DNA from: a virus
Taxonomy: Duplodnaviria; Caudoviricetes
Strand: one strand, 5' to 3'
Virus record (IMG/VR): IMGVR_UViG_3300036846_000887
Location: 1-52,373 of that record
DNA: 52,373 nt
The stretch's first letter is position 1; the number at the start of each line of letters is the position of its first letter. Under the pieces are notes generated by a model. That model had not been told where the DNA came from, searched no databases, and saw nothing but the letters and a program-made list of their open reading frames with translations. The translations under genes and the position numbers were made by a program. Positions 1 to 52,373 of the stretch are shown one piece after another.

Positions 1-195
1 GTCCGCCGGGCCGTCGGCTGGATGTCGGAGAACATCGACGAGGACGGCCAGCACGCGGTTCGGATCACTGTCCACAACTACGACACCAGCCAGCCGGTCA
101 CCGAGCACGAGTACATCCCCGAACCGGTCGACGAGGAGCGAGAGCGTGACCAGCGGGCCGCCGACTTCCTGCGGGACGTCTTCGATGGCCAGTGA
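1..195 (+). CDS. hypothetical protein, 5'-truncated
   Basis: Frame 1 is open from base 1 to TGA at 193-195 (VRRAVGW...DVFDGQ); GC-rich third positions; overlaps the next start. Confidence 0.6.
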   Translation, partial: VRRAVGWMSENIDEDGQHAVRITVHNYDTSQPVTEHEYIPEPVDEERERDQRAADFLRDVFDGQ

Positions 196-370
196 CCGCT
201 ACCTCATCTACCAGATGAACCCGGCCGATCACATCATGGCGGCCGAAGCCTACGCTGCGGCCGCCGATCGCTCCGAGGCGGAGGACGGCTGGCGGCAGTG
301 GAACGCCACCCTGGCTCTCGCGCACGCCCAGATCGCGCTGGCCCAGATGACCGGCAGCCAGCGCGCCTAG
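185..370 (+). CDS. hypothetical protein
   Basis: ATG 185 (MASDRYLIYQ...); its TAG lies inside palindrome copy 1. Confidence 0.65.
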   Translation: MASDRYLIYQMNPADHIMAAEAYAAAADRSEAEDGWRQWNATLALAHAQIALAQMTGSQRA

Positions 371-379
371 TCCACTAAG
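366..379. repeat. 14-bp palindrome CYTAGTNNACTARG, copy 1
   Basis: CCTAGTCCACTAAG; contains stop of 185..370. Confidence 0.95.
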
Positions 380-412
380 CACCACCAACCCTCAACGAAC
401 GGAGCACGAGCA

Positions 413-757
413 ATGCGAACCATCGAACTCACCGAGGCGGCGCACGCCGACTTCCACCACGACTCCCGGCTGCCGGCACCGTCGCGGCTGTGCGTGATCT
501 GCACGCCGGACCAGGCGCTGGACGACTGGACCGAGGCGGTCGCGTTCCTGCGTACCGCGGTCAACTCCGGCAGCGACGTCGCCGTCGTGATCGGCCGCTG
601 GTGGGTGGCCGCGCTGTGGACCGAGGACAAGCTGGCCCCGCATGTCACCGACGACCGGCTGCCGTGCGCCTGGTGCGGGCAGACCGTGGCCGACTCCGAC
701 GAGACGGCCCGGCACACCGACGACTGCGCGTGGCTGAACTGGCTGACCGCGCCCTAG
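413..757 (+). CDS. hypothetical protein with CxxC motifs
   Basis: AACGGAGC upstream; CVIC and CAWC...H-x3-C. Confidence 0.75.
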   Translation: MRTIELTEAAHADFHHDSRLPAPSRLCVICTPDQALDDWTEAVAFLRTAVNSGSDVAVVIGRWWVAALWTEDKLAPHVTDDRLPCAWCGQTVADSDETARHTDDCAWLNWLTAP

Positions 758-760
758 TCC

Positions 761-800
761 TGTGAACCGACTTGACAAACAGGGACAAAAGGTGTATAAT
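761..800 (+). promoter_or_regulatory. consensus sigma70/SigA promoter
   Basis: TTGACA 772-777, 17-bp spacer, TATAAT 795-800; TGTGAAC at 761. Confidence 0.9.
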
Positions 801-838
801 GGAAGGGTAGGGCAAGCCATGCCCTGCCACCACAGCGG

Positions 839-852
839 CTTAGTCCACTAAG
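839..852. repeat. 14-bp palindrome copy 2
   Basis: CTTAGTCCACTAAG between promoter and RBS. Confidence 0.95.
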
Positions 853-869
853 CCAGAAACGGAGCAACC

Positions 870-1127
870 ATGACCTACCTCAACGTCGGCGCCAGCCACG
901 CCGCGGACGGCCGGATCCGCACCAAGAAGGAACTGAAGGCACTGCTGGCGGCCGACCCGGCCACGGTCGTCTTCGACCGCACCAGCCCAGAGACGCCGGG
1001 GCCGAACGTCACCGGCGACGCGATCCCGCTCGGCGTCAAGCTGTCGGTGGTCGGGCCCGACCCTTTCACCTCACGCAGGTGGTACGCCACCGTGGCGCGG
1101 CACGGGGACCGCATCACGGTCCAGTGA
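870..1127 (+). CDS. hypothetical protein
   Basis: First gene after consensus promoter; AACGGAGC RBS. Confidence 0.85.
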   Translation: MTYLNVGASHAADGRIRTKKELKALLAADPATVVFDRTSPETPGPNVTGDAIPLGVKLSVVGPDPFTSRRWYATVARHGDRITVQ

Positions 1128-1135
1128 AGGAAACG

Positions 1136-1208
1136 CCTACCGGCCCGCGCCGGGCGCCGGCGCGCCTCTCCCCCGTTGCGCGCCCGGTGACCCGAGCGGG
1201 CCGGTAGG
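1136..1208 (+). terminator. long GC-rich stem-loop (terminator or structured RNA)
   Basis: CCTACCGGCCCGC pairs with GCGGGCCGGTAGG, with further inner pairing; no U-tract. Confidence 0.5.
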
Positions 1209-1214
1209 CCCCGG

Positions 1215-1228
1215 CTTAGTCCACTAAG
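1215..1228. repeat. 14-bp palindrome copy 3
   Basis: CTTAGTCCACTAAG. Confidence 0.95.
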
Positions 1229-1255
1229 CCCCCATCGAGAGAAGGAGAACGGAGC

Positions 1256-1348
1256 ATGTGCGAACACGAAGACCGACCCTGCCCCGGCACGAGCTGCCGG
1301 TGCGAGTGCATGAACTGCCCCGACGACAGCGAGGAGGAGGACGAGTGA
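1256..1348 (+). CDS. 30-aa Cys-rich acidic micro-protein (not in ORF track)
   Basis: MCEHEDRPCPGTSCRCECMNCPDDSEEEDE; AAGGAG 8 nt upstream; GTGA overlap with next gene. Confidence 0.6.
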   Translation: MCEHEDRPCPGTSCRCECMNCPDDSEEEDE

Positions 1349-1578
1349 GCGCGAAGTACCTGGCCCGGCCGATCGTGGCGGGCCTGCCCGTCAACGGCGA
1401 CGGCGGCCAGATCAAGGCACGCAGCCTCACGGCGCTGCTGGCCGCGGTCGCCAACCAGGGCACCGTGCCGGAGTACCAGCTGTACAAGGTCACCCAGTAC
1501 GGCGAGCTGGTCAGCCTCGGGAAGGGCGCGTCGGTCCGCCGGCGTGGTCAGCATGGCAAGCCCAGTCGTCAACGGTGA
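1345..1578 (+). CDS. hypothetical protein
   Basis: GTG 1345 after GGAGG; C-terminal part of track ORF 1258..1578. Confidence 0.65.
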   Translation: MSAKYLARPIVAGLPVNGDGGQIKARSLTALLAAVANQGTVPEYQLYKVTQYGELVSLGKGASVRRRGQHGKPSRQR

Positions 1579-1753
1579 GGTCATCACCGCGACCGAGATC
1601 GCCGAGCTGGCCGGCGTGAGCATCTCGGCGGTGTCGAACTGGCGCAAGCGGTACCACTCGTTCCCCGAGCCGGTGATGGACCGGCCGGGCGCGACCCTGT
1701 TCGACCGGGCCGCGGTGACCCGATGGCTGCGCTCGACCGGACGCATCCACTAA
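1553..1753 (+). CDS. AlpA/excisionase-like HTH DNA-binding protein
   Basis: ITATEIAELAGVSISAVSNWRKR-x3-FPEP...LFDRAAVTRWL. Confidence 0.85.
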   Translation: MASPVVNGEVITATEIAELAGVSISAVSNWRKRYHSFPEPVMDRPGATLFDRAAVTRWLRSTGRIH

Positions 1754-1776
1754 CCACAGTCAATGAACCGAGGCCG

Positions 1777-1790
1777 CTTAGTGAACTAAG
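1777..1790. repeat. 14-bp palindrome copy 4
   Basis: CTTAGTGAACTAAG, extended by CCG/CGG flanks. Confidence 0.95.
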
Positions 1791-1814
1791 CGGAGAAAGC
1801 GAACGGAGCAGTCA

Positions 1815-2141
1815 ATGAACATGCAATGGCTCAACGACGACCCGGTGGTCGGCGACATCCCGCCGGTGCCACCCCCGACCCTCAGTCAAAGCTGGCAGGT
1901 CGGTGACACGCCGGAGGCGATCGCGGTCTGCCGGCCCTGGCTGGTCATCATGGTGCTGGCCGGCACCGTGCTGGCCGCGGTCTCGGTGGTGGTGGTGTGG
2001 CGGGCCGGCAACGATCCGGGCCCGCCGCGGCGGCCGCGGCCGATCGTGACCGAGCAGCCGTTTAGGCCGCACGCCCCGGTGTACCCGGTCGCGCCGACCG
2101 GCACGCCGGACGAGACGCTGTCACCGGCGGCGTCCCGGTGA
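1815..2141 (+). CDS. single-pass membrane protein
   Basis: Hydrophobic WLVIMVLAGTVLAAVSVVVVW; Pro-rich flanks; AACGGAGC RBS. Confidence 0.7.
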   Translation: MNMQWLNDDPVVGDIPPVPPPTLSQSWQVGDTPEAIAVCRPWLVIMVLAGTVLAAVSVVVVWRAGNDPGPPRRPRPIVTEQPFRPHAPVYPVAPTGTPDETLSPAASR

Positions 2142-2578
2142 GCCGGCCTAGTCCACTAAGCGACCGGCCGAGGCACGCCAGCGTCAGCGAGGTCCAGGCG
2201 CTGACCAACCAGTGGTCGCCGGGCATCCTGGAGTGCCGGGCGTACGGGCATCAGTGGCGGCCGAGCCGGGTGATCTACAACAAGGTCGACCGGTTCTACG
2301 CCATCTACCAGAGCTGCCCGCGGTGCGAGTGCGAGCGGTATCAGGAGATGACGGTCGCCGGGCATGTGGTGGCCAGCTACATCCACTACGCGCCGGGCTA
2401 CCTGGCCGAGGGTTCGGGCCGGATCATCGGCGAGGCGAAGGACGCGGTCCGGGTCGCGGCGGTCACCCGGGTGTGGACGGTGGAGCAGCCGTCCGCGGCG
2501 GTCGCCCGGGCCGACCATCCGCCGCGGTCGCTGGCGATGCGTCGCGAACTTGGCCTCGTCACTGAAGGGAGCGAATGA
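2138..2578 (+). CDS. hypothetical Zn-binding protein
   Basis: CRAYGH and CPRCEC motifs; 4-bp overlaps at both ends. Confidence 0.8.
   Translation: MSRPSPLSDRPRHASVSEVQALTNQWSPGILECRAYGHQWRPSRVIYNKVDRFYAIYQSCPRCECERYQEMTVAGHVVASYIHYAPGYLAEGSGRIIGEAKDAVRVAAVTRVWTVEQPSAAVARADHPPRSLAMRRELGLVTEGSE
2147..2160. repeat. 14-bp palindrome copy 5
   Basis: CCTAGTCCACTAAG read in its stop-free frame (PSPLS) near a gene start. Confidence 0.95.
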
Positions 2579-3267
2579 TGGCACGCGAGGTTGTCCTCGT
2601 CGAATGGTGCGACGTCTGCCTGGCCGACGCCTCGCACACCGAGGCGCACTGGACGTCGGTGATCCGGATCGGCGACGTCGAGCGCGAGCTGATGCTGTGC
2701 GAGCCGCACTTCGAGCAGCTCATCGGCGAGCTGCCGCTGGTGCTGGAGAAGGTGGGCACCAGAGTCGAGGTGCCGGCGCCGCACACCCGCAAGCGGCGCG
2801 AGCCGGGTGAGCCGAAGCAGAAAAAGAACTCGGCGCGGGACTGCCCGATCTGCGGCACCACCCGGTCGTCCGGGCCGACGATCGCGGTGCACATCTTCCG
2901 CGACCACCTGGGCGGCTCACGCCCGGTCGCGCCGACGAACTGCCCGGACTGCGACTGGGTGCCGAAACCGGACGCGAAGAACCGGATGTCGGCGATCGGC
3001 AAGCACCGGCAGGTCATGCACGGCTTCGACCCGATCGCGGAGGCGATGGCCGCCTACGACGCGGCGCAGCACCCGTACGACGTGCCGGTCACCCGCAAGC
3101 CGGAGCTGCTCAGCCAGGTGGAGGCGGCGGAGCGGGCCGGGGTGAACAAGGACGTGATCCACGGCTGCGTGCGGCGCGGCACGCTGGCCTCGACGCACAC
3201 CGAGGACGGCCACGTCCGGATCAGCTCGGCCGACCTGGAGAAGTGGATGGCGAGCCGCGTCACCTAG
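2575..3267 (+). CDS. multidomain DNA-binding protein: Lsr2-like N-terminus, two C2H2-like fingers, excisionase-type HTH
   Basis: CPICG...HIFRDH, CPDCD...HRQVMH; C-terminal LLSQVEAAERAGVNKDVIHGCVRRGTL...RISSADLEKWM. Confidence 0.75.
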   Translation: MMAREVVLVEWCDVCLADASHTEAHWTSVIRIGDVERELMLCEPHFEQLIGELPLVLEKVGTRVEVPAPHTRKRREPGEPKQKKNSARDCPICGTTRSSGPTIAVHIFRDHLGGSRPVAPTNCPDCDWVPKPDAKNRMSAIGKHRQVMHGFDPIAEAMAAYDAAQHPYDVPVTRKPELLSQVEAAERAGVNKDVIHGCVRRGTLASTHTEDGHVRISSADLEKWMASRVT

Positions 3268-3276
3268 TGGACTAAG
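3263..3276. repeat. 14-bp palindrome copy 6
   Basis: CCTAGTGGACTAAG; contains stop of 2575..3267. Confidence 0.95.
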
Positions 3277-3278
3277 CG

Positions 3279-3319
3279 TGTGAACTACCTTGCCAATCTA
3301 TGTAGTTGTGTTGTATAGT
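3279..3319 (+). promoter_or_regulatory. SigA-type promoter
   Basis: TGTGAAC-N3-C then TTGCCA 3290-3295, 18 bp, TATAGT 3314-3319; AT-rich. Confidence 0.7.
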
Positions 3320-3363
3320 GTGTCCATGTTGTACCAATTCGTCCCCACCAGAACGGAGCACAG

Positions 3364-3621
3364 ATGAACGACAACGTCATCCTCTTCCCCGGCAAGCCGG
3401 CACCGGAGCAGATCGAGGCCGCGAAAGCCCACCACCCGGCCAGCACGACGCAGCCGGCCGGCGGCGAGCTGGACATCGCGTTCGTGCAGAACTCCTGTCT
3501 CGTCCTGATGCCGGTGCTGGACGAGCTGCTGGTCGCCTGCCAGCTGCTGGACCGGGAGCGGGCCAACGAGATCATCGGCGCGGTCCGGCGCCAGGTGCTC
3601 AGTTGGCCCGACACGGTGTGA
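3364..3621 (+). CDS. hypothetical protein
   Basis: AACGGAGC RBS; typical codon usage. Confidence 0.8.
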   Translation: MNDNVILFPGKPAPEQIEAAKAHHPASTTQPAGGELDIAFVQNSCLVLMPVLDELLVACQLLDRERANEIIGAVRRQVLSWPDTV

Positions 3622-3794
3622 CCTACAAGGTCCACTTCGGGCGCACGGATGAGCCCGCCTGCGGCAACCACGACATCCACCTGGCCAGCACCGACCCGTT
3701 CCAGGTCACCTGCCGGGCCTGCCTGAAGTCACACCACTACAAGGACGCGCTCGCGTCCAAGCTCGACACGCCGCAGCGGAAGGGGAGCCGATGA
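3618..3794 (+). CDS. small Zn-binding protein
   Basis: GTGA overlap; H...CG...VTCRAC. Confidence 0.7.
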   Translation: MTYKVHFGRTDEPACGNHDIHLASTDPFQVTCRACLKSHHYKDALASKLDTPQRKGSR

Positions 3795-3797
3795 CGG

Positions 3798-3811
3798 CCT
3801 AGTCCACTAAG
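3798..3811. repeat. 14-bp palindrome copy 7
   Basis: CCTAGTCCACTAAG. Confidence 0.95.
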
Positions 3812-3854
3812 CACCACAACCAGCACCACCAACCCAAGGAAAGGCAACGGAGCA

Positions 3855-4145
3855 ATGGCACAGAACACGAGGCTGTGGAACATGATCCACAGCGGACTGG
3901 AGCAGAACATCTCACCGGAGATGCTGTACGCCGCGATCGTCCGGCACGAGGACGAGGCGTTGGACTACATCCGGCTGAAGGCCGCGGAGCACGGGCTGTT
4001 CCCGGCGATCGTCGGCAAGGTGCTGATGGAGACCGGGCTCGGCTCCTGGCTGAGCCCGGAGGAGATGACGCAGCTGGCCACCCAGGAGGCGCAGCAGCAG
4101 GCCACCCTGGCCGAGATGATGCGCCAGCTCGGCGGTGAACTGTGA
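3855..4145 (+). CDS. hypothetical protein
   Basis: AAGGAAAGG plus AACGGAGC upstream; coupled to next gene. Confidence 0.8.
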   Translation: MAQNTRLWNMIHSGLEQNISPEMLYAAIVRHEDEALDYIRLKAAEHGLFPAIVGKVLMETGLGSWLSPEEMTQLATQEAQQQATLAEMMRQLGGEL

Positions 4146-4795
4146 CCGCCGTGGAGGAGACCCGCGCCGTCGTTGCGCTGGGCCAGGTGTGGCAGGCGAA
4201 TCATTCGCCGTCGACCACCATCGTCCTCATCGACGTCCCCGACGGCGACGAGGTGTCCTACCTGTACTGCGAGACGGACGACGGCACCGTGAACCGGGTC
4301 GGCACCTGCCGGCCGGACGTGTTCACCAACACCGACGGCGGCTACCGGCTGCTGCCCGTGTCCGAGCAGGACACCTGGATGCGGACCGCGGTCACCGCCG
4401 GGGACCTGCTCCGGGAGGAGCGGCAGCAACGGAAGGAGATCCAAGCCCGGCTGACCACGACCGGGGAGCGGCTGGCGGAGGCGCAGCGGCAGCATGAGCG
4501 GCGGCTCGAAGCGATCACCGAGGTGCTGCACCGGGAGGCGAACTCGCGCCAGTATTGCGGCGAGTTCGACGAGGTGATGGAGGAGATGGGGCTGCGGCCG
4601 CGGGAGCGCGACTTCGACGTCACGGTGTACGTACGGCTGGAGCGGACGATCACGGTGTCGGCGACCAGTGAGGACGCCGCCTACGAGCAGGCGGGGGGCG
4701 TGGCGTCGGCGCAGATCGGCGGCCGCGCCAACCGGGTCCAGGTCGGCAACCTCGACGGCTGGTACCTGCAGGAGGTGACCACCAGCGAGGACTGA
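4142..4795 (+). CDS. hypothetical protein with central coiled coil
   Basis: GTGA overlap; E/Q/R-rich helical segment. Confidence 0.8.
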   Translation: MTAVEETRAVVALGQVWQANHSPSTTIVLIDVPDGDEVSYLYCETDDGTVNRVGTCRPDVFTNTDGGYRLLPVSEQDTWMRTAVTAGDLLREERQQRKEIQARLTTTGERLAEAQRQHERRLEAITEVLHREANSRQYCGEFDEVMEEMGLRPRERDFDVTVYVRLERTITVSATSEDAAYEQAGGVASAQIGGRANRVQVGNLDGWYLQEVTTSED

Positions 4796-4816
4796 GCAGC
4801 CAGTCCGATAAGACGT

Positions 4817-4852
4817 GGGTGACCGGCGGGATGGGGATGCCGCCGGTCACCC
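4817..4852 (+). terminator. 13-bp perfect hairpin abutting a palindrome
   Basis: GGGTGACCGGCGG / CCGCCGGTCACCC, 10-nt loop. Confidence 0.55.
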
Positions 4853-4853
4853 G

Positions 4854-4867
4854 CCTAGTGAACTAAG
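4854..4867. repeat. 14-bp palindrome copy 8
   Basis: CCTAGTGAACTAAG. Confidence 0.95.
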
Positions 4868-4887
4868 CGACAAGGAGAGAGACACAG

Positions 4888-5043
4888 ATGGATGACGGCG
4901 CGTTCGTGACGATCTTGGCAGTCGTGTGCATCGGGCTGGGCTGGGCGTTGCTGTACGCCCACGCCAACTACGTGCACCGGGAAAGGATGGAACGGTTGGA
5001 GGAGAAGCAGTGGCGCGCGTTCTGGGGTGAGGAGGTCGACTGA
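4888..5043 (+). CDS. small membrane protein, 51 aa (not in ORF track)
   Basis: MDDGAFVTILAVVCIGLGWALLYAH...; AAGGAG upstream. Confidence 0.7.
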   Translation: MDDGAFVTILAVVCIGLGWALLYAHANYVHRERMERLEEKQWRAFWGEEVD

Positions 5044-5044
5044 G

Positions 5045-5323
5045 ATGCCCTACAACGAGGACGGGACGTATCGCGAGCCCGACAACACCGACCGGGCCGG
5101 CTGGGCGCGGGAGGCGGTGCAGACCTTCGCCGACAGCACTCGGTCCACACCGGGTGACCGGGACCTGACCGACGAGGAGAACCTGCACGAGGTGGCCGGT
5201 GACCTGCTCGGCGACCTGCTGCACCTGCTCGGGGAGGAGGCGTTCGCGAACTGCCTGGAGCGTGCCCGCGGCTACTACGCCGACGAGCTGGCCGACGAGG
5301 AGGAGGTTGCCGACCTACACTAA
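5045..5323 (+). CDS. acidic hypothetical protein
   Basis: ATG 5045 after GAGGAGG; DLLGDLLHL helical motif. Confidence 0.8.
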   Translation: MPYNEDGTYREPDNTDRAGWAREAVQTFADSTRSTPGDRDLTDEENLHEVAGDLLGDLLHLLGEEAFANCLERARGYYADELADEEEVADLH

Positions 5324-5336
5324 ACTATGGTATGAT
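5307..5336 (+). promoter_or_regulatory. SigA-type promoter with extended -10
   Basis: TTGCCG 5307-5312, 18 bp, TGG-TATGAT 5331-5336. Confidence 0.65.
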
Positions 5337-5366
5337 ACAGGACATTCCACCCAACACTACACACGG

Positions 5367-5380
5367 CTTAGTTGACTAAG
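5367..5380. repeat. 14-bp palindrome copy 9
   Basis: CTTAGTTGACTAAG between promoter and RBS. Confidence 0.95.
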
Positions 5381-5402
5381 CCACACCGAACGGAGCAGCA
5401 CC

Positions 5403-5741
5403 ATGCAGGACAGCATCAACAACACCGTCCGCCAGGCCGTCGGCCCGGTCCCGCCCGGCTACGGCGAGATCGTCACCGACGCCATCGCGGCGCTGGAGAA
5501 GCGGGAGCAGGCCATCGTCGACGAGCTGGCCGAGCGGGCGGCACGAGAGGGCCTCTCCGCCACCCTCGTGACCGAGGCGCTGCGGGACGCCGGCCTGAGC
5601 GCTGGCCCGGAACAGGCCAACGGCTACGACGAGGCGATCCGGTTGATGAACCAGGCCAACCGGCTCATCGAGCAGGCCAACACGGCGATGACGAAGCAGC
5701 GCGAGGACGACGCCGCCAGGCTCTCAGAACAACCGTTCTAG
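5403..5741 (+). CDS. hypothetical helical protein
   Basis: Own promoter, AACGGAGC RBS and downstream terminator. Confidence 0.85.
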   Translation: MQDSINNTVRQAVGPVPPGYGEIVTDAIAALEKREQAIVDELAERAAREGLSATLVTEALRDAGLSAGPEQANGYDEAIRLMNQANRLIEQANTAMTKQREDDAARLSEQPF

Positions 5742-5748
5742 GACCCAC

Positions 5749-5797
5749 ACAGGCACGGCACCGGACCCACCCCGGTGTCGTGCCTGTCCGTGTTTTC
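5749..5797 (+). terminator. intrinsic terminator
   Basis: ACAGGCACGGCACCGG / CCGGTGTCGTGCCTGT stem followed by CCGTGTTTT. Confidence 0.7.
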
Positions 5798-5819
5798 AAC
5801 CTCACCCCGGAGGGCAGTA

Positions 5820-6137
5820 GTGACCAAACCAGAGTTAGTGTTCCGCGACCCGCCGCCGTGGCGGCGTGCCGCCAAGACCGACTGGGCGTCGGTCGCCAGG
5901 CAGTTGATGGACAACCCCGGCCGATGGGCGATGGTGCTGGAGTCGGCGCCGTTCTCCACCTTCAGCGCGCTGCGCAACCAGGACATCAACGCGCTGAAGC
6001 GCGCCCGCGGGTTCTCCTACGTCACCCGTCGTAACAAGGTGGGCAGCGACGGGCGCCGGTACTGCGACATATACATCAGGTTCGACCCGCCTACACAGGA
6101 AGACGAGGACGGCCATGCTCCCCAAGATAACGGTTGA
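5820..6137 (+). CDS. hypothetical protein
   Basis: GTG 5820 after GGAGGG; DPPP...W...L..NPGRWA pattern. Confidence 0.75.
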   Translation: MTKPELVFRDPPPWRRAAKTDWASVARQLMDNPGRWAMVLESAPFSTFSALRNQDINALKRARGFSYVTRRNKVGSDGRRYCDIYIRFDPPTQEDEDGHAPQDNG

Positions 6138-6615
6138 GGGCCGCATCACCGCCGACCCGGAACTTCGCTTCACTCAGTCGGGCGACGCGGTAGCGTCGTT
6201 CACCGTCGTGAGCCAGGACCGGAAGAAGGGAGATGACGGTAAGTGGATCGACGCCGGTGAGGCGATGTTCCTGCGGGTGAGCGTCTGGCGCCAGTACGCG
6301 GAGAACGTCGCCGAGTCATTACTGAAGGGCGACTCGGTGGTCGTCACCGGCAAGCTCGGGCAGCGTTCCTACACCGACCGGGAGGGCAACAAGCGGACCA
6401 GCTTCGAGATCCAGGCGGACGAGATCGCGGTGCCGTTGCGGTTCCGCACGGTGCGTCATGGTGAGGGACGGGCGGAGCGGGGCAGTCAGCAGCGGCAGGC
6501 ACCGGCCGACGACCCGTGGGCGTCGGTGCCGGCGGGCGGCGGAAGCGGTGACCCGTGGGCGTCGGACGAGCCACCGTTCCACCATGACCCGGCAATGAAC
6601 GGCTTAGTCAACTAA
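6115..6615 (+). CDS. ssb: single-stranded DNA-binding protein
   Basis: GRITADPELRFTQSGDAVASFTV...WRQYAENVAESL.KGD.V.V.G.L; DDPW...DEPPF tail. Confidence 0.97.
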   Translation: MLPKITVEGRITADPELRFTQSGDAVASFTVVSQDRKKGDDGKWIDAGEAMFLRVSVWRQYAENVAESLLKGDSVVVTGKLGQRSYTDREGNKRTSFEIQADEIAVPLRFRTVRHGEGRAERGSQQRQAPADDPWASVPAGGGSGDPWASDEPPFHHDPAMNGLVN

Positions 6616-6616
6616 G
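6603..6616. repeat. 14-bp palindrome copy 10
   Basis: CTTAGTCAACTAAG; contains the ssb stop. Confidence 0.95.
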
Positions 6617-6665
6617 CAACCACACCCAGATAAGCGAGACATCTCAACCGGAGGAACAGCCCCAC

Positions 6666-6935
6666 ATGACGACCACACAACTCTCCGAGGCCGAGAAGGT
6701 CCGGCAGTCCAACGAACGCCGCGCCGCGTACTCGGAGGCGACCACCAAGCTGCGCCAGAACCACATCACCGAGTTCAACAAGCTGATGAAGGAAGGCTGC
6801 GCTGAGCGCGGCATCGAGTGGTCTCCGAAGCCGTCGGCGGTGGACCGGGCGCGGCAGCAGATCACGGAGCTGCTGAGTGAGTACCCGGAGCTGCAGGACC
6901 AGTTCGGGCCGGCCGAGGACGAGCCGGAGGAGTGA
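6666..6935 (+). CDS. hypothetical protein
   Basis: GGAGG RBS; helical charged protein. Confidence 0.8.
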   Translation: MTTTQLSEAEKVRQSNERRAAYSEATTKLRQNHITEFNKLMKEGCAERGIEWSPKPSAVDRARQQITELLSEYPELQDQFGPAEDEPEE

Positions 6936-7203
6936 AGCATGAGAGTGCCGGCGGCATCGCTTGCAAGGCTTTGCCACCGGCGCTCGATGCCACCGCCAGG
7001 GTACGGAGCAACGCCCCTCATGCGCTGGCGCCACAAGGGTATCGAAGCCACGCAGGTGGTGGGAGGATGCCTTGATACACAAGACGATCGCCCCGGCTAG
7101 CAGGGCCGAGGCGATCTAACGACTGGATTGGTGGTCCGGTGCGCCGTCGCTATGCAACTTTACAGCAAGCGGCCGGGTCCCCTCCAGAGATCGAGGGGAA
7201 CGC

Positions 7204-7839
7204 ATGAGTAACAAACTGCTCACCGAGGTTCTGGACAGCGCGCCGTTCGGCGGCACGAAGCTGCTGACGCTGGTGGTGCTCGCCGACTTCGCCAACGACG
7301 ACGGCGAGTGCTGGCCCTCGATCGACACCCTCGCGGCCCGCGCGAGGGTGGGTCGGCGTTGGGTGCTCCGGATCCTCGACGAGCTGGAGGCTGACGGCTG
7401 GGTGGTCCGCAAACCGCGGCGCGGACGAGCGACCGTCTACTTCGTCTCACCCGTCGCAGGGGGTGGCCTACAGACCACGGGTGGCGTGCAGGCCACGGGT
7501 GGCCTACAGACCACAGGAGGGGTGGCCTACAGACCACGGGGGGGTGGCCTACAGACCACCCAGAACCCAAAGGAACCTAGAACCAGCAGCAGCGCGCGTG
7601 CGCGCGAGGCCGACGGGTTGGTCACCAAGTGGCGGACCGACGCCGCCAAGTGGATCGACCGGTACACCGCCGTCCCCACCGAGGCGTTCCTCGACGAGTT
7701 CGAGATCAAGATGCGGGAGCGCCGCGAGCAGCCGAGCACCTCGATGGCGATCAACTGGGCGAAGCGGGAGCAGGAGAACCTGGCCCAGCATCCGCAGCCG
7801 TCGGCGCTGCACCATCCCGGCTGGGAGTTCGGTCAGTGA
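7204..7839 (+). CDS. replication initiator (N-terminal winged HTH, lambda O-like layout)
   Basis: KLLTLVVLADFANDDGECWPSIDTLAARA...L.ELE..GW; internal repeats; directly upstream of helicase. Confidence 0.9.
   Translation: MSNKLLTEVLDSAPFGGTKLLTLVVLADFANDDGECWPSIDTLAARARVGRRWVLRILDELEADGWVVRKPRRGRATVYFVSPVAGGGLQTTGGVQATGGLQTTGGVAYRPRGGGLQTTQNPKEPRTSSSARAREADGLVTKWRTDAAKWIDRYTAVPTEAFLDEFEIKMRERREQPSTSMAINWAKREQENLAQHPQPSALHHPGWEFGQ
7461..7559 (+). repeat. iterons, putative replication origin
   Basis: GGGTGGCCTACAGACCAC exact at 7461, 7497, 7520, 7542; degenerate at 7479. Confidence 0.85.
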
Positions 7840-9098
7840 CCACACCGCGCGAGCCCGGCTCGGAGTCCTACGTCCTGTCGGCGATGCTGCACTCCGAGGC
7901 CGCCTGCCGGATCGGGGTGCGGCAGCTATCCGCGGACGACTTCTACGAACAGCGCAACGCGCTGGTGTTCACCACGATCGCCGGGCTGGTGGATCGCGGT
8001 GCGCCGGTGGACCCGGTCAGCGTGGAGCAGACCGCCCGGTTGCAGCTGCGCAAGTTCGGCGGGGCCGTCGTCATCGCCGACCTGATCGGCGCGGCACCGA
8101 CCGCGGTGAACGTCGAGTGGCACATCGACATGCTGCGGCACGCCTCGCAGCGCAGGCAGCTGCTGCAGGTCAGCGAACGGCTGCATCAGGTCGCGCTCGG
8201 CGAGACGGCCGACCTCACCGACCGGATCGCCGAGTCGGAGCAGGAGCTGGGCTACATCCGCACGGCCTCCCTCGGTGACGGCCCGGTGCCGGGACTGTCC
8301 CTCATCGACGACTGGCTCGGCGACGCGGACGAGGCCGAGGACTGGGTGGTGCCGGGCCTGATCGCACCGGCCGACGTCATGCTGCTGCTCGCCCCGCCCG
8401 GCATCGGCAAGTCGGTGCTGTCCCGCCAGCTGGTGATGAGCTTGGCTGCCGGCGTACACCCACTGCGGCCGGAGCTTCGGATCGAGCCGCGCACCGCGAT
8501 GCTGGTCGACCTGGAGAATCCGTCCCGCGACGCCCGTGCCGACACCCGCAAGCTGCGGGTGCAGCTGTCCCTGATCGGTGAGTGGGTACCGCAGCGGGCG
8601 GTCATCCTGTACCGGCCGGAGGGTCTGGACCTGCGCAGGCCGCGCTTCGCCGACGAGTTCGAGCGGGCGATCGAGCAGCACCGCCCGGCGCTGGTGTGCC
8701 TGGGCTCGCTCTACAAGGCGGCGCCGAAGGGGCGCGACGACTGGGACACCGCGGCCGACGAGGCGCGGGCGGTGTTCGACCGGCTGCGCTCGGACTATGG
8801 CTTCGCGCTGTGGCTGGAGCACCACATGAACAAGCTCACCCAGTACGACCCGGCGATGGGGTCGCCGTACGGCTCCTCGATCTGGGAGCGGTGGCCGTCC
8901 TACGGCCGGGTGCTGCGCCGGATCGACGACACGAACTACGAGCTGTCCAAGCCGTTCCGCGGTGACCGGGCGGAGCGGGAGATCCCGGCCGGTCTGCACC
9001 GGGGCGGCCTGCTGCCGTGGTCACCGATCTGGGACCGGGAGGAGGTGGAGATCCACAAGGAACGGGCCAGGCCCCGCACCCCCAAGCCTGTGAACTAG
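7836..9098 (+). CDS. replicative helicase (DnaB N-terminal domain + RecA/AAA_25-type ATPase)
   Basis: E..VL.AML...L...DFY..RN..VF; Walker A APPGIGKS; VDLEN; GTGA overlap with initiator. Confidence 0.9.
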   Translation: MTTPREPGSESYVLSAMLHSEAACRIGVRQLSADDFYEQRNALVFTTIAGLVDRGAPVDPVSVEQTARLQLRKFGGAVVIADLIGAAPTAVNVEWHIDMLRHASQRRQLLQVSERLHQVALGETADLTDRIAESEQELGYIRTASLGDGPVPGLSLIDDWLGDADEAEDWVVPGLIAPADVMLLLAPPGIGKSVLSRQLVMSLAAGVHPLRPELRIEPRTAMLVDLENPSRDARADTRKLRVQLSLIGEWVPQRAVILYRPEGLDLRRPRFADEFERAIEQHRPALVCLGSLYKAAPKGRDDWDTAADEARAVFDRLRSDYGFALWLEHHMNKLTQYDPAMGSPYGSSIWERWPSYGRVLRRIDDTNYELSKPFRGDRAEREIPAGLHRGGLLPWSPIWDREEVEIHKERARPRTPKPVN

Positions 9099-9128
9099 CT
9101 TGACAAATGACTAGAAGTGTGGTATAAT
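9089..9128 (+). promoter_or_regulatory. consensus SigA promoter with extended -10
   Basis: TTGACA 9100-9105, 17 bp, TGG-TATAAT 9123-9128; TGTGAAC at 9089. Confidence 0.9.
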
Positions 9129-9161
9129 AGATGGGTAGGGACAGAACTGTCCCGAAAGCCG

Positions 9162-9175
9162 CTTAGTCCACTAAG
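9162..9175. repeat. 14-bp palindrome copy 11
   Basis: CTTAGTCCACTAAG between promoter and RBS. Confidence 0.95.
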
Positions 9176-9193
9176 CGAGAAACGGAGCGAGAG

Positions 9194-9892
9194 ATGACCA
9201 GAACCTGGCAGGACAACGCCGACGAGTGCAGGCAGCTCGACGACGGGGAGGGCTGGCCGTTCGCACGGCTGGTCGCCTGCTCCGTCTGCGGAGACGCCCG
9301 CAAGGGCAAGACCAGCCCGGCCGAGTTCGCCAAGCGGTGGGGCACCACCCCGGACCGGGTGCTGCGCTACCTCAACGGCTGGCGGGCAGCAGCCAAGCTG
9401 AGGCTGGTGGCCGACCCGGACACCCTCACCCCGGACGACGTGCTGACGCCCTACCCGACCGGCCCGGAGCACAGCTGGATGCTGGTCAACGGCTCACACC
9501 GCTACGCCGACACCAGCAAGGCCGGCGGTCGGCCGCGGGACAGCAGGCCCTCCGACGCGGTCACCATCATCGGCCGCCGCGGGGTGCCGGCGGTGGTCGC
9601 CGAGATGCCCACCGCCACCAAGCTGGAGATGCTGCAGGCGCTGACCGACTCGCTGGAGTCCGACCCGGTGGGCGATGAGTTCACCCGCCGGCGGATGCAG
9701 CACCAGCGGGAACAGGCCGCCCACCCGAACACACTGCTCGGCCACACGGCCACCGCCCGGCTGGCGATCGACGCGCTCGCCAAGGTCGGCGCGTACGACC
9801 AGGTCCAGCTGGTACTGGACTACGCGGTCGGCGTGCTGGCCGCCCGGCAGGCGCAGGAGCTGACACCGGAGATGTTCGATGACCGGCGCTAG
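9194..9892 (+). CDS. hypothetical protein with HTH-like motif
   Basis: SPAEFAKRWGTTPDRVLRYL; first gene after strong promoter. Confidence 0.75.
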   Translation: MTRTWQDNADECRQLDDGEGWPFARLVACSVCGDARKGKTSPAEFAKRWGTTPDRVLRYLNGWRAAAKLRLVADPDTLTPDDVLTPYPTGPEHSWMLVNGSHRYADTSKAGGRPRDSRPSDAVTIIGRRGVPAVVAEMPTATKLEMLQALTDSLESDPVGDEFTRRRMQHQREQAAHPNTLLGHTATARLAIDALAKVGAYDQVQLVLDYAVGVLAARQAQELTPEMFDDRR

Positions 9893-10400
9893 CGGCTACG
9901 GCATCCTGCGGATCAAGGCCAGGCGGCTGGCGAAGTTCCTGATCGCCTACCCGGAGCAGGGCGCCACCCGCGAGCAGCTGGCCCGGCAGTGCTCGCTGCC
10001 GGGGGTGAGCTACAGCCCGGCCTCGATCACGAACATGTGGCCGCTGGTGGAGTCCTACGTCAAGGCGCTGTCCGGGCTGTACGCCAACCGGCCGATCGCC
10101 CAGACCGGCTACCTGTGCTTCGCCAGCAGTCAGCCGTGGGTGGCCGCGCTGGTGCAGGTGCAGCGGGAGAAGAACGTCGTGACCCGGTTGGTGAACGACG
10201 TCGAGCAGGGCGCGGCGCTGGGTCAGCTGATCGACCACGCACCGCGCGACATCGCGATCGCAATGGCGCTGCGCAAGGCGCGCGGCGAGACCTACCTGGC
10301 CTCGCAGCGCAGCCAGGCGCAGGACCTGGACGCGGCCGAGCGGCAGATGATCGGTCACATCACCGCGATCGCCCGCATCCCGGCCACCGCCCGACCGTGA
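9879..10400 (+). CDS. hypothetical protein, possible winged HTH
   Basis: FLIAYPEQGATREQLARQC; GGAG RBS. Confidence 0.7.
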   Translation: MTGASGYGILRIKARRLAKFLIAYPEQGATREQLARQCSLPGVSYSPASITNMWPLVESYVKALSGLYANRPIAQTGYLCFASSQPWVAALVQVQREKNVVTRLVNDVEQGAALGQLIDHAPRDIAIAMALRKARGETYLASQRSQAQDLDAAERQMIGHITAIARIPATARP

Positions 10401-10405
10401 CAGCC

Positions 10406-10438
10406 GGAGCCGCCCGGGCCGGACAGCCGGGCGGCTCC
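10406..10438 (+). terminator. 12-bp hairpin abutting a palindrome
   Basis: GGAGCCGCCCGG / CCGGGCGGCTCC. Confidence 0.55.
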
Positions 10439-10452
10439 CTTAGTCCACTAAG
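10439..10452. repeat. 14-bp palindrome copy 12
   Basis: CTTAGTCCACTAAG. Confidence 0.95.
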
Positions 10453-10470
10453 CGAAACGGAGCACACACC

Positions 10471-10692
10471 ATGAACCAAGCCGAGTTCTTCCAGCGGCTG
10501 AGCCAGCCGTGCCCGCACCCGGAGGGCACCCGCATCAGGCTGATCCAGATGGGCGACGACCCGGACGCGATCCCACCGGGCGCGCTCGGCGCCATCGTCG
10601 GCGGCAGTGGCGCGCAGCTGTGGATGCGGTGGGACGACGGCCGGACGCTGCACCTGATCATCGGCGTCGACCAGTACGAGGTGCTGTCGTGA
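10471..10692 (+). CDS. DUF4314-like protein
   Basis: P.GTRIRLI.M.DDP..IPPG..G.....WDDGRTL.LI.GVD. Confidence 0.85.
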   Translation: MNQAEFFQRLSQPCPHPEGTRIRLIQMGDDPDAIPPGALGAIVGGSGAQLWMRWDDGRTLHLIIGVDQYEVLS

Positions 10693-10889
10693 AAGCGCCG
10701 ACCGGGTTCGAGGCGTCCGCGGAAGTGGTGCGCTCGGCAGCGGACACGCTGCTCACCGCGGTGGCCGCGATGGCGGTGGTCCAGGGCATCGAGCCGACTG
10801 TCTCCGCGGTGCGCAAGACCGCGATCGCCGCCCTGGACGGGGTCATCGCCGAGACCGCCAGCAACCTCGCCGGGCTGGCCAAGCCGTGA
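10689..10889 (+). CDS. hypothetical protein
   Basis: GTGA overlaps at both ends. Confidence 0.65.
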   Translation: MKAPTGFEASAEVVRSAADTLLTAVAAMAVVQGIEPTVSAVRKTAIAALDGVIAETASNLAGLAKP

Positions 10890-11203
10890 CCGGCGACGAC
10901 TGGGCCGACGACCCGCGGGCCAAGCGCTGGATCGCCGGGGTGCGCCGCGACCTGGTGCCGATGATCGAGGGCTCGGCGTACGTGATGAGCCTGGTGCCCG
11001 ACAGCGACCAGCTGGACATCAAGTTCTCGGTCGAACTGGGGGTGGCGATCATGCTGGACAAGCCGATCATCGCGGTGGTCATCGACAACCGGACGGTGCC
11101 GCCGAAGCTCGCCAGGGTGTGCGACGCGGTCATCGAGTGGACCGACGACAAGGCGGAGATGATGCGCCGGATCGAGGCAGTGACGTCGGGGCGGTCCCGA
11201 TGA
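10886..11203 (+). CDS. TIR / nucleoside 2-deoxyribosyltransferase-like protein
   Basis: VELGVAIMLDKPIIAVV matches the E-x-G-x-A-x3-xKP motif of these folds. Confidence 0.6.
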   Translation: MTGDDWADDPRAKRWIAGVRRDLVPMIEGSAYVMSLVPDSDQLDIKFSVELGVAIMLDKPIIAVVIDNRTVPPKLARVCDAVIEWTDDKAEMMRRIEAVTSGRSR

Positions 11204-11811
11204 CGATGCCGGTGGAGGAGGCGCTGGCCATGATCGAGTCCGACCCGCTGGCCTGCGCGCTGCTGATGTCGCTGGCCAAGCTGGAGGAGACGCTGACCGA
11301 GCTGGGCTGGGACCAGCCGCCGCGGCTGATGTCGGTGATGCGACATCTGCCCGAGGGCAGCGACGAGCCGTACACGCTGGCGATCGACGAAGTGCCGGAC
11401 GTGCTGCCGATCGGTGGTGGCCCGCAGATCGCGCAGCGGTTGCACAACATGGCGGACGCGATCACCAGGCGGCGGCAGCGGGATCAGAGCTGGGACCGGG
11501 TGAACGTGCACGCCTGGGTGCTGTGCACCGAGGGCTGGACCGCGTCGGCGGACTGGGACGACGAGGCGGCCCGGCAGCAGCTGATCCGCGACGGCGAGCG
11601 GCATCGGGTCAACACCCGGCCGGACCGGATCGAGGTCCGGCTGCTGACCGCGGTGGACCGCTCCGGCATGTCGATGCAGGTGGTCCGGTTCCGCGACGGC
11701 GAGTTGGCCGCGACCGTGCAGCAGACGATGCCCACCATCCAGCAGGGCGCGACCGGCTTCCGCGGCTCCGTGCCGGAGGCGTTGGCCGCGCTGATGGAGG
11801 CGTGCCAATGA
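11200..11811 (+). CDS. PPA1309-like family protein
   Basis: GWDQPPRL...L..E.W...PDR.EVRL..AV.R.G. Confidence 0.7.
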   Translation: MTMPVEEALAMIESDPLACALLMSLAKLEETLTELGWDQPPRLMSVMRHLPEGSDEPYTLAIDEVPDVLPIGGGPQIAQRLHNMADAITRRRQRDQSWDRVNVHAWVLCTEGWTASADWDDEAARQQLIRDGERHRVNTRPDRIEVRLLTAVDRSGMSMQVVRFRDGELAATVQQTMPTIQQGATGFRGSVPEALAALMEACQ

Positions 11812-12173
11812 CCGACTGCGCGAGCTGTGGCCGCACCCTGCGGCGGGACCACGAGCTGATGGCCGGCCGGCCGATGTGGTTCGACCGGCAGCTGCGGCCG
11901 ATCTGCGTGTCGTGCGCCAACGCCCTGCTCGGTGACGGCCCGGCCCGCCGGATCGCGTTCACGAAGATCGGTCGGTACGAGGTGTGCACCGACCACCTGG
12001 TCCTCGATCACCACTGGGACGACGGGCCACCGATCTGCTTCGAGACGATGATCTTCGCCGAGGATCACGCGGACCCGCTGCACACCCAGTGCTGGCGCTA
12101 CCCGACCGAGGCGGCGGCGCTGGCCGGGCACGACCAGGTGCTGGCGATGCTGCGCGAGTCGGTGCCGTCGTGA
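11808..12173 (+). CDS. hypothetical phage protein
   Basis: CASC/CVSC; LDH...GPP..FETMIF...RY.T...A..GH. Confidence 0.8.
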   Translation: MTDCASCGRTLRRDHELMAGRPMWFDRQLRPICVSCANALLGDGPARRIAFTKIGRYEVCTDHLVLDHHWDDGPPICFETMIFAEDHADPLHTQCWRYPTEAAALAGHDQVLAMLRESVPS

Positions 12174-12337
12174 TCCCGCTCAACGACTGCCCGCACGACG
12201 CGCAGCTGCTGGCCGAGTGCGAGGGCTATGAGAACCCGACCGAGCCGCTGTCGATCCGGGTCACCTGCCCGCTCTGCAACGGTCACCTGACGGTGATCGT
12301 CGAGGACGTGGCGCTGCTGCAATGGGAGGAGGACTGA
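12170..12337 (+). CDS. small Zn-ribbon-like protein
   Basis: CPH...CPLC; coupled overlaps. Confidence 0.65.
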   Translation: MIPLNDCPHDAQLLAECEGYENPTEPLSIRVTCPLCNGHLTVIVEDVALLQWEED

Positions 12338-12549
12338 TGACCGGGCCGGCGCACCACTTCATCTGCCAGCTGTGCGCTCGCAGGTTCCACAGCCATGTTC
12401 CGATCGAGGAGGTTGTCGCCGAGGCCGAGGCGAACTTCGGGCCGCTGCCCGAGGACAACTCCCTGGTCGTATCGGTGTGCGACGACTGCTACCAGCAGGT
12501 GATGGCCTGGGCCAAGACCGAGGGCCTGCCGAAACGGTGGGAGGAGTAG
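12337..12549 (+). CDS. small Zn-binding protein
   Basis: CQLC...CDDC; GGAGG RBS. Confidence 0.75.
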   Translation: MTGPAHHFICQLCARRFHSHVPIEEVVAEAEANFGPLPEDNSLVVSVCDDCYQQVMAWAKTEGLPKRWEE

Positions 12550-12831
12550 ATGGTGCACGACTACCACGACGCGCTGCCCGGCTACCACCCCTCACAGATC
12601 CTCTACGACGGCTGCGGCGAGTGTGAGGCACGCGGCGCCGACGTGGAGTCCGCGCTGGCGCACCTGGACCCGGCCCGGTTCCTGCATGCCTGGAACCGTG
12701 CGGTGCTGATGCGCTTCGGCATCCTGACCAACTGCTCGGTGGCGGAGGCGCCGCTGCTGCGGGTGCTCGGCGCGGTGCAGTTGCAGGCGGCGCGGGTGCA
12801 CATCCTGTCGGTGATGGAGCCGCTGGAATGA
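12550..12831 (+). CDS. hypothetical protein
   Basis: GGAGG RBS; CGEC. Confidence 0.75.
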   Translation: MVHDYHDALPGYHPSQILYDGCGECEARGADVESALAHLDPARFLHAWNRAVLMRFGILTNCSVAEAPLLRVLGAVQLQAARVHILSVMEPLE

Positions 12832-13010
12832 GCGAGTACCTGGACGGTGACCCGGATGAGGACTACGAGGACAACGAACAGGTCATCGAGCGGATCATCG
12901 TCCGGCTCGGCCGGGTCACCCCGACCCGCTACCTCGTTGCCTACCTTCCCGGCGACAAGGAGGAGATGAGCGAGACCCAGCAGAAGATCGAGAACATCAC
13001 CAACGCTTAG
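12828..13010 (+). CDS. small acidic hypothetical protein
   Basis: ATGA overlap; stop inside palindrome 13. Confidence 0.7.
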   Translation: MSEYLDGDPDEDYEDNEQVIERIIVRLGRVTPTRYLVAYLPGDKEEMSETQQKIENITNA

Positions 13011-13019
13011 TGGACTAGG
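13006..13019. repeat. 14-bp palindrome copy 13
   Basis: CTTAGTGGACTAGG. Confidence 0.95.
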
Positions 13020-13036
13020 TGAACGGAGCAAACAGG

Positions 13037-13537
13037 ATGAGCGGGTTCATGGAGTTCGACTCCTTCGACGACATGGTCGAGTTCATGCGGACTAACACCG
13101 AGCAGGCCAACGCGGGCCTGGCGCCGGAGCAGCAGGCACTGACCTGGGGCTCGACCTGGGTGCGATTCGATCAGGTGTTCGACGAGAACATCGTCTTCGG
13201 CCGGTGCTATGAACGCGAGGAGGCCAAGCAGAAGGAACGCGACGCGACCGTCCGGATGGGCGACCGGGTCGACGAGTACGAGATCGCCGACACCGACCGG
13301 CGGCTGGCGGCCGCGCTGGAGGACGGCTACCTGTTCGGTGTCGCGGCCTCCCGGCACTTCCCCGACCCGGAGATCGGCTCGACGCACCGGGCCAACGCCT
13401 GGCCGATCAGCGACCGGCTGTTCCAGACGATGGAGCAGCTGGGCTTCGACTACCAGAAGCTGACCGACCCGGTGCTGCGGGAGGAGCTGGAGGACGCCTA
13501 CCGGGAATGGCGCGAGCACGAGATGACCCGGCGGTGA
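13037..13537 (+). CDS. hypothetical protein
   Basis: ATG 13037, 7 nt after AACGGAGC. Confidence 0.8.
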   Translation: MSGFMEFDSFDDMVEFMRTNTEQANAGLAPEQQALTWGSTWVRFDQVFDENIVFGRCYEREEAKQKERDATVRMGDRVDEYEIADTDRRLAAALEDGYLFGVAASRHFPDPEIGSTHRANAWPISDRLFQTMEQLGFDYQKLTDPVLREELEDAYREWREHEMTRR

Positions 13538-14574
13538 AACGCGCCGAGGAGCTGCTGGCGCGCCAGCGGGACCTGGTGCAGCGGCTGGCGGTGCCGCAGT
13601 TCCGCCGCTACGTCGGCATCTCCACCGCGCTGCACCGGGCCAACGTGCACGTCGGTGACAGCCACGAGGTGGACGAGCGGACCCGGCAGGTGATGGACGG
13701 CCCGCAGCCGGAGATGTACGCCGCGCACCTGGAGTCGGTCGCCCGCGGCGCCTACCTGTACCAGGTCACCGAGGACATGTGCATGGTGGTGCAGCACGCC
13801 GCGTCGGCGCTGGCCGAGCTGGACCGGTTCCACCGGGACGAGGAGCCGACCGGCTGCGGGATGGTGTACTTCGAGCGGCCGATGCCGATCGCCGAGGTGC
13901 GCGGCCGGACCATGCTGGGGCACTGGCTGATCTGGGGTCCGGCATACGACGGCGACTACGAGGGCGCCGGCACCGCGATGTACTGGCTCAACGACACCCT
14001 GGACGAGGCCGACGACGTGGCCCAGGACGCGCTGGCCGAGTACGACCGCACCGAGCGGCGCGAGCTGTACGAGATGCTGGGCCGGTGGGGTCCGATCGGC
14101 TGCGACTTCGCGGTGGACGGGATGCGGATGGGGCCGCCAATCCTGCACCCGGACGCCGAGGTGCAGGCGCAGATGATCGCCGCCGGCACCATCCCCTCCG
14201 ACGCCACCAACACGGCGCGCTACGCCAAGGCGCTGTTCTTCCTGCTGGGCCAGACGCTGGTGGCCACCCACGAGCCCCACCTGCGCCGCACAGCGGCCAG
14301 GGCGTCCCGGCGGATGAACCTGCCCGGCCGGGTCACCGTGATCGACCTGCGGCGATCTGAGGGCTCCCGGCGCGACGGTGAGTCCAACGTGGAGTGGGCG
14401 CACCGCTGGATCGTGCGCGGCCATCCGGCGTGGCGGAAGTGCTCCGAGGACAACCCGCACGCCGAACGCTACGAAAAAGGCTGGCGAGTGCGTGTCTACA
14501 TCGCTCCATTCGAGAAAGGGCCGGAGAATAAACCGCTGGTCGTCACCGACAAGCTGTACCGCCTACGCCGATGA
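13534..14574 (+). CDS. hypothetical phage protein (346 aa)
   Basis: GTGA overlap; C-terminal HRWIVRGH...YIAPFEKGP. Confidence 0.85.
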   Translation: MKRAEELLARQRDLVQRLAVPQFRRYVGISTALHRANVHVGDSHEVDERTRQVMDGPQPEMYAAHLESVARGAYLYQVTEDMCMVVQHAASALAELDRFHRDEEPTGCGMVYFERPMPIAEVRGRTMLGHWLIWGPAYDGDYEGAGTAMYWLNDTLDEADDVAQDALAEYDRTERRELYEMLGRWGPIGCDFAVDGMRMGPPILHPDAEVQAQMIAAGTIPSDATNTARYAKALFFLLGQTLVATHEPHLRRTAARASRRMNLPGRVTVIDLRRSEGSRRDGESNVEWAHRWIVRGHPAWRKCSEDNPHAERYEKGWRVRVYIAPFEKGPENKPLVVTDKLYRLRR

Positions 14575-14837
14575 AGGGGCGCCGGAACATGCTGAGCCTG
14601 ACCGCCACCCAATGGATCCTGTGGTCACAGCGGCAGCGCGGCGAAGCGGACGTGATCCGCCGCCGGATGATCCGCGAGGCGGAGAAGGCCAGCCAGATGG
14701 TCAGTGAACTGAAATGCCCCGGCTGCGACGTGAGCATCACGCTGGCGACCGCGGGCTCCGGGGCGGTGAAGTTCGAGACGCCGATGGTGACGCACTCGCT
14801 GCTGTGCACCGCGGTGCATCCGGATGTCGCGCGCTGA
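14571..14837 (+). CDS. hypothetical Zn-binding protein
   Basis: CPGC...H...C. Confidence 0.7.
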   Translation: MKGRRNMLSLTATQWILWSQRQRGEADVIRRRMIREAEKASQMVSELKCPGCDVSITLATAGSGAVKFETPMVTHSLLCTAVHPDVAR

Positions 14838-15159
14838 GCCGATTCCGGACGAGGCTCGCGACATCGTCCGCAACCGGGACGGTTCGCGGTGCGTGCGCTG
14901 CAGGTCCTACGTGCCGTTCGGGCACTGGCACCACCGGCGAACCCGCACCGTGCGCGACGGCAGCGAGCACTCGCCGACGAACGGGATCTGGCTGTGCCCG
15001 ACCTGCCACTCGTGGGTACATGCTCATCCGTCGGAGGCGCAGACCCACGGCTGGATCGTCAGCCGGTGGGCCGACCCGGCGAAGGTCCCGATCGAGCACG
15101 CCCGGTTCGGAACGGTATTGCTCACTCCGCACGGCGGAGTGATCGACTTAGTGGACTAA
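14824..15159 (+). CDS. HNH endonuclease
   Basis: RD..RCVRC...HHRR...NGIWLCPTCHSWVH. Confidence 0.93.
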   Translation: MSRAEPIPDEARDIVRNRDGSRCVRCRSYVPFGHWHHRRTRTVRDGSEHSPTNGIWLCPTCHSWVHAHPSEAQTHGWIVSRWADPAKVPIEHARFGTVLLTPHGGVIDLVD

Positions 15160-15160
15160 G
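15147..15160. repeat. 14-bp palindrome copy 14
   Basis: CTTAGTGGACTAAG; encodes the last residues and stop of HNH. Confidence 0.95.
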
Positions 15161-15177
15161 GAAACGGAGCGCAACGA

Positions 15178-15417
15178 ATGACGAAACTGTCCACCAGCTT
15201 CAGGCTGATGTTCCTGCGGCACATGCTGAAACTCACCATCGACTACCTGGCCAAGCTGATCGAACGGCTTGCGGTCGCGGCGATCGACCGGGTCACCGAC
15301 TGGCTGGTCGAGGCCAGCCGCAAGTCCGACCGGAGCCAGATCGAGGACGTCGCGGTCGCGGTCGCCGAACCGGTCGCACAGCTGGTCACCGAAGTGCTGC
15401 CGGCGAGGCGACGGTGA
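15178..15417 (+). CDS. hypothetical protein
   Basis: AACGGAGC RBS. Confidence 0.75.
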   Translation: MTKLSTSFRLMFLRHMLKLTIDYLAKLIERLAVAAIDRVTDWLVEASRKSDRSQIEDVAVAVAEPVAQLVTEVLPARRR

Positions 15418-15665
15418 TGCCCGGGGTGATGTACGCCGGGCCGGACATCGTCACTGAGTGCTGCAGCGCCCCGGTGCAGGTGACCCGGGTGGTGCACGAC
15501 GTGTGCGAGTACGACCCGGTCGAGCTGGCCCCGGCGGCGGACGGCCGGCCGGTGACACTGCACGTCAAGTACAACGGCCGGAACAACCCGCTGGACTCCG
15601 ACGGCTACGAGGCACACTGCGAGGGCTGCCTGCGGCCGCTCGACATCGAGATCGAGGAGGACTAG
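15417..15665 (+). CDS. small Zn-ribbon-like protein
   Basis: TGATG overlap; ECC...CEGC. Confidence 0.7.
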   Translation: MPGVMYAGPDIVTECCSAPVQVTRVVHDVCEYDPVELAPAADGRPVTLHVKYNGRNNPLDSDGYEAHCEGCLRPLDIEIEED

Positions 15666-15668
15666 GCG

Positions 15669-16055
15669 ATGGCCGTCGACAAGGCGAGCGGCTGCCCGTT
15701 CTGCGAACTGGTCGCAAGCGGCGCATGGGATGCCGACCAGATCGACATCGGGAGCGCCGTCGTCTATCGGATCGAACCGCTGAATCCGGTGGTGCCCGGT
15801 CATATGCTGTTCGTCCCCCAGGAGCATGTTGCATCCGCTTCGGAAGACCACGACATCACCGGCCGGGTATTCGGCGCCGCCGCCCGGTGGGCCAGCTATC
15901 AGGACCCTGCCTACAACCTCATCACCAGCGCGGGCAGCGCGGCGACCCAGACCGTGCCACATCTGCACGTTCACTATGTGCCGCGTTGTCACGGTGACGG
16001 CTTGCATCTGCCCTGGACCGGCCAACTGATGAACGGAGCAAACGATGCTGACTGA
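15669..16055 (+). CDS. HIT (histidine triad) family hydrolase
   Basis: CPFC, PLNPVVPGH.L.VP..H, G..A.QTVPHLHVHYVPR. Confidence 0.95.
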   Translation: MAVDKASGCPFCELVASGAWDADQIDIGSAVVYRIEPLNPVVPGHMLFVPQEHVASASEDHDITGRVFGAAARWASYQDPAYNLITSAGSAATQTVPHLHVHYVPRCHGDGLHLPWTGQLMNGANDAD

Positions 16056-16533
16056 GCAACACGCGCAGTATGCGGGCTGGGTGCTGGGGATCGCGCGGCG
16101 CAACGCGGTGCCGGTCGCCGCCGTCACCGACGAGAACGGCGACTACACCAACGAGCTGCTGCTGTGCCTGCCGAACTGGGAGCCGCGGATCACGGTGGTG
16201 GTGCCCGAGCCGCCGGCCGACTGGGAGCTGCCGAAGACTCAGCGGTCACCGATGACGCCCGCGGTGCAGGCGATGCTGACCGACAACCACGCGCCGACGG
16301 CGCCGCTGGATGAGTTCCTCGCCGCCTACACGGAGGACGACAACCTGTGGTGGCGGATCTCCGACGGGCACCGGCTGAACCTGTTCGAGGCCGCGGTCGA
16401 GTGGGCGGTCGAGGTGAAGCAGCAGGGCTGGGCTCCGCTCGGCACCCATGTCGACTGCTCGCATCAGCTGGAGTTCGGCGAGGAGGTCGACGAGGGCGGC
16501 CTGCCGAAGTGGGAGCGGGTCAGCCGTGACTGA
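16045..16533 (+). CDS. hypothetical protein
   Basis: AACGGAGC RBS embedded in the HIT 3' end. Confidence 0.75.
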   Translation: MLTEQHAQYAGWVLGIARRNAVPVAAVTDENGDYTNELLLCLPNWEPRITVVVPEPPADWELPKTQRSPMTPAVQAMLTDNHAPTAPLDEFLAAYTEDDNLWWRISDGHRLNLFEAAVEWAVEVKQQGWAPLGTHVDCSHQLEFGEEVDEGGLPKWERVSRD

Positions 16534-16759
16534 CAAGCACTACTACTGGGCGACCATCACCAAGCCGCAGCTCGGCTTCGGCGTCGTGGTCGAGGACAAC
16601 ATCGTCACCGAGATCGGCGAGCCGATGGTCCAGTACCTGGAGGGCTGGTGGTGGAACCGGGCGCGCTTCCACCTGCGCCGCCGCGGGCTGAGATACGTCG
16701 AGGTGCCGCGCCATGAGATCGAGATTCAGCTGACGCAGAAGGAGGAACTTCATGACTAA
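16526..16759 (+). CDS. hypothetical protein
   Basis: GTG 16526 after GGGAG; fills the gap. Confidence 0.7.
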   Translation: MTDKHYYWATITKPQLGFGVVVEDNIVTEIGEPMVQYLEGWWWNRARFHLRRRGLRYVEVPRHEIEIQLTQKEELHD

Positions 16760-17381
16760 GGTGCCGCCGCCGATCGCCGCGCTGCCGGTGAACAAGGCCG
16801 GTTACCCGATCCCGTGGTTCGTCGACCGGGACGCCGACGTCGACGGCGAGCCCGACTTCCGGATCGCCGACTCGCGCAAGCTGCGCGACGCGATCCGGTT
16901 CCGCCGGTGCTGGGTGTGCGGGCGGACCCGCGGTGTGTTCGGCAGCTTCGTGATCGGGCCGATGTGCGCGATCAACCGGACCTCCGCCGAGCCGCCGTGC
17001 CACCACGACTGCGCGGTGTACTCGGCGATGCACTGCCCGTTCCTGACCCGGCCCGAGATGCACCGGCGGGACCGGCACCTGCCGGAGGACCACGTCGATC
17101 CGGCCGGCATCATGCTGCTGCGCAACCCGGGCGTCGCGCTGGTATGGACCTCGCGCACGTTCGCCACCTTCCGGATCGGTGGCGGCATCCTGTTCGACAT
17201 CGGCAATCCGGTCACCACCGAGTGGTACGCCGAGGGCCGGGCGGCCACGGCCGCGGAGATCCGGGCCAGCATCGACTCCGGGCTGCCCGCGCTGATGGAT
17301 GTCGCCGAGGAGGAGGGGGCGGACGCGGTGGCCGAGCTGACCCGGCGCTACGACACCGTGGTCGCGCAGTGGGCCAGCTGA
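16752..17381 (+). CDS. Cys/His-rich hypothetical protein
   Basis: GYPIPWFV...PDFR...CWVCG...GPMC...EPPCH..CA...CPFL; AAGGAGG RBS. Confidence 0.85.
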   Translation: MTKVPPPIAALPVNKAGYPIPWFVDRDADVDGEPDFRIADSRKLRDAIRFRRCWVCGRTRGVFGSFVIGPMCAINRTSAEPPCHHDCAVYSAMHCPFLTRPEMHRRDRHLPEDHVDPAGIMLLRNPGVALVWTSRTFATFRIGGGILFDIGNPVTTEWYAEGRAATAAEIRASIDSGLPALMDVAEEEGADAVAELTRRYDTVVAQWAS

Positions 17382-17449
17382 GGCAGGTGTCGGAAACCGC
17401 TCAGCGGGGGATACTCCAGGTGCATCGCTCTCCGGAGAGGGGGCCGATC

Positions 17450-17638
17450 ATGTTGCTGCGCGCTCTGTGCATCATCGCCGCGGTGGTGTTCCTGATGCTG
17501 GCCGCGTTCGAGGTCACCAACGACACCGTCAACTTCCTCTACCTGGGACTCGCCCTGTGGGCGGCGAGCTTCCTGCCGTTCGAGGAGTACACCACCACGA
17601 CCACCGGACGACGGAGAGTTGTTGAGCGCGTCGAGTGA
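17450..17638 (+). CDS. small two-TM membrane protein
   Basis: Two hydrophobic segments; GGAGAGG RBS. Confidence 0.7.
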   Translation: MLLRALCIIAAVVFLMLAAFEVTNDTVNFLYLGLALWAASFLPFEEYTTTTTGRRRVVERVE

Positions 17639-18050
17639 GCCTCGGGAAACCGAGGACCAGTTCGTCTCCCGCATCATCGACTACGCCCGCTGGCGCGGCT
17701 GCGTCGCCTACCACCAACGGCCTGCCCGGATGGTTGACGGTAGGTGGCGCACCGCGCTGGTGGGTGACAAGGGTTTCCCCGACGTGGTAGTGGCCCGCGG
17801 TGGGAAGTGCCTGTTCTTCGAGGCGAAAGTCGATCGGAACAGAGCCAGCCCGGAGCAGCAGCGCTGGCTGGAGGCGCTGCCCAACGCCTACCTGGTGACC
17901 CCCCGGGACTGGCCACAGATCGTCGGGCTCATCAACGCGCTGGCCAAGGCCGCCTCAACCCCGCCCGTCGTTCCACCGAACCTGCCGGCCGCGCCGCTCG
18001 TTCGCGTGCCGGGTCGAGGCCATGATGACCTTCCGGCTGTGCAGCCCTAA
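17619..18050 (+). CDS. VRR-NUC domain nuclease
   Basis: GFPDVVV...FFEAK...S.EQ..WL. Confidence 0.9.
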   Translation: MLSASSEPRETEDQFVSRIIDYARWRGCVAYHQRPARMVDGRWRTALVGDKGFPDVVVARGGKCLFFEAKVDRNRASPEQQRWLEALPNAYLVTPRDWPQIVGLINALAKAASTPPVVPPNLPAAPLVRVPGRGHDDLPAVQP

Positions 18051-18215
18051 CGCCAGCGCCTCGTCCAGGCGCTGCTGCAGCCGCGCCTCGAAGTAGGCGT
18101 CCTCGATCGCCACCCATAGTTGCGCGTTCAACTGCTGTCGCACGTCGAGCAGGAACTTGACTCGTTCCAGAGGGTCATGCGGAGCCTGCTGCCTGACTAT
18201 GCTCATGTCCGTCAT
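17955..18215 (-). CDS. hypothetical protein, lone reverse gene in the left arm
   Basis: Protein-like 86-aa ORF filling an otherwise empty gap; overlaps the low-complexity VRR-NUC tail. Confidence 0.65.
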   Translation of the reverse strand: MTDMSIVRQQAPHDPLERVKFLLDVRQQLNAQLWVAIEDAYFEARLQQRLDEALALGLHSRKVIMASTRHANERRGRQVRWNDGRG

Positions 18216-18293
18216 GGGTCTATACTAGATCCGGGCCAGTTTGTACGACAGGATGGAACTGTCACACCGCCGTCCTAGCCTCTGGTCCACCGG

Positions 18294-18307
18294 CTTAGTC
18301 CACTAAG
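18294..18307. repeat. 14-bp palindrome copy 15
   Basis: CTTAGTCCACTAAG directly before AACGGAGC. Confidence 0.95.
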
Positions 18308-18322
18308 CGAACGGAGCAGAGC

Positions 18323-19012
18323 ATGACCGAGACCGTCGAGCGCACCGTCCCCGTCCAGTACGACCAGCTGCTGGCGCCGATCCAGTACCAGCTGCTGCTG
18401 ATGCCGCCACCGGCGAACCGGATCGAGCAGATCCAGGGCAACGACTACCTGCCGCACGAGGAGGCCCGAGCCGCGCTGTGCCGCATCTTCGGCCCCGGCA
18501 ACTGGGACTCCCAGGTCATCGACGTCGCCCTGCTCTACGACGAGGACTTCCACGACAAGGACAACCAGGGCAAGGACCGCACCCGCCGCCGGGTCGCCTA
18601 CCGGGTCGGGGTGAAACTGCGGATCCGCAACCTGGTCGGCGTCGAGGTCGCCACCTTCGTCGAGTACCACGTCGATGAGAAGCTGCACCCGTCCCGCGGT
18701 GAGGCGCACGCCGGTGCCGTCACCTCTGCCGCCTCCTACGCATTCCGCCGCTGCGCGATCGGTCTCGGCGACGCACTCGGCCTGTCGCTCTACACCGGCG
18801 AGGGTCCGATCAAACTCATCAACGGCACCATCGCGCTGGACCGGGACCGGGAACGGATGGAGCACGCCCTGTCGCCCAACGGCTACCGGGCAGCTACGGC
18901 ACCCGTCTCACCCGCCGAAGCCGCCGCAGCACTGGCCGAGGTCACCGGCGCCCTCGGCGCCACCGAGATCGGCGAGGAGAACCAGGACACCGGCACCGGG
19001 GAACCGGCATGA
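18323..19012 (+). CDS. Rad52/Rad22 (Sak-like) ssDNA annealing protein
   Basis: YL.....R..L.RIFG..NW...A..A...A.RRCA..LG...GLSLY. Confidence 0.9.
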   Translation: MTETVERTVPVQYDQLLAPIQYQLLLMPPPANRIEQIQGNDYLPHEEARAALCRIFGPGNWDSQVIDVALLYDEDFHDKDNQGKDRTRRRVAYRVGVKLRIRNLVGVEVATFVEYHVDEKLHPSRGEAHAGAVTSAASYAFRRCAIGLGDALGLSLYTGEGPIKLINGTIALDRDRERMEHALSPNGYRAATAPVSPAEAAAALAEVTGALGATEIGEENQDTGTGEPA

Positions 19013-19941
19013 ACCCCGACGAGCAGGCCATCGCCGACGACCTGTACTCGGCGCTGAACACCTACACCGACGCGCTGCCACGGACCGTGCAGTCCGCGAA
19101 GTTCCAGGTCGGCATCTCCGACCTGGGCTTCTGCTCCGAACGGACCCGGCGGATGATCGCCGAGATCCCCAAGGCCGACCCGGAGGACAACCTGAAGTCC
19201 TTCATCGGCCACGCCGTCGGCGACTGGCTGGAACGGGTCGCGCTGACCGTCTGGCCCGACGCCTACACCCAGGCCGAGGTGGCGCTGGTGCTCGCCGGTG
19301 ACGGCGGCGAATACTACGTCACCGGACACCCGGACCTGATCCGCCCGGACTGGGGCGTCATCGACGTCAAGACCGACTACGGCCTGGATGTGATCGCCCG
19401 CACCGGCCCCACCATGCAGCAGATGTTCCAGCGGCACTGCTACGCCAAAGCCGCTTACGAGAAGGGGCTGTTCACCATCCCGCTGGAGCAGGTCAAGACC
19501 GCCAACGTGTGGCTGGACCGGTCCGGGCAGGAGCAGCGGCTGCACAGCCACGTCGACGACTACGACCCGTGGATCGTGGCGCAGGCCGCGGCCTGGCTGG
19601 ACGACGTGGTGTACGCCCACGCCTACTCGCAGGAGGCCCGCAAGGAACCGCCGCGGGAGATGTGCGCCAAGGTGTGCGGGCACTTCTCCACCTGCCGCGC
19701 GCTGGACACCGACGCCACCGGGCTGCTCACCGACGACGAGGTGCTGGCCGCGATCGACGTGATCCGCGAGGCACGCCGGATGAAGCGGGAGGCCGACCGG
19801 ATGCAGAAAGCGGCGTCGGCGAAACTCACCGGCATCAACGGCAGCACCGGTAAGTTCTCGGTCCGCTGGGTGTGGGTCAACGACGGCGACGTGGCCTACC
19901 ACCGCGACGGCTACTACAAGCTCGACATCAGGGAGATGTGA
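19009..19941 (+). CDS. Cas4-like PD-(D/E)XK exonuclease
   Basis: S.LG.C, GHPDL...VIDVKT, Q...YA, C-terminal C-x3-C-x5-C. Confidence 0.88.
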   Translation: MNPDEQAIADDLYSALNTYTDALPRTVQSAKFQVGISDLGFCSERTRRMIAEIPKADPEDNLKSFIGHAVGDWLERVALTVWPDAYTQAEVALVLAGDGGEYYVTGHPDLIRPDWGVIDVKTDYGLDVIARTGPTMQQMFQRHCYAKAAYEKGLFTIPLEQVKTANVWLDRSGQEQRLHSHVDDYDPWIVAQAAAWLDDVVYAHAYSQEARKEPPREMCAKVCGHFSTCRALDTDATGLLTDDEVLAAIDVIREARRMKREADRMQKAASAKLTGINGSTGKFSVRWVWVNDGDVAYHRDGYYKLDIREM

Positions 19942-20303
19942 TGGCACGCAAGCCCTACGCGATGGAGCAGCTGCTCACCGAGGCGCAGACCATCGCGGGC
20001 GACATCCCCAAGGCCGTGCTCGCCGGTGAGGACGGCTTCGGCGTGTACCGCGACGTGCTGTTCACCCCGCCGCTCGCGCAGAAGATGTTCGATCTGCTGG
20101 AGATCGCCAATGACGAGCGGGTGTGGGGCGTGGTGGCGGAGACGGACGGCTCGGTGCGGGTGCAGTTCGTCGGCGACAACCGCGCCGATGACCGGACCCC
20201 GTTCTACCTCGACGCCGCCGACGCGGTCCTCAATGAGGAGCAGGACGACGACGAGGACGACGGGGGCGACAGCGATCCGGAGCCCGAGCCCGAGGATGGA
20301 TAA
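19941..20303 (+). CDS. hypothetical protein with acidic tail
   Basis: TGATG overlap; GGGAG RBS. Confidence 0.8.
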   Translation: MARKPYAMEQLLTEAQTIAGDIPKAVLAGEDGFGVYRDVLFTPPLAQKMFDLLEIANDERVWGVVAETDGSVRVQFVGDNRADDRTPFYLDAADAVLNEEQDDDEDDGGDSDPEPEPEDG

Positions 20304-20628
20304 CAAGTTCGCTCTCGGCATCCGTGCCGACGAGCGGCTCGGCATCTGGATCTGGCCGTACGTCACCTTCCCGTACGAGCACGCCCCGATCCGCAGCCCG
20401 GAGTATTACGCCATCGCCGCGCTCGGCCTGATGGTGATCGTCGACGACGACCCGATGGTGAACACCCGGCTGAACAACATGCTCGACATGCTGCTGGTGA
20501 ACAACCCGCTGCACCTGCACGGCAACGCGGTGATCGCCGCGCGCAGCGACGAGCAGTACATGGAGCTGGCACCACAGGTGATCGCCGAACTGGTCAGCAT
20601 GGCGCTGTGGCCGGGCCCGCCCGCTTAG
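20296..20628 (+). CDS. hypothetical protein
   Basis: ATG 20296; last left-arm gene; stop inside palindrome 16. Confidence 0.75.
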   Translation: MDNKFALGIRADERLGIWIWPYVTFPYEHAPIRSPEYYAIAALGLMVIVDDDPMVNTRLNNMLDMLLVNNPLHLHGNAVIAARSDEQYMELAPQVIAELVSMALWPGPPA

Positions 20629-20637
20629 TCCACTAGG
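20624..20637. repeat. 14-bp palindrome copy 16, at the arm convergence point
   Basis: CCG-CTTAGTCCACTAGG-CGG between converging genes. Confidence 0.95.
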
Positions 20638-20641
20638 CGGC

Positions 20642-20728
20642 TCACCGGTTGCGGATGAAGAACACCGCCAGCGTGAGGGCCAGCAGGATGACCACACAGG
20701 CCAGCGCGAAGACCTCGCCCCGGCTCAC
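20642..20728 (-). CDS. 28-aa membrane peptide, lysis accessory candidate (not in ORF track)
   Basis: MSRGEVFALACVVILLALTLAVFFIRNR; TAGTG overlap. Confidence 0.6.
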   Translation of the reverse strand: MSRGEVFALACVVILLALTLAVFFIRNR

Positions 20729-20904
20729 TACTTCCCGTTGCTGGACGGCAACGACACCACCACGATCGCCAGTCCACCCAGCAGGCCGATCGTGGCCAAC
20801 AGCCTGGTGTCGGCGTTGCGGGCGGTGACCAACACGATGATTGCCAACACCAGCACGCCGACCCCGAGCAGGATCAGAATCGCGATCCGCTTGGCGTGGC
20901 TCAC
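20728..20904 (-). CDS. two-TM membrane protein, putative holin
   Basis: MSHAKRIAILILLGVGVLVLAIIVLV...LLATIGLLGGLAIVVVSL; end of late operon. Confidence 0.65.
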   Translation of the reverse strand: MSHAKRIAILILLGVGVLVLAIIVLVTARNADTRLLATIGLLGGLAIVVVSLPSSNGK

Positions 20905-21830
20905 TAGTACAGTCTGGCGGCGACCGACAGCGTCACGGCCAGCGACGTCGCCGGCGTGCCGATACCGGCCTGGTACACGGTGGCCACCACCTGGTTCGGG
21001 TTCGGGCCGGTGGTGGTGGAGATGTTCACGATCAGGCCGGGGCTGGCGCTGTTCACCGCGACCACCTGGCAGTCCAGCACCCCGTTCGCCGAGGTCAGGT
21101 CGGTCGCGCTCAGCAGCACGATCTGGCCGTTGCCGTCGGTGGTGCCGGTCACCAGCTTGGTGATGCCCTGGACCGGCGCCTCCGCCGTGTACGGCCCGGT
21201 GATCGCGAACAGCTGCCCGGACGCGGTCTGCTTCGTCACCACGTTCAGCGGGTGCCACGCGGTGCCGTCGTACCAGGACACCACACCAGGCACCGAGGAG
21301 ATGGTGGACAGGTCGTTCAGCAGCGGCGCCGGGTTCGCCGCGGAGCCGCGGGTCGGCGCGTCCGCGAACTGGCGGACCAGCAGATGCCGGGTGGTGGCGT
21401 TCAGCGCGACACCCGTGCCCGATACCGCCAGCTCGGTGTCCGGCACCACCTTCAACTGGTTGCCGGATGAGCCGTCGCCGGTCAGCGAGGAGTCGTGGCT
21501 GATCGCACCGGCCGGCGCGGTGGTCGGCGGCACCATCGCGAACGTGCCCCCGGCCTGCCGGGCGACCACGTAGCCGACGGTGGTGTTGGTGGTGTCCAGG
21601 TCCAGCAGGTTCGTCATCCGCACCGTGGCGGCCGCGGAGATCGTGAACGGGTCGGCCGAGGTGCCGGTGCCGGTCATGGTCATGTTGATGGTGGGGGTGT
21701 CCTGCACCATCATCGCGCCGGACGTGGCGGTCAGCACGAACGGGTCGGCGGGGGTGCCAGATCCGGTGACCGTCATCCCGGTGCCGGCGGTGAGCTGGCA
21801 GCTACAGGTACTTCCGCAGCATCGTGGCAT
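20904..21830 (-). CDS. minor tail / fibre protein
   Basis: Thr/Gly-rich, repeated G.GT.ADPF, DSSLTGDGS, WYDGTAW. Confidence 0.8.
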   Translation of the reverse strand: MPRCCGSTCSCQLTAGTGMTVTGSGTPADPFVLTATSGAMMVQDTPTINMTMTGTGTSADPFTISAAATVRMTNLLDLDTTNTTVGYVVARQAGGTFAMVPPTTAPAGAISHDSSLTGDGSSGNQLKVVPDTELAVSGTGVALNATTRHLLVRQFADAPTRGSAANPAPLLNDLSTISSVPGVVSWYDGTAWHPLNVVTKQTASGQLFAITGPYTAEAPVQGITKLVTGTTDGNGQIVLLSATDLTSANGVLDCQVVAVNSASPGLIVNISTTTGPNPNQVVATVYQAGIGTPATSLAVTLSVAARLY

Positions 21831-21906
21831 GGCAGTCCCTCCGGGTTCGCACCGTCAGTGGCTCCGGCGTCGTGGCGCTGGCCGTCGTGCTGGGCAGAGC
21901 GTAACG

Positions 21907-21920
21907 CTTAGTGGACTAGG
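21907..21920. repeat. 14-bp palindrome copy 17
   Basis: CTTAGTGGACTAGG; contains stop of 21916..22209. Confidence 0.95.
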
Positions 21921-22209
21921 CGGGCGGGTGCAGATCAGACACCCGCTGCCAGGCGGCCTGCGCCTCGGCCAGGATCATCTGGTCCGGCACGGCGTCGCTG
22001 CCGCCGCCGGTGAAGGCGTCGATGACCTGCTGGCTGCTGGAGACGATCGGCATGAACCACGCGACACCGTCGGTGGGCGAGATCAGTATCTGATGGCCCA
22101 ACGGGTCATCGGGTGGCCGGGTGACGGCAGCCTCCTGCGTGATGCACGCCTGCAGCCGCCGCTGGAAGTCGCCGTCATAGGCAAGGTTCGCCTGGTCGGT
22201 GTACGACAT
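21916..22209 (-). CDS. small tail-fibre-associated protein
   Basis: ATG 22209 after AGGAG; follows the fibre gene. Confidence 0.75.
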   Translation of the reverse strand: MSYTDQANLAYDGDFQRRLQACITQEAAVTRPPDDPLGHQILISPTDGVAWFMPIVSSSQQVIDAFTGGGSDAVPDQMILAEAQAAWQRVSDLHPPA

Positions 22210-22223
22210 TGTCGACTCTCCTG

Positions 22224-24464
22224 TCAGGTTTGCAGCGTGGCGGGGGTGACGTCGGTGCAGGTGATCCAGGTCGTCGCGGACAGGTTCCAGGTCGCCGTGC
22301 TGTTGCCCCGGATCTGCATGTTCACCACGTCGCCGGCGTTGACCACCAGGACCAGCGTGCCGCAGACCTGATAGAACCCACCGCCCGTCGACGTGCCCTG
22401 GAACGCGAACGAACTCGGTGACTGCATCGCACCGCCGAGGAAGTTCATCTGCCCCCAGCCGGCACCGTTGCCGCCGGTCCAGTTGGACATCACCGCCAGC
22501 AGGCACGGCTTGATGAAGGTCAGCGTCGTCAGCGAGCCGCTGGTGTAGGACCCGTTGTAATACTCGGTGTTCGCGGGCAGCCCCACGTCGCAGTAGCCAG
22601 CCGCCGCGATGCCGTTGGCGGTGCGGGAGACCTTATACCGCGACGACCGGGGGAACCCGGCGCCCGTGGTGACCCAGCCCGAGTCGTAGTCGGTACCGGA
22701 GTTCTTGGTGAGCACCTGACCGGCGCTGCCACCGGCGGGCACTCCCTGACCAGCCGGTCCGGTGGGGCCGGTCGGCCCGGTGGCACCGGTCGGCCCGGTC
22801 GGACCAGCCGGTCCAGGCACTGTCGAGGTGGGCCCGGTCGGACCCGTCGGGCCGGTCGGACCCTGCGGTCCGGTCGCCCCCGGCGGGCCGGGGACGGTCG
22901 AGCCGGGCCCGGTCGGACCAGCCGGCCCGATCGGCCCGGTTGCACCGGGCGGCCCAGGCACGGTTGAGTCCGCGCCCTTCGGTCCCGGCGGCCCGGTCGG
23001 TGCCGCTTCGAGGTCGACCGGCCAACGCAGGATCATCGACACGTAGGCGTTGGTGCCGCCGGACAGGAAGCCCTGGAAGGACAGCGCTCCGTCGATCATG
23101 ACGTCGATGCGGCAGGTCACGTTCGCGCTGGCACCGTTGACCGACAGCAGTTCATACCGCGGTGCCACCCCCGGGTTCGGGAAGCTGCCGGAAGCCACGA
23201 ACGAGGTCGGGATCGTGCTGGTGCCGCCCTTGATGAGTCCCCGGGTCGCGGCGACGCCGAACCGGTTCTGGCAGTGCTGCGGCGGTGCGAAGACGGTGCC
23301 GTAGGGCACCCAGGAGTTGGTCAGGGCCAGGGTGCCCCAGGTGCCGCTCGGGTTGGAGATGACGATCCCGTCGAGGTTGACCGCCGTGTTGCTGCCGCCG
23401 TTGGCGTAGCCGACGACGAACAGGTTGCCGCTGGGGTCCAGGTCGATCCGCGCGGTCCCGCCGCCGCTGATAGCCCCAGCAGCGACCGTGTAGAGGGTCT
23501 GGTTGTTGCCGGTCGAGTACAGCCCGGCGGGCAGCGTGGTGATGGGGTTCGCGACGTTGATCCCGCCGCCGGCGATCCGGCCGGACAGGTGCACGTCACC
23601 GGCGGCGTCGACGTAGTAGCGGGCCGGTGCGTAGCCGGCCACGTTCGACCAGCCGCCGCCCGGCGTGAACGACGTCCAGGTCGGCGGTGAGGCGGAGTCC
23701 TCGGCCATGTACTGGCAGTTGTGGAACGCGAGCGTCAGGGAGACGTTGCCGTTGTTGCCGTTGTAGAACACGTCGCCGTTGGGGTTGATGAGGATGCTGC
23801 CGGTGATCCCGCCACCGCACTGACCGGTGAAGACTTCGGGGTACGCGGGCCGGAACCCCGACGGCAGGGTGAAGGCCGGCGCCGTCGTCGAGGGCACCTG
23901 AGCAGCGATGAACACGTCCAGCCAGACCTGCCCGACGCCGTCGCGTCTGATCCGGCCCCGGCTGAACCCAGTCCCCGCGCTGGCGTAGGACGTGGTGGGC
24001 GCGTTGTAGAAGATGCCGCCCTGAACTCCGAAGTACAGCCAGCCGGTGTCCAGCGACCCGGAACCACCACCGCCGCCACCACCGCCGGAGCCGCCGGCCG
24101 CCTTCCACGGCTCGTACAGCCTCACCCCGTTGGTCGCGTCGTAGTAGAAGCGCCGCTGGTACTCCCGCTGCGTCCCGGCGTCGGTGTAGGAGTAAACGTG
24201 CTGGATGCCGTTCTGGCCGTCGGAGGACTCGGTGAACCCCACCCACGGCACCGTGTCGTCGGGGGAGTCGGCGACCTGGCCGCCGATCGTCTGGTAGGAA
24301 CCGGTCAGGCATGCCTGGTCGTCGTTCCAGGTGTTGACGGTGGTGGACACCGGCTCGAAGCCGGCCGCCGGGACGCTGGTGGGTTGCCGGTTCAGGATGC
24401 CGATGTTGCGTTCCACGGTCCGCATCCAGTCGGACATGGTGATGTTCTGGGTGCCGGTCTGCAC
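22224..24464 (-). CDS. tail fibre with collagen-like region
   Basis: Repeated FTLPSGFRP-type beta modules, (GPT)n collagen, PAGG..GQVL.K.S.TDYD..W. Confidence 0.9.
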
Positions 24465-24475
24465 AGCCCGCCCTC

Positions 24476-24489
24476 CTTAGTCGACTAAG
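24476..24489. repeat. 14-bp palindrome copy 18
   Basis: CTTAGTCGACTAAG (perfect); contains a stop. Confidence 0.95.
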
Positions 24490-27376
24490 CGTCGAGCGTG
24501 CCGATGTCGTCCGGGTTCACGCCCGCGCCGGGCGCCGGCGACATCACCACGGTGACCTGCTCGCCGGTGTCGTCCTCGCGGACTGCCATCGAGTCCAGCT
24601 TCTGCCACTGGGTCACCACCCGGCAGGTGGCGCCGGAGGACAGCGGCAGCCACACCCCCGGCACGATCATCTGGATGTCGAGCGCGACATCCGGGCTCAG
24701 GGCGGTGTTGTCCGGTATCCGCACCACCAGCGGCGCCGGGTTCCGGCTGGAGCTGTTGCGTTCGGCCTGGCTGGTCAGGGCACGCTGCAGCGAGACCACC
24801 GACGCCGGGGTCGAGTTCGCGTCGGTGCTGGTCGAGGACTCCGAGTAGCTGGAGTCCAGCTGCTCCACCCAGCCGTAGTAGGGGTCCTTGCCGCCGACCG
24901 CGCCCCAGACACCCTGGTTGTTGGTGGCGGCGAAGTAGGTGCCCAGGTCCATCCCGTACTCGGTGACGACGGCATTGTTGGCGAAGTCGGAGTCCTGCAG
25001 CAGCGGCAGCCGGCCGATCGGACGGTTGGTGTCCCACAGCAGGATCCGCCGGCCGACCACCACGTAGTCCAGCCCGGCCATCGCCGCCATGTCGTCCACC
25101 TCCTCCCAGGCGGTCACCTGGTAGGGGTAGCGAACCCGCGCCTCCTGCGCATCGTCGGGGTAGTTGATCTGGGTCAGGTAGGCCAGCACGTTCGGGTCGT
25201 CGCGGGCCAGCGCGTCGATGATGATGCTCGCCGCCCGCTGCACCACCGTGATCGAGTAGGTGCCGGTGTCGTTGTAACCGGCCCGCATGATCCGCCGGTA
25301 CACGTACTGCATCACGTCCTTGGCCTCGATCTCGACGTGGTCGCGGAAGTAGCCGACCCGGGTGATCGGTCCCTCCCAGACCCGCACCCCGTTGCGGAAG
25401 ATGACGATCTCGTGGCGCATCGAGCGGACCGCAGACAGCAGCTCGCAGCAGTCGGAGTCGAAGCCGGTGGTGGTGATGTTGGCGACCGAGATGTCATCGC
25501 GCGCCCGGTTCCAGGACACGATCGCCAGCGGGGTGACCTCACCGATCCGCTTCTGCGCGCCCCGGTCGTAGATGAACACCCGGTGCTCGCCGCAGCCGAG
25601 CGCGCCCTGCTCGTAGGTGATCGGGATGTCCGGCGCACCGGCCGCGCCACCGGGGGTGTAGATGGTGTAGAACTCCAGGCTCGCCGACCAGGAGGACTGC
25701 TGGGAGGTGGAGTCATAGGTGCGGACCTGCCACTCGACGTGCAGGTTCGGCTGGAAGGTGTTGGCCGGCACCGTCCAGGACTGCCCGTTGGTGGCGATGC
25801 CGGGGATGACGTTCCAGGTCGCGGTGCCCACCTCCCGCCACTGGAAGTCGGCCTTGGTCTGATGGTCACCGGGGTTGGGGTCGCGGAACTTCCAGGTGAC
25901 CGTGTTGGCCTGGTCGCACAGGAACGCGACCTGGCTCTTCGGGGTCAGCCCGATCGGCGCCTGGGTGGCGCCGGTGGTGGTGAACGAGCGGATCTCCGAC
26001 GCGGGTGAGGCGAGCCCCGCCTTGTCGAAGGTGCGGACCCGCCACTGGTAGGAGGTGCCGACCAGGAAGATGTTCGCCGGCGCGGCCCAGTTGTTGGCGG
26101 TGCCGGCGATCTGCTGACTGACCCAGCTACTGGTGCCGACCCGGCGGTAGTCGACGAACGCGCCGTTCTGCGCGTCGTGGCTGCCGTCCGGATCCTTGAA
26201 CACCCAGGACAGCGTGTTGACCACGGTCGGGTTGAGAACCGCACCATCGGCCGGTGCGTACAGCCCCGGCGTCAGCGGGGTGAAGTCGGAGTAGAAGGAG
26301 TACAGCGTGTAGCTGGTGGAGAAGAGCCCGTGCGAGTCCTGGCTGTAGGCCCGCACCCAGTACAACCGGTCCGGTATCACCGCGTACCGGACGGTGGACG
26401 GCTGGTTGGACAGCACATAGGCGCCGTAGACGTCGGTGTGATAGCTGAACGCCTTGTCGGTGGAGATCCGGAACATGGCCCGCACCGGGCCGCCGTCCGG
26501 GTCCGACGGGTACGCCTGCAGCACCACCGAGTCGGTGGCCAGGGTGCGCGAGCCGTTGGCCGGCTTGCAGTTCGCGAGCAGCGGTGCCAGCGGCGGCCGG
26601 TTCGGCGTCGCCGGGTCATCCCAGTCCAGCTGCACACCGCCCGCCCCGGTGCCGCCGGTGCCCTGCCCGTCCGTGCCGCCGGTCATCGAGCCGCGGTAGT
26701 TGATGCCACCACCACCGCCGCCGGCGGTCTGCACACCGTTCACACCACCGACGCCGCCGCCACCACCCCACTGCCCGGCGCCCCCACCACCGCCGCCGGG
26801 ACCGCTGAAACCGGACGGCACACGCCCGCCCGCGCCGCCGTAACCCTGGATGCCGTCGCCGCCCACCAGCCCGGTGCCCTGCGTCCCGGCGCCGCCGTCA
26901 CCGCCCTTGGTCGAGGTGGCGCCCTTGCCGCCGAACAGCGGCTGCGGAGCGCCGTCCTGACCGCTGGTCGAGGTGCCGCCCATGCCGCCGAGCGCGGCAG
27001 CCGTGGTGCCCACCTTGCCCGCGGTGCCACCGGCGCCACCGGCCAGCCCGAGCAGGGTGCCGCTGGAGGCGTTCAACCGGACCGCGGAGTAGCCGGCACC
27101 GCCCCAGCCGCCGGAGTAGCCGGCCGAGCCGTTGCCACCGGCGCCGCCCTGCGGCACCCCGCCACGGCCACCGGTCGACCCGGACGGCGCGCCGCCGCCG
27201 CCGGCGACCATGACGTAGAGCTTGCTGCCCTTGGCGAGGGAGACCATGCCCGAGCACCCGCCGCCGCGGACGCCGTTGCTGGCACCGCCGGAGATGGTGA
27301 GGAACACCTGCGTCACGCCGGCCGGCAGGCTCCACACCTGCCAGCCGCCGGTGTAGTAGAAGTGCGCGGTCGCCAT
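24485..27376 (-). CDS. minor tail protein: Gly-rich + Fn3-like repeats + baseplate hub-like C-terminus
   Basis: Gly-rich N-terminus, three W.F.DPD...WRVRT modules, W.R.RDDIS.A...VWEGPI. Confidence 0.88.
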   Translation of the reverse strand: MATAHFYYTGGWQVWSLPAGVTQVFLTISGGASNGVRGGGCSGMVSLAKGSKLYVMVAGGGGAPSGSTGGRGGVPQGGAGGNGSAGYSGGWGGAGYSAVRLNASSGTLLGLAGGAGGTAGKVGTTAAALGGMGGTSTSGQDGAPQPLFGGKGATSTKGGDGGAGTQGTGLVGGDGIQGYGGAGGRVPSGFSGPGGGGGGAGQWGGGGGVGGVNGVQTAGGGGGGINYRGSMTGGTDGQGTGGTGAGGVQLDWDDPATPNRPPLAPLLANCKPANGSRTLATDSVVLQAYPSDPDGGPVRAMFRISTDKAFSYHTDVYGAYVLSNQPSTVRYAVIPDRLYWVRAYSQDSHGLFSTSYTLYSFYSDFTPLTPGLYAPADGAVLNPTVVNTLSWVFKDPDGSHDAQNGAFVDYRRVGTSSWVSQQIAGTANNWAAPANIFLVGTSYQWRVRTFDKAGLASPASEIRSFTTTGATQAPIGLTPKSQVAFLCDQANTVTWKFRDPNPGDHQTKADFQWREVGTATWNVIPGIATNGQSWTVPANTFQPNLHVEWQVRTYDSTSQQSSWSASLEFYTIYTPGGAAGAPDIPITYEQGALGCGEHRVFIYDRGAQKRIGEVTPLAIVSWNRARDDISVANITTTGFDSDCCELLSAVRSMRHEIVIFRNGVRVWEGPITRVGYFRDHVEIEAKDVMQYVYRRIMRAGYNDTGTYSITVVQRAASIIIDALARDDPNVLAYLTQINYPDDAQEARVRYPYQVTAWEEVDDMAAMAGLDYVVVGRRILLWDTNRPIGRLPLLQDSDFANNAVVTEYGMDLGTYFAATNNQGVWGAVGGKDPYYGWVEQLDSSYSESSTSTDANSTPASVVSLQRALTSQAERNSSSRNPAPLVVRIPDNTALSPDVALDIQMIVPGVWLPLSSGATCRVVTQWQKLDSMAVREDDTGEQVTVVMSPAPGAGVNPDDIGTLDA

Positions 27377-27386
27377 CGGTCGCCTG

Positions 27387-27400
27387 CTTAGTGGACTAAG
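27387..27400. repeat. 14-bp palindrome copy 19
   Basis: CTTAGTGGACTAAG; contains a stop. Confidence 0.95.
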
Positions 27401-29735
27401 CCGCTTTGGTCAGCACGGTCAGGTCGACCGCGGGCGCGTGCACGGCCGGTGGGCAGTCGATCGTCATGATGTAGCTGTAGCCGCAGGACATCTCCGGCCA
27501 GCTGAACGGTCCGCCGCTGGAGGAGAACACCAGCTGGCTGGCGTTGCGGTCGATCGCGCCGGTCACGATCCGCACCGTCTGCCGGGCGCCGTCGATGGTG
27601 AGCACCGCCTGGTCCGGCAGGTAGGTCACCAGGAACTCGCCGATGAACGCGCACGGGTCCATCCCACCCACGTCGAAGTCGTTGTCGGTGTCGGCGAAGA
27701 ACCGCAGCCGCACCCAGCGCGACTCGCCCTGGGCGGTCAGTGTTATCACCGGTACGACGTGCCGCCAGGCCGGCACCAGGTTCGCCGGGATCTCCGCGGC
27801 GTAGCGGATCCAGCTCTTCGGCGGTGCGAAGCAGGCGGCGGCCACCACCGGCGCCGGCGGCGGCGGCACCACGGTGATGCAGGTCGGGTCGTTGATCGGG
27901 GTGAACGTCGGCACCGGGCACGGCACGTCGGTCAGCTGCGAGCCGTGGTCGTCGAACCTGCCGCCGGCCGGGTTGATCGGCGCGGTCGACACCGTCACCA
28001 GGTGCTGGGACTGGGAGCCGTTCACCGCACCCAGCCAGCGGCACGAGGAGGACGAGCCGTCGAAGTAGGTCCCCCCGACGGAGGAGTCCTCGATCAGGAC
28101 GTTGTCGAGGTACACCGTCTCGCCGCCAAGCGCGACCGCGCTGCCGTAGGACAGCTCTATCCAGTGGTTGGTGCCGATCGCGGTGAAGGTCAGGTAGATG
28201 GTGTCCCACACGTCGTACAGGGTGGAGAAGACGCCGTTGCTGGCGAACAGGCCGTGCTGGAGCGCGATCCATTGCACCGGCAGTGACCCCGACGGGACCT
28301 TCACCCGCCCCGTCACGGTGTAGGTGTGCCCGATGATGGTGGGCAGGTTGAAGTACACGCCGGGCAGCAGCGGGGCGAGCGACACGTCGGTGTTGTCCAG
28401 GAACGCCAGCAGCCCCGGTGAGGTCGCGACCGTGGTGGACAGCTGCAGCTGGTGGCTGGTGGCGGTCGCGGTGAAGCCCACCTGGATGCGGGTGTAGATG
28501 TTCTTCACCGAGGTCGCGGAGCCCGGTGTCATGCCGCTGATGCCGAGCCGCACGTCGGGTGACCCGGCGGGCACGAACACCCAGACCGACGCGACGTAGC
28601 TGTTGCCGACGACCAGGCCGGTGACGGTCAGGTTCGCGGTCGGGCCGGTCGCGTTCGCCCACGCCACCTGCAGGCATTTCGTGCCAGCGGACTGTGGATG
28701 CAGCGTCGAGTTGGTGAGGGTGGGCGCGGTGCCGGTGACCGCGGCGCCGGTCCAGCCGCCGACGGTGCCACCCTCGAAGGTGGCTGAGTCGCCGGCGACC
28801 AGGTTCGGGGACCGCTGCCACACGCACTGCATGGACCGGGTCGGGTCCGGCAGGATGACGGGGTTGCCGTAGCGGTCGTAGGGGACGTTCGAGCCGCCGG
28901 AGCTGACCCCGCCGATGGCCTGCGCGATCGAGGTCCCGGGGGTGCCGGTGGACTGCCAGCCGGTGATGCCGGTCTGGAAGTTCGGGTTGGTGCACAGGTT
29001 GGTGCGGTCGGCGACCTGGGCGGTGGAACCGGTCTTGAACATTCCAGCCATCACCGGCTGCTCGATGCCGAACACCGCGGGCGCGCCGGAGCTGGAGGTG
29101 AACTCGACCTCCCAGTACGCCCCGCTGCCGGCGGAGATGGAGTGCTTGGACAGGATGTGCGGACCGTCGACGAAGGTGGTCTTGTACAGGCAGCGCCAGT
29201 AGTCGGGGATGCAGCCGGCCGGGTAGTTCGGGTCGGACGGGTCGACGTCGGGCAGCGCCGACAGGAACTCCAGCTCCGCGCCGCCGCAGTTGGTGGCCGC
29301 GGAGGTCGAGCCGCACTGGCCGAGCAGCGCGTACTTCAGCCACTCGAAGCCGGCGTTGCACGCCGCGTCGGAGTCGCCCAGCAGCAGGACGTGGAACACC
29401 GCGCTGCGGGTCTGGTTGCGGATCCGCCCGACGGTGCCGCCGTCGGAGGTGCCCTCGGTGATCGCGGCGGTCCTGGTGGAGTCGTCCAGCCCGGTGATCT
29501 CGATCGGCAGCAGCCCGTAGAAGTGCCAGGTGTCCGGGTCGTCCGGGTCGAACCACGGCGGGGTGTCCTGCAGCGGCGTGTCGTAGGGGTCGTCACCCAG
29601 CAGCGGGGCGATGTCGGCGACGTCGGAGCGCTCCGGGTTCTTCACCCACCCGGCGCCCATGTGCTTGGCGTAGGCGACGGTGCGCTGGGTGTTCAGGATC
29701 TCGGTGTCGTCGTACTGAAAGAACCCGTCGTACAT
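27396..29735 (-). CDS. distal tail (Dit-like) protein with CBM-like insertions
   Basis: First gene after the tape measure; NL..NP.F.....GW and YLDNV motifs. Confidence 0.85.
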   Translation of the reverse strand: MYDGFFQYDDTEILNTQRTVAYAKHMGAGWVKNPERSDVADIAPLLGDDPYDTPLQDTPPWFDPDDPDTWHFYGLLPIEITGLDDSTRTAAITEGTSDGGTVGRIRNQTRSAVFHVLLLGDSDAACNAGFEWLKYALLGQCGSTSAATNCGGAELEFLSALPDVDPSDPNYPAGCIPDYWRCLYKTTFVDGPHILSKHSISAGSGAYWEVEFTSSSGAPAVFGIEQPVMAGMFKTGSTAQVADRTNLCTNPNFQTGITGWQSTGTPGTSIAQAIGGVSSGGSNVPYDRYGNPVILPDPTRSMQCVWQRSPNLVAGDSATFEGGTVGGWTGAAVTGTAPTLTNSTLHPQSAGTKCLQVAWANATGPTANLTVTGLVVGNSYVASVWVFVPAGSPDVRLGISGMTPGSATSVKNIYTRIQVGFTATATSHQLQLSTTVATSPGLLAFLDNTDVSLAPLLPGVYFNLPTIIGHTYTVTGRVKVPSGSLPVQWIALQHGLFASNGVFSTLYDVWDTIYLTFTAIGTNHWIELSYGSAVALGGETVYLDNVLIEDSSVGGTYFDGSSSSCRWLGAVNGSQSQHLVTVSTAPINPAGGRFDDHGSQLTDVPCPVPTFTPINDPTCITVVPPPPAPVVAAACFAPPKSWIRYAAEIPANLVPAWRHVVPVITLTAQGESRWVRLRFFADTDNDFDVGGMDPCAFIGEFLVTYLPDQAVLTIDGARQTVRIVTGAIDRNASQLVFSSSGGPFSWPEMSCGYSYIMTIDCPPAVHAPAVDLTVLTKAA

Positions 29736-29749
29736 CGCCTCTCCCTCCG

Positions 29750-29763
29750 CTTAGTGGACTAAG
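29750..29763. repeat. 14-bp palindrome copy 20
   Basis: CTTAGTGGACTAAG directly before the RBS. Confidence 0.95.
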
Positions 29764-29768
29764 CCGGC

Positions 29769-32700
29769 TCAGCTGTAGCCCGCCGACACCAGCCGGTTCA
29801 GCACCTGCTGCGCAACGACGACGGTGTCGTTGACCGGCGTGGTCACCTCGATCTTGGCCACGTTCAACTGCTTGGCCACGTACGTGCCGCCGGAGAACTG
29901 GGCCGGCAGTGCGCTCACGTTCTCCGGCAACGCCTTGCCCTGCGCCAGCGCGGACAGTGCCCGCACCGCCGGGTCCACCATCGACAGCGGCTGGTCCAGC
30001 GGCACCACCGCCTCCGGGCCCGCCTCGCCGAGCAGCCGCACCTGCGGACCGAGGAACAACCCGCCGGTCGCCGTGCCCGGGATGCCGACGGCATGCAGGA
30101 TGGACTTCGCGATCCCGGCGCCGGGCAGCCTGTTCAGCGCACCGAGAATCTGCCCCACCCAGTAGCTGACCGCCTGGTAGGCGTTGCCGAGCCAGCCGGT
30201 GATGGAGGACCAGATGCCCTCGAAGGCGCTGCTGACGCCGCTAACCACGCCACCGAACGCACCGCTGATGTCGCCGGCGATCCGCTGCGCACCGGACAGG
30301 GCGGCGCCCGCGGCGCTGGCCAGCGCACCGCCGACCGCACCGGGGATGCCGCCGAGCGCCCTAGCGACGTCACCGGGGATCCTGCCGACCCAGGTCAGGA
30401 TGTCGTTCCAGATCCGGTTGGCCCAGGTGTAGGCGGCGCCGGCGGCAGCGGCCAGTGCGTTGCCGACCGTGCCGGGCACCCCGGACATCGCCCGAGCAAC
30501 GTCACCGGGGATGCGGCTGACCCAGTTGAGGATGTCGTTCCAGATCCGGTTGGCCCAGGTGTAGGCAGTGCCCGCGGCGCTGATGAGCGGGCCGGCTACC
30601 GCGCCCGGCACGCCGGCCAGCGCGTGGGCGATCTTGCCGGGCAGCCCGCCGAACCAGCTCACGATCCCGTTCACCAGGTCGGGGATCAGCGAGTGGCCGA
30701 GCAGGAAGTCATACGCGGTGACGAACGGCCACTCGATCCAGTGCAGGATGTCCTTGCCCCAGCCCTCGATCACCTTCGCCAGGTAGTTCACGTCGAAGTA
30801 GTGGGCGAATCCCATGAACGCCTTGTCGACGTCGTCGAACGCCTTCTTCAACCCGCCGACCACCCCCGGGAAGGCCCGGATGATGCCGAACAGAACCCGG
30901 GCCGGGGTGGTGGCCACCTGGAGCGCGGTGGGCAGGATCTTCAGGCCGCCGTTGAGGATGGTGAAGAACGTCTGCAGGTTCTTGCGGGACTGCGGTGAGT
31001 CCAGGTAGTCGAACAGCGCGACGATGTCTTTCAGGATCGGGCCGAGGTCGTGGATGACCTGCTTGGCCTCACCGAACCACTTGGTCAGCGCCTCCCGGCC
31101 CTGCGGTGACTTCAGGTACTTGTCGAGGTTGGCCAGCGAGGAGTTGATCGAGTCCAGGAAACCGCCGCCGGTCTTGACCGCGGCGGGATTGAAGAACACA
31201 TCGCCGATGACCTTGCCCAGGTTGACGATGATGTCCCACAGCTTCTTCGCGTCCTGCCACGCGGTGGACAGGAAGTTGTGGATCGCGCTCTGCCCCTTGG
31301 CCGAGTCGGCCCAGTTGCTGAACTTGGTCGCGATGGTGTCGATCGCACCGGCCAGCCGCTGCCCGTACGGCAGCATCGCCTGGAACATCCGGCCGAAGCC
31401 GTCACCGAACTTCACCGCCGAATCGCCCAGGCTGACGATCATCGCGGGCAGGTCCTTGCCGAGCAGCTTGATGAAGTTCAGGAAGTCGGGGTCCTTGCTG
31501 GCCTTGGCGAACCCGTCGACCACCTTGCCGATCGCGTCGGCGATACCGGCGACCAGGCCGAGCAGCGGCCCGAACGCCGTCGAGAAGTCCTTGGCGTCCT
31601 GCTTGGCGTTGGCGAACAGGTGCTGCTGGGCGACGGTGCGGGCCTGGGTGACGAAGTTGGTGAGCGGTTTGGCCAGGGTGGCCAGGTCGGAGTTGACCGT
31701 CGCCTGCGCCTTGTGCTGCGCGGCGAGCGAGGTGTTTAGGTTGTCGACCGCGTTCTTGTAGGCGGTGGTGCCCGGCTTGGCCGCGGCGACCGCCTTCTGG
31801 TAGGTGGCGACCTGCTTGTTGATGGTGTTCAGGTTCGACTGCGCGGTCTTGGACGCCTGTGACTGTCCGGAGATCGCGAGGAACAGCACCCCGAAGCCGG
31901 CGGCGGCGGCGAGCAGCAGCGGCGCGATCCCGGCCAGCGCGCCGATCAGGCCGGTCGCGACCGCGCCGGTCAGTGCCACCAGCGCCCCGACCAGCCCCCA
32001 GACCAGTGACACCAGCGGGCCGACGAGAATTATCAGGCCCTCGATCAGGACCGAGACCCCGATGATGCCGCCGATGCCGGTGCCGCCCAGCTGCGCCAGT
32101 TTCGGCAGGATCCCGCTGACGGAGCTGGTCATGTTCGACGCCTCGTCGGAGGCATCGCCCATCTTCGACGCCAGGCCGGCGACGCCCTCGGCGGCCTTGG
32201 GTAGCAGGCCGGTCAGGCCGACCAGGTTGCCGATCGAGGAGCCGATGATGTTGAAGAAGTTGTTCCGGCTGCCGGCACCGAACGCCTTGCCGATCGAGGT
32301 GGCGAACTTGTCGATCCCGGTGGCCGCGTCCTTGCTCCACTTCACGACGCTGCCCAGCGTGCCGGTTCTGTTGTCCGAGTCCGCGCTCTTGTTGTCCTTG
32401 TCCAGCTTCGCCTTCAGCTCGTTGTAGGTGTTGTGCAGCGCGTGCAGCGCCTTCTCGGCGTTGTTGGCGCCCATCGTCCACTCGGGCAGCTGCGGCCCGA
32501 TGAACTCCTTGTTCAGCGCGTCCAGCGCCCTGGCCGCGCTGGAGACCCCCTCGGCCCACTTCGGCAGGTCCGGGCCGTGCATGAACGAGTTCATCTTCTC
32601 CAGCTCGGCGGCCATCTTCTCCATCTCGGCCCGGGCCGCCTTCTCCGCGTTCAGCAGCGGGCCGCGCAGGTCGGCGGTGAACTGCCGGGTGCCGTCGTCA

Positions 32701-33101
32701 AGCTGGGTGAAGCTGAGCGCGCCGCGCTTGGCCATCTCGTCCAGGTTGGTTTCCAGGTTGCGGGCCAGCGCGTCGATGAACTCCGGTGACTCACCGGTCA
32801 TCTGCTTGTTCAGCCGGTCCCGCAGCGCGCTGCCGAGGTCGTCGCCGAGCAGCGAGCCGGCCGCGCTGATCTTGCCCTTGTCCCGTTCGACGGCGTTGAC
32901 GATGGCCTCGCCGAGATTGGCGTTCTTCTCCAGCTCATCCTTGAAGCCCTTGTTGTACCGGGTGGCGCCCTGCTGGCCCGCCTTCTCCATCGCCTCGGCC
33001 TCGGCCGCGAGCTGCGCCTCGATGTCCTTCTTGCTGCTGGCGAAGTTGGTGCGGATCTCGACGTACGCCTCGCCCACCCGGGGGCCGCGCGGAAGGGTCA
33101 T
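29769..33101 (-). CDS. tape measure protein
   Basis: 1110 aa, Ala/Gly helical, N-terminal VGEAYVEI, hydrophobic block, Trp-periodic repeats, GEAGPEAVVPL. Confidence 0.95.
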   Translation of the reverse strand: MTLPRGPRVGEAYVEIRTNFASSKKDIEAQLAAEAEAMEKAGQQGATRYNKGFKDELEKNANLGEAIVNAVERDKGKISAAGSLLGDDLGSALRDRLNKQMTGESPEFIDALARNLETNLDEMAKRGALSFTQLDDGTRQFTADLRGPLLNAEKAARAEMEKMAAELEKMNSFMHGPDLPKWAEGVSSAARALDALNKEFIGPQLPEWTMGANNAEKALHALHNTYNELKAKLDKDNKSADSDNRTGTLGSVVKWSKDAATGIDKFATSIGKAFGAGSRNNFFNIIGSSIGNLVGLTGLLPKAAEGVAGLASKMGDASDEASNMTSSVSGILPKLAQLGGTGIGGIIGVSVLIEGLIILVGPLVSLVWGLVGALVALTGAVATGLIGALAGIAPLLLAAAAGFGVLFLAISGQSQASKTAQSNLNTINKQVATYQKAVAAAKPGTTAYKNAVDNLNTSLAAQHKAQATVNSDLATLAKPLTNFVTQARTVAQQHLFANAKQDAKDFSTAFGPLLGLVAGIADAIGKVVDGFAKASKDPDFLNFIKLLGKDLPAMIVSLGDSAVKFGDGFGRMFQAMLPYGQRLAGAIDTIATKFSNWADSAKGQSAIHNFLSTAWQDAKKLWDIIVNLGKVIGDVFFNPAAVKTGGGFLDSINSSLANLDKYLKSPQGREALTKWFGEAKQVIHDLGPILKDIVALFDYLDSPQSRKNLQTFFTILNGGLKILPTALQVATTPARVLFGIIRAFPGVVGGLKKAFDDVDKAFMGFAHYFDVNYLAKVIEGWGKDILHWIEWPFVTAYDFLLGHSLIPDLVNGIVSWFGGLPGKIAHALAGVPGAVAGPLISAAGTAYTWANRIWNDILNWVSRIPGDVARAMSGVPGTVGNALAAAAGAAYTWANRIWNDILTWVGRIPGDVARALGGIPGAVGGALASAAGAALSGAQRIAGDISGAFGGVVSGVSSAFEGIWSSITGWLGNAYQAVSYWVGQILGALNRLPGAGIAKSILHAVGIPGTATGGLFLGPQVRLLGEAGPEAVVPLDQPLSMVDPAVRALSALAQGKALPENVSALPAQFSGGTYVAKQLNVAKIEVTTPVNDTVVVAQQVLNRLVSAGYS

Positions 33102-33112
33102 GTCCTCACCTG

Positions 33113-33126
33113 CCTAGTGGACTAAG
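33113..33126. repeat. 14-bp palindrome copy 21
   Basis: CCTAGTGGACTAAG; contains a stop. Confidence 0.95.
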
Positions 33127-33406
33127 CGCCGACTCGGGCGCCGGGCGGCGCGGAGCTGAACGCGGCCATGAACGACTCGCCCTCCTGCTCCTCGGTGAAG
33201 TGCTCAGGGTTGCCCTCCTCGTCGACGAGCAGCGCGTCGAAACGCTCCCGGTCCTCCACTCGTTTCACCATCCAGGCGTAGATCAGGTTGCAGAACCGAT
33301 CGACCCGGAGACCGAACGGATCGACTCCGACCGCCGCGCACTCGCCGTCGATTTCCGCCCACCGTTCGCGTGCGAGGGCGAGGAGTCGGATGGCGGTGTG
33401 AAAGGG
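33122..33406 (-). CDS. tail assembly chaperone, -1 frameshift extension (gpGT-like)
   Basis: Overlaps the upstream ORF in the -1 frame; slippery C-CCT-TTC at 33406-33400. Confidence 0.85.
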   Translation of the reverse strand, partial: PFHTAIRLLALARERWAEIDGECAAVGVDPFGLRVDRFCNLIYAWMVKRVEDRERFDALLVDEEGNPEHFTEEQEGESFMAAFSSAPPGARVGA

Positions 33407-33720
33407 CGGCCGGTCCATTCCTCCATCAGGTAGCTGAGGATCTCGGTGACCTGGGCCAGCTCGAACGGGTCGTCGCGGGCCAGCAGCCGCCGTTGCAGCA
33501 CGGCGGCGGACTCGGGGTCCAGCATCCCGAAGAAGTAGTCGATGGTGCCGGCGACCCGTTCGGTGATGGTGGTGTACTCGGCGAACGCCGACATAATCAT
33601 CACCGTCTGGCCGGGGGTGGGTTCCAGCGACCGGTACACCTCGCCGTCGAGGGAGAACTCGATGAACCTCTCGGACTCTTCATCCGTGGCGGCTCGGGCC
33701 GCGGTGGCGAACTCCTTCAT
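33283..33720 (-). CDS. tail assembly chaperone (gpG-like)
   Basis: Upstream of tape measure; ...EEWTGRPF then Ser-rich tail; AACGGAGC RBS. Confidence 0.88.
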   Translation of the reverse strand: MKEFATAARAATDEESERFIEFSLDGEVYRSLEPTPGQTVMIMSAFAEYTTITERVAGTIDYFFGMLDPESAAVLQRRLLARDDPFELAQVTEILSYLMEEWTGRPFTPPSDSSPSHANGGRKSTASARRSESIRSVSGSIGSAT

Positions 33721-33771
33721 TACCCGCTCCGTTTCTTTCCCAGGTCTGGGTCAGAAAGGACGCTACCGCAG

Positions 33772-34170
33772 CTAGTGCAGCGAATCCATCTCCCGCACCA
33801 GGGCGCGCTCCATCCACGGGTTGCCGTGCTGACCGGCGACCGAGCGCCGGCTGGTGTACCGCAGGTAGTGCGAGTGCGGGTGCGGGCGCACCACGAGGTA
33901 CTTCCCGTGCGGCCAGATTTCCTCGGGGGTGCCTTCGTGCACATAGGCCGCGTAGGCGGCGTGGTTCTTCACGTAGCCGGCGGTGCCGAAGTGGTTGGTG
34001 CCGACCGAGAAGTCGTGCGAGAAAGCCAGGAACGAGGTCCGCCTCGGGCATTCCCGCATCGAGCGGTCCATCACCCGGATCGCCAGGTCGCGGGTCCAGC
34101 GGTGCACGCTGCCGCCCGGCTCGAACAGCTCCTGGATCCGCGAGTCGTACACCTGCACCCGGATCGTCAC
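33772..34170 (-). CDS. HK97 gp10-like tail completion/neck protein
   Basis: CP.RT..L..S...YA.YVHEGT...V.GQ..NPW. Confidence 0.8.
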   Translation of the reverse strand: MTIRVQVYDSRIQELFEPGGSVHRWTRDLAIRVMDRSMRECPRRTSFLAFSHDFSVGTNHFGTAGYVKNHAAYAAYVHEGTPEEIWPHGKYLVVRPHPHSHYLRYTSRRSVAGQHGNPWMERALVREMDSLH

Positions 34171-34676
34171 AGCACCCACCCGGTGCACAGCGCCGAGCCG
34201 CCGACGACGGCACCCGCGCCGTTGACCGGCAGGTAGTCGCCGAGCAGCGCGAGGTCGTCGAAGCAGCACACCGACGCCAGCCGGATCGCCTGCATGTCCA
34301 GCATCTGCAGCTGCGCCGCGGCCAGCATGTCATCCACCGACATCGCCCGGCCGCGCGAGTCCGGCACCGGCCCGCACCGGGCGATGCCCACCTCGACCTC
34401 CATCGCGAACATCGGCCCGCACGCCCGCGGCACGATGTTGGGCACCCCGAGCGCGCTGGCGTCGTAGGCGCGGTTCAGCCGCACCCAGCCCTGCCCGCAC
34501 TTGCCACCGTTGCCGGTGCACAGCTCCAGGTCCAGCACCACCGCGTCGCCCGGCACCACCCCGCACCGGCACAGCGACGGCAGCCCCAGGTCGTCCACCT
34601 GCTGGCACAGGCACGCCGCCAGGTCCACCAGCCGGTCGAACACCAGGGTGCTGCCCAGCGGCGTCGTCGTCGTCAC
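34167..34676 (-). CDS. putative tail terminator
   Basis: GTGA overlaps; position; C...CG..WVRL...EVGIARC. Confidence 0.7.
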   Translation of the reverse strand: MTTTTPLGSTLVFDRLVDLAACLCQQVDDLGLPSLCRCGVVPGDAVVLDLELCTGNGGKCGQGWVRLNRAYDASALGVPNIVPRACGPMFAMEVEVGIARCGPVPDSRGRAMSVDDMLAAAQLQMLDMQAIRLASVCCFDDLALLGDYLPVNGAGAVVGGSALCTGWVL

Positions 34677-35479
34677 AGGGTCTGCACCCGCGGCAGCTGC
34701 CGGCCCGGCCACCACACCTGCGGCGCCTGCTTCAGCCCGTTCGGGTTCCACAGCATGATCCAGGCGTCGACGTCGGCGATGCCAGTGACGCCGCCCGGGA
34801 ACGCGCCGGGCGCGATGGTGTAGCTGACGCCCTGCCGGACCAGCGCGGTCACCCCGACCGGCAACCGGCAGGTGTCGCCGACGCAGGCGGCGGCGTACTC
34901 GGCGGCCAGTGTCCCGGCGGCCGCGGCGGCGAGGCCGTCCGGCGGGTAGCCGTTGAGGTAGGTGACCGCGAAGGTGTCGACCTCGGTGACCGCGGCGGTC
35001 ATGTCCTGGCAGCGCGGCCAGCCGTCGCCGGTGCCGAGGTAGACCAGCTTGTTGCCGTTGTCCACCCGGTAGGAGCCGGCGTCGAGCACCACGCCGTCCA
35101 GACTGACCTCGTCGACCCGGCCGACCGGCGGCGGCAGCTCCACCTCGATCACGGTGTCGCAGCTGCAGTCGGCGTAGCCGCAGCCGCAGCCGCAGTTGAT
35201 CCAGTTGCCCATCGTGTCGATCGAGGGCCAGAAGCTGGCGCCGTACCAGGCGTACCAGGCGTACCAGCCCGGGTAGGGCAGGCAGCCGTCGGCGCAGCCT
35301 TTTCGGCACGGGCGGACCGTTACCGGGCAGCCCCCCACCCGGTAACCCGACAAGCGGCGCAGCGTCGTTACTGCCAGCGCCTCCGCCCGTGCCTGCACTG
35401 TGGGGTCGAGGTCGGCGTAGTTCGGGTAGCAGCTGGTGTCAACCGGCCAGCACAGGTCGGGCAACGCGGGTGTGGTCAT
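34673..35479 (-). CDS. head-to-tail adaptor
   Basis: Position; WP.CQD, CRLP..VT...RQGVS, TG...VD.WI...NP. Confidence 0.85.
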   Translation of the reverse strand: MTTPALPDLCWPVDTSCYPNYADLDPTVQARAEALAVTTLRRLSGYRVGGCPVTVRPCRKGCADGCLPYPGWYAWYAWYGASFWPSIDTMGNWINCGCGCGYADCSCDTVIEVELPPPVGRVDEVSLDGVVLDAGSYRVDNGNKLVYLGTGDGWPRCQDMTAAVTEVDTFAVTYLNGYPPDGLAAAAAGTLAAEYAAACVGDTCRLPVGVTALVRQGVSYTIAPGAFPGGVTGIADVDAWIMLWNPNGLKQAPQVWWPGRQLPRVQTL

Positions 35480-35509
35480 CGTGCGTCGCCTCCCTCGACC
35501 CTGACTTAC

Positions 35510-36403
35510 TTACGGTGCCATCCCGGCAGCCCAGGCGGTACCGGTCCAGTGCGCGTCGGAACCGTCGCCGAGCACCACGTACTGGCCGGTGGTCCACGCG
35601 GTGGTCGGGCTGGCGGTGAGGCTGGTCGCGTCGGCCAGGGTCTGCGGGCCGTAGCTGTTCGCCGGCGTGTAGCTGCCGGGAGTGCCCGCGGTCGCACCGG
35701 TCGCGGCGGTCCCGAGCGGACCAGCACCACAGGTCGGGGTCGGCGGCGGCACGTCGGTCAGCTGCAGGTTCAGGTGGTCGTCCGGGTCCAGCGGGTCCAG
35801 CAGCGGCCCCGCGCCGGAGGCGCCGGTGACCACGTCATACGGCCCGGCCCCCCAGCCATTGCCGTCCTTGGTGGTGGCGCCGGTGATGGTGGTGGACAGC
35901 GCCGCGTTCTCGATCGTGAAGTCGCCGAAATAGCCGCCCTGCACGAACGGCAGCAGGGTGTAGCCGTACTGCTTGCCGCCGCCGCCGGTGGAGCACACCG
36001 CGCCGGGCACGTCGGACCACATCTCAATGGCGTAGCCGTAGCCGTCCTGCGCGACCTGGGAGTTCATCCGGAAGCCGACCGGGTTGCCGTTGTTGTCGGC
36101 GACCACCTTCTGGTTGGTGGTCAGGTTCACCATCGTCGGGTCCACCTCGCACAGCGTGATGACCACGTTGTAGCCGAGGAACTTCACCGCCGGTACGTCG
36201 TGCACGCACCGGTCGCCGTTGGCATTGGTGACGTCGATGGCGGTGCCGGTGTCGGTCTGTGCGGTCAGCGCCACCGAGATGAACCCCTTGGTGGTGACCT
36301 GCGACTCCGCGCCCGGCGCCGGCAGGCCGCAGGCGTCGAGTCGGGTGATCCGCATGACCTTGCCCCGGATCAGGGAGAAGCACTGGGCGACGGGTGCGGT
36401 CAT
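35510..36403 (-). CDS. major tail protein
   Basis: RG..MRITRLDACG...LCEVDP...YTLLPF...WG.GPYDV; short C-terminal accessory domain. Confidence 0.88.
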   Translation of the reverse strand: MTAPVAQCFSLIRGKVMRITRLDACGLPAPGAESQVTTKGFISVALTAQTDTGTAIDVTNANGDRCVHDVPAVKFLGYNVVITLCEVDPTMVNLTTNQKVVADNNGNPVGFRMNSQVAQDGYGYAIEMWSDVPGAVCSTGGGGKQYGYTLLPFVQGGYFGDFTIENAALSTTITGATTKDGNGWGAGPYDVVTGASGAGPLLDPLDPDDHLNLQLTDVPPPTPTCGAGPLGTAATGATAGTPGSYTPANSYGPQTLADATSLTASPTTAWTTGQYVVLGDGSDAHWTGTAWAAGMAP

Positions 36404-36406
36404 GGC

Positions 36407-36643
36407 TCAGCCCTCCGGCTTGTCCTGCTGCTTGTCCTGGGGCTTGTCCTCTGCTGCGTCGCCGCGTACCGGCGGCTTCTGACCCTTGGGCCAGTCCGCC
36501 TTCTTGTACACGTCCTTGGGCACCACGAACCCGTCGTCGGAGGTGCGGACCACGCCGGGGTCCAGCCCCAGCTTCTCCGCCGCCTCCAGCAGGATCGTCG
36601 CGATCTCCGAGGTCTTGCCCTCGACTTCGACGTCGTCGGCCAT
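36407..36643 (-). CDS. small virion-region protein
   Basis: TGATG overlap; A..LL.AA..LG.DP.VVRT...GF.VP. Confidence 0.8.
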   Translation of the reverse strand: MADDVEVEGKTSEIATILLEAAEKLGLDPGVVRTSDDGFVVPKDVYKKADWPKGQKPPVRGDAAEDKPQDKQQDKPEG

Positions 36644-37785
36644 CAGGTCACCTTCACTCTCACCGCGCTGATGTAGCAGTCGAATGCTGCCTGGTAGAAC
36701 CGTTCGAGGAGCACGTACTGGTCGTTGGTGGACCGGTCGATCGACTCGACCTGCTGCAGCGGGCCGCGCTCCACGACCACCTCGCCGGTGGCGTACATCC
36801 ACATCTCGCCGGCCGCCGGCGCGCTGCCGGTCGGCCCCTTGTTGGCGGCGATGTAGCCACCGCCGGAGGCAACCTTCGCGCCCTGCCAGGAGTAGAACTT
36901 GCCGGCTATCGCCTGCATGGCGAAGCGGGCGAACAGCAGGGTGGTGATGCTGCGCGGCGAGTGGATGGTGGGGATGCCCGCGTAGTGCACCGCGGCATCG
37001 CCCTCCAGGATGCCGAGCCCCACCTCGGGCTCCACCGCGCCGCCGGTCGGCGTCAGGTCGGGGCAGCTGGAGGTGGCGAAGCTCTGCGCCATCAGCGCCG
37101 CCTCGACGCCGATGGTCTCCTTCGCCTCATAGGCCGCGGTGATGTCCGGGCGAGCCTGCTCGAAGGAGAAGCCGGGCGCCTTGCAGGTGACCCCGCCGTA
37201 CACGCCGAACAGGATGCCGTTCTGGTACACCGGCGCCGAGAAGGTCTTCTGCACCGACACGGTCGCCGAGTTGGCGGTCGGCGGCTTCTTGGTGCCGGGT
37301 GCGACCCCGCCGTTGTCGACGTAGTTGGTGCCCGCGGTGGTGGCCAGGAATGTCTCCGAACCGGCCGCGCCGCCGATCGCGGTGCGGTAGACGTTGTAGC
37401 TGGTCGCGCCGGAGATCGCGGCCCAGGTCGGGGTCAGGGTCAGGTTGGTGGTGGCGGTGGTGCCGGTCACCTCGTTGGAGGCGACCGTCTCGCCGCGGCC
37501 GTTGACCGCGGTGACCACGTAGCGGTACGCCCCGGCGGGCAGCGTGCCGCCAGCCGAGGCCGCAGCCCCGGACACCACCGGGGCTGCCAGCTGCACCGGC
37601 GGGCAGGGCATCTGCGCGTTGGTGCCCAGCGACAGGCAGTTGAAGGTCTGGAACACGCCGGTCGCGTCCGGCGGCATGAAGTCGTGCGGGCCGCGGTCGG
37701 TGACCGACGCGGCGTCGAGCAGGGTGCCCGACGGTCGGACCGCCGTCGGTGCGGCGGGGTAGCGGATCTGCAGGATCGTCGTCAC
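36643..37785 (-). CDS. second (pentamer-type) capsid protein with Fn3-like insertion
   Basis: Directly after MCP; L..LE......Y...P.IH, GGY...GP.G...W.YATG.V, ER.Y....DC. Confidence 0.7.
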   Translation of the reverse strand: MTTILQIRYPAAPTAVRPSGTLLDAASVTDRGPHDFMPPDATGVFQTFNCLSLGTNAQMPCPPVQLAAPVVSGAAASAGGTLPAGAYRYVVTAVNGRGETVASNEVTGTTATTNLTLTPTWAAISGATSYNVYRTAIGGAAGSETFLATTAGTNYVDNGGVAPGTKKPPTANSATVSVQKTFSAPVYQNGILFGVYGGVTCKAPGFSFEQARPDITAAYEAKETIGVEAALMAQSFATSSCPDLTPTGGAVEPEVGLGILEGDAAVHYAGIPTIHSPRSITTLLFARFAMQAIAGKFYSWQGAKVASGGGYIAANKGPTGSAPAAGEMWMYATGEVVVERGPLQQVESIDRSTNDQYVLLERFYQAAFDCYISAVRVKVT

Positions 37786-37824
37786 CGGTCACCTTCCTCT
37801 CTGACGGACCGGCTGGCCCGGCCG

Positions 37825-37838
37825 CTTAGTGGACTAAG
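37825..37838. repeat. 14-bp palindrome copy 22
   Basis: CTTAGTGGACTAAG nested in a GGCCCGG/CCGGGCC inverted repeat after the MCP stop. Confidence 0.95.
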
Positions 37839-37857
37839 CAACCGGGCCGGAATCTCA

Positions 37858-39540
37858 TCAGGAGGTCATGCAGGCGGCGACGTTCGCCGTGCCGGTGTGG
37901 CCGGAGGAGCAGACCGGGACGGTGACCGCGAACGCCTTGTAGCACATCTGCGCGATCAGGATGCCCTGCTCGTAGAACAGCGCCGTGTAGATGTTGGTCA
38001 CCAGCGACGCCGCGTCGTAGACCGCGTTGAGGTTGATGACGTCGGCGGTGCCCTTGACGAACGTGCCGGCCGGGTAGACCAGCGCGGTGAACGTGGTCGG
38101 GTAGTGCAGCGCACCCAGCGTCAGGTCCTGCCAGTCGTAGACGAAGGACACGTTCAGGTGCCGGTTGGCGAACTCGGCCGCGATGTCGGCGTCGGTGACG
38201 GCCGCAGTGTCGCGACCCATCCGGATCGCCAGGTCGGAGCGGATCGCGCCCTTGACCCAGAACGGCACGACCACCTCCATCGTGGAGGTGATGCCGAAGC
38301 GGTAGTTGTCGCGGACGCCGTCGGCGATCAGCTCCAGGTAGCCGAGGGTGTTCTGCGCGGTGGAGGTCAGGTCGGTCGGCGCGAGCGCGGCACCGGCCGC
38401 CGTCACCATCGCGTTAAGCACCTTGGCGTTCATCTTGTGCTGGTGGGCGATCATGCCGCCGGTGACCCAGCGTTGCACCAGCTCCGGGTAGGCGGCGTTG
38501 GTGAGGATCGGCGCCTTGATGCACAGCCCGCAGGCGTCGAGGCGGATGTCGGTGAAGTTCGGGCAGGGCACCTCGTAGCAGGTCTTGGCGGTGCCGGAGA
38601 TCGCCTGCGCCTCGGTCTGGCAGAAGCCGACGTTGGAGTAGATCGAGGAGAAGTCCGGCCCGGAGGTGAACTTGATACCACCGCGGGTGACGTTCACCTC
38701 GGGAATGGACAGGATGCCCTCCAGCGTCTCGCCAGAGCAGAAGCCGTACATGACCTCGCTCGGCGCGCACCAGCCGCCGGAGGCGGTCAGCGACTTGCCG
38801 GGCAGCCGGCTCTCATCGCCGGCGTGCCGCAGGATCTCCAGCGCCCGGTCGGTGTCGGCCACGTCGATGGTGAGGTCTTCGGGGTAGTCCACCCGGAAGC
38901 TGGCCACGCCGTAGTGGCGCAGATCCTCTGACATCCCGTCGCCGTTGGGCGGCCGGAAGTTCTTCATCCGGTTGATGAGCGCCTTGGTGACCCCGCGCAG
39001 GTCGGGGATGTCGGAGCCGGTGGCGAACTCGGGCACGTCGGCGGCCGCGGTGATCGCCACCCGCGGCTGGTTTGTCGGCACCTCGGGCCGGGGTACATGG
39101 ATGTCGACGGAGAACTTGCGGCGCTGCTCGGGTGCCGGCGGCGGCTCGGGCGGCGGGTCGGGCTGCGGCTCGGTCGACGCGGCGACGCTCTTGGCCGAGC
39201 CGGGCTTGGCCTCTTCGACGTCGTTGGACGGCTCGCCTTCCTGCTCCTCGTCGTTGTTGGTGTCGTCGTTCGGGTTGGACCCGCGGACCGGGGTGTTGCT
39301 GAACCGGTCGCGCAGTCTGCCCACCCGGCTGTTCAGGGCGGCGGCTGCGGCGCCGCGGCTGGTGACTTCGTTCTCGACCCGGTCGAGCTGCACCGCGAGT
39401 GCTTCGGCTTCCTCGACCTGGGGGATGGTGGGGTTCTCCGCGTTGACCAGCTCGGACAGCGCCTGGCGCACCTGCTGGTGCAGTTCGGCCAGCTGCTCGT
39501 CACTGAGGTCGGCGAAGGATTCGGGGATCTCGATGTCCAC
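37858..39540 (-). CDS. major capsid protein with fused N-terminal scaffold-like region
   Basis: GTG 39540 after GAGGAG; coiled/acidic N-terminus; LTASGGWCAPSE, PE....RGG, K.C....CP. Confidence 0.9.
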   Translation of the reverse strand: MDIEIPESFADLSDEQLAELHQQVRQALSELVNAENPTIPQVEEAEALAVQLDRVENEVTSRGAAAAALNSRVGRLRDRFSNTPVRGSNPNDDTNNDEEQEGEPSNDVEEAKPGSAKSVAASTEPQPDPPPEPPPAPEQRRKFSVDIHVPRPEVPTNQPRVAITAAADVPEFATGSDIPDLRGVTKALINRMKNFRPPNGDGMSEDLRHYGVASFRVDYPEDLTIDVADTDRALEILRHAGDESRLPGKSLTASGGWCAPSEVMYGFCSGETLEGILSIPEVNVTRGGIKFTSGPDFSSIYSNVGFCQTEAQAISGTAKTCYEVPCPNFTDIRLDACGLCIKAPILTNAAYPELVQRWVTGGMIAHQHKMNAKVLNAMVTAAGAALAPTDLTSTAQNTLGYLELIADGVRDNYRFGITSTMEVVVPFWVKGAIRSDLAIRMGRDTAAVTDADIAAEFANRHLNVSFVYDWQDLTLGALHYPTTFTALVYPAGTFVKGTADVINLNAVYDAASLVTNIYTALFYEQGILIAQMCYKAFAVTVPVCSSGHTGTANVAACMTS

Positions 39541-39655
39541 GATGGTCTCCTCGTTCCGGTGCGGACGCGCGTAGCACAGTCCTGTCACCGGTGCCTAGAC
39601 CAGTGGACGATTCCTGTGGCGGAGGCTACGCCGATCCGCGGCAGGCGGGAAGCGG

Positions 39656-41374
39656 TCAGGCCGGTGCGATGACGGTCTCGGTGCCGCTGCCGCCGCGGAA
39701 CCGCAGCTCGCCGTCGGCGACGTAGAGCAGACCGCCGCCGATCGGGTACGCCTGCTGGGTGTTCCAGCCGGTGCCGTCCCAGATCAGGTCGGTGTTCGCG
39801 CCGACCAGGGTGGTGTCATACAGCTTGGCGTCCACCCCGTACCAGGTGGCGTTGAAGTCCGAGTTCGGCGGGTTCACCGCGTAGGAGCCGTTGTAGAACT
39901 GGCCGTTCCAGTGCGCGGCCCCGGGGGTGCCCTGGCTCTGCGGGAAGACCAGCCCGGCAGCACCGGAGGGCGCTGCCAGGTCGGCGTTGGCGAACAGCAT
40001 CGCCGTCGCCGAGTACAGGCCGCCCGGCTGGTGCACCGCGATGACGTAGAACATGCCCGGTGTCAGCGCGTAGTCGGCGAGCAGGTTGATCTCCGCCCAA
40101 CCCGGGGTGTTGGGGGTGTTGCCCAGGTTGGGGAAGTAGGCCACCGGCGTCTGGGCCAGCAGGTTGTGCGCGTAGCCGTTGGCCTGGACGTCCCAGAGCG
40201 AGAACATCAGCCCGACCGAGGTGAGCTTGGCGGTCGGCGCGGCCCGGTCCACCCAGAACCGGCCGCCGCGCAACGACTGACCGGAACGCGAGGTCGTGAA
40301 CACCGTGCCGAGCACGTAGTCGGCGGTGTCACCGGCACCCTCGAAGGTGATGCTCGGCGGACCGGAGTCCCAGCCCGAGTACACCGCCGGTCCGGCGGAG
40401 ACGAACTGCCGCCACTCGTCGTAGGGCGCCAGTGCCACACCGGTGACCGAATGCGGGTTGGTCGGCCCGACGAAGCGCTTGTTCCTGCCGCTGGTGTCGC
40501 CCAGCAGCGACGACGGCTGGTAGCTGCTGCCGGTCCAGTTGAAGTCGATGACGCCCTCGGCGACACCACCGCTGCCACCGCCGTTGAGCTGGGTCCAGGG
40601 CGTCCAGCCGCCCGGTGCGGCGTAGGTCGCCCGGCTCCAGACGTCACCGGTCGTCAGGTCGGTCCACAGCTGGGACTGCAGCTGGGCGTTGCCGGTCACG
40701 TCCTGCTGGGCGATCGACACCACCAGGGTGCCTGAATGGGATGGGCCGGGTCCGTTGGTGACGTTGCCGGAGGCGTAGAAGGTCCCGGCGAGGTCGAGCA
40801 CATCGAAGTCGGCGATGTAGCTCAGCGGGACGTAGTACGCCGGTCGCCAGATCGAGAAGTTCCAGTAGACGTTGTCGCTGGAGTAGCCGGAGCGCTGCCA
40901 GACCTCGGCCCAGGAATCACCGGACGCCGGCAGCCAGGTCTGACTGACGTCCCACTCGGACGCCGACGGCCGGTGGATCACGTAGACCTGCAGGATGCCG
41001 GAGTCGTCATCCACCGTCGAGCCGGTCTCGGCAGCGGCGTAGTCGATCCCGGCCTGGGTCGCGGTGAGGTAGTACAGCCCGGAGCTGGTCGCGTCGTCGG
41101 CGGTGTTGGCTGTGCCGGTCCAGTCGACGGCGTCGGGGAAACCGACCCCGGTGCCGGGCGGCCCGGCAGGACCCGTCGGACCGGCGGGCCCAGCTGGTCC
41201 GGTTGGCCCCTGCGGTCCGGTCGGACCCGGTGGACCGCCGAACGTCACCGTGGCTTGCGGGGTCAGCGGGGTGACCTGCACCTGTTTGATCGACGCGGTG
41301 ACCGCGCCGACGGTGGGCCTGGCCGGCAGCGAGACGCTCGCCTGCAGCGGCGGCTCGAACGACGGCTCGGTCAT
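39656..41374 (-). CDS. fibre protein: collagen + knob repeats + DUF4082-like domain
   Basis: (GPx)n, W.PW-ending repeats, LGTVF...G.RFW...GW.E..L....LTPG..Y. Confidence 0.8.
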   Translation of the reverse strand: MTEPSFEPPLQASVSLPARPTVGAVTASIKQVQVTPLTPQATVTFGGPPGPTGPQGPTGPAGPAGPTGPAGPPGTGVGFPDAVDWTGTANTADDATSSGLYYLTATQAGIDYAAAETGSTVDDDSGILQVYVIHRPSASEWDVSQTWLPASGDSWAEVWQRSGYSSDNVYWNFSIWRPAYYVPLSYIADFDVLDLAGTFYASGNVTNGPGPSHSGTLVVSIAQQDVTGNAQLQSQLWTDLTTGDVWSRATYAAPGGWTPWTQLNGGGSGGVAEGVIDFNWTGSSYQPSSLLGDTSGRNKRFVGPTNPHSVTGVALAPYDEWRQFVSAGPAVYSGWDSGPPSITFEGAGDTADYVLGTVFTTSRSGQSLRGGRFWVDRAAPTAKLTSVGLMFSLWDVQANGYAHNLLAQTPVAYFPNLGNTPNTPGWAEINLLADYALTPGMFYVIAVHQPGGLYSATAMLFANADLAAPSGAAGLVFPQSQGTPGAAHWNGQFYNGSYAVNPPNSDFNATWYGVDAKLYDTTLVGANTDLIWDGTGWNTQQAYPIGGGLLYVADGELRFRGGSGTETVIAPA

Positions 41375-41751
41375 GGCCGGGTGACATCCCCGGACATCGT
41401 CACCGTGCCCGCGGCCAGTGTGGTGATGTCGGGGGTGGCGACCTGGCAGTCCCACACCGCGGGGCCGGTCAGCTGCTGGGAGGCCGTCGAGGCCAGGTGC
41501 AGGCGGATCACGTTGCCGGTGATGGTGGCGACGAAGGCGGCCAGCGGCGGGTCGGGGTCGGTGGCCTTGGCCCGGACCTGCGCGGTGGCCACCGCGGTGG
41601 ACAGGTCGGCGGCGGTGCCGTCCGGGTTGGTGACGGTCAGGTCCAGGTAGAAGTCGTCGCCGGCGTAGAGGTCCAGGTTGACCGTCATCGGCAGCGCCGT
41701 GATGGTCGTCGCGGCCGCCTTGCCGACCCGGACCGCTGGAGCGGTGTTCAT
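41371..41751 (-). CDS. BppU-N/LtfC-like fibre adaptor
   Basis: L.LY.GDDF...L.....DL......AQVR...WD.Q.......L..G.V....DVTR. Confidence 0.7.
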   Translation of the reverse strand: MNTAPAVRVGKAAATTITALPMTVNLDLYAGDDFYLDLTVTNPDGTAADLSTAVATAQVRAKATDPDPPLAAFVATITGNVIRLHLASTASQQLTGPAVWDCQVATPDITTLAAGTVTMSGDVTRP

Positions 41752-41753
41752 GG

Positions 41754-42587
41754 TCAGTCGTTGTGGGAGTGCGAGCCGTCCCCGGAGCCGCCGGCTGGGG
41801 CTTCCAGCGCGTCGATCGCGGCGAGGATGTCCAGGCAGTATTGCCGGACCACCTTCAGGTTCCACGGGTGGGTGTCACTGCCCGGTGCGACATCCTTGCC
41901 ATCGCCGAACATCAGCATGTTCTGCATGGCGCTGACCTGGCCCTTCAGCGCGTTGTTCTGGTTGACGATGCTCTGCGCGGTCCCCAGGATCGCCTGGTTG
42001 GTCCCGGCCCAGTTCTTCTGGCCGGACGCGGTGCCCTCGTTGAGCACCGAACGCACCGCCGTCTTCAGGTCTTCCGTCGTTGCCATGTCGAACCAATCCC
42101 CTCCGCTGGGCGGCGGGCTGCCGCCGCCGGTGATGACCTGGGCGATGCCGTCGAGAGCGCCCGCATCGGTGGCGTACTTGCGCAGGATCGACAGGTGGAT
42201 GTGCCACAGGTGGCTGTCGTCCGAGGTGACGGCGTAGCCGCCGTAGTAGTCCCAGCCGCAGACGGTGCGCCCGTCGGTGGAACCGTAGAACTCCCGGCAG
42301 GCCGACATCCGCGAGTCGTTCTTGGCGGCGAGCAGCCGCTGGCTGACGGTGTACTGCCAGGACGCATCCGACCAGGACAGGTCCAGCGCGCTGGCCGCCT
42401 CGCCGTCACCCGCCCGGTCCTCGGCCAGCTGCACCGAGTAGTCCGAGGACGGCACGTAGTTGCGGCCCCGGTGGTAGCCGTAGGTGTGGGCGGCGTCGCC
42501 GAGGATGCCGCCCATCAGCGCCTGTGGGATGGCGGCGTGGATGGAGTTGAACAGCCCCTGGATCGCCGCTGGCGCATATTCGGTCAC
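41754..42587 (-). CDS. endolysin, M15-like Zn peptidase
   Basis: GD.AH..GYH, SALDL, SH.WHIHLS; Gly/Pro linker and C-terminal tail. Confidence 0.75.
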   Translation of the reverse strand: MTEYAPAAIQGLFNSIHAAIPQALMGGILGDAAHTYGYHRGRNYVPSSDYSVQLAEDRAGDGEAASALDLSWSDASWQYTVSQRLLAAKNDSRMSACREFYGSTDGRTVCGWDYYGGYAVTSDDSHLWHIHLSILRKYATDAGALDGIAQVITGGGSPPPSGGDWFDMATTEDLKTAVRSVLNEGTASGQKNWAGTNQAILGTAQSIVNQNNALKGQVSAMQNMLMFGDGKDVAPGSDTHPWNLKVVRQYCLDILAAIDALEAPAGGSGDGSHSHND

Positions 42588-42588
42588 G

Positions 42589-42747
42589 TCAGTCGTCCGT
42601 CCCGTTCTCCGAATCGGTGTCCGGCTGCTCGTCCTCACGCAACCGGCGGCCCGGCTCCGGCCCGTCCAGGCTGAGGAACCAGTCCGGCGGCTTCAGCCGG
42701 TGCACGTCGCCCGGGTCGCGCTGTTCCGGGCGCTGCTCGTCGGTCAT
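42589..42747 (-). CDS. small acidic hypothetical protein (not in ORF track)
   Basis: MTDEQRPEQRDPGDVHRLKPPDWF...; ATGA overlap. Confidence 0.6.
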   Translation of the reverse strand: MTDEQRPEQRDPGDVHRLKPPDWFLSLDGPEPGRRLREDEQPDTDSENGTDD

Positions 42748-42899
42748 CGCGCACTCGCCGCGGTGGTGTAGGAGCCGCCGCCGCGCAGCACCGCGGCCTT
42801 CGCCTCGATCTCGGTCCGGTACACCGTGGTCCGGCCCGCCGCGTTGGTGTACACGTAGGTCAGCGTCCCGGTCTTGGTACCCCCACAGCCACAGCCGAT
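42744..42899 (-). CDS. small GCGCG protein with apparent non-canonical start (not in ORF track)
   Basis: (I)GCGCGGTKTGTLTYVYTNAAGRTTVYRTEIEAKAAVLRGGGSY...; no upstream in-frame ATG/GTG/TTG. Confidence 0.65.
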   Translation of the reverse strand: MGCGCGGTKTGTLTYVYTNAAGRTTVYRTEIEAKAAVLRGGGSYTTAASAR

Positions 42900-42926
42900 G
42901 ACAATCGCCCCCTTTACTCCGTTCCG

Positions 42927-42940
42927 CTTAGTGGACTAAG
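42927..42940. repeat. 14-bp palindrome copy 23
   Basis: CTTAGTGGACTAAG; contains the stop of the MuF-protease gene. Confidence 0.95.
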
Positions 42941-45821
42941 CCAGTCTTCCAGCCAGTGCGGCCATCCGGTCCGCCGCGGTGGTGTGGGTGGCGGCGGCCA
43001 GTTCGCGCATCCGGGCCCGCCGGTCCAGCGCCTGGATCGCCAGGCTCACCAGCATGTCCACGGTCGGCGGCTCGGCCGGGATGCCGGCCGCGACCAGGGA
43101 CACCTGGCGGCCGTTGACGACACCGATCCGCGGGTTCGGGAAGCCGGGCACGTTCACCGCGGCGGCGGCCATCAGCTCCCAGTCGCCGCCGATCTCGCGC
43201 CAGTCGCCGGACAGCTTGGAGGCCAGCAGCTCCTGCCGCTGTTCGGCGGTGGTGGTGGGGCGCATCCCGCCGGAGTACCAGATCCCGATGTCGTCCTCGC
43301 CGACGGTGATGTCGGCGACCGCGGTGGCGACGTTGTCGTAGTGGGCCAGCGCCGCCCGGAAACCGAGGTCGCCGTTGGCGTGCCCGCCGCCGAGCGAGAC
43401 CACCCCCGACGGCAGGTAGCCGCCGGCGTCGGTGGGCGCCAGCCCGAGCAGGAAGTAGGCGTAGCCGGAGGCCGAGTGCGGCGGGCTGACGCACATCTTC
43501 GGGAACGCCACATGGCAGGAGTCCCACTTGCACAGGTGGCCGAAGATCCGGTCGTCGTCGGTGATCGTCATCGGGGTGTAGACGTCCAGCTGCGGGTTGC
43601 CGAAGAACTCCGCCGGGTAGGTCCAGGCGGCGGACGCGGTCAGGCTGACCGCCGAGGAGGACACCCCCTCGCGGATCATCTTGCGGTGGGTGGACGGCCA
43701 GAAGCCGAGCGCGTCGTGGTGCCACTGGGCGCAGATTTGGTTGATGAAGCGCAGCTTCGCGGGTGAGGACTCGCCGATCTCCTCGCCGACCTGCTCGCGG
43801 CAGCGGTTGAAGTCGCCGCCCCTGCCCCAGCCGATCTTGTCCCCGCCCGGGTGACCGGGCATCCAGTAGTCGTGGATGCGCTTGGTCGCCTTCGGGTCGG
43901 TGACCCAGCCCGGTCCCCGGTCGAACGCCTCGGCCTCGGCCTCCTCGGCGGACATCGCGATCGAGTCCGGCGGCGTCTCGCCCAGCTGCTTGTACAGTCC
44001 GCGCAGCGCCGCCTTCGCCGAGGACTTCTCCGACGCGGGCGCGTCCACCCCGCCGCGGCCACCGGCCAGCGCGGATGCGGCGGCGTGCACCCCGGCCCGG
44101 TTGATCGTGCCGGCCGGGGTGCGGACCGGCAGCTTGCAGTCCGCCTTGTTGGTGGGGTCACCGGAGTGCAGGTGGATCAGGCAGGCATCGTGCCACTGCT
44201 GCGGGCTGTAGTCGGACTCGGAGTAGTTCGACCACGGCTTCTCGTCGATGGTCGCGAACTCCGGCCCGTCGCACGGGCAGCCGGCGGCGACCATCGCGGC
44301 CGAGTCCGCCCAGGAGCCGAGCGCGATGAACGCCTCGGTGAACGCCGGGATCGCCACGATCGAGGCGGAGGAGATCCGGGCGTCGGAGAAGGTGACCTGG
44401 CCGGTCTCCTCGTCCAGGTCGAAGGTGGCGTCGTCCAGGTCGACCGACACTCCCATCTTGCCCATCTCGGCGCACATCCCGATCACCTGGTCGGCCTCGG
44501 GCACCGACTGCAGGAAGTGCCCGTCGGCCTTGATGAGGTCGCCGTCGCGGGCGATGTTCTCGATCTGGGCGACGGTGATCGCGCCGCCGTGCCGGTCGGC
44601 GGTGGCCGGCTGCCAGGTCAGCGGCAGCGGCAGGTCGCGGTTGCGCAGCGCGCCGGCGGCGAACCGGCGCTTGTCGCCGGAGGCGACGCCCTCCGGTGCC
44701 AGCACGCCGTGCCACGGGATCGGGTCGGGGACGGTGATCGGCGGCTGCTGCTGCTCGGTCTCGGCTGCTGCTGCGGTGGGCATGGTCGCCTCCAGCGGGT
44801 ACTCGGTCTGCTCGGCACCGTTCCACAGCGCCAGCCGGTCGAAGCCGATCTGCCCCGGCGGGTCGCCGGTGGCCGGTGCCTGCGGGTAGCCGAGGGTGAC
44901 GTGCGGGATCCAGGTGGGGAACTGCTCGGCGGCCTGATGCAGCCCGGCGAGCGCCGGCTGGGCCAACAGGGCGGCCCGGACCTCGGCCAGGTGCTGGGCG
45001 TCCAGCATGACGACGTCGGCCTGGTCGGCGCCCAGGGTGCCGCGCCCGTTCACCGGGTCGGCGAACGGGGCCAGCCGCTGCGCGGCGGTGCCCAGTTCGC
45101 CCTGCGCGGCGGACAGCTGGTCCGGCGCCGGGTCGATGCCGAGGTAGAGCAGGGTGGCGTGCGCGGCCGGTTCGGAGGACACCTGGTTCACCGGGTCGTC
45201 GGCTGCCGGCAGCGCCACCACGACGCAGGGTTTGCCACCGTCGGCGGCGGCCAGCAGCGCGGCGTTGCCGACCAGGTCGGGCCGGGCCAGGCAGCGGCAG
45301 TTGATCCACAGCGCCGGGTCGCCCACCGGGAAACCCGGGTAGGGCATCTGCTGCCCGCCGACGGTGAACTCCTGCCCGGCCGGCACCCGCTGGCCGTCCA
45401 CCTCGGCGTGGGTCTCGCGCACCTTGTCGTCGTGCATGGTGACCCACTCCAGCACCATGTCCTTCTCCTCCACGGTGGCGGCGAAGGTGGTGGCGGCGTT
45501 GACGGCGGAGGTGGCCACCATCCGGGTGACCGCGGCCTGGGTGGTGTCGGTGGGTTCGCTGTCGACCTTGGCCAGGTTGCGGATCAGCGCGGTGCGGTAG
45601 CCGCTGATCTGCTCGTCCAGGTTCGGGTGGTCCGGGCCGCCGTGCTCGTCGCGGAAGGTGTCGCGGTACAGGGTGGTGGCGGCGTCGATGATGGGCAGTG
45701 TCCAGCCGCGCGCCGGCCAGCGGTCCAGGCCGCGCTTGACCGCGTCGGCGACCTGTGACTCGGCCCGGTCCAGCACCGGCTTGCGGTCGGCGGCGAAGGC
45801 GAGCCGTTCTGAGATCCTCAT
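42936..45821 (-). CDS. MuF-like + 2H phosphoesterase + capsid maturation protease fusion
   Basis: WVTMHDDKVRETH...INCRC; HATL and HVTL; GVLAPEG..SGD.R...LPLPL, GVSVD, IPAF.EA; ATGA overlap with portal. Confidence 0.9.
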   Translation of the reverse strand: MRISERLAFAADRKPVLDRAESQVADAVKRGLDRWPARGWTLPIIDAATTLYRDTFRDEHGGPDHPNLDEQISGYRTALIRNLAKVDSEPTDTTQAAVTRMVATSAVNAATTFAATVEEKDMVLEWVTMHDDKVRETHAEVDGQRVPAGQEFTVGGQQMPYPGFPVGDPALWINCRCLARPDLVGNAALLAAADGGKPCVVVALPAADDPVNQVSSEPAAHATLLYLGIDPAPDQLSAAQGELGTAAQRLAPFADPVNGRGTLGADQADVVMLDAQHLAEVRAALLAQPALAGLHQAAEQFPTWIPHVTLGYPQAPATGDPPGQIGFDRLALWNGAEQTEYPLEATMPTAAAAETEQQQPPITVPDPIPWHGVLAPEGVASGDKRRFAAGALRNRDLPLPLTWQPATADRHGGAITVAQIENIARDGDLIKADGHFLQSVPEADQVIGMCAEMGKMGVSVDLDDATFDLDEETGQVTFSDARISSASIVAIPAFTEAFIALGSWADSAAMVAAGCPCDGPEFATIDEKPWSNYSESDYSPQQWHDACLIHLHSGDPTNKADCKLPVRTPAGTINRAGVHAAASALAGGRGGVDAPASEKSSAKAALRGLYKQLGETPPDSIAMSAEEAEAEAFDRGPGWVTDPKATKRIHDYWMPGHPGGDKIGWGRGGDFNRCREQVGEEIGESSPAKLRFINQICAQWHHDALGFWPSTHRKMIREGVSSSAVSLTASAAWTYPAEFFGNPQLDVYTPMTITDDDRIFGHLCKWDSCHVAFPKMCVSPPHSASGYAYFLLGLAPTDAGGYLPSGVVSLGGGHANGDLGFRAALAHYDNVATAVADITVGEDDIGIWYSGGMRPTTTAEQRQELLASKLSGDWREIGGDWELMAAAAVNVPGFPNPRIGVVNGRQVSLVAAGIPAEPPTVDMLVSLAIQALDRRARMRELAAATHTTAADRMAALAGRLA

Positions 45822-47644
45822 CCGGTGTGCTCCATCACCTGCAGGTACTGGTGCAGCATCGCCCGGTCGTGGCGGGTCTGGGAGGACAGCAGCATCGTGC
45901 AGTAGGAGTCGAGCACCGCGGTCAGCCGGGCCGGCTCGGCCAGCCCGTCGCACAGTTCGGGCACCGTGGTCCAGGCGTCCTCCAGGCACCAGGCGGTGGA
46001 CCCGTTGGGCCGCACGTAGAGGTAGTAGTCCCGCGCGCTGACCCCGTCCACCTTGGTCGGCTGCCGGTTGCGCAAGCGGTTCCCGGCCCGTTCCAGGGCC
46101 CGCATCACCAGCGCCTCGGACACCCGTTCCAGCGCGGCGGGCAGCTGCCGGCTGGGTGCCTGCTCCGGTGCGGAGCGGGGCAGCGGGTGCCCGCGCAGCG
46201 ACGGGGTGGGCCGCTGCTCGCGCGGCGTGCCGGCGCTGGCGTCGGCCGGGTTGAGCTTCACCCCCAGGTCGCGCAGCGCGTCGAGCACCATGTCCGGGGT
46301 GGAGGACTGGATCGCGACCTTCATCAGCAGCCACTGGGCCAGCTGGTCGTGAAGCGGCATGTCGGCCAGCTCGAAGCCGGACTCGCGCACCGTGGCGACG
46401 TCGGAGATCAGGCCCCGGTCGTAGAGTTCCAGCGCCTGCTTGGACAGGTCCGGGCGCATCCGCAGCGAGGACGTGTCATAGATCAGGGTGTCGGTGGGGT
46501 CGCCGGTTACCGGCCGGACGTAGCCGACGATGAGGGCGTTGCACACCAGCTCGCACAGCGGCTCGATGTGCAGCTTGATCGCGGACTCGTCCACCATCCA
46601 GGCCGACCAGTGGTTCATCGCGCCGCCGGTGCCGGAGGAGGCGCCGATGCCGAGCACGATCTCCGGCGGCATGTCCATCCCGAGGGCGAGCCGGCGGATC
46701 GCCTCGTCGCGCAGGTTGGTGGAGTTCTGGTCCAGCTCGGACCAGAAGGTGATCGGTTTCTGGAACTCCTTGATCGCATCGACCGGGCCGGACACCACCA
46801 GCGGCACCACCGCGGTGGGCGACTCCGGGTTGCGGATCGGCTCCATCATCCCTTCGCCGAGCACCCGCATGAACGACTCGGCCCGGTTGGCCGGGTCCGG
46901 CAGCGGGCCCTCGCCGTCGGCCGGCGGCGGCGGCGGCGGGAACTCCAGGGTGTCGGGGATCGGCAGGATGCCAGCACCGGCTACCCGGCTGGTGATCTGG
47001 GCGAAGATGTGCCGGGTCAGCCACTCGATCTCGGTGAGGATCGGCAGCAGCGCCTTGCTCGGCGCGTCCGCTTCCAGCCGGCTGCGCGGGTGCGGGCGCC
47101 AGACCCGGATCACGATGTCGGTGGGTTGCAGGGTGATCTGGGCGACGCCGTGGCCGTACACGATGGTCCAGGTGGTGCCGACCACCCGCATCTCCTCGGT
47201 GGACACGATCTCCCAGATCATCGGGGCGACCTCGCCGAGGTCGTCGACGTTCTCGCGCTGGTTGCGGCGCCCGACGATGTAGCACTCGCCGGCGACGGTG
47301 AGGTGGATGCCGAGCGCCTCCAGCATCTGGGCCTGGCCGTCCCGGCCGGCGAACAGGATGTCGAGCAGGTGGGCGGCCTGCCCGGTGGGGTTGACGGTGA
47401 CCTTGTGGCTGGTCGGGTCGATGGTGGCCGGTTGCAGCACCACCCGGCTCATCGCGTTGCCGACCCAGTTGGCGGCGAAGCGGAACTCGGGGCAGATGTC
47501 GTAGTGCCGCCAGGCTTCGCGCTGCCAGCCGGTCTGCGGCCGGGCGTACAGCCGCGGCATCTGGCCGGGGAACTGGACGGCGGAGGCGACCAGCGCGGTG
47601 GTCGGGATCACCACGTCGCGCGGATCTGTTTTCCGCCGAGGCAC
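45818..47644 (-). CDS. portal protein
   Basis: WQREAW..YD...E.RFAANW, VWRPHP, RLALGMDMPPE, NHWSAW; follows terminase. Confidence 0.92.
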   Translation of the reverse strand: MPRRKTDPRDVVIPTTALVASAVQFPGQMPRLYARPQTGWQREAWRHYDICPEFRFAANWVGNAMSRVVLQPATIDPTSHKVTVNPTGQAAHLLDILFAGRDGQAQMLEALGIHLTVAGECYIVGRRNQRENVDDLGEVAPMIWEIVSTEEMRVVGTTWTIVYGHGVAQITLQPTDIVIRVWRPHPRSRLEADAPSKALLPILTEIEWLTRHIFAQITSRVAGAGILPIPDTLEFPPPPPPADGEGPLPDPANRAESFMRVLGEGMMEPIRNPESPTAVVPLVVSGPVDAIKEFQKPITFWSELDQNSTNLRDEAIRRLALGMDMPPEIVLGIGASSGTGGAMNHWSAWMVDESAIKLHIEPLCELVCNALIVGYVRPVTGDPTDTLIYDTSSLRMRPDLSKQALELYDRGLISDVATVRESGFELADMPLHDQLAQWLLMKVAIQSSTPDMVLDALRDLGVKLNPADASAGTPREQRPTPSLRGHPLPRSAPEQAPSRQLPAALERVSEALVMRALERAGNRLRNRQPTKVDGVSARDYYLYVRPNGSTAWCLEDAWTTVPELCDGLAEPARLTAVLDSYCTMLLSSQTRHDRAMLHQYLQVMEHTG

Positions 47645-47645
47645 C

Positions 47646-47969
47646 TCAGTCGTCTCCGTCTCGGGCCACTACGATCGCCGCCAGGTAGGACACCGCGAGC
47701 CAGCCGTTGACCGCCCACCACCAGAAGTTCCAGCTGGTCCAGTGGCCCCAGGCCAGCACCCCGGCGGCGAGGTAAGGCGCCGCGCAGTACCCGCAATCCA
47801 CAAGCTTCGACCACTCGCCGTCCTTTGTCACCACCCGCCACCGGTTGCGTAGCCAGGCGACCGGCGGGTAGCCGTCGAAGACGATGAGCCGGGTGAGCCG
47901 TGCGGTGGACAGGATCGAGGTGACCGCGACCGCGATCCAGTGCAGCGCCCAGCCGTAGCTGCCGGTCAG
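47646..47969 (-). CDS. DUF1360-like membrane protein, apparent CTG start
   Basis: ARLTRLIVFD..PP..WLR...L..C.YC; the frame extends 45 codons upstream of the track's GTG to a GGAGG. Confidence 0.75.
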   Translation of the reverse strand: MTGSYGWALHWIAVAVTSILSTARLTRLIVFDGYPPVAWLRNRWRVVTKDGEWSKLVDCGYCAAPYLAAGVLAWGHWTSWNFWWWAVNGWLAVSYLAAIVVARDGDD

Positions 47970-47981
47970 GATCCCTCCCCG

Positions 47982-47995
47982 CTTAGTGGACTAAG
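47982..47995. repeat. 14-bp palindrome copy 24
   Basis: CTTAGTGGACTAAG. Confidence 0.95.
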
Positions 47996-48001
47996 TGGGT
48001 G

Positions 48002-49420
48002 CTACCCCACGGCGTGCAGGTGCCGGTTGGTGGGTGAGGACAGGTGCGCGAGCACGGTGGCGGCGGAGGCGATGGAGGCGGGCGCGCCGTAGCGGTTCAG
48101 CTCGGTGGCGGCGTGCACCAGCGCGTCGACCCGGTTCGGGCTGGCGCCCTTGCCGGGCACCCAGGTGCACATCTCGTCCTCCAGGGCCTCCATCGCGCCG
48201 GGCTTGCCGACCAGGAACACCCGGCCCTGCTCGAACAGCGCGACGATCGGCTCGGCCCGGATCTCCTTGCCGCGCCGGGAGGTGACGTCCTTGACCCGGA
48301 CGCCGTCGTGGCCGGAGTTGGCCAGGGTGTGCCGGACCATGTCGCCGCCGTAGTTCTTCTCCGCGACGATCGCGTCGGCCAGCAGCGAAGCCGCCAGCCG
48401 GTGGGCAGCCCCGGCCCACTCGGCCGGGGAGTATTTGCCGGAGACGTCGGCGAGGATGTACAGGTTGCGCCCGGCGGTGCCGACCGCGACGATGCCGGTC
48501 TCGTCCGAGCGCTTGTTCTTGGTGCCGGCCGGGTCGACGCCGATCACGATCCGGTCCAGCGGCGGCGGCTCGGGCACCCAGGCCAGCATGTCGTAGCGCC
48601 ACAGCGCGCCGGCGATGTCGGGCAGGATCTCGCCGTACAGTTCCTGCCGGCCTTTGCGGGTGCCCTCGTAGCGGGTCAGGATCTGGGCGGCGAAGGTGTC
48701 GGCGAGGTTGGCCAGGTTGGAGTAGGTGGTGGGGTTGCTGGTGACGGTCAGCGGGTCGGCGACCAGCGCCTTCATCCACTTGGTGGGCAGCGGGGTGGTG
48801 GAGCACACCACCTTCGGCGCCCGGCCGAGCCGCAGCGCCAGCAGCAGGGTGTCCCAGACATCGGTGACCAGGTCGAAGTGGGCCGGCTCGTCGAGCCACG
48901 CGAAGCCGAACTGCGGGCCGCGCAGCCGGTCCGGCTCCTCGGCGGAGAAGCCCTGCGCGATGGCGCCGTTGGGCCAGGTCAGCTTCTTCTTGCTCGGTTC
49001 CCACTGCGGCGCCTGGCCGGGCGGTGCGGTGGCCAGCAGCCCGGACTCGCCCTCGACGACGGTCTCGCGCAGATCCCAGCCGGTGGCGGCGACCAGCGCG
49101 ATCCGGCCGGTCAGGCCGGTGACCCGGTGGGTGATCTCGGAGCAGGTGCGGGTCTTGCCGCCGCCGCGGCCGCCCTTGACGCAGAAGGTGAGCCAGTCGG
49201 CCCACCAGCGCGGTGGCCGCTGCTCGGGCCGGGCGTGGTGCCAGGCCCAGTCGCCGTGCGGGCTGCCGTCGCAGCCGGGCAGAGTGCAGTAGAACGGCCG
49301 CCACGCCTTGCGCTGGGTGTCCTTGAGCAGCTCCAGCGCCCGGGCCTGGTGCTCGGGTTTCCAGTTCCGCCAGGCGTCTAGGGCCTGACCGGGCGGGACC
49401 GGCGGTAGCGGATCAGGCAT
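48002..49420 (-). CDS. terL: terminase large subunit
   Basis: GGRGGGKT Walker A, WLDE Walker B, STTP, IGVDPA and PNRVDA nuclease motifs. Confidence 0.96.
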   Translation of the reverse strand: MPDPLPPVPPGQALDAWRNWKPEHQARALELLKDTQRKAWRPFYCTLPGCDGSPHGDWAWHHARPEQRPPRWWADWLTFCVKGGRGGGKTRTCSEITHRVTGLTGRIALVAATGWDLRETVVEGESGLLATAPPGQAPQWEPSKKKLTWPNGAIAQGFSAEEPDRLRGPQFGFAWLDEPAHFDLVTDVWDTLLLALRLGRAPKVVCSTTPLPTKWMKALVADPLTVTSNPTTYSNLANLADTFAAQILTRYEGTRKGRQELYGEILPDIAGALWRYDMLAWVPEPPPLDRIVIGVDPAGTKNKRSDETGIVAVGTAGRNLYILADVSGKYSPAEWAGAAHRLAASLLADAIVAEKNYGGDMVRHTLANSGHDGVRVKDVTSRRGKEIRAEPIVALFEQGRVFLVGKPGAMEALEDEMCTWVPGKGASPNRVDALVHAATELNRYGAPASIASAATVLAHLSSPTNRHLHAVG

Positions 49421-49518
49421 GCCGGGTGCCACAGCCCGCGGTAGCGGCGGACCGCCAGCTGGCCGACCGACAGGGTGCGGCGGCAGTAGGCGCAGCGGCT
49501 GTCATAGCGCACCTTCAC
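49378..49518 (-). CDS. 46-aa Zn-finger protein (not in ORF track)
   Basis: MKVRYDSRCAYCRRTLSVGQ...WHPAC; CxxC...HxxC. Confidence 0.6.
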   Translation of the reverse strand: MKVRYDSRCAYCRRTLSVGQLAVRRYRGLWHPACLIRYRRSRPVRP

Positions 49519-49786
49519 GCTTCGAGTGTAGGTCCGGTTCAGTCACTGTGTCGTCGCCTTTGGTGACGTAGCCGGCGAACCGGCCGGACCGGCCGCCGCG
49601 GTAGCCGGGCTGTTTGGCGACCAGCTCGGCGACGTCGAGGCCGAGCACCTGGGCGACCCGGGTGGCGACCAGGGTCTGCAGCCAGACGCTGACCGACGGG
49701 GCGCCCTCGGCGGCGGCGGCGTCGCGGACCAGCATCGGCAGCTCGGGGCTGGTGTTGAACTCCACCCGCTTACCGCGCCACGGCAT
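49502..49786 (-). CDS. ribbon-helix-helix-like protein
   Basis: RVEFNTS strand followed by two helices (LVRDAAAAEG.PSVSVWLQTLV). Confidence 0.7.
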   Translation of the reverse strand: MPWRGKRVEFNTSPELPMLVRDAAAAEGAPSVSVWLQTLVATRVAQVLGLDVAELVAKQPGYRGGRSGRFAGYVTKGDDTVTEPDLHSKREGAL

Positions 49787-50306
49787 CGTCGATGACCTCG
49801 GCGTCGAAGATGTCGGCCTCGGTGACCTTCGGCAGCGAGCCGGCCGCGACCGCGGCCACCCAGGCGGCCAGCTCCAGCTCCGAGGGCGAGTGCACCACCA
49901 GCTCGGCGGGGGCGGCGTAGCCGTTGAGCTTGACGATGTCGGTGATGATCTCGCGGGCCCGGCCGACCGCGGCCAGCTGCTCCGGGTCGGCCGGGTCGGC
50001 GGCCTTGAACCAGACGGCGTTGAGCAGCCGGTCCAGCCGCCGGGTCATCAGCGCCCGGCCGTGCGCCTTGTCCTGTTCGGTGAGGGTGCCGGCCAGCTGG
50101 CGTTCGACGGCGACCAGGGCGTTGCGCGGCGAGGCGTAGCCGAGGGTGCGCGCGATCGCGTCCCAGCTCTCGCCCTCGGTGCGCAGTTTCAGGGCGGCGT
50201 CGGCCTTGCGGCGGCGGGCGCCGGCGAGGGCCGCGCCGCCGCGCCGGGCCCGGCCGGTGCCGGTGCTGGCCACCCCGGTCGGGTCGGCCGGGTCCTGGTG
50301 CATCAC
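49770..50306 (-). CDS. HTH protein, putative terminase small subunit
   Basis: AL.LR..G.SWDAIARTLGYAS; helical body; upstream of terL. Confidence 0.8.
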   Translation of the reverse strand: MMHQDPADPTGVASTGTGRARRGGAALAGARRRKADAALKLRTEGESWDAIARTLGYASPRNALVAVERQLAGTLTEQDKAHGRALMTRRLDRLLNAVWFKAADPADPEQLAAVGRAREIITDIVKLNGYAAPAELVVHSPSELELAAWVAAVAAGSLPKVTEADIFDAEVIDDAVAR

Positions 50307-50494
50307 GGCGTCCAGTGTGCCCCGCCGTCCGGGCCGGGTGAAGGGGCTGCGCTTAGTGGACTAAGCGGGTCGGGTGGGCCGTCCTCGGGCTCGGGCTCGC
50401 GGTCGGCCTCGGCCTGGGCGGCGACGAAGGCGGCGGCGAGGGCGGCGACGGCTGCTGCCCAGCCGGGGCTGGGGCGACCGGCTCTGCTACTCAT
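50303..50494 (-). CDS. hypothetical protein
   Basis: GAGG RBS, GTGA overlap; reads through palindrome 25 in the stop-free frame. Confidence 0.4.
   Translation of the reverse strand: MSSRAGRPSPGWAAAVAALAAAFVAAQAEADREPEPEDGPPDPLSPLSAAPSPGPDGGAHWTP
50352..50365. repeat. 14-bp palindrome copy 25
   Basis: CTTAGTGGACTAAG. Confidence 0.95.
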
Positions 50495-50531
50495 GCGGCG
50501 ACACCTCTTCGCTTCCTCGACTCGGCGGGTG

Positions 50532-50744
50532 TCAGATTTCGTTGTCCGCCCAGCGTTGCCGCATCGCCAGCCGCTGCTCCGCGCTGGCGTCGGGCGGCAG
50601 CTCGGCGATGACGTAGCCGAGTGCTTTCTGCACCCAGGCGTTGCGGGACCGGCCGGTGAGTTTCGCGCGGGCGTCGATTGCGTCGACGAGGGTGGCGGGC
50701 AGCCGCAGCGACAGCTGGGTCGTGCCCTCTGCTGGTGTGGTCAT
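50532..50744 (-). CDS. ribbon-helix-helix (Arc/CopG-like) regulator
   Basis: QLSLRLPATLVDAIDARAKLTGRSRNAWV; TATGAT 6 nt before ATG suggests a leaderless mRNA. Confidence 0.85.
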   Translation of the reverse strand: MTTPAEGTTQLSLRLPATLVDAIDARAKLTGRSRNAWVQKALGYVIAELPPDASAEQRLAMRQRWADNEI

Positions 50745-50745
50745 T

Positions 50746-50856
50746 CCGATATCATAGCGATAGCGCACCGGGTGATATCACTTCCGGGCTCCGGGTGATA
50801 TCACGAGCCGGGTTTGATATCACGATCCGGGCCGGAAACGGCCCCGGTGATATCAC
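50746..50856. repeat. array of GTGATATCAC palindromes
   Basis: Exact at 50772, 50795, 50847; TTGATATCAC 50814; CCGATATCAT 50746. Confidence 0.9.
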
Positions 50857-50860
50857 CCCG

Positions 50861-50874
50861 CCTAGTCGACTAAG
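50861..50874. repeat. 14-bp palindrome copy 26
   Basis: CCTAGTCGACTAAG; contains a stop. Confidence 0.95.
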
Positions 50875-51053
50875 CGGTCCTCCCGGGCGGCCGCCCGGAC
50901 CTCGCGGTGCAGCAGCGAGCGGACGTAGGCGGACCGGGTGACCCGGCCCCGCAGCCTATCCAACGACACAACCTCGGCGGGCGAGAGCCGGACATTGAGC
51001 ACCGTGTCCCGCGCCATCCCGTCCCGCGGCCGACCCACCATGCTGTCATACAT
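50862..51053 (-). CDS. ribbon-helix-helix protein
   Basis: GRPR...VLNVRLSPAE...LDRLRG..TRSAYVRSLL. Confidence 0.8.
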   Translation of the reverse strand: MYDSMVGRPRDGMARDTVLNVRLSPAEVVSLDRLRGRVTRSAYVRSLLHREVRAAAREDRLVD

Positions 51054-51400
51054 TATCAGCAGCGCAGACCCAGCGCGCGAAAACAGGCACCGAGGAGAGG
51101 AGTGCCCGAGCCCGCCGGGTCACCCCACACTGCACTACGGGATGGCTGGAACCCCCCAGAACAACCAGCGCCACGAGCTGCAGCGCCACAGCCCCCACAG
51201 CCCCCACAGGCCCGCACCGCCGGGCCCCGCATCGTGCACTACGGAATGGGTGGGTGGAGCAACCACCCACCGACACGACTAGCGCCTCCGGCGAGGGTGC
51301 GCGAACCTGTGAGTACGGGTAGGGGTCGCTGTGTGCCAGCTCTGTGACCTGGGCCACCCGCCAGCCTGTGAGCCAGCTGTGCGATGCTGTGCATGAGCTA

Positions 51401-51416
51401 TGTGACGCAGCTCACA
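51401..51416. promoter_or_regulatory. CRP/GlxR-type consensus box
   Basis: TGTGA-CGCAGC-TCACA, exact TGTGA-N6-TCACA. Confidence 0.55.
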
Positions 51417-51421
51417 GCCCA

Positions 51422-51435
51422 CTTAGTCCACTAGG
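51422..51435. repeat. 14-bp palindrome copy 27
   Basis: CTTAGTCCACTAGG. Confidence 0.95.
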
Positions 51436-51542
51436 CTAGGTGTATGGCTGTGTAGTGGTGTAGGATTGGCCTATGGCCGATCGAACGAAGGACACGCGCA
51501 GGCGCTAGCCTGCCACTTCTGCGGCCGGAACGGAGCACCATC

Positions 51543-52373
51543 ATGTCTACTGGCAACCCTAAGAAGGACAGCTTTGCCTTGTCTTTCGCCAAGCTCGAAA
51601 GCTTCGCTCATGTCTATCCGACGCCCGAGCAGGCTCTTACGGCGCAGTTGAAGCTCACTGACAAGCTGGCATCGGTCGCGCGTACCGGTGCTGTCATGTC
51701 CTCCGCTATGGCCTACGGTGCGGTACGTAACGGCATCCTTGGCAAAGCTGCGCAGAAAGGTCCCGACGGTAAGCCTGTCGCGGGTACCGGCGCCAAAGGC
51801 ACCATGACGCAGGGTGAGTATGCCGATGCGGTCGGTCTGTCCAAGGGTTCGATCGGGATCTACATCCCGTGCGGGCAGGCGCTTGTCATGTTCGGCGTTC
51901 GACCCGAGTCGGCGGAGGAGATCCTGCCCGCGCGGTCCGAGGTCGCGGGTGATGCCCCGGTGACGCATGCGCGTCTGTGGAATCTGCTGTTCGGCCAGAC
52001 CATCGGCGCGGACGCCGAGGTTACGGCGTGGTTGCGTGCGAACGCCAACGCTACCGACATCCGGTCGCTTGCTGTGCTGGTCCGGTCGGTGCAGGATGCG
52101 CGGGACGCCAAGGCTGCAGCGGAGGCCGCTGAGGCCAAGGCTGCAGCGGAGGCGCTGCAGGCGGTTCGGGACGCAGGCGGTACCCCGCCTGCACCTCCGG
52201 CGGATGACGCCAAGCCTGTTGAAGCTGACAAGCCTGCGGCGATCCTGAAGCGTCTCGAACGTGAGGCGCGGGTGATCGCTGCGACCATCGCATCCGGCGC
52301 CTATGCGGATGAGAAAGCACGCACGGCGTTACTCGGCATGTTGGACGGTATGGCGTCCCGAGTGCGCAACGTC
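51543..52373 (+). CDS. 3'-truncated protein with central HTH-like motif (not in ORF track)
   Basis: AACGGAGC RBS; 277 open codons to window end; MTQGEYADAVGLSKGSIGIY. Confidence 0.85.
   Translation, partial: MSTGNPKKDSFALSFAKLESFAHVYPTPEQALTAQLKLTDKLASVARTGAVMSSAMAYGAVRNGILGKAAQKGPDGKPVAGTGAKGTMTQGEYADAVGLSKGSIGIYIPCGQALVMFGVRPESAEEILPARSEVAGDAPVTHARLWNLLFGQTIGADAEVTAWLRANANATDIRSLAVLVRSVQDARDAKAAAEAAEAKAAAEALQAVRDAGGTPPAPPADDAKPVEADKPAAILKRLEREARVIAATIASGAYADEKARTALLGMLDGMASRVRNV

Follow-up and report, generated by a model that had tools for sequence, protein, structure and literature searches.

A short palindromic DNA word repeated between the genes of an uncultured soil phage

Phage genomes in which one short sequence recurs at many dispersed places have been described several times. 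L5 and phiC31 are reported to carry 18-30 dispersed repressor sites (PMC4557955). The stoperators of L5, whose distribution there and in Cluster A is the one used for comparison here (PMC4351075, PMC4557955), are described as asymmetric and bound by a monomer (PMC4557955). In T4-type phages, PeSL cassettes are reported to mediate gene shuffling (PMC2839356), and gene 14 of Corndog is flanked by a 17-bp direct repeat, whose relation to a 17-bp palindrome is left unstated in the account of it (PMC4351075). The 17-bp inverted repeats of Cluster O and the 18-bp inverted repeats of Cluster EG are the same kind of element as that considered here.

The window, i.e., the whole stretch of DNA analysed (52,373 nucleotides), comes from an uncultured soil phage in which one short palindromic word is repeated dozens of times between genes. 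Exact matches to CYTAGTNNACTARG number 27, each where the initial annotation had put it; in 100 dinucleotide-preserving shuffles the expected number was 0.00 and the maximum 0. When up to three mismatches to CTTAGTCCACTAAG were tolerated, the scan returned the same 27 places alone (as 54 strand hits), hence no degenerate copies in the window, and scoring the arms only added two look-alikes with three mismatches each. Half-sites fall almost wholly within full sites (CTTAGT 20/20, ACTAAG 23/24, CCTAGT 7/8 and ACTAGG 4/5). Arm spacings of 0, 1 and 3 to 7 gave 0 hits, leaving N2 as the sole spacing in the window. Exact sites with no degenerate copies and hardly any lone half-sites are the pattern expected from selection for sequence recognition. 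The AT-rich arms stand out from a genome of 69% G+C.

Placement is equally sharp. With GC3-based gene calls made for this analysis, all 27 sites lie in an intergenic gap, over a stop codon or at a called gene start, which bears out for both arms the gene-boundary placement first proposed. Under the same calls there are 34 gaps of 8 nt or more, and a copy is found in 25 of them. An automatic count puts one of the 27 inside a gene, the coding fraction of the window being 92%. In at least 11 cases the motif's own TAG or TAA is the stop codon of the upstream gene. GC-rich hairpins of private sequence, separate from the motif, often stand directly 5' of a copy, and copies lie 10-50 nt 5' of starts, often 2-8 nt 5' of a conserved AACGGAGC box. 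The copies in the window are as follows.

366 to 379, + strand: motif copy CCTAGTCCACTAAG; TAG is the stop of gene 146-370, next start 413
839 to 852, + strand: motif copy CTTAGTCCACTAAG; 38 nt downstream of the -10 in promoter 772-800, next start 870; a cassette indel has its left edge here
1215 to 1228, + strand: motif copy CTTAGTCCACTAAG; the cassette indel has its right edge here
1777 to 1790, + strand: motif copy, centre GA; next start 1815
2147 to 2160, + strand: motif copy CCTAGTCCACTAAG; 6 nt inside the called (uncertain) start of gene 2138-2578
3263 to 3276, + strand: motif copy, centre GG; TAG is the stop of HTH_17 gene 2575-3267, -35 of promoter 3290-3319 13 nt downstream
3798 to 3811, + strand: motif copy; next start 3855
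4854 to 4867, + strand: motif copy, centre GA; GC-rich hairpin directly 5', next start 4888
5367 to 5380, + strand: motif copy, centre TG; 30 nt downstream of the -10 in promoter 5307-5336, next start 5403
6603 to 6616, + strand: motif copy, centre CA; TAA is the stop of SSB gene 6115-6615
9162 to 9175, + strand: motif copy; 33 nt past the -10 of promoter 9100-9128, next start 9194
10439 to 10452, + strand: motif copy; GC-rich hairpin directly 5', next start 10471
13006 to 13019, + strand: motif copy CTTAGTGGACTAGG; TAG is the stop of gene 12828-13010
15147 to 15160, + strand: motif copy, centre GG; HNH gene 14824-15159 ends with its TAA, next start 15178
18294 to 18307, + strand: motif copy; 15 nt 5' of Rad52-like gene 18323-19012
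20624 to 20637, + strand: motif copy at the early arm end; TAG is the stop of gene 20110-20628
21907 to 21920, - strand: motif copy, coding strand CCTAGTCCACTAAG; covers the stop codon of gene 21916-22209
24476 to 24489, - strand: motif copy, centre CG; stop of gene 24485-27376, start 24464 11 nt on
27387 to 27400, - strand: motif copy; stop of gene 27396-29735, start 27376 10 nt on
29750 to 29763, - strand: motif copy; 5 nt past the stop of 1110-aa tail gene 29769-33101
33113 to 33126, - strand: motif copy; start 33101 11 nt downstream
37825 to 37838, - strand: motif copy; start 37785 39 nt downstream
42927 to 42940, - strand: motif copy; over the stop of MuF-fusion gene 42936-45821
47982 to 47995, - strand: motif copy; 6 nt past the TerL stop (TerL 48002-49432)
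50352 to 50365, - strand: motif copy; TerS-like gene 49770-50306 45 nt downstream
50861 to 50874, - strand: motif copy, centre CG; covers the stop codon of RHH gene 50862-51053
51422 to 51435, + strand: motif copy in the divergent control region; first early gene 107 nt downstream

The geometry between motif and promoter is variable: a -10 element precedes three copies by 30-38 nt, and a fourth copy has a -35 element 13 nt downstream. The promoters are these.

772 to 800, + strand: sigma-70-like promoter, TTGACA-17-TATAAT, 12/12
3290 to 3319, + strand: sigma-70-like promoter, 10/12
5307 to 5336, + strand: sigma-70-like promoter, 9/12, with TG
9100 to 9128, + strand: sigma-70-like promoter, 12/12, with TG

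The window had been taken for a whole genome, an assumption that has to be corrected. Contig L005, 99% identical, bridges its end to its start via 3147 further bases, and these carry 10 more motif copies, including two CCTAGT..ACTAGG double variants, for a total of about 37 copies in about 55.5 kb.

The central dinucleotide is oriented with transcription. The counts in the initial annotation, coding-strand CC at 9 of 16 copies on the left arm and 8 of 10 on the right, were reproduced, and the copy at 51422 also has CC if it is assigned to the + strand gene downstream of it. CC makes up 18 of the 27 window centres and GG 3 (hand-computed two-sided binomial p ~0.0015); with the L005 copies the figures are 26 and 3 of 37 (binomial p ~1.5e-5). 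A symmetric dimer alone would leave this orientation unexplained; co-oriented copying by descent could account for it. Arm variation was counted by hand over the same 37 copies (27 from the window and 10 from L005). Positions 2 and 13 read T/A in 17, C/A in 12, T/G in 6 and C/G in 2, with about 3 C/G expected if the two were independent. Symmetry is kept, there is no pairing covariation, and pairing is unselected. If the word were a hairpin, the 12 C/A copies, a third of the whole, would have a C.A mismatch.

Relatives have palindromes of their own at comparable locations. The comparison covered ten whole or near-whole genomes (G001-G010) whose TerL is 52-63% identical to that of the window phage (G000). 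Seven have a genome-wide palindrome in 10-39 copies, two (G008 and G009) have a weaker one and G010 has none; shuffles (n=10) gave at most 8 copies in those seven genomes and at most 9 over all 11. The seven are listed here.

G001: TTAAC-N4-GTTAA
G002: TTCAGT-N3-ACTGAA
G003: TTTAC-N3-GTAAA
G004: TGACA-N4-TGTCA
G005: GTCCAGT-N1-ACTGGAC
G006: GTTAC-N5-GTAAC
G007: ACCAGCA-N1-TGCTGGT

Half-sites of several relatives are one or two letters apart (TTCAGT vs TCCAGT, TTACAC vs TGACAC), which looks like stepwise drift of a recognition sequence. The spacing also moves. L007, with a TerL 86% identical, has the same arms around N1 in place of N2, and spacings are mixed within G002 (N3 in 21 copies, N4 in 5) and G009 (N3 in 9, N4 in 7); such variation is easier to reconcile with a loop than with a rigid dimer. 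In some relatives the centre is only 0-1 nt, so full arms cannot all pair as a hairpin. Conservation of position, to which the initial annotation had looked, holds for several sites, with the sequence itself replaced: the motif is at most 5 nt from the stop of the 29769-33101 gene family in G000, G002, G003 and G004, 5' of the Rad52-like gene in G000, G003, G004 and G006, and 3' of SSB in G000, G001, G002 and G004. Palindromes occur as well in three cultured actinophages, AWGoat, BruhMoment and OneinaGillian, the first two having one in common. The version in cultured Arthrobacter phages has 9-10 bp of GC-rich stem (-20 kcal/mol), and as RNA it would be certain to fold. With these relatives, the window palindrome joins the kind already described in Clusters O and EG.

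The reading preferred here, tentatively and at a little under an even chance, is that the palindromes are putative double-stranded DNA binding sites for a phage-encoded dimeric protein at cistron junctions. Counted in its support are the sharp site set, the AT-rich, weakly folding arms, the lack of covariation, the lineage-specific half-sites, some conserved positions, the analogues of the first early gene and the precedent of L5 and phiC31. Counted against it are the oriented centre, the non-rigid spacing, the strong Arthrobacter-phage stem, weak binder evidence and the variable promoter geometry. Two genes are candidates for the binder.

51543 to 52373, + strand: first early gene, cut by the window end; HTH-like segment and C-terminal helical hairpin
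50862 to 51053, - strand: RHH-like gene, 63 aa, at the head of the late arm

The first early protein would be the best candidate. In L005 it is full length (297 aa), with its TAG stop inside a motif copy. It diverges fast. Positional analogues, also first early genes, are found in G003, G005, G006, G007, G008, G009, AWGoat, BruhMoment and OneinaGillian, most with a similar HTH-like segment (ambiguous in G006); pairwise E-values among them are only 0.002-0.1, within a set of 7 to 10 sequences. AWGoat and BruhMoment, which share their palindrome, have NT[VL]R.Y in this segment in common, and in G010, which lacks a palindrome, the first early gene is unrelated. A Pfam search with the protein gave no match, AF2 models were poor (pLDDT 42 and 54), Foldseek with the model returned nothing at E <= 0.001, and the Atlas leads, to a ParB HTH, were beneath the Atlas's own bar. 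The RHH-like family, present in 7 of 11 genomes with a variable beta-strand, is the second-ranked candidate. Of the idea that a dimeric phage protein silences the genome through these sites, the protein survives as the best-supported explanation, with the 51543 gene, already among those proposed, as the top candidate; silencing of the L5 type is unsupported.

A different view, which must be judged unlikely, is that the words are mainly recombination linkers, kept uniform by gene conversion with no dedicated binding protein. The phage's own Rad52-like annealase and exonuclease would shuffle, delete and import cassettes among word-sharing phages, much as with PeSL-mediated shuffling in T4-type phages. 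One direct case exists. Gene 870-1127 and its spacer are missing from L005, with both breakpoints no more than about 10 nt from copies 839 and 1215; what remains is a single copy, with the left flank of 839 on one side and, beyond a short changed stretch, that to the right of 1215 on the other. Contigs of two further soil runs, from two other studies, share this joint (854 to 1239), and a patch of L005 at 91% identity (window 135-861) stops at copy 839. A strain-level indel between two copies makes a recombination role real, at least as a by-product: the repeats act as short homologies for the loss or gain of gene cassettes. The accessory small-ORF region is the one richest in copies (10 in the 3.1-kb gap, where they flank nearly every gene), and variants cluster there, CCTAGT in 8 of 10, as expected from local copying or block import; co-oriented copying would account for the oriented centre. 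The Rad52-like and exonuclease genes are the most widely shared early families, in 9/10 and 10/10 palindrome-bearing genomes, and are absent from G010. However, the strain comparison, about 18 kb, has one indel only, and the other edge of the divergent patch (~127-135) is away from any copy. Homologous recombination needs direct repeats and no dyad symmetry, so the palindrome is left unexplained, as are the complete lack of decayed copies and near-lack of lone half-sites. For exchange driven by an annealase, 14-16 bp is a short word, and ten late-arm copies lie between conserved structural genes that are not shuffled among relatives. Linkers, raised at the outset as an alternative, gain this one direct case and rank below the protein sites.

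Somewhat less likely again is an RNA element, a sense stem-loop 5' of the ribosome site that a phage RNA-binding protein or nuclease would recognise and that would control processing, stability or translation of the next cistron within a polycistronic message. The copies are always sense-oriented, lie within transcripts past three of the promoters and just before starts and AACGGAGC boxes, and have a preferred loop, UCCA, in 26 of 37; the centre length shifts by one within and between close lineages, as a loop might, and the Arthrobacter-phage stem is very stable. Against this stand the missing covariation and the C.A mismatches. The stem is weak in the window phage (-5.3 kcal/mol) and, at -2 to -3 kcal/mol in several lineages (-2.1 in G003, -2.9 in G001), too weak alone. 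Orientation bias is weak or absent in G002, G003, G005 and G007, a purely structural role would not need an identical stem sequence in every copy, and an Rfam search of the window gave 0 hits.

Hairpin-forming promoters are known in phage N4, and a middle or late signal of promoter type, to which a phage factor redirects host RNA polymerase and from which transcription starts a few bases downstream, would suit the promoter-like location of the copies (after the previous unit's hairpin, before the ribosome site, in sense orientation). The coding strand of the late arm, about 30 kb, has no sigma-70-like promoter, so another signal must drive it. That the palindrome is this signal is nonetheless improbable: neither the window word nor the relatives' palindromes resemble -10 or -35 elements, a promoter does not need dyad symmetry, a scan of 60 proteins against Pfam or PHROGs turned up neither an RNA polymerase nor a sigma factor, three copies are directly downstream of strong promoters, and some are just 10-11 nt from a start codon.

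Immunity-repressor operators silencing a whole prophage, as first suggested from the L5 stoperators, match in layout (short gaps of both arms hold dozens of sites, which follow the direction of transcription) and are very improbable, since the sites are symmetric whereas stoperators are described as asymmetric and monomer-bound (PMC4557955), the same 60 proteins include no integrase (as the initial annotation had noted), immunity repressor or partition gene, none of these families is evident by eye among the ORFs of the 3.1-kb gap, and the closest cultured relatives with such repeats are described or annotated without repressor, integrase or lysogeny genes.

If the palindromes are binding sites of a dimeric phage protein, each subunit would read one half-site (CYTAGT), and the sites would mark junctions between blocks of translationally coupled genes, each past the stop of the preceding gene, in many cases past a GC-rich hairpin of private sequence too, with the next ribosome site 10-50 nt further on. 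The bound protein may modulate transcription across these junctions, as a roadblock or insulator against early sigma-70-type read-through, and might thereby time or partition the expression of both arms in the lytic cycle. Loss and gain of cassettes at the repeats would be a by-product of this function. Protein and sites would co-evolve, so that each lineage would come to have its own palindrome.

All 27 copies of the palindrome CYTAGT-NN-ACTARG listed in the initial annotation are exact matches, against 0 in 100 shuffles, and no additional place is found in the window when up to 3 mismatches are allowed. Hexamer half-sites are nearly absent outside the full sites, and arm spacings other than N2 do not occur in the window. 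Aligned on the coding strand, the copies show a weak extension to cG-CTTAGTCCACTAAG-Cg, with G at -1 in 23/27 and C at +1 in 23/27.

The surrounding DNA has a G+C content of 0.67-0.73 along the whole window (0.69 overall). Its 52,373 bases are the entire IMG/VR virus record, for which a completeness of 87% is given by CheckV. Genes, called with our own GC3-based rule, occupy the + strand over the first ~20.6 kb and read along the - strand between ~51.4 and 20.7 kb.

Genes of the window
6115-6615, + arm: SSB
7629/7836-9098, + strand: DnaB-type helicase, preceded by an HTH_36 protein
18323-19012, + arm: Rad52-like annealase
19009-19941, + arm: exonuclease
+ arm: VRR-NUC and HNH nucleases
Virion genes, - arm: TerL and the TerS-like gene (below), portal, MuF fusion and long tail genes
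48002-49432, - arm: TerL
49770-50306, - arm: TerS-like gene
51543 onward, + strand: first early gene, ATG at 51543, with the box AACGGAGC 7 nt before the ATG

The MuF-like minor capsid protein (42936-46334, - strand) carries, as fusion partners, a 2'-5' RNA ligase-superfamily domain and a long unassigned C-terminal part. TerL is 46-48% identical to that of Arthrobacter phages and 41% identical to that of Cluster EG Microbacterium phages (OneinaGillian 41%). At the DNA level no close relative is found among GenBank phages; megablast of 1-20000 returned only a 128-nt patch in five mycobacteriophages. The window sequence is present in three soil-metagenome runs, none of which is listed as an RNA run. 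Integrase, repressor and partition families were not found among the 60 proteins scanned with Pfam and PHROGs.

A 99%-identical contig (L005) covers window 38005-52373, then 3147 bases missing from the window, then window position 1 again. Because it joins both ends, the record is less than the full genome, and the early arm begins near 51.44 kb, crosses the gap and resumes at position 1. The gap (L005 3913-7059) holds 10 more copies of the palindrome together with small ORFs, including one lipoprotein-like ORF (signal ...LAGC) and membrane proteins. Nearly every small ORF there is flanked by a copy, which brings the total to ~37 in ~55.5 kb.

Placement of the copies follows the gene junctions closely. 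By our gene calls a copy is present in 25 of the 34 gaps of 8 nt or more, and the junctions without one are mostly those of overlapping, translationally coupled genes. All but one of the 27 lie outside genes, and the virion arm holds 10 of them. At least 11 upstream genes take their stop codon from the TAG or TAA of the word itself, and the next start codon follows 10-50 nt away in most cases. The bias of the central dinucleotide with transcription is confirmed, coding-strand CC being found in 18/27 copies and GG in 3/27; with the gap copies included, CC is found in 26/37. Only the two near-identical contigs have the exact 16-mer in several copies, and the same word is present in L005 and in L006 (99-100% identical contigs).

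Repeats of this type have been described before. Cluster EG Microbacterium phages (Hyperion, Squash, OneinaGillian) carry 18-bp inverted repeats with the consensus GATCAACCNNGGTTGATC (PMC7302621). As that paper describes them, these also consist of two inverted arms around 2 bp, in at least 8-11 copies, in short intergenic gaps 14-22 bp before starts, and the genomes are likewise those of lytic actinophages with converging arms. They differ from the present sites in the word itself, in their smaller number and in being confined to the early end, whereas 10/27 copies occur in the virion arm here (PMC7302621). The published form GATCAACC-NN-GGTTGATC was re-found in OneinaGillian (11 copies). In Cluster O mycobacteriophages the repeat is a 17-bp palindrome, TGTTCGGNNNCCGAACA, with 34 copies in Corndog (PMC4351075). 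Invariant arms, a variable centre, more than 30 copies, a higher density in the non-structural part and an apparently non-temperate life style are common to that system, as described there, and to ours. In Cluster O, though, about a third of the copies lie inside genes and no orientation with transcription was seen, while here 26/27 are outside genes and the centre is oriented (PMC4351075). The passages of the two papers that deal with the Cluster O and Cluster EG repeats give their function as unknown (PMC4351075, PMC7302621), and a literature search on such repeats in Arthrobacter phages and in actinophages generally found no functional study.

The features tested that define this kind are all found in the window. 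One short dyad word (arms of 6-8 bp, centre of 2-3 bp) occurs many times per genome, 27 times here and 37 with the gap, in short gaps a few tens of bases before starts. The genome has no recognisable lysogeny genes among the 60 scanned proteins and is that of an actinobacteriophage as judged by a G+C of 0.69 and by TerL identity. The word is conserved within the cluster in L005 and L006, and a third contig, L007, keeps the arms with a centre of 1. By every defining feature tested, the palindromes belong with the repeats of Cluster EG and Cluster O actinophages, and the feature itself is therefore not new.

More can be said about how the trait is distributed. Among 80 TerL-related IMG/VR loci, the window's word is found only in two near-identical contigs; other repeated palindromes are found at other loci. 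Ten whole or near-whole relatives (G001-G010) with TerL 52-63% identical were compared, and in 7/10 a palindrome family stands far above the shuffle maximum (at most 9).

Palindrome families in the ten relatives
G001: TTAAC-N4-GTTAA, 10 copies
G002: TTCAGT-N3-ACTGAA, 21 copies, and 5 with N4
G003: TTTAC-N3-GTAAA, 23 copies
G004: GGGTGACA-N4-TGTCACCC, 39 copies
G005: GTCCAGT-N1-ACTGGAC, 17 copies
G006: GTTAC-N5-GTAAC, 18 copies
G007: ACCAGCA-N1-TGCTGGT, 21 copies
G008: weaker family, 7 copies
G009: weaker family, 9 + 7 copies
G010: no palindrome family

In L007, whose TerL is 86% identical, the window's arms surround a one-base centre (TTGCTTAGT-C-ACTAAGCAA; 3 copies in 4.8 kb). A search of IMG/VR and metagenomes for further contigs of this type gave, besides L007, only single, chance-like matches among the matches listed. 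In each of the cultured Arthrobacter phages AWGoat and BruhMoment, GGGG-GGTCGG-N4-CCGACC-CCCC occurs ~30 times, and almost every copy lies in the early arm, after a stop and ahead of the following ribosome-binding site; a literature search on Arthrobacter phages found no description of this palindrome. Copies in the relatives favour intergenic positions without being confined to them: 12/39 in G004 and 9/26 in G002 fall inside rough gene calls, compared with 84-94% coding sequence. Conservation of the sites among relatives, on which the initial annotation would have them judged, is seen in several positions and not in sequence. Some positions are shared across genomes, while the words differ.

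Positions shared between the window and relatives
Directly past the stop of the 29769-33101 gene family: window, G002, G003, G004
Before the Rad52-like gene: window, G003, G004, G006
After SSB: window, G001, G002, G004
After DnaB: window, G001, G003

The 12-mer GAAGTCTGCCTA is common to G001 (52-63) and G002 (285-296), near the left contig ends and just ahead of the first palindrome; it might belong to an early control region or to a genome end.

Other elements are found close to the copies. Four sigma-70-like promoters were detected, all in the early arm and two with perfect consensus, and none lies inside a motif copy; on the late-arm coding strand no sigma-70-like promoter was found. Three copies start 30-38 nt past a -10 element, and thus inside the 5' leader, and one ends 13 nt ahead of a -35 element. 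Immediately upstream of many copies (e.g., 4854, 10439, 15147) are GC-rich hairpins of private sequence, so structural hairpins do exist beside the word and are distinct from it. Such hairpins, at 4815-4853, 10394-10438, 15120-15146, 807-835 and 9135-9160, also stand just past two promoters; they may be terminators or RNA-end protectors. The sole strong intrinsic-terminator-like site of the early arm (5749-5787, + strand; a 16-bp stem followed by a T-run) falls in one of the few gaps that have no motif copy.

The box AACGGAGC occurs 15 times against 1.5 expected, with 14 copies on the + strand (398-18317 and 51529-51536) and one on the - strand (33726-33733). In the early arm it sits between the word and the start codon, 4-10 nt from the start, and 12 of the 14 + copies follow a palindrome. 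By analogy with Cluster K mycobacteriophages and Cluster EF Microbacterium phages, it is best described as a start-associated, over-conserved ribosome site that is SAS-like. The SAS/ESAS of those phages, as they are described in PMC7302621, similarly have a ribosome-site box of unusual conservation that a repeat closely precedes. The sequences are unrelated, however, and the upstream element of the window is sharper than the box and is also found without it (PMC7302621). Related GGAGCAACC-ATG junctions also occur in G003, in G002 and at the locus L031.

Is the palindrome a DNA site read by a symmetric protein, or does it act on one strand, as RNA or single-stranded DNA? Several properties argue for the DNA site. 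Positions 2 and 13 vary independently among the 37 copies (T/A 17, C/A 12, T/G 6, C/G 2), so that a folded strand would contain a C.A mismatch in a third of the copies. The arms are AT-rich within a GC-rich genome and would form only weak stems (-5.3 kcal/mol in the window, -2.1 in G003, -2.9 in G001). Some relatives' palindromes have a spacer of zero or one base. A single sequence is common to all copies, which structure alone would not demand. Other properties point to a strand-specific role. The centre is oriented in the window, in G001 (5/5 asymmetric sites in the same direction) and in G004; orientation is not clear in G002, G003, G005 and G007. The length of the centre differs by one base within G002, within G009, and between the window and L007, and the Arthrobacter-phage palindrome would form a very stable GC-rich stem (-20 kcal/mol). 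Taken together, the evidence is mixed. A predicted DNA site is ranked first, since it accounts for symmetry, sharpness and lineage-specific drift alike, and descent of the sites by co-oriented copying could explain the orientation of the centre.

The copies were also proposed to be recombination linkers for gene-cassette shuffling, and one event fits this. L005 is without window 862-1211, which includes the gene 870-1127; at its joint a single copy of the word remains, bordered on the left by the flank of copy 839 and on the right, beyond a short altered stretch, by that of copy 1215. Both ends of the indel are at or within ~10 nt of these two copies, and the same joint (854 to 1239) is present in contigs of two other soil runs. 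The repeats have therefore been real breakpoints at least once. An adjoining patch of 91% identity has one end at copy 839 and its other end away from any copy. That the word has dyad symmetry, that decayed copies are absent and that copies stand between stable structural genes argue against recombination as the full explanation. A similar case may be Corndog gene 14 in Cluster O, which is flanked by a 17-bp direct repeat that the description of this gene does not state to be the Cluster O palindrome (PMC4351075).

The known system first suggested as an analogue was the stoperators of mycobacteriophage L5 and Cluster A. As far as stoperators have been described, they too are numerous, scattered through the short gaps between genes in both arms and aligned with transcription, and the orientation of the window's centre (CC 18/27, GG 3) agrees with this. 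Stoperators, though, are asymmetric 13-mers bound by the monomeric immunity repressor of a temperate phage (PMC4351075, PMC4557955), while the window's sites have perfect inverted arms, only the centre being asymmetric, and lysogeny genes were not found. With symmetric arms, and with no immunity repressor family in the 60 scanned proteins or in the gap ORFs inspected by eye, silencing of the L5 type is not supported. The PeSL of T4-type phages are likewise repeated junction elements in accessory regions, where genes are lost, gained and swapped (PMC2839356), and one indel in our comparison does end at repeats. A PeSL as described there is a sigma-70-like promoter combined with a terminator stem-loop (PMC2839356), whereas the 14-mer is neither, and its stem has no T-run. 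Rfam 15 gave no match at gathering score over the whole window. The system is not one of L5-type stoperators, of PeSL or of a known RNA family. The geometry of serine-recombinase crossover sites, an asymmetric 2-bp core between inverted arms, fits the window, but the scans gave no recombinase family and the centres of close and distant relatives vary in length (1, 3, 4 or 5). REP elements with a RAYT transposase are dismissed because no Y1 transposase family appeared in the Pfam and PHROGs scans of the 60 proteins.

If the palindromes are DNA sites, a symmetric protein should read them. In the KorB/OB system of plasmid RK2 and in ParB/parS, a short palindrome repeated around the replicon is read by a dimeric helix-turn-helix protein, and that palindrome has a TTAG...CTAA-like core, as does the window's word. 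Phage phiC31 has 17-bp 'CIR' operators. No ParB_N domain is present in the window or in L005. A ParB_N-only protein of ~180-220 aa is encoded before TerS in 9/10 relatives (e.g., G001 54585-55124 and G005 47204-47863) and is also seen at the loci L094-L099, and in 4/5 of the sequences inspected the usual arginine of the GxxRxxA box is missing. This protein is rejected as the binder: neither the window nor L005 encodes it, and G010, which has no palindrome family, does.

The strongest candidate is the product of the first early gene, and this is a lead rather than a finding. The protein is 297 aa long in L005, where its stop falls inside a motif copy. Its gene has a GC3 of 0.73 compared with ~0.9 elsewhere and in its neighbours, and only 2 homologues besides itself occur among 1.84 billion representatives; the gene is either recently acquired or very fast-evolving. 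The protein has a helix-turn-helix-like segment, TQGEYADAVGLSKGSIGIYI (modelled helices 90-96 and 101-116), and a C-terminal helical hairpin. First early genes of similar size are found in G003, G005, G006, G007, G008, G009, AWGoat (gp104), BruhMoment (gp114) and OneinaGillian (gp103). Most encode a comparable segment that is followed, as in the window, by a C-terminal helix; for G006 no such segment is apparent. Similarity among these proteins is marginal (E 0.002-0.1, in sets of 7-10 sequences). The AWGoat and BruhMoment proteins match each other at E 1e-15 to 1e-14, and this pair has both the palindrome and an NT[VL]R.Y signature in common. Protein-language (Atlas) and structure look-ups lean weakly toward a ParB-type helix-turn-helix, below their thresholds. 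Foldseek gave the KorB DNA-binding domain (1r71) at E 7.9 only and nothing at E <= 0.001, in VIA-align the protein matched a generic helical hairpin only (Z <= 6.7), and a PDB profile search returned 0 matches. The AF2 models have pLDDT of 42 and 54.

Another candidate is the ribbon-helix-helix (RHH) protein at 50862-51053 (63 aa), whose family stands at the head of the late arm in 7/11 genomes and has a variable beta-strand. The HTH_36 protein at 7204-7839, before DnaB, is read as a replication initiator and is a minor candidate for the binder, as are the HTH protein at 1544-1753 and the HTH_17 protein at 2575-3267, neither of which has homologues in the relatives. A second RHH protein, at 50532-50744, occurs only in the window and in G003, the only two genomes with a GTGATATCAC cluster just upstream. 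It is rejected as the binder and, because it co-occurs only with that cluster, is assigned to this separate small operator system. In the window the cluster (50765-50858) consists of three exact GTGATATCAC at 50772, 50795 and 50847 and one TGATATCAC at 50815, directly upstream of the gene, and in G003, the only one of the 10 relatives with both family and cluster, it is at 37051-37092. It is likely the autoregulatory operator of this RHH protein.

The window is an especially sharp case of repeats that, in the descriptions of Cluster O and Cluster EG, are mentioned only in passing. The comparison adds that the trait is common across a clade of soil actinophages, that one word gives way to another from lineage to lineage while some positions are kept, that one strain-level cassette indel lies between two copies, and that there is a concrete candidate protein. 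With this candidate and with cultured, tractable carriers (AWGoat, BruhMoment and OneinaGillian), the function of the repeats is directly testable. A broader proposal, which we consider unlikely, is that a clade of lytic soil actinophages, including the cultured Arthrobacter and Microbacterium phages, carries a hyper-variable first-early helix-turn-helix protein and a private junction palindrome that co-evolve rapidly enough to differ even between phages whose terminases are 86% identical. In that case the palindrome would serve as a transcription-insulation code and as a compatibility tag for cassette exchange, and, if this were true, as a self/non-self barcode for mosaic evolution. Repeats that regulate or insulate transcription would give phages with few promoters a compact control logic; repeats that guide recombination would bear on how phage mosaics are built.
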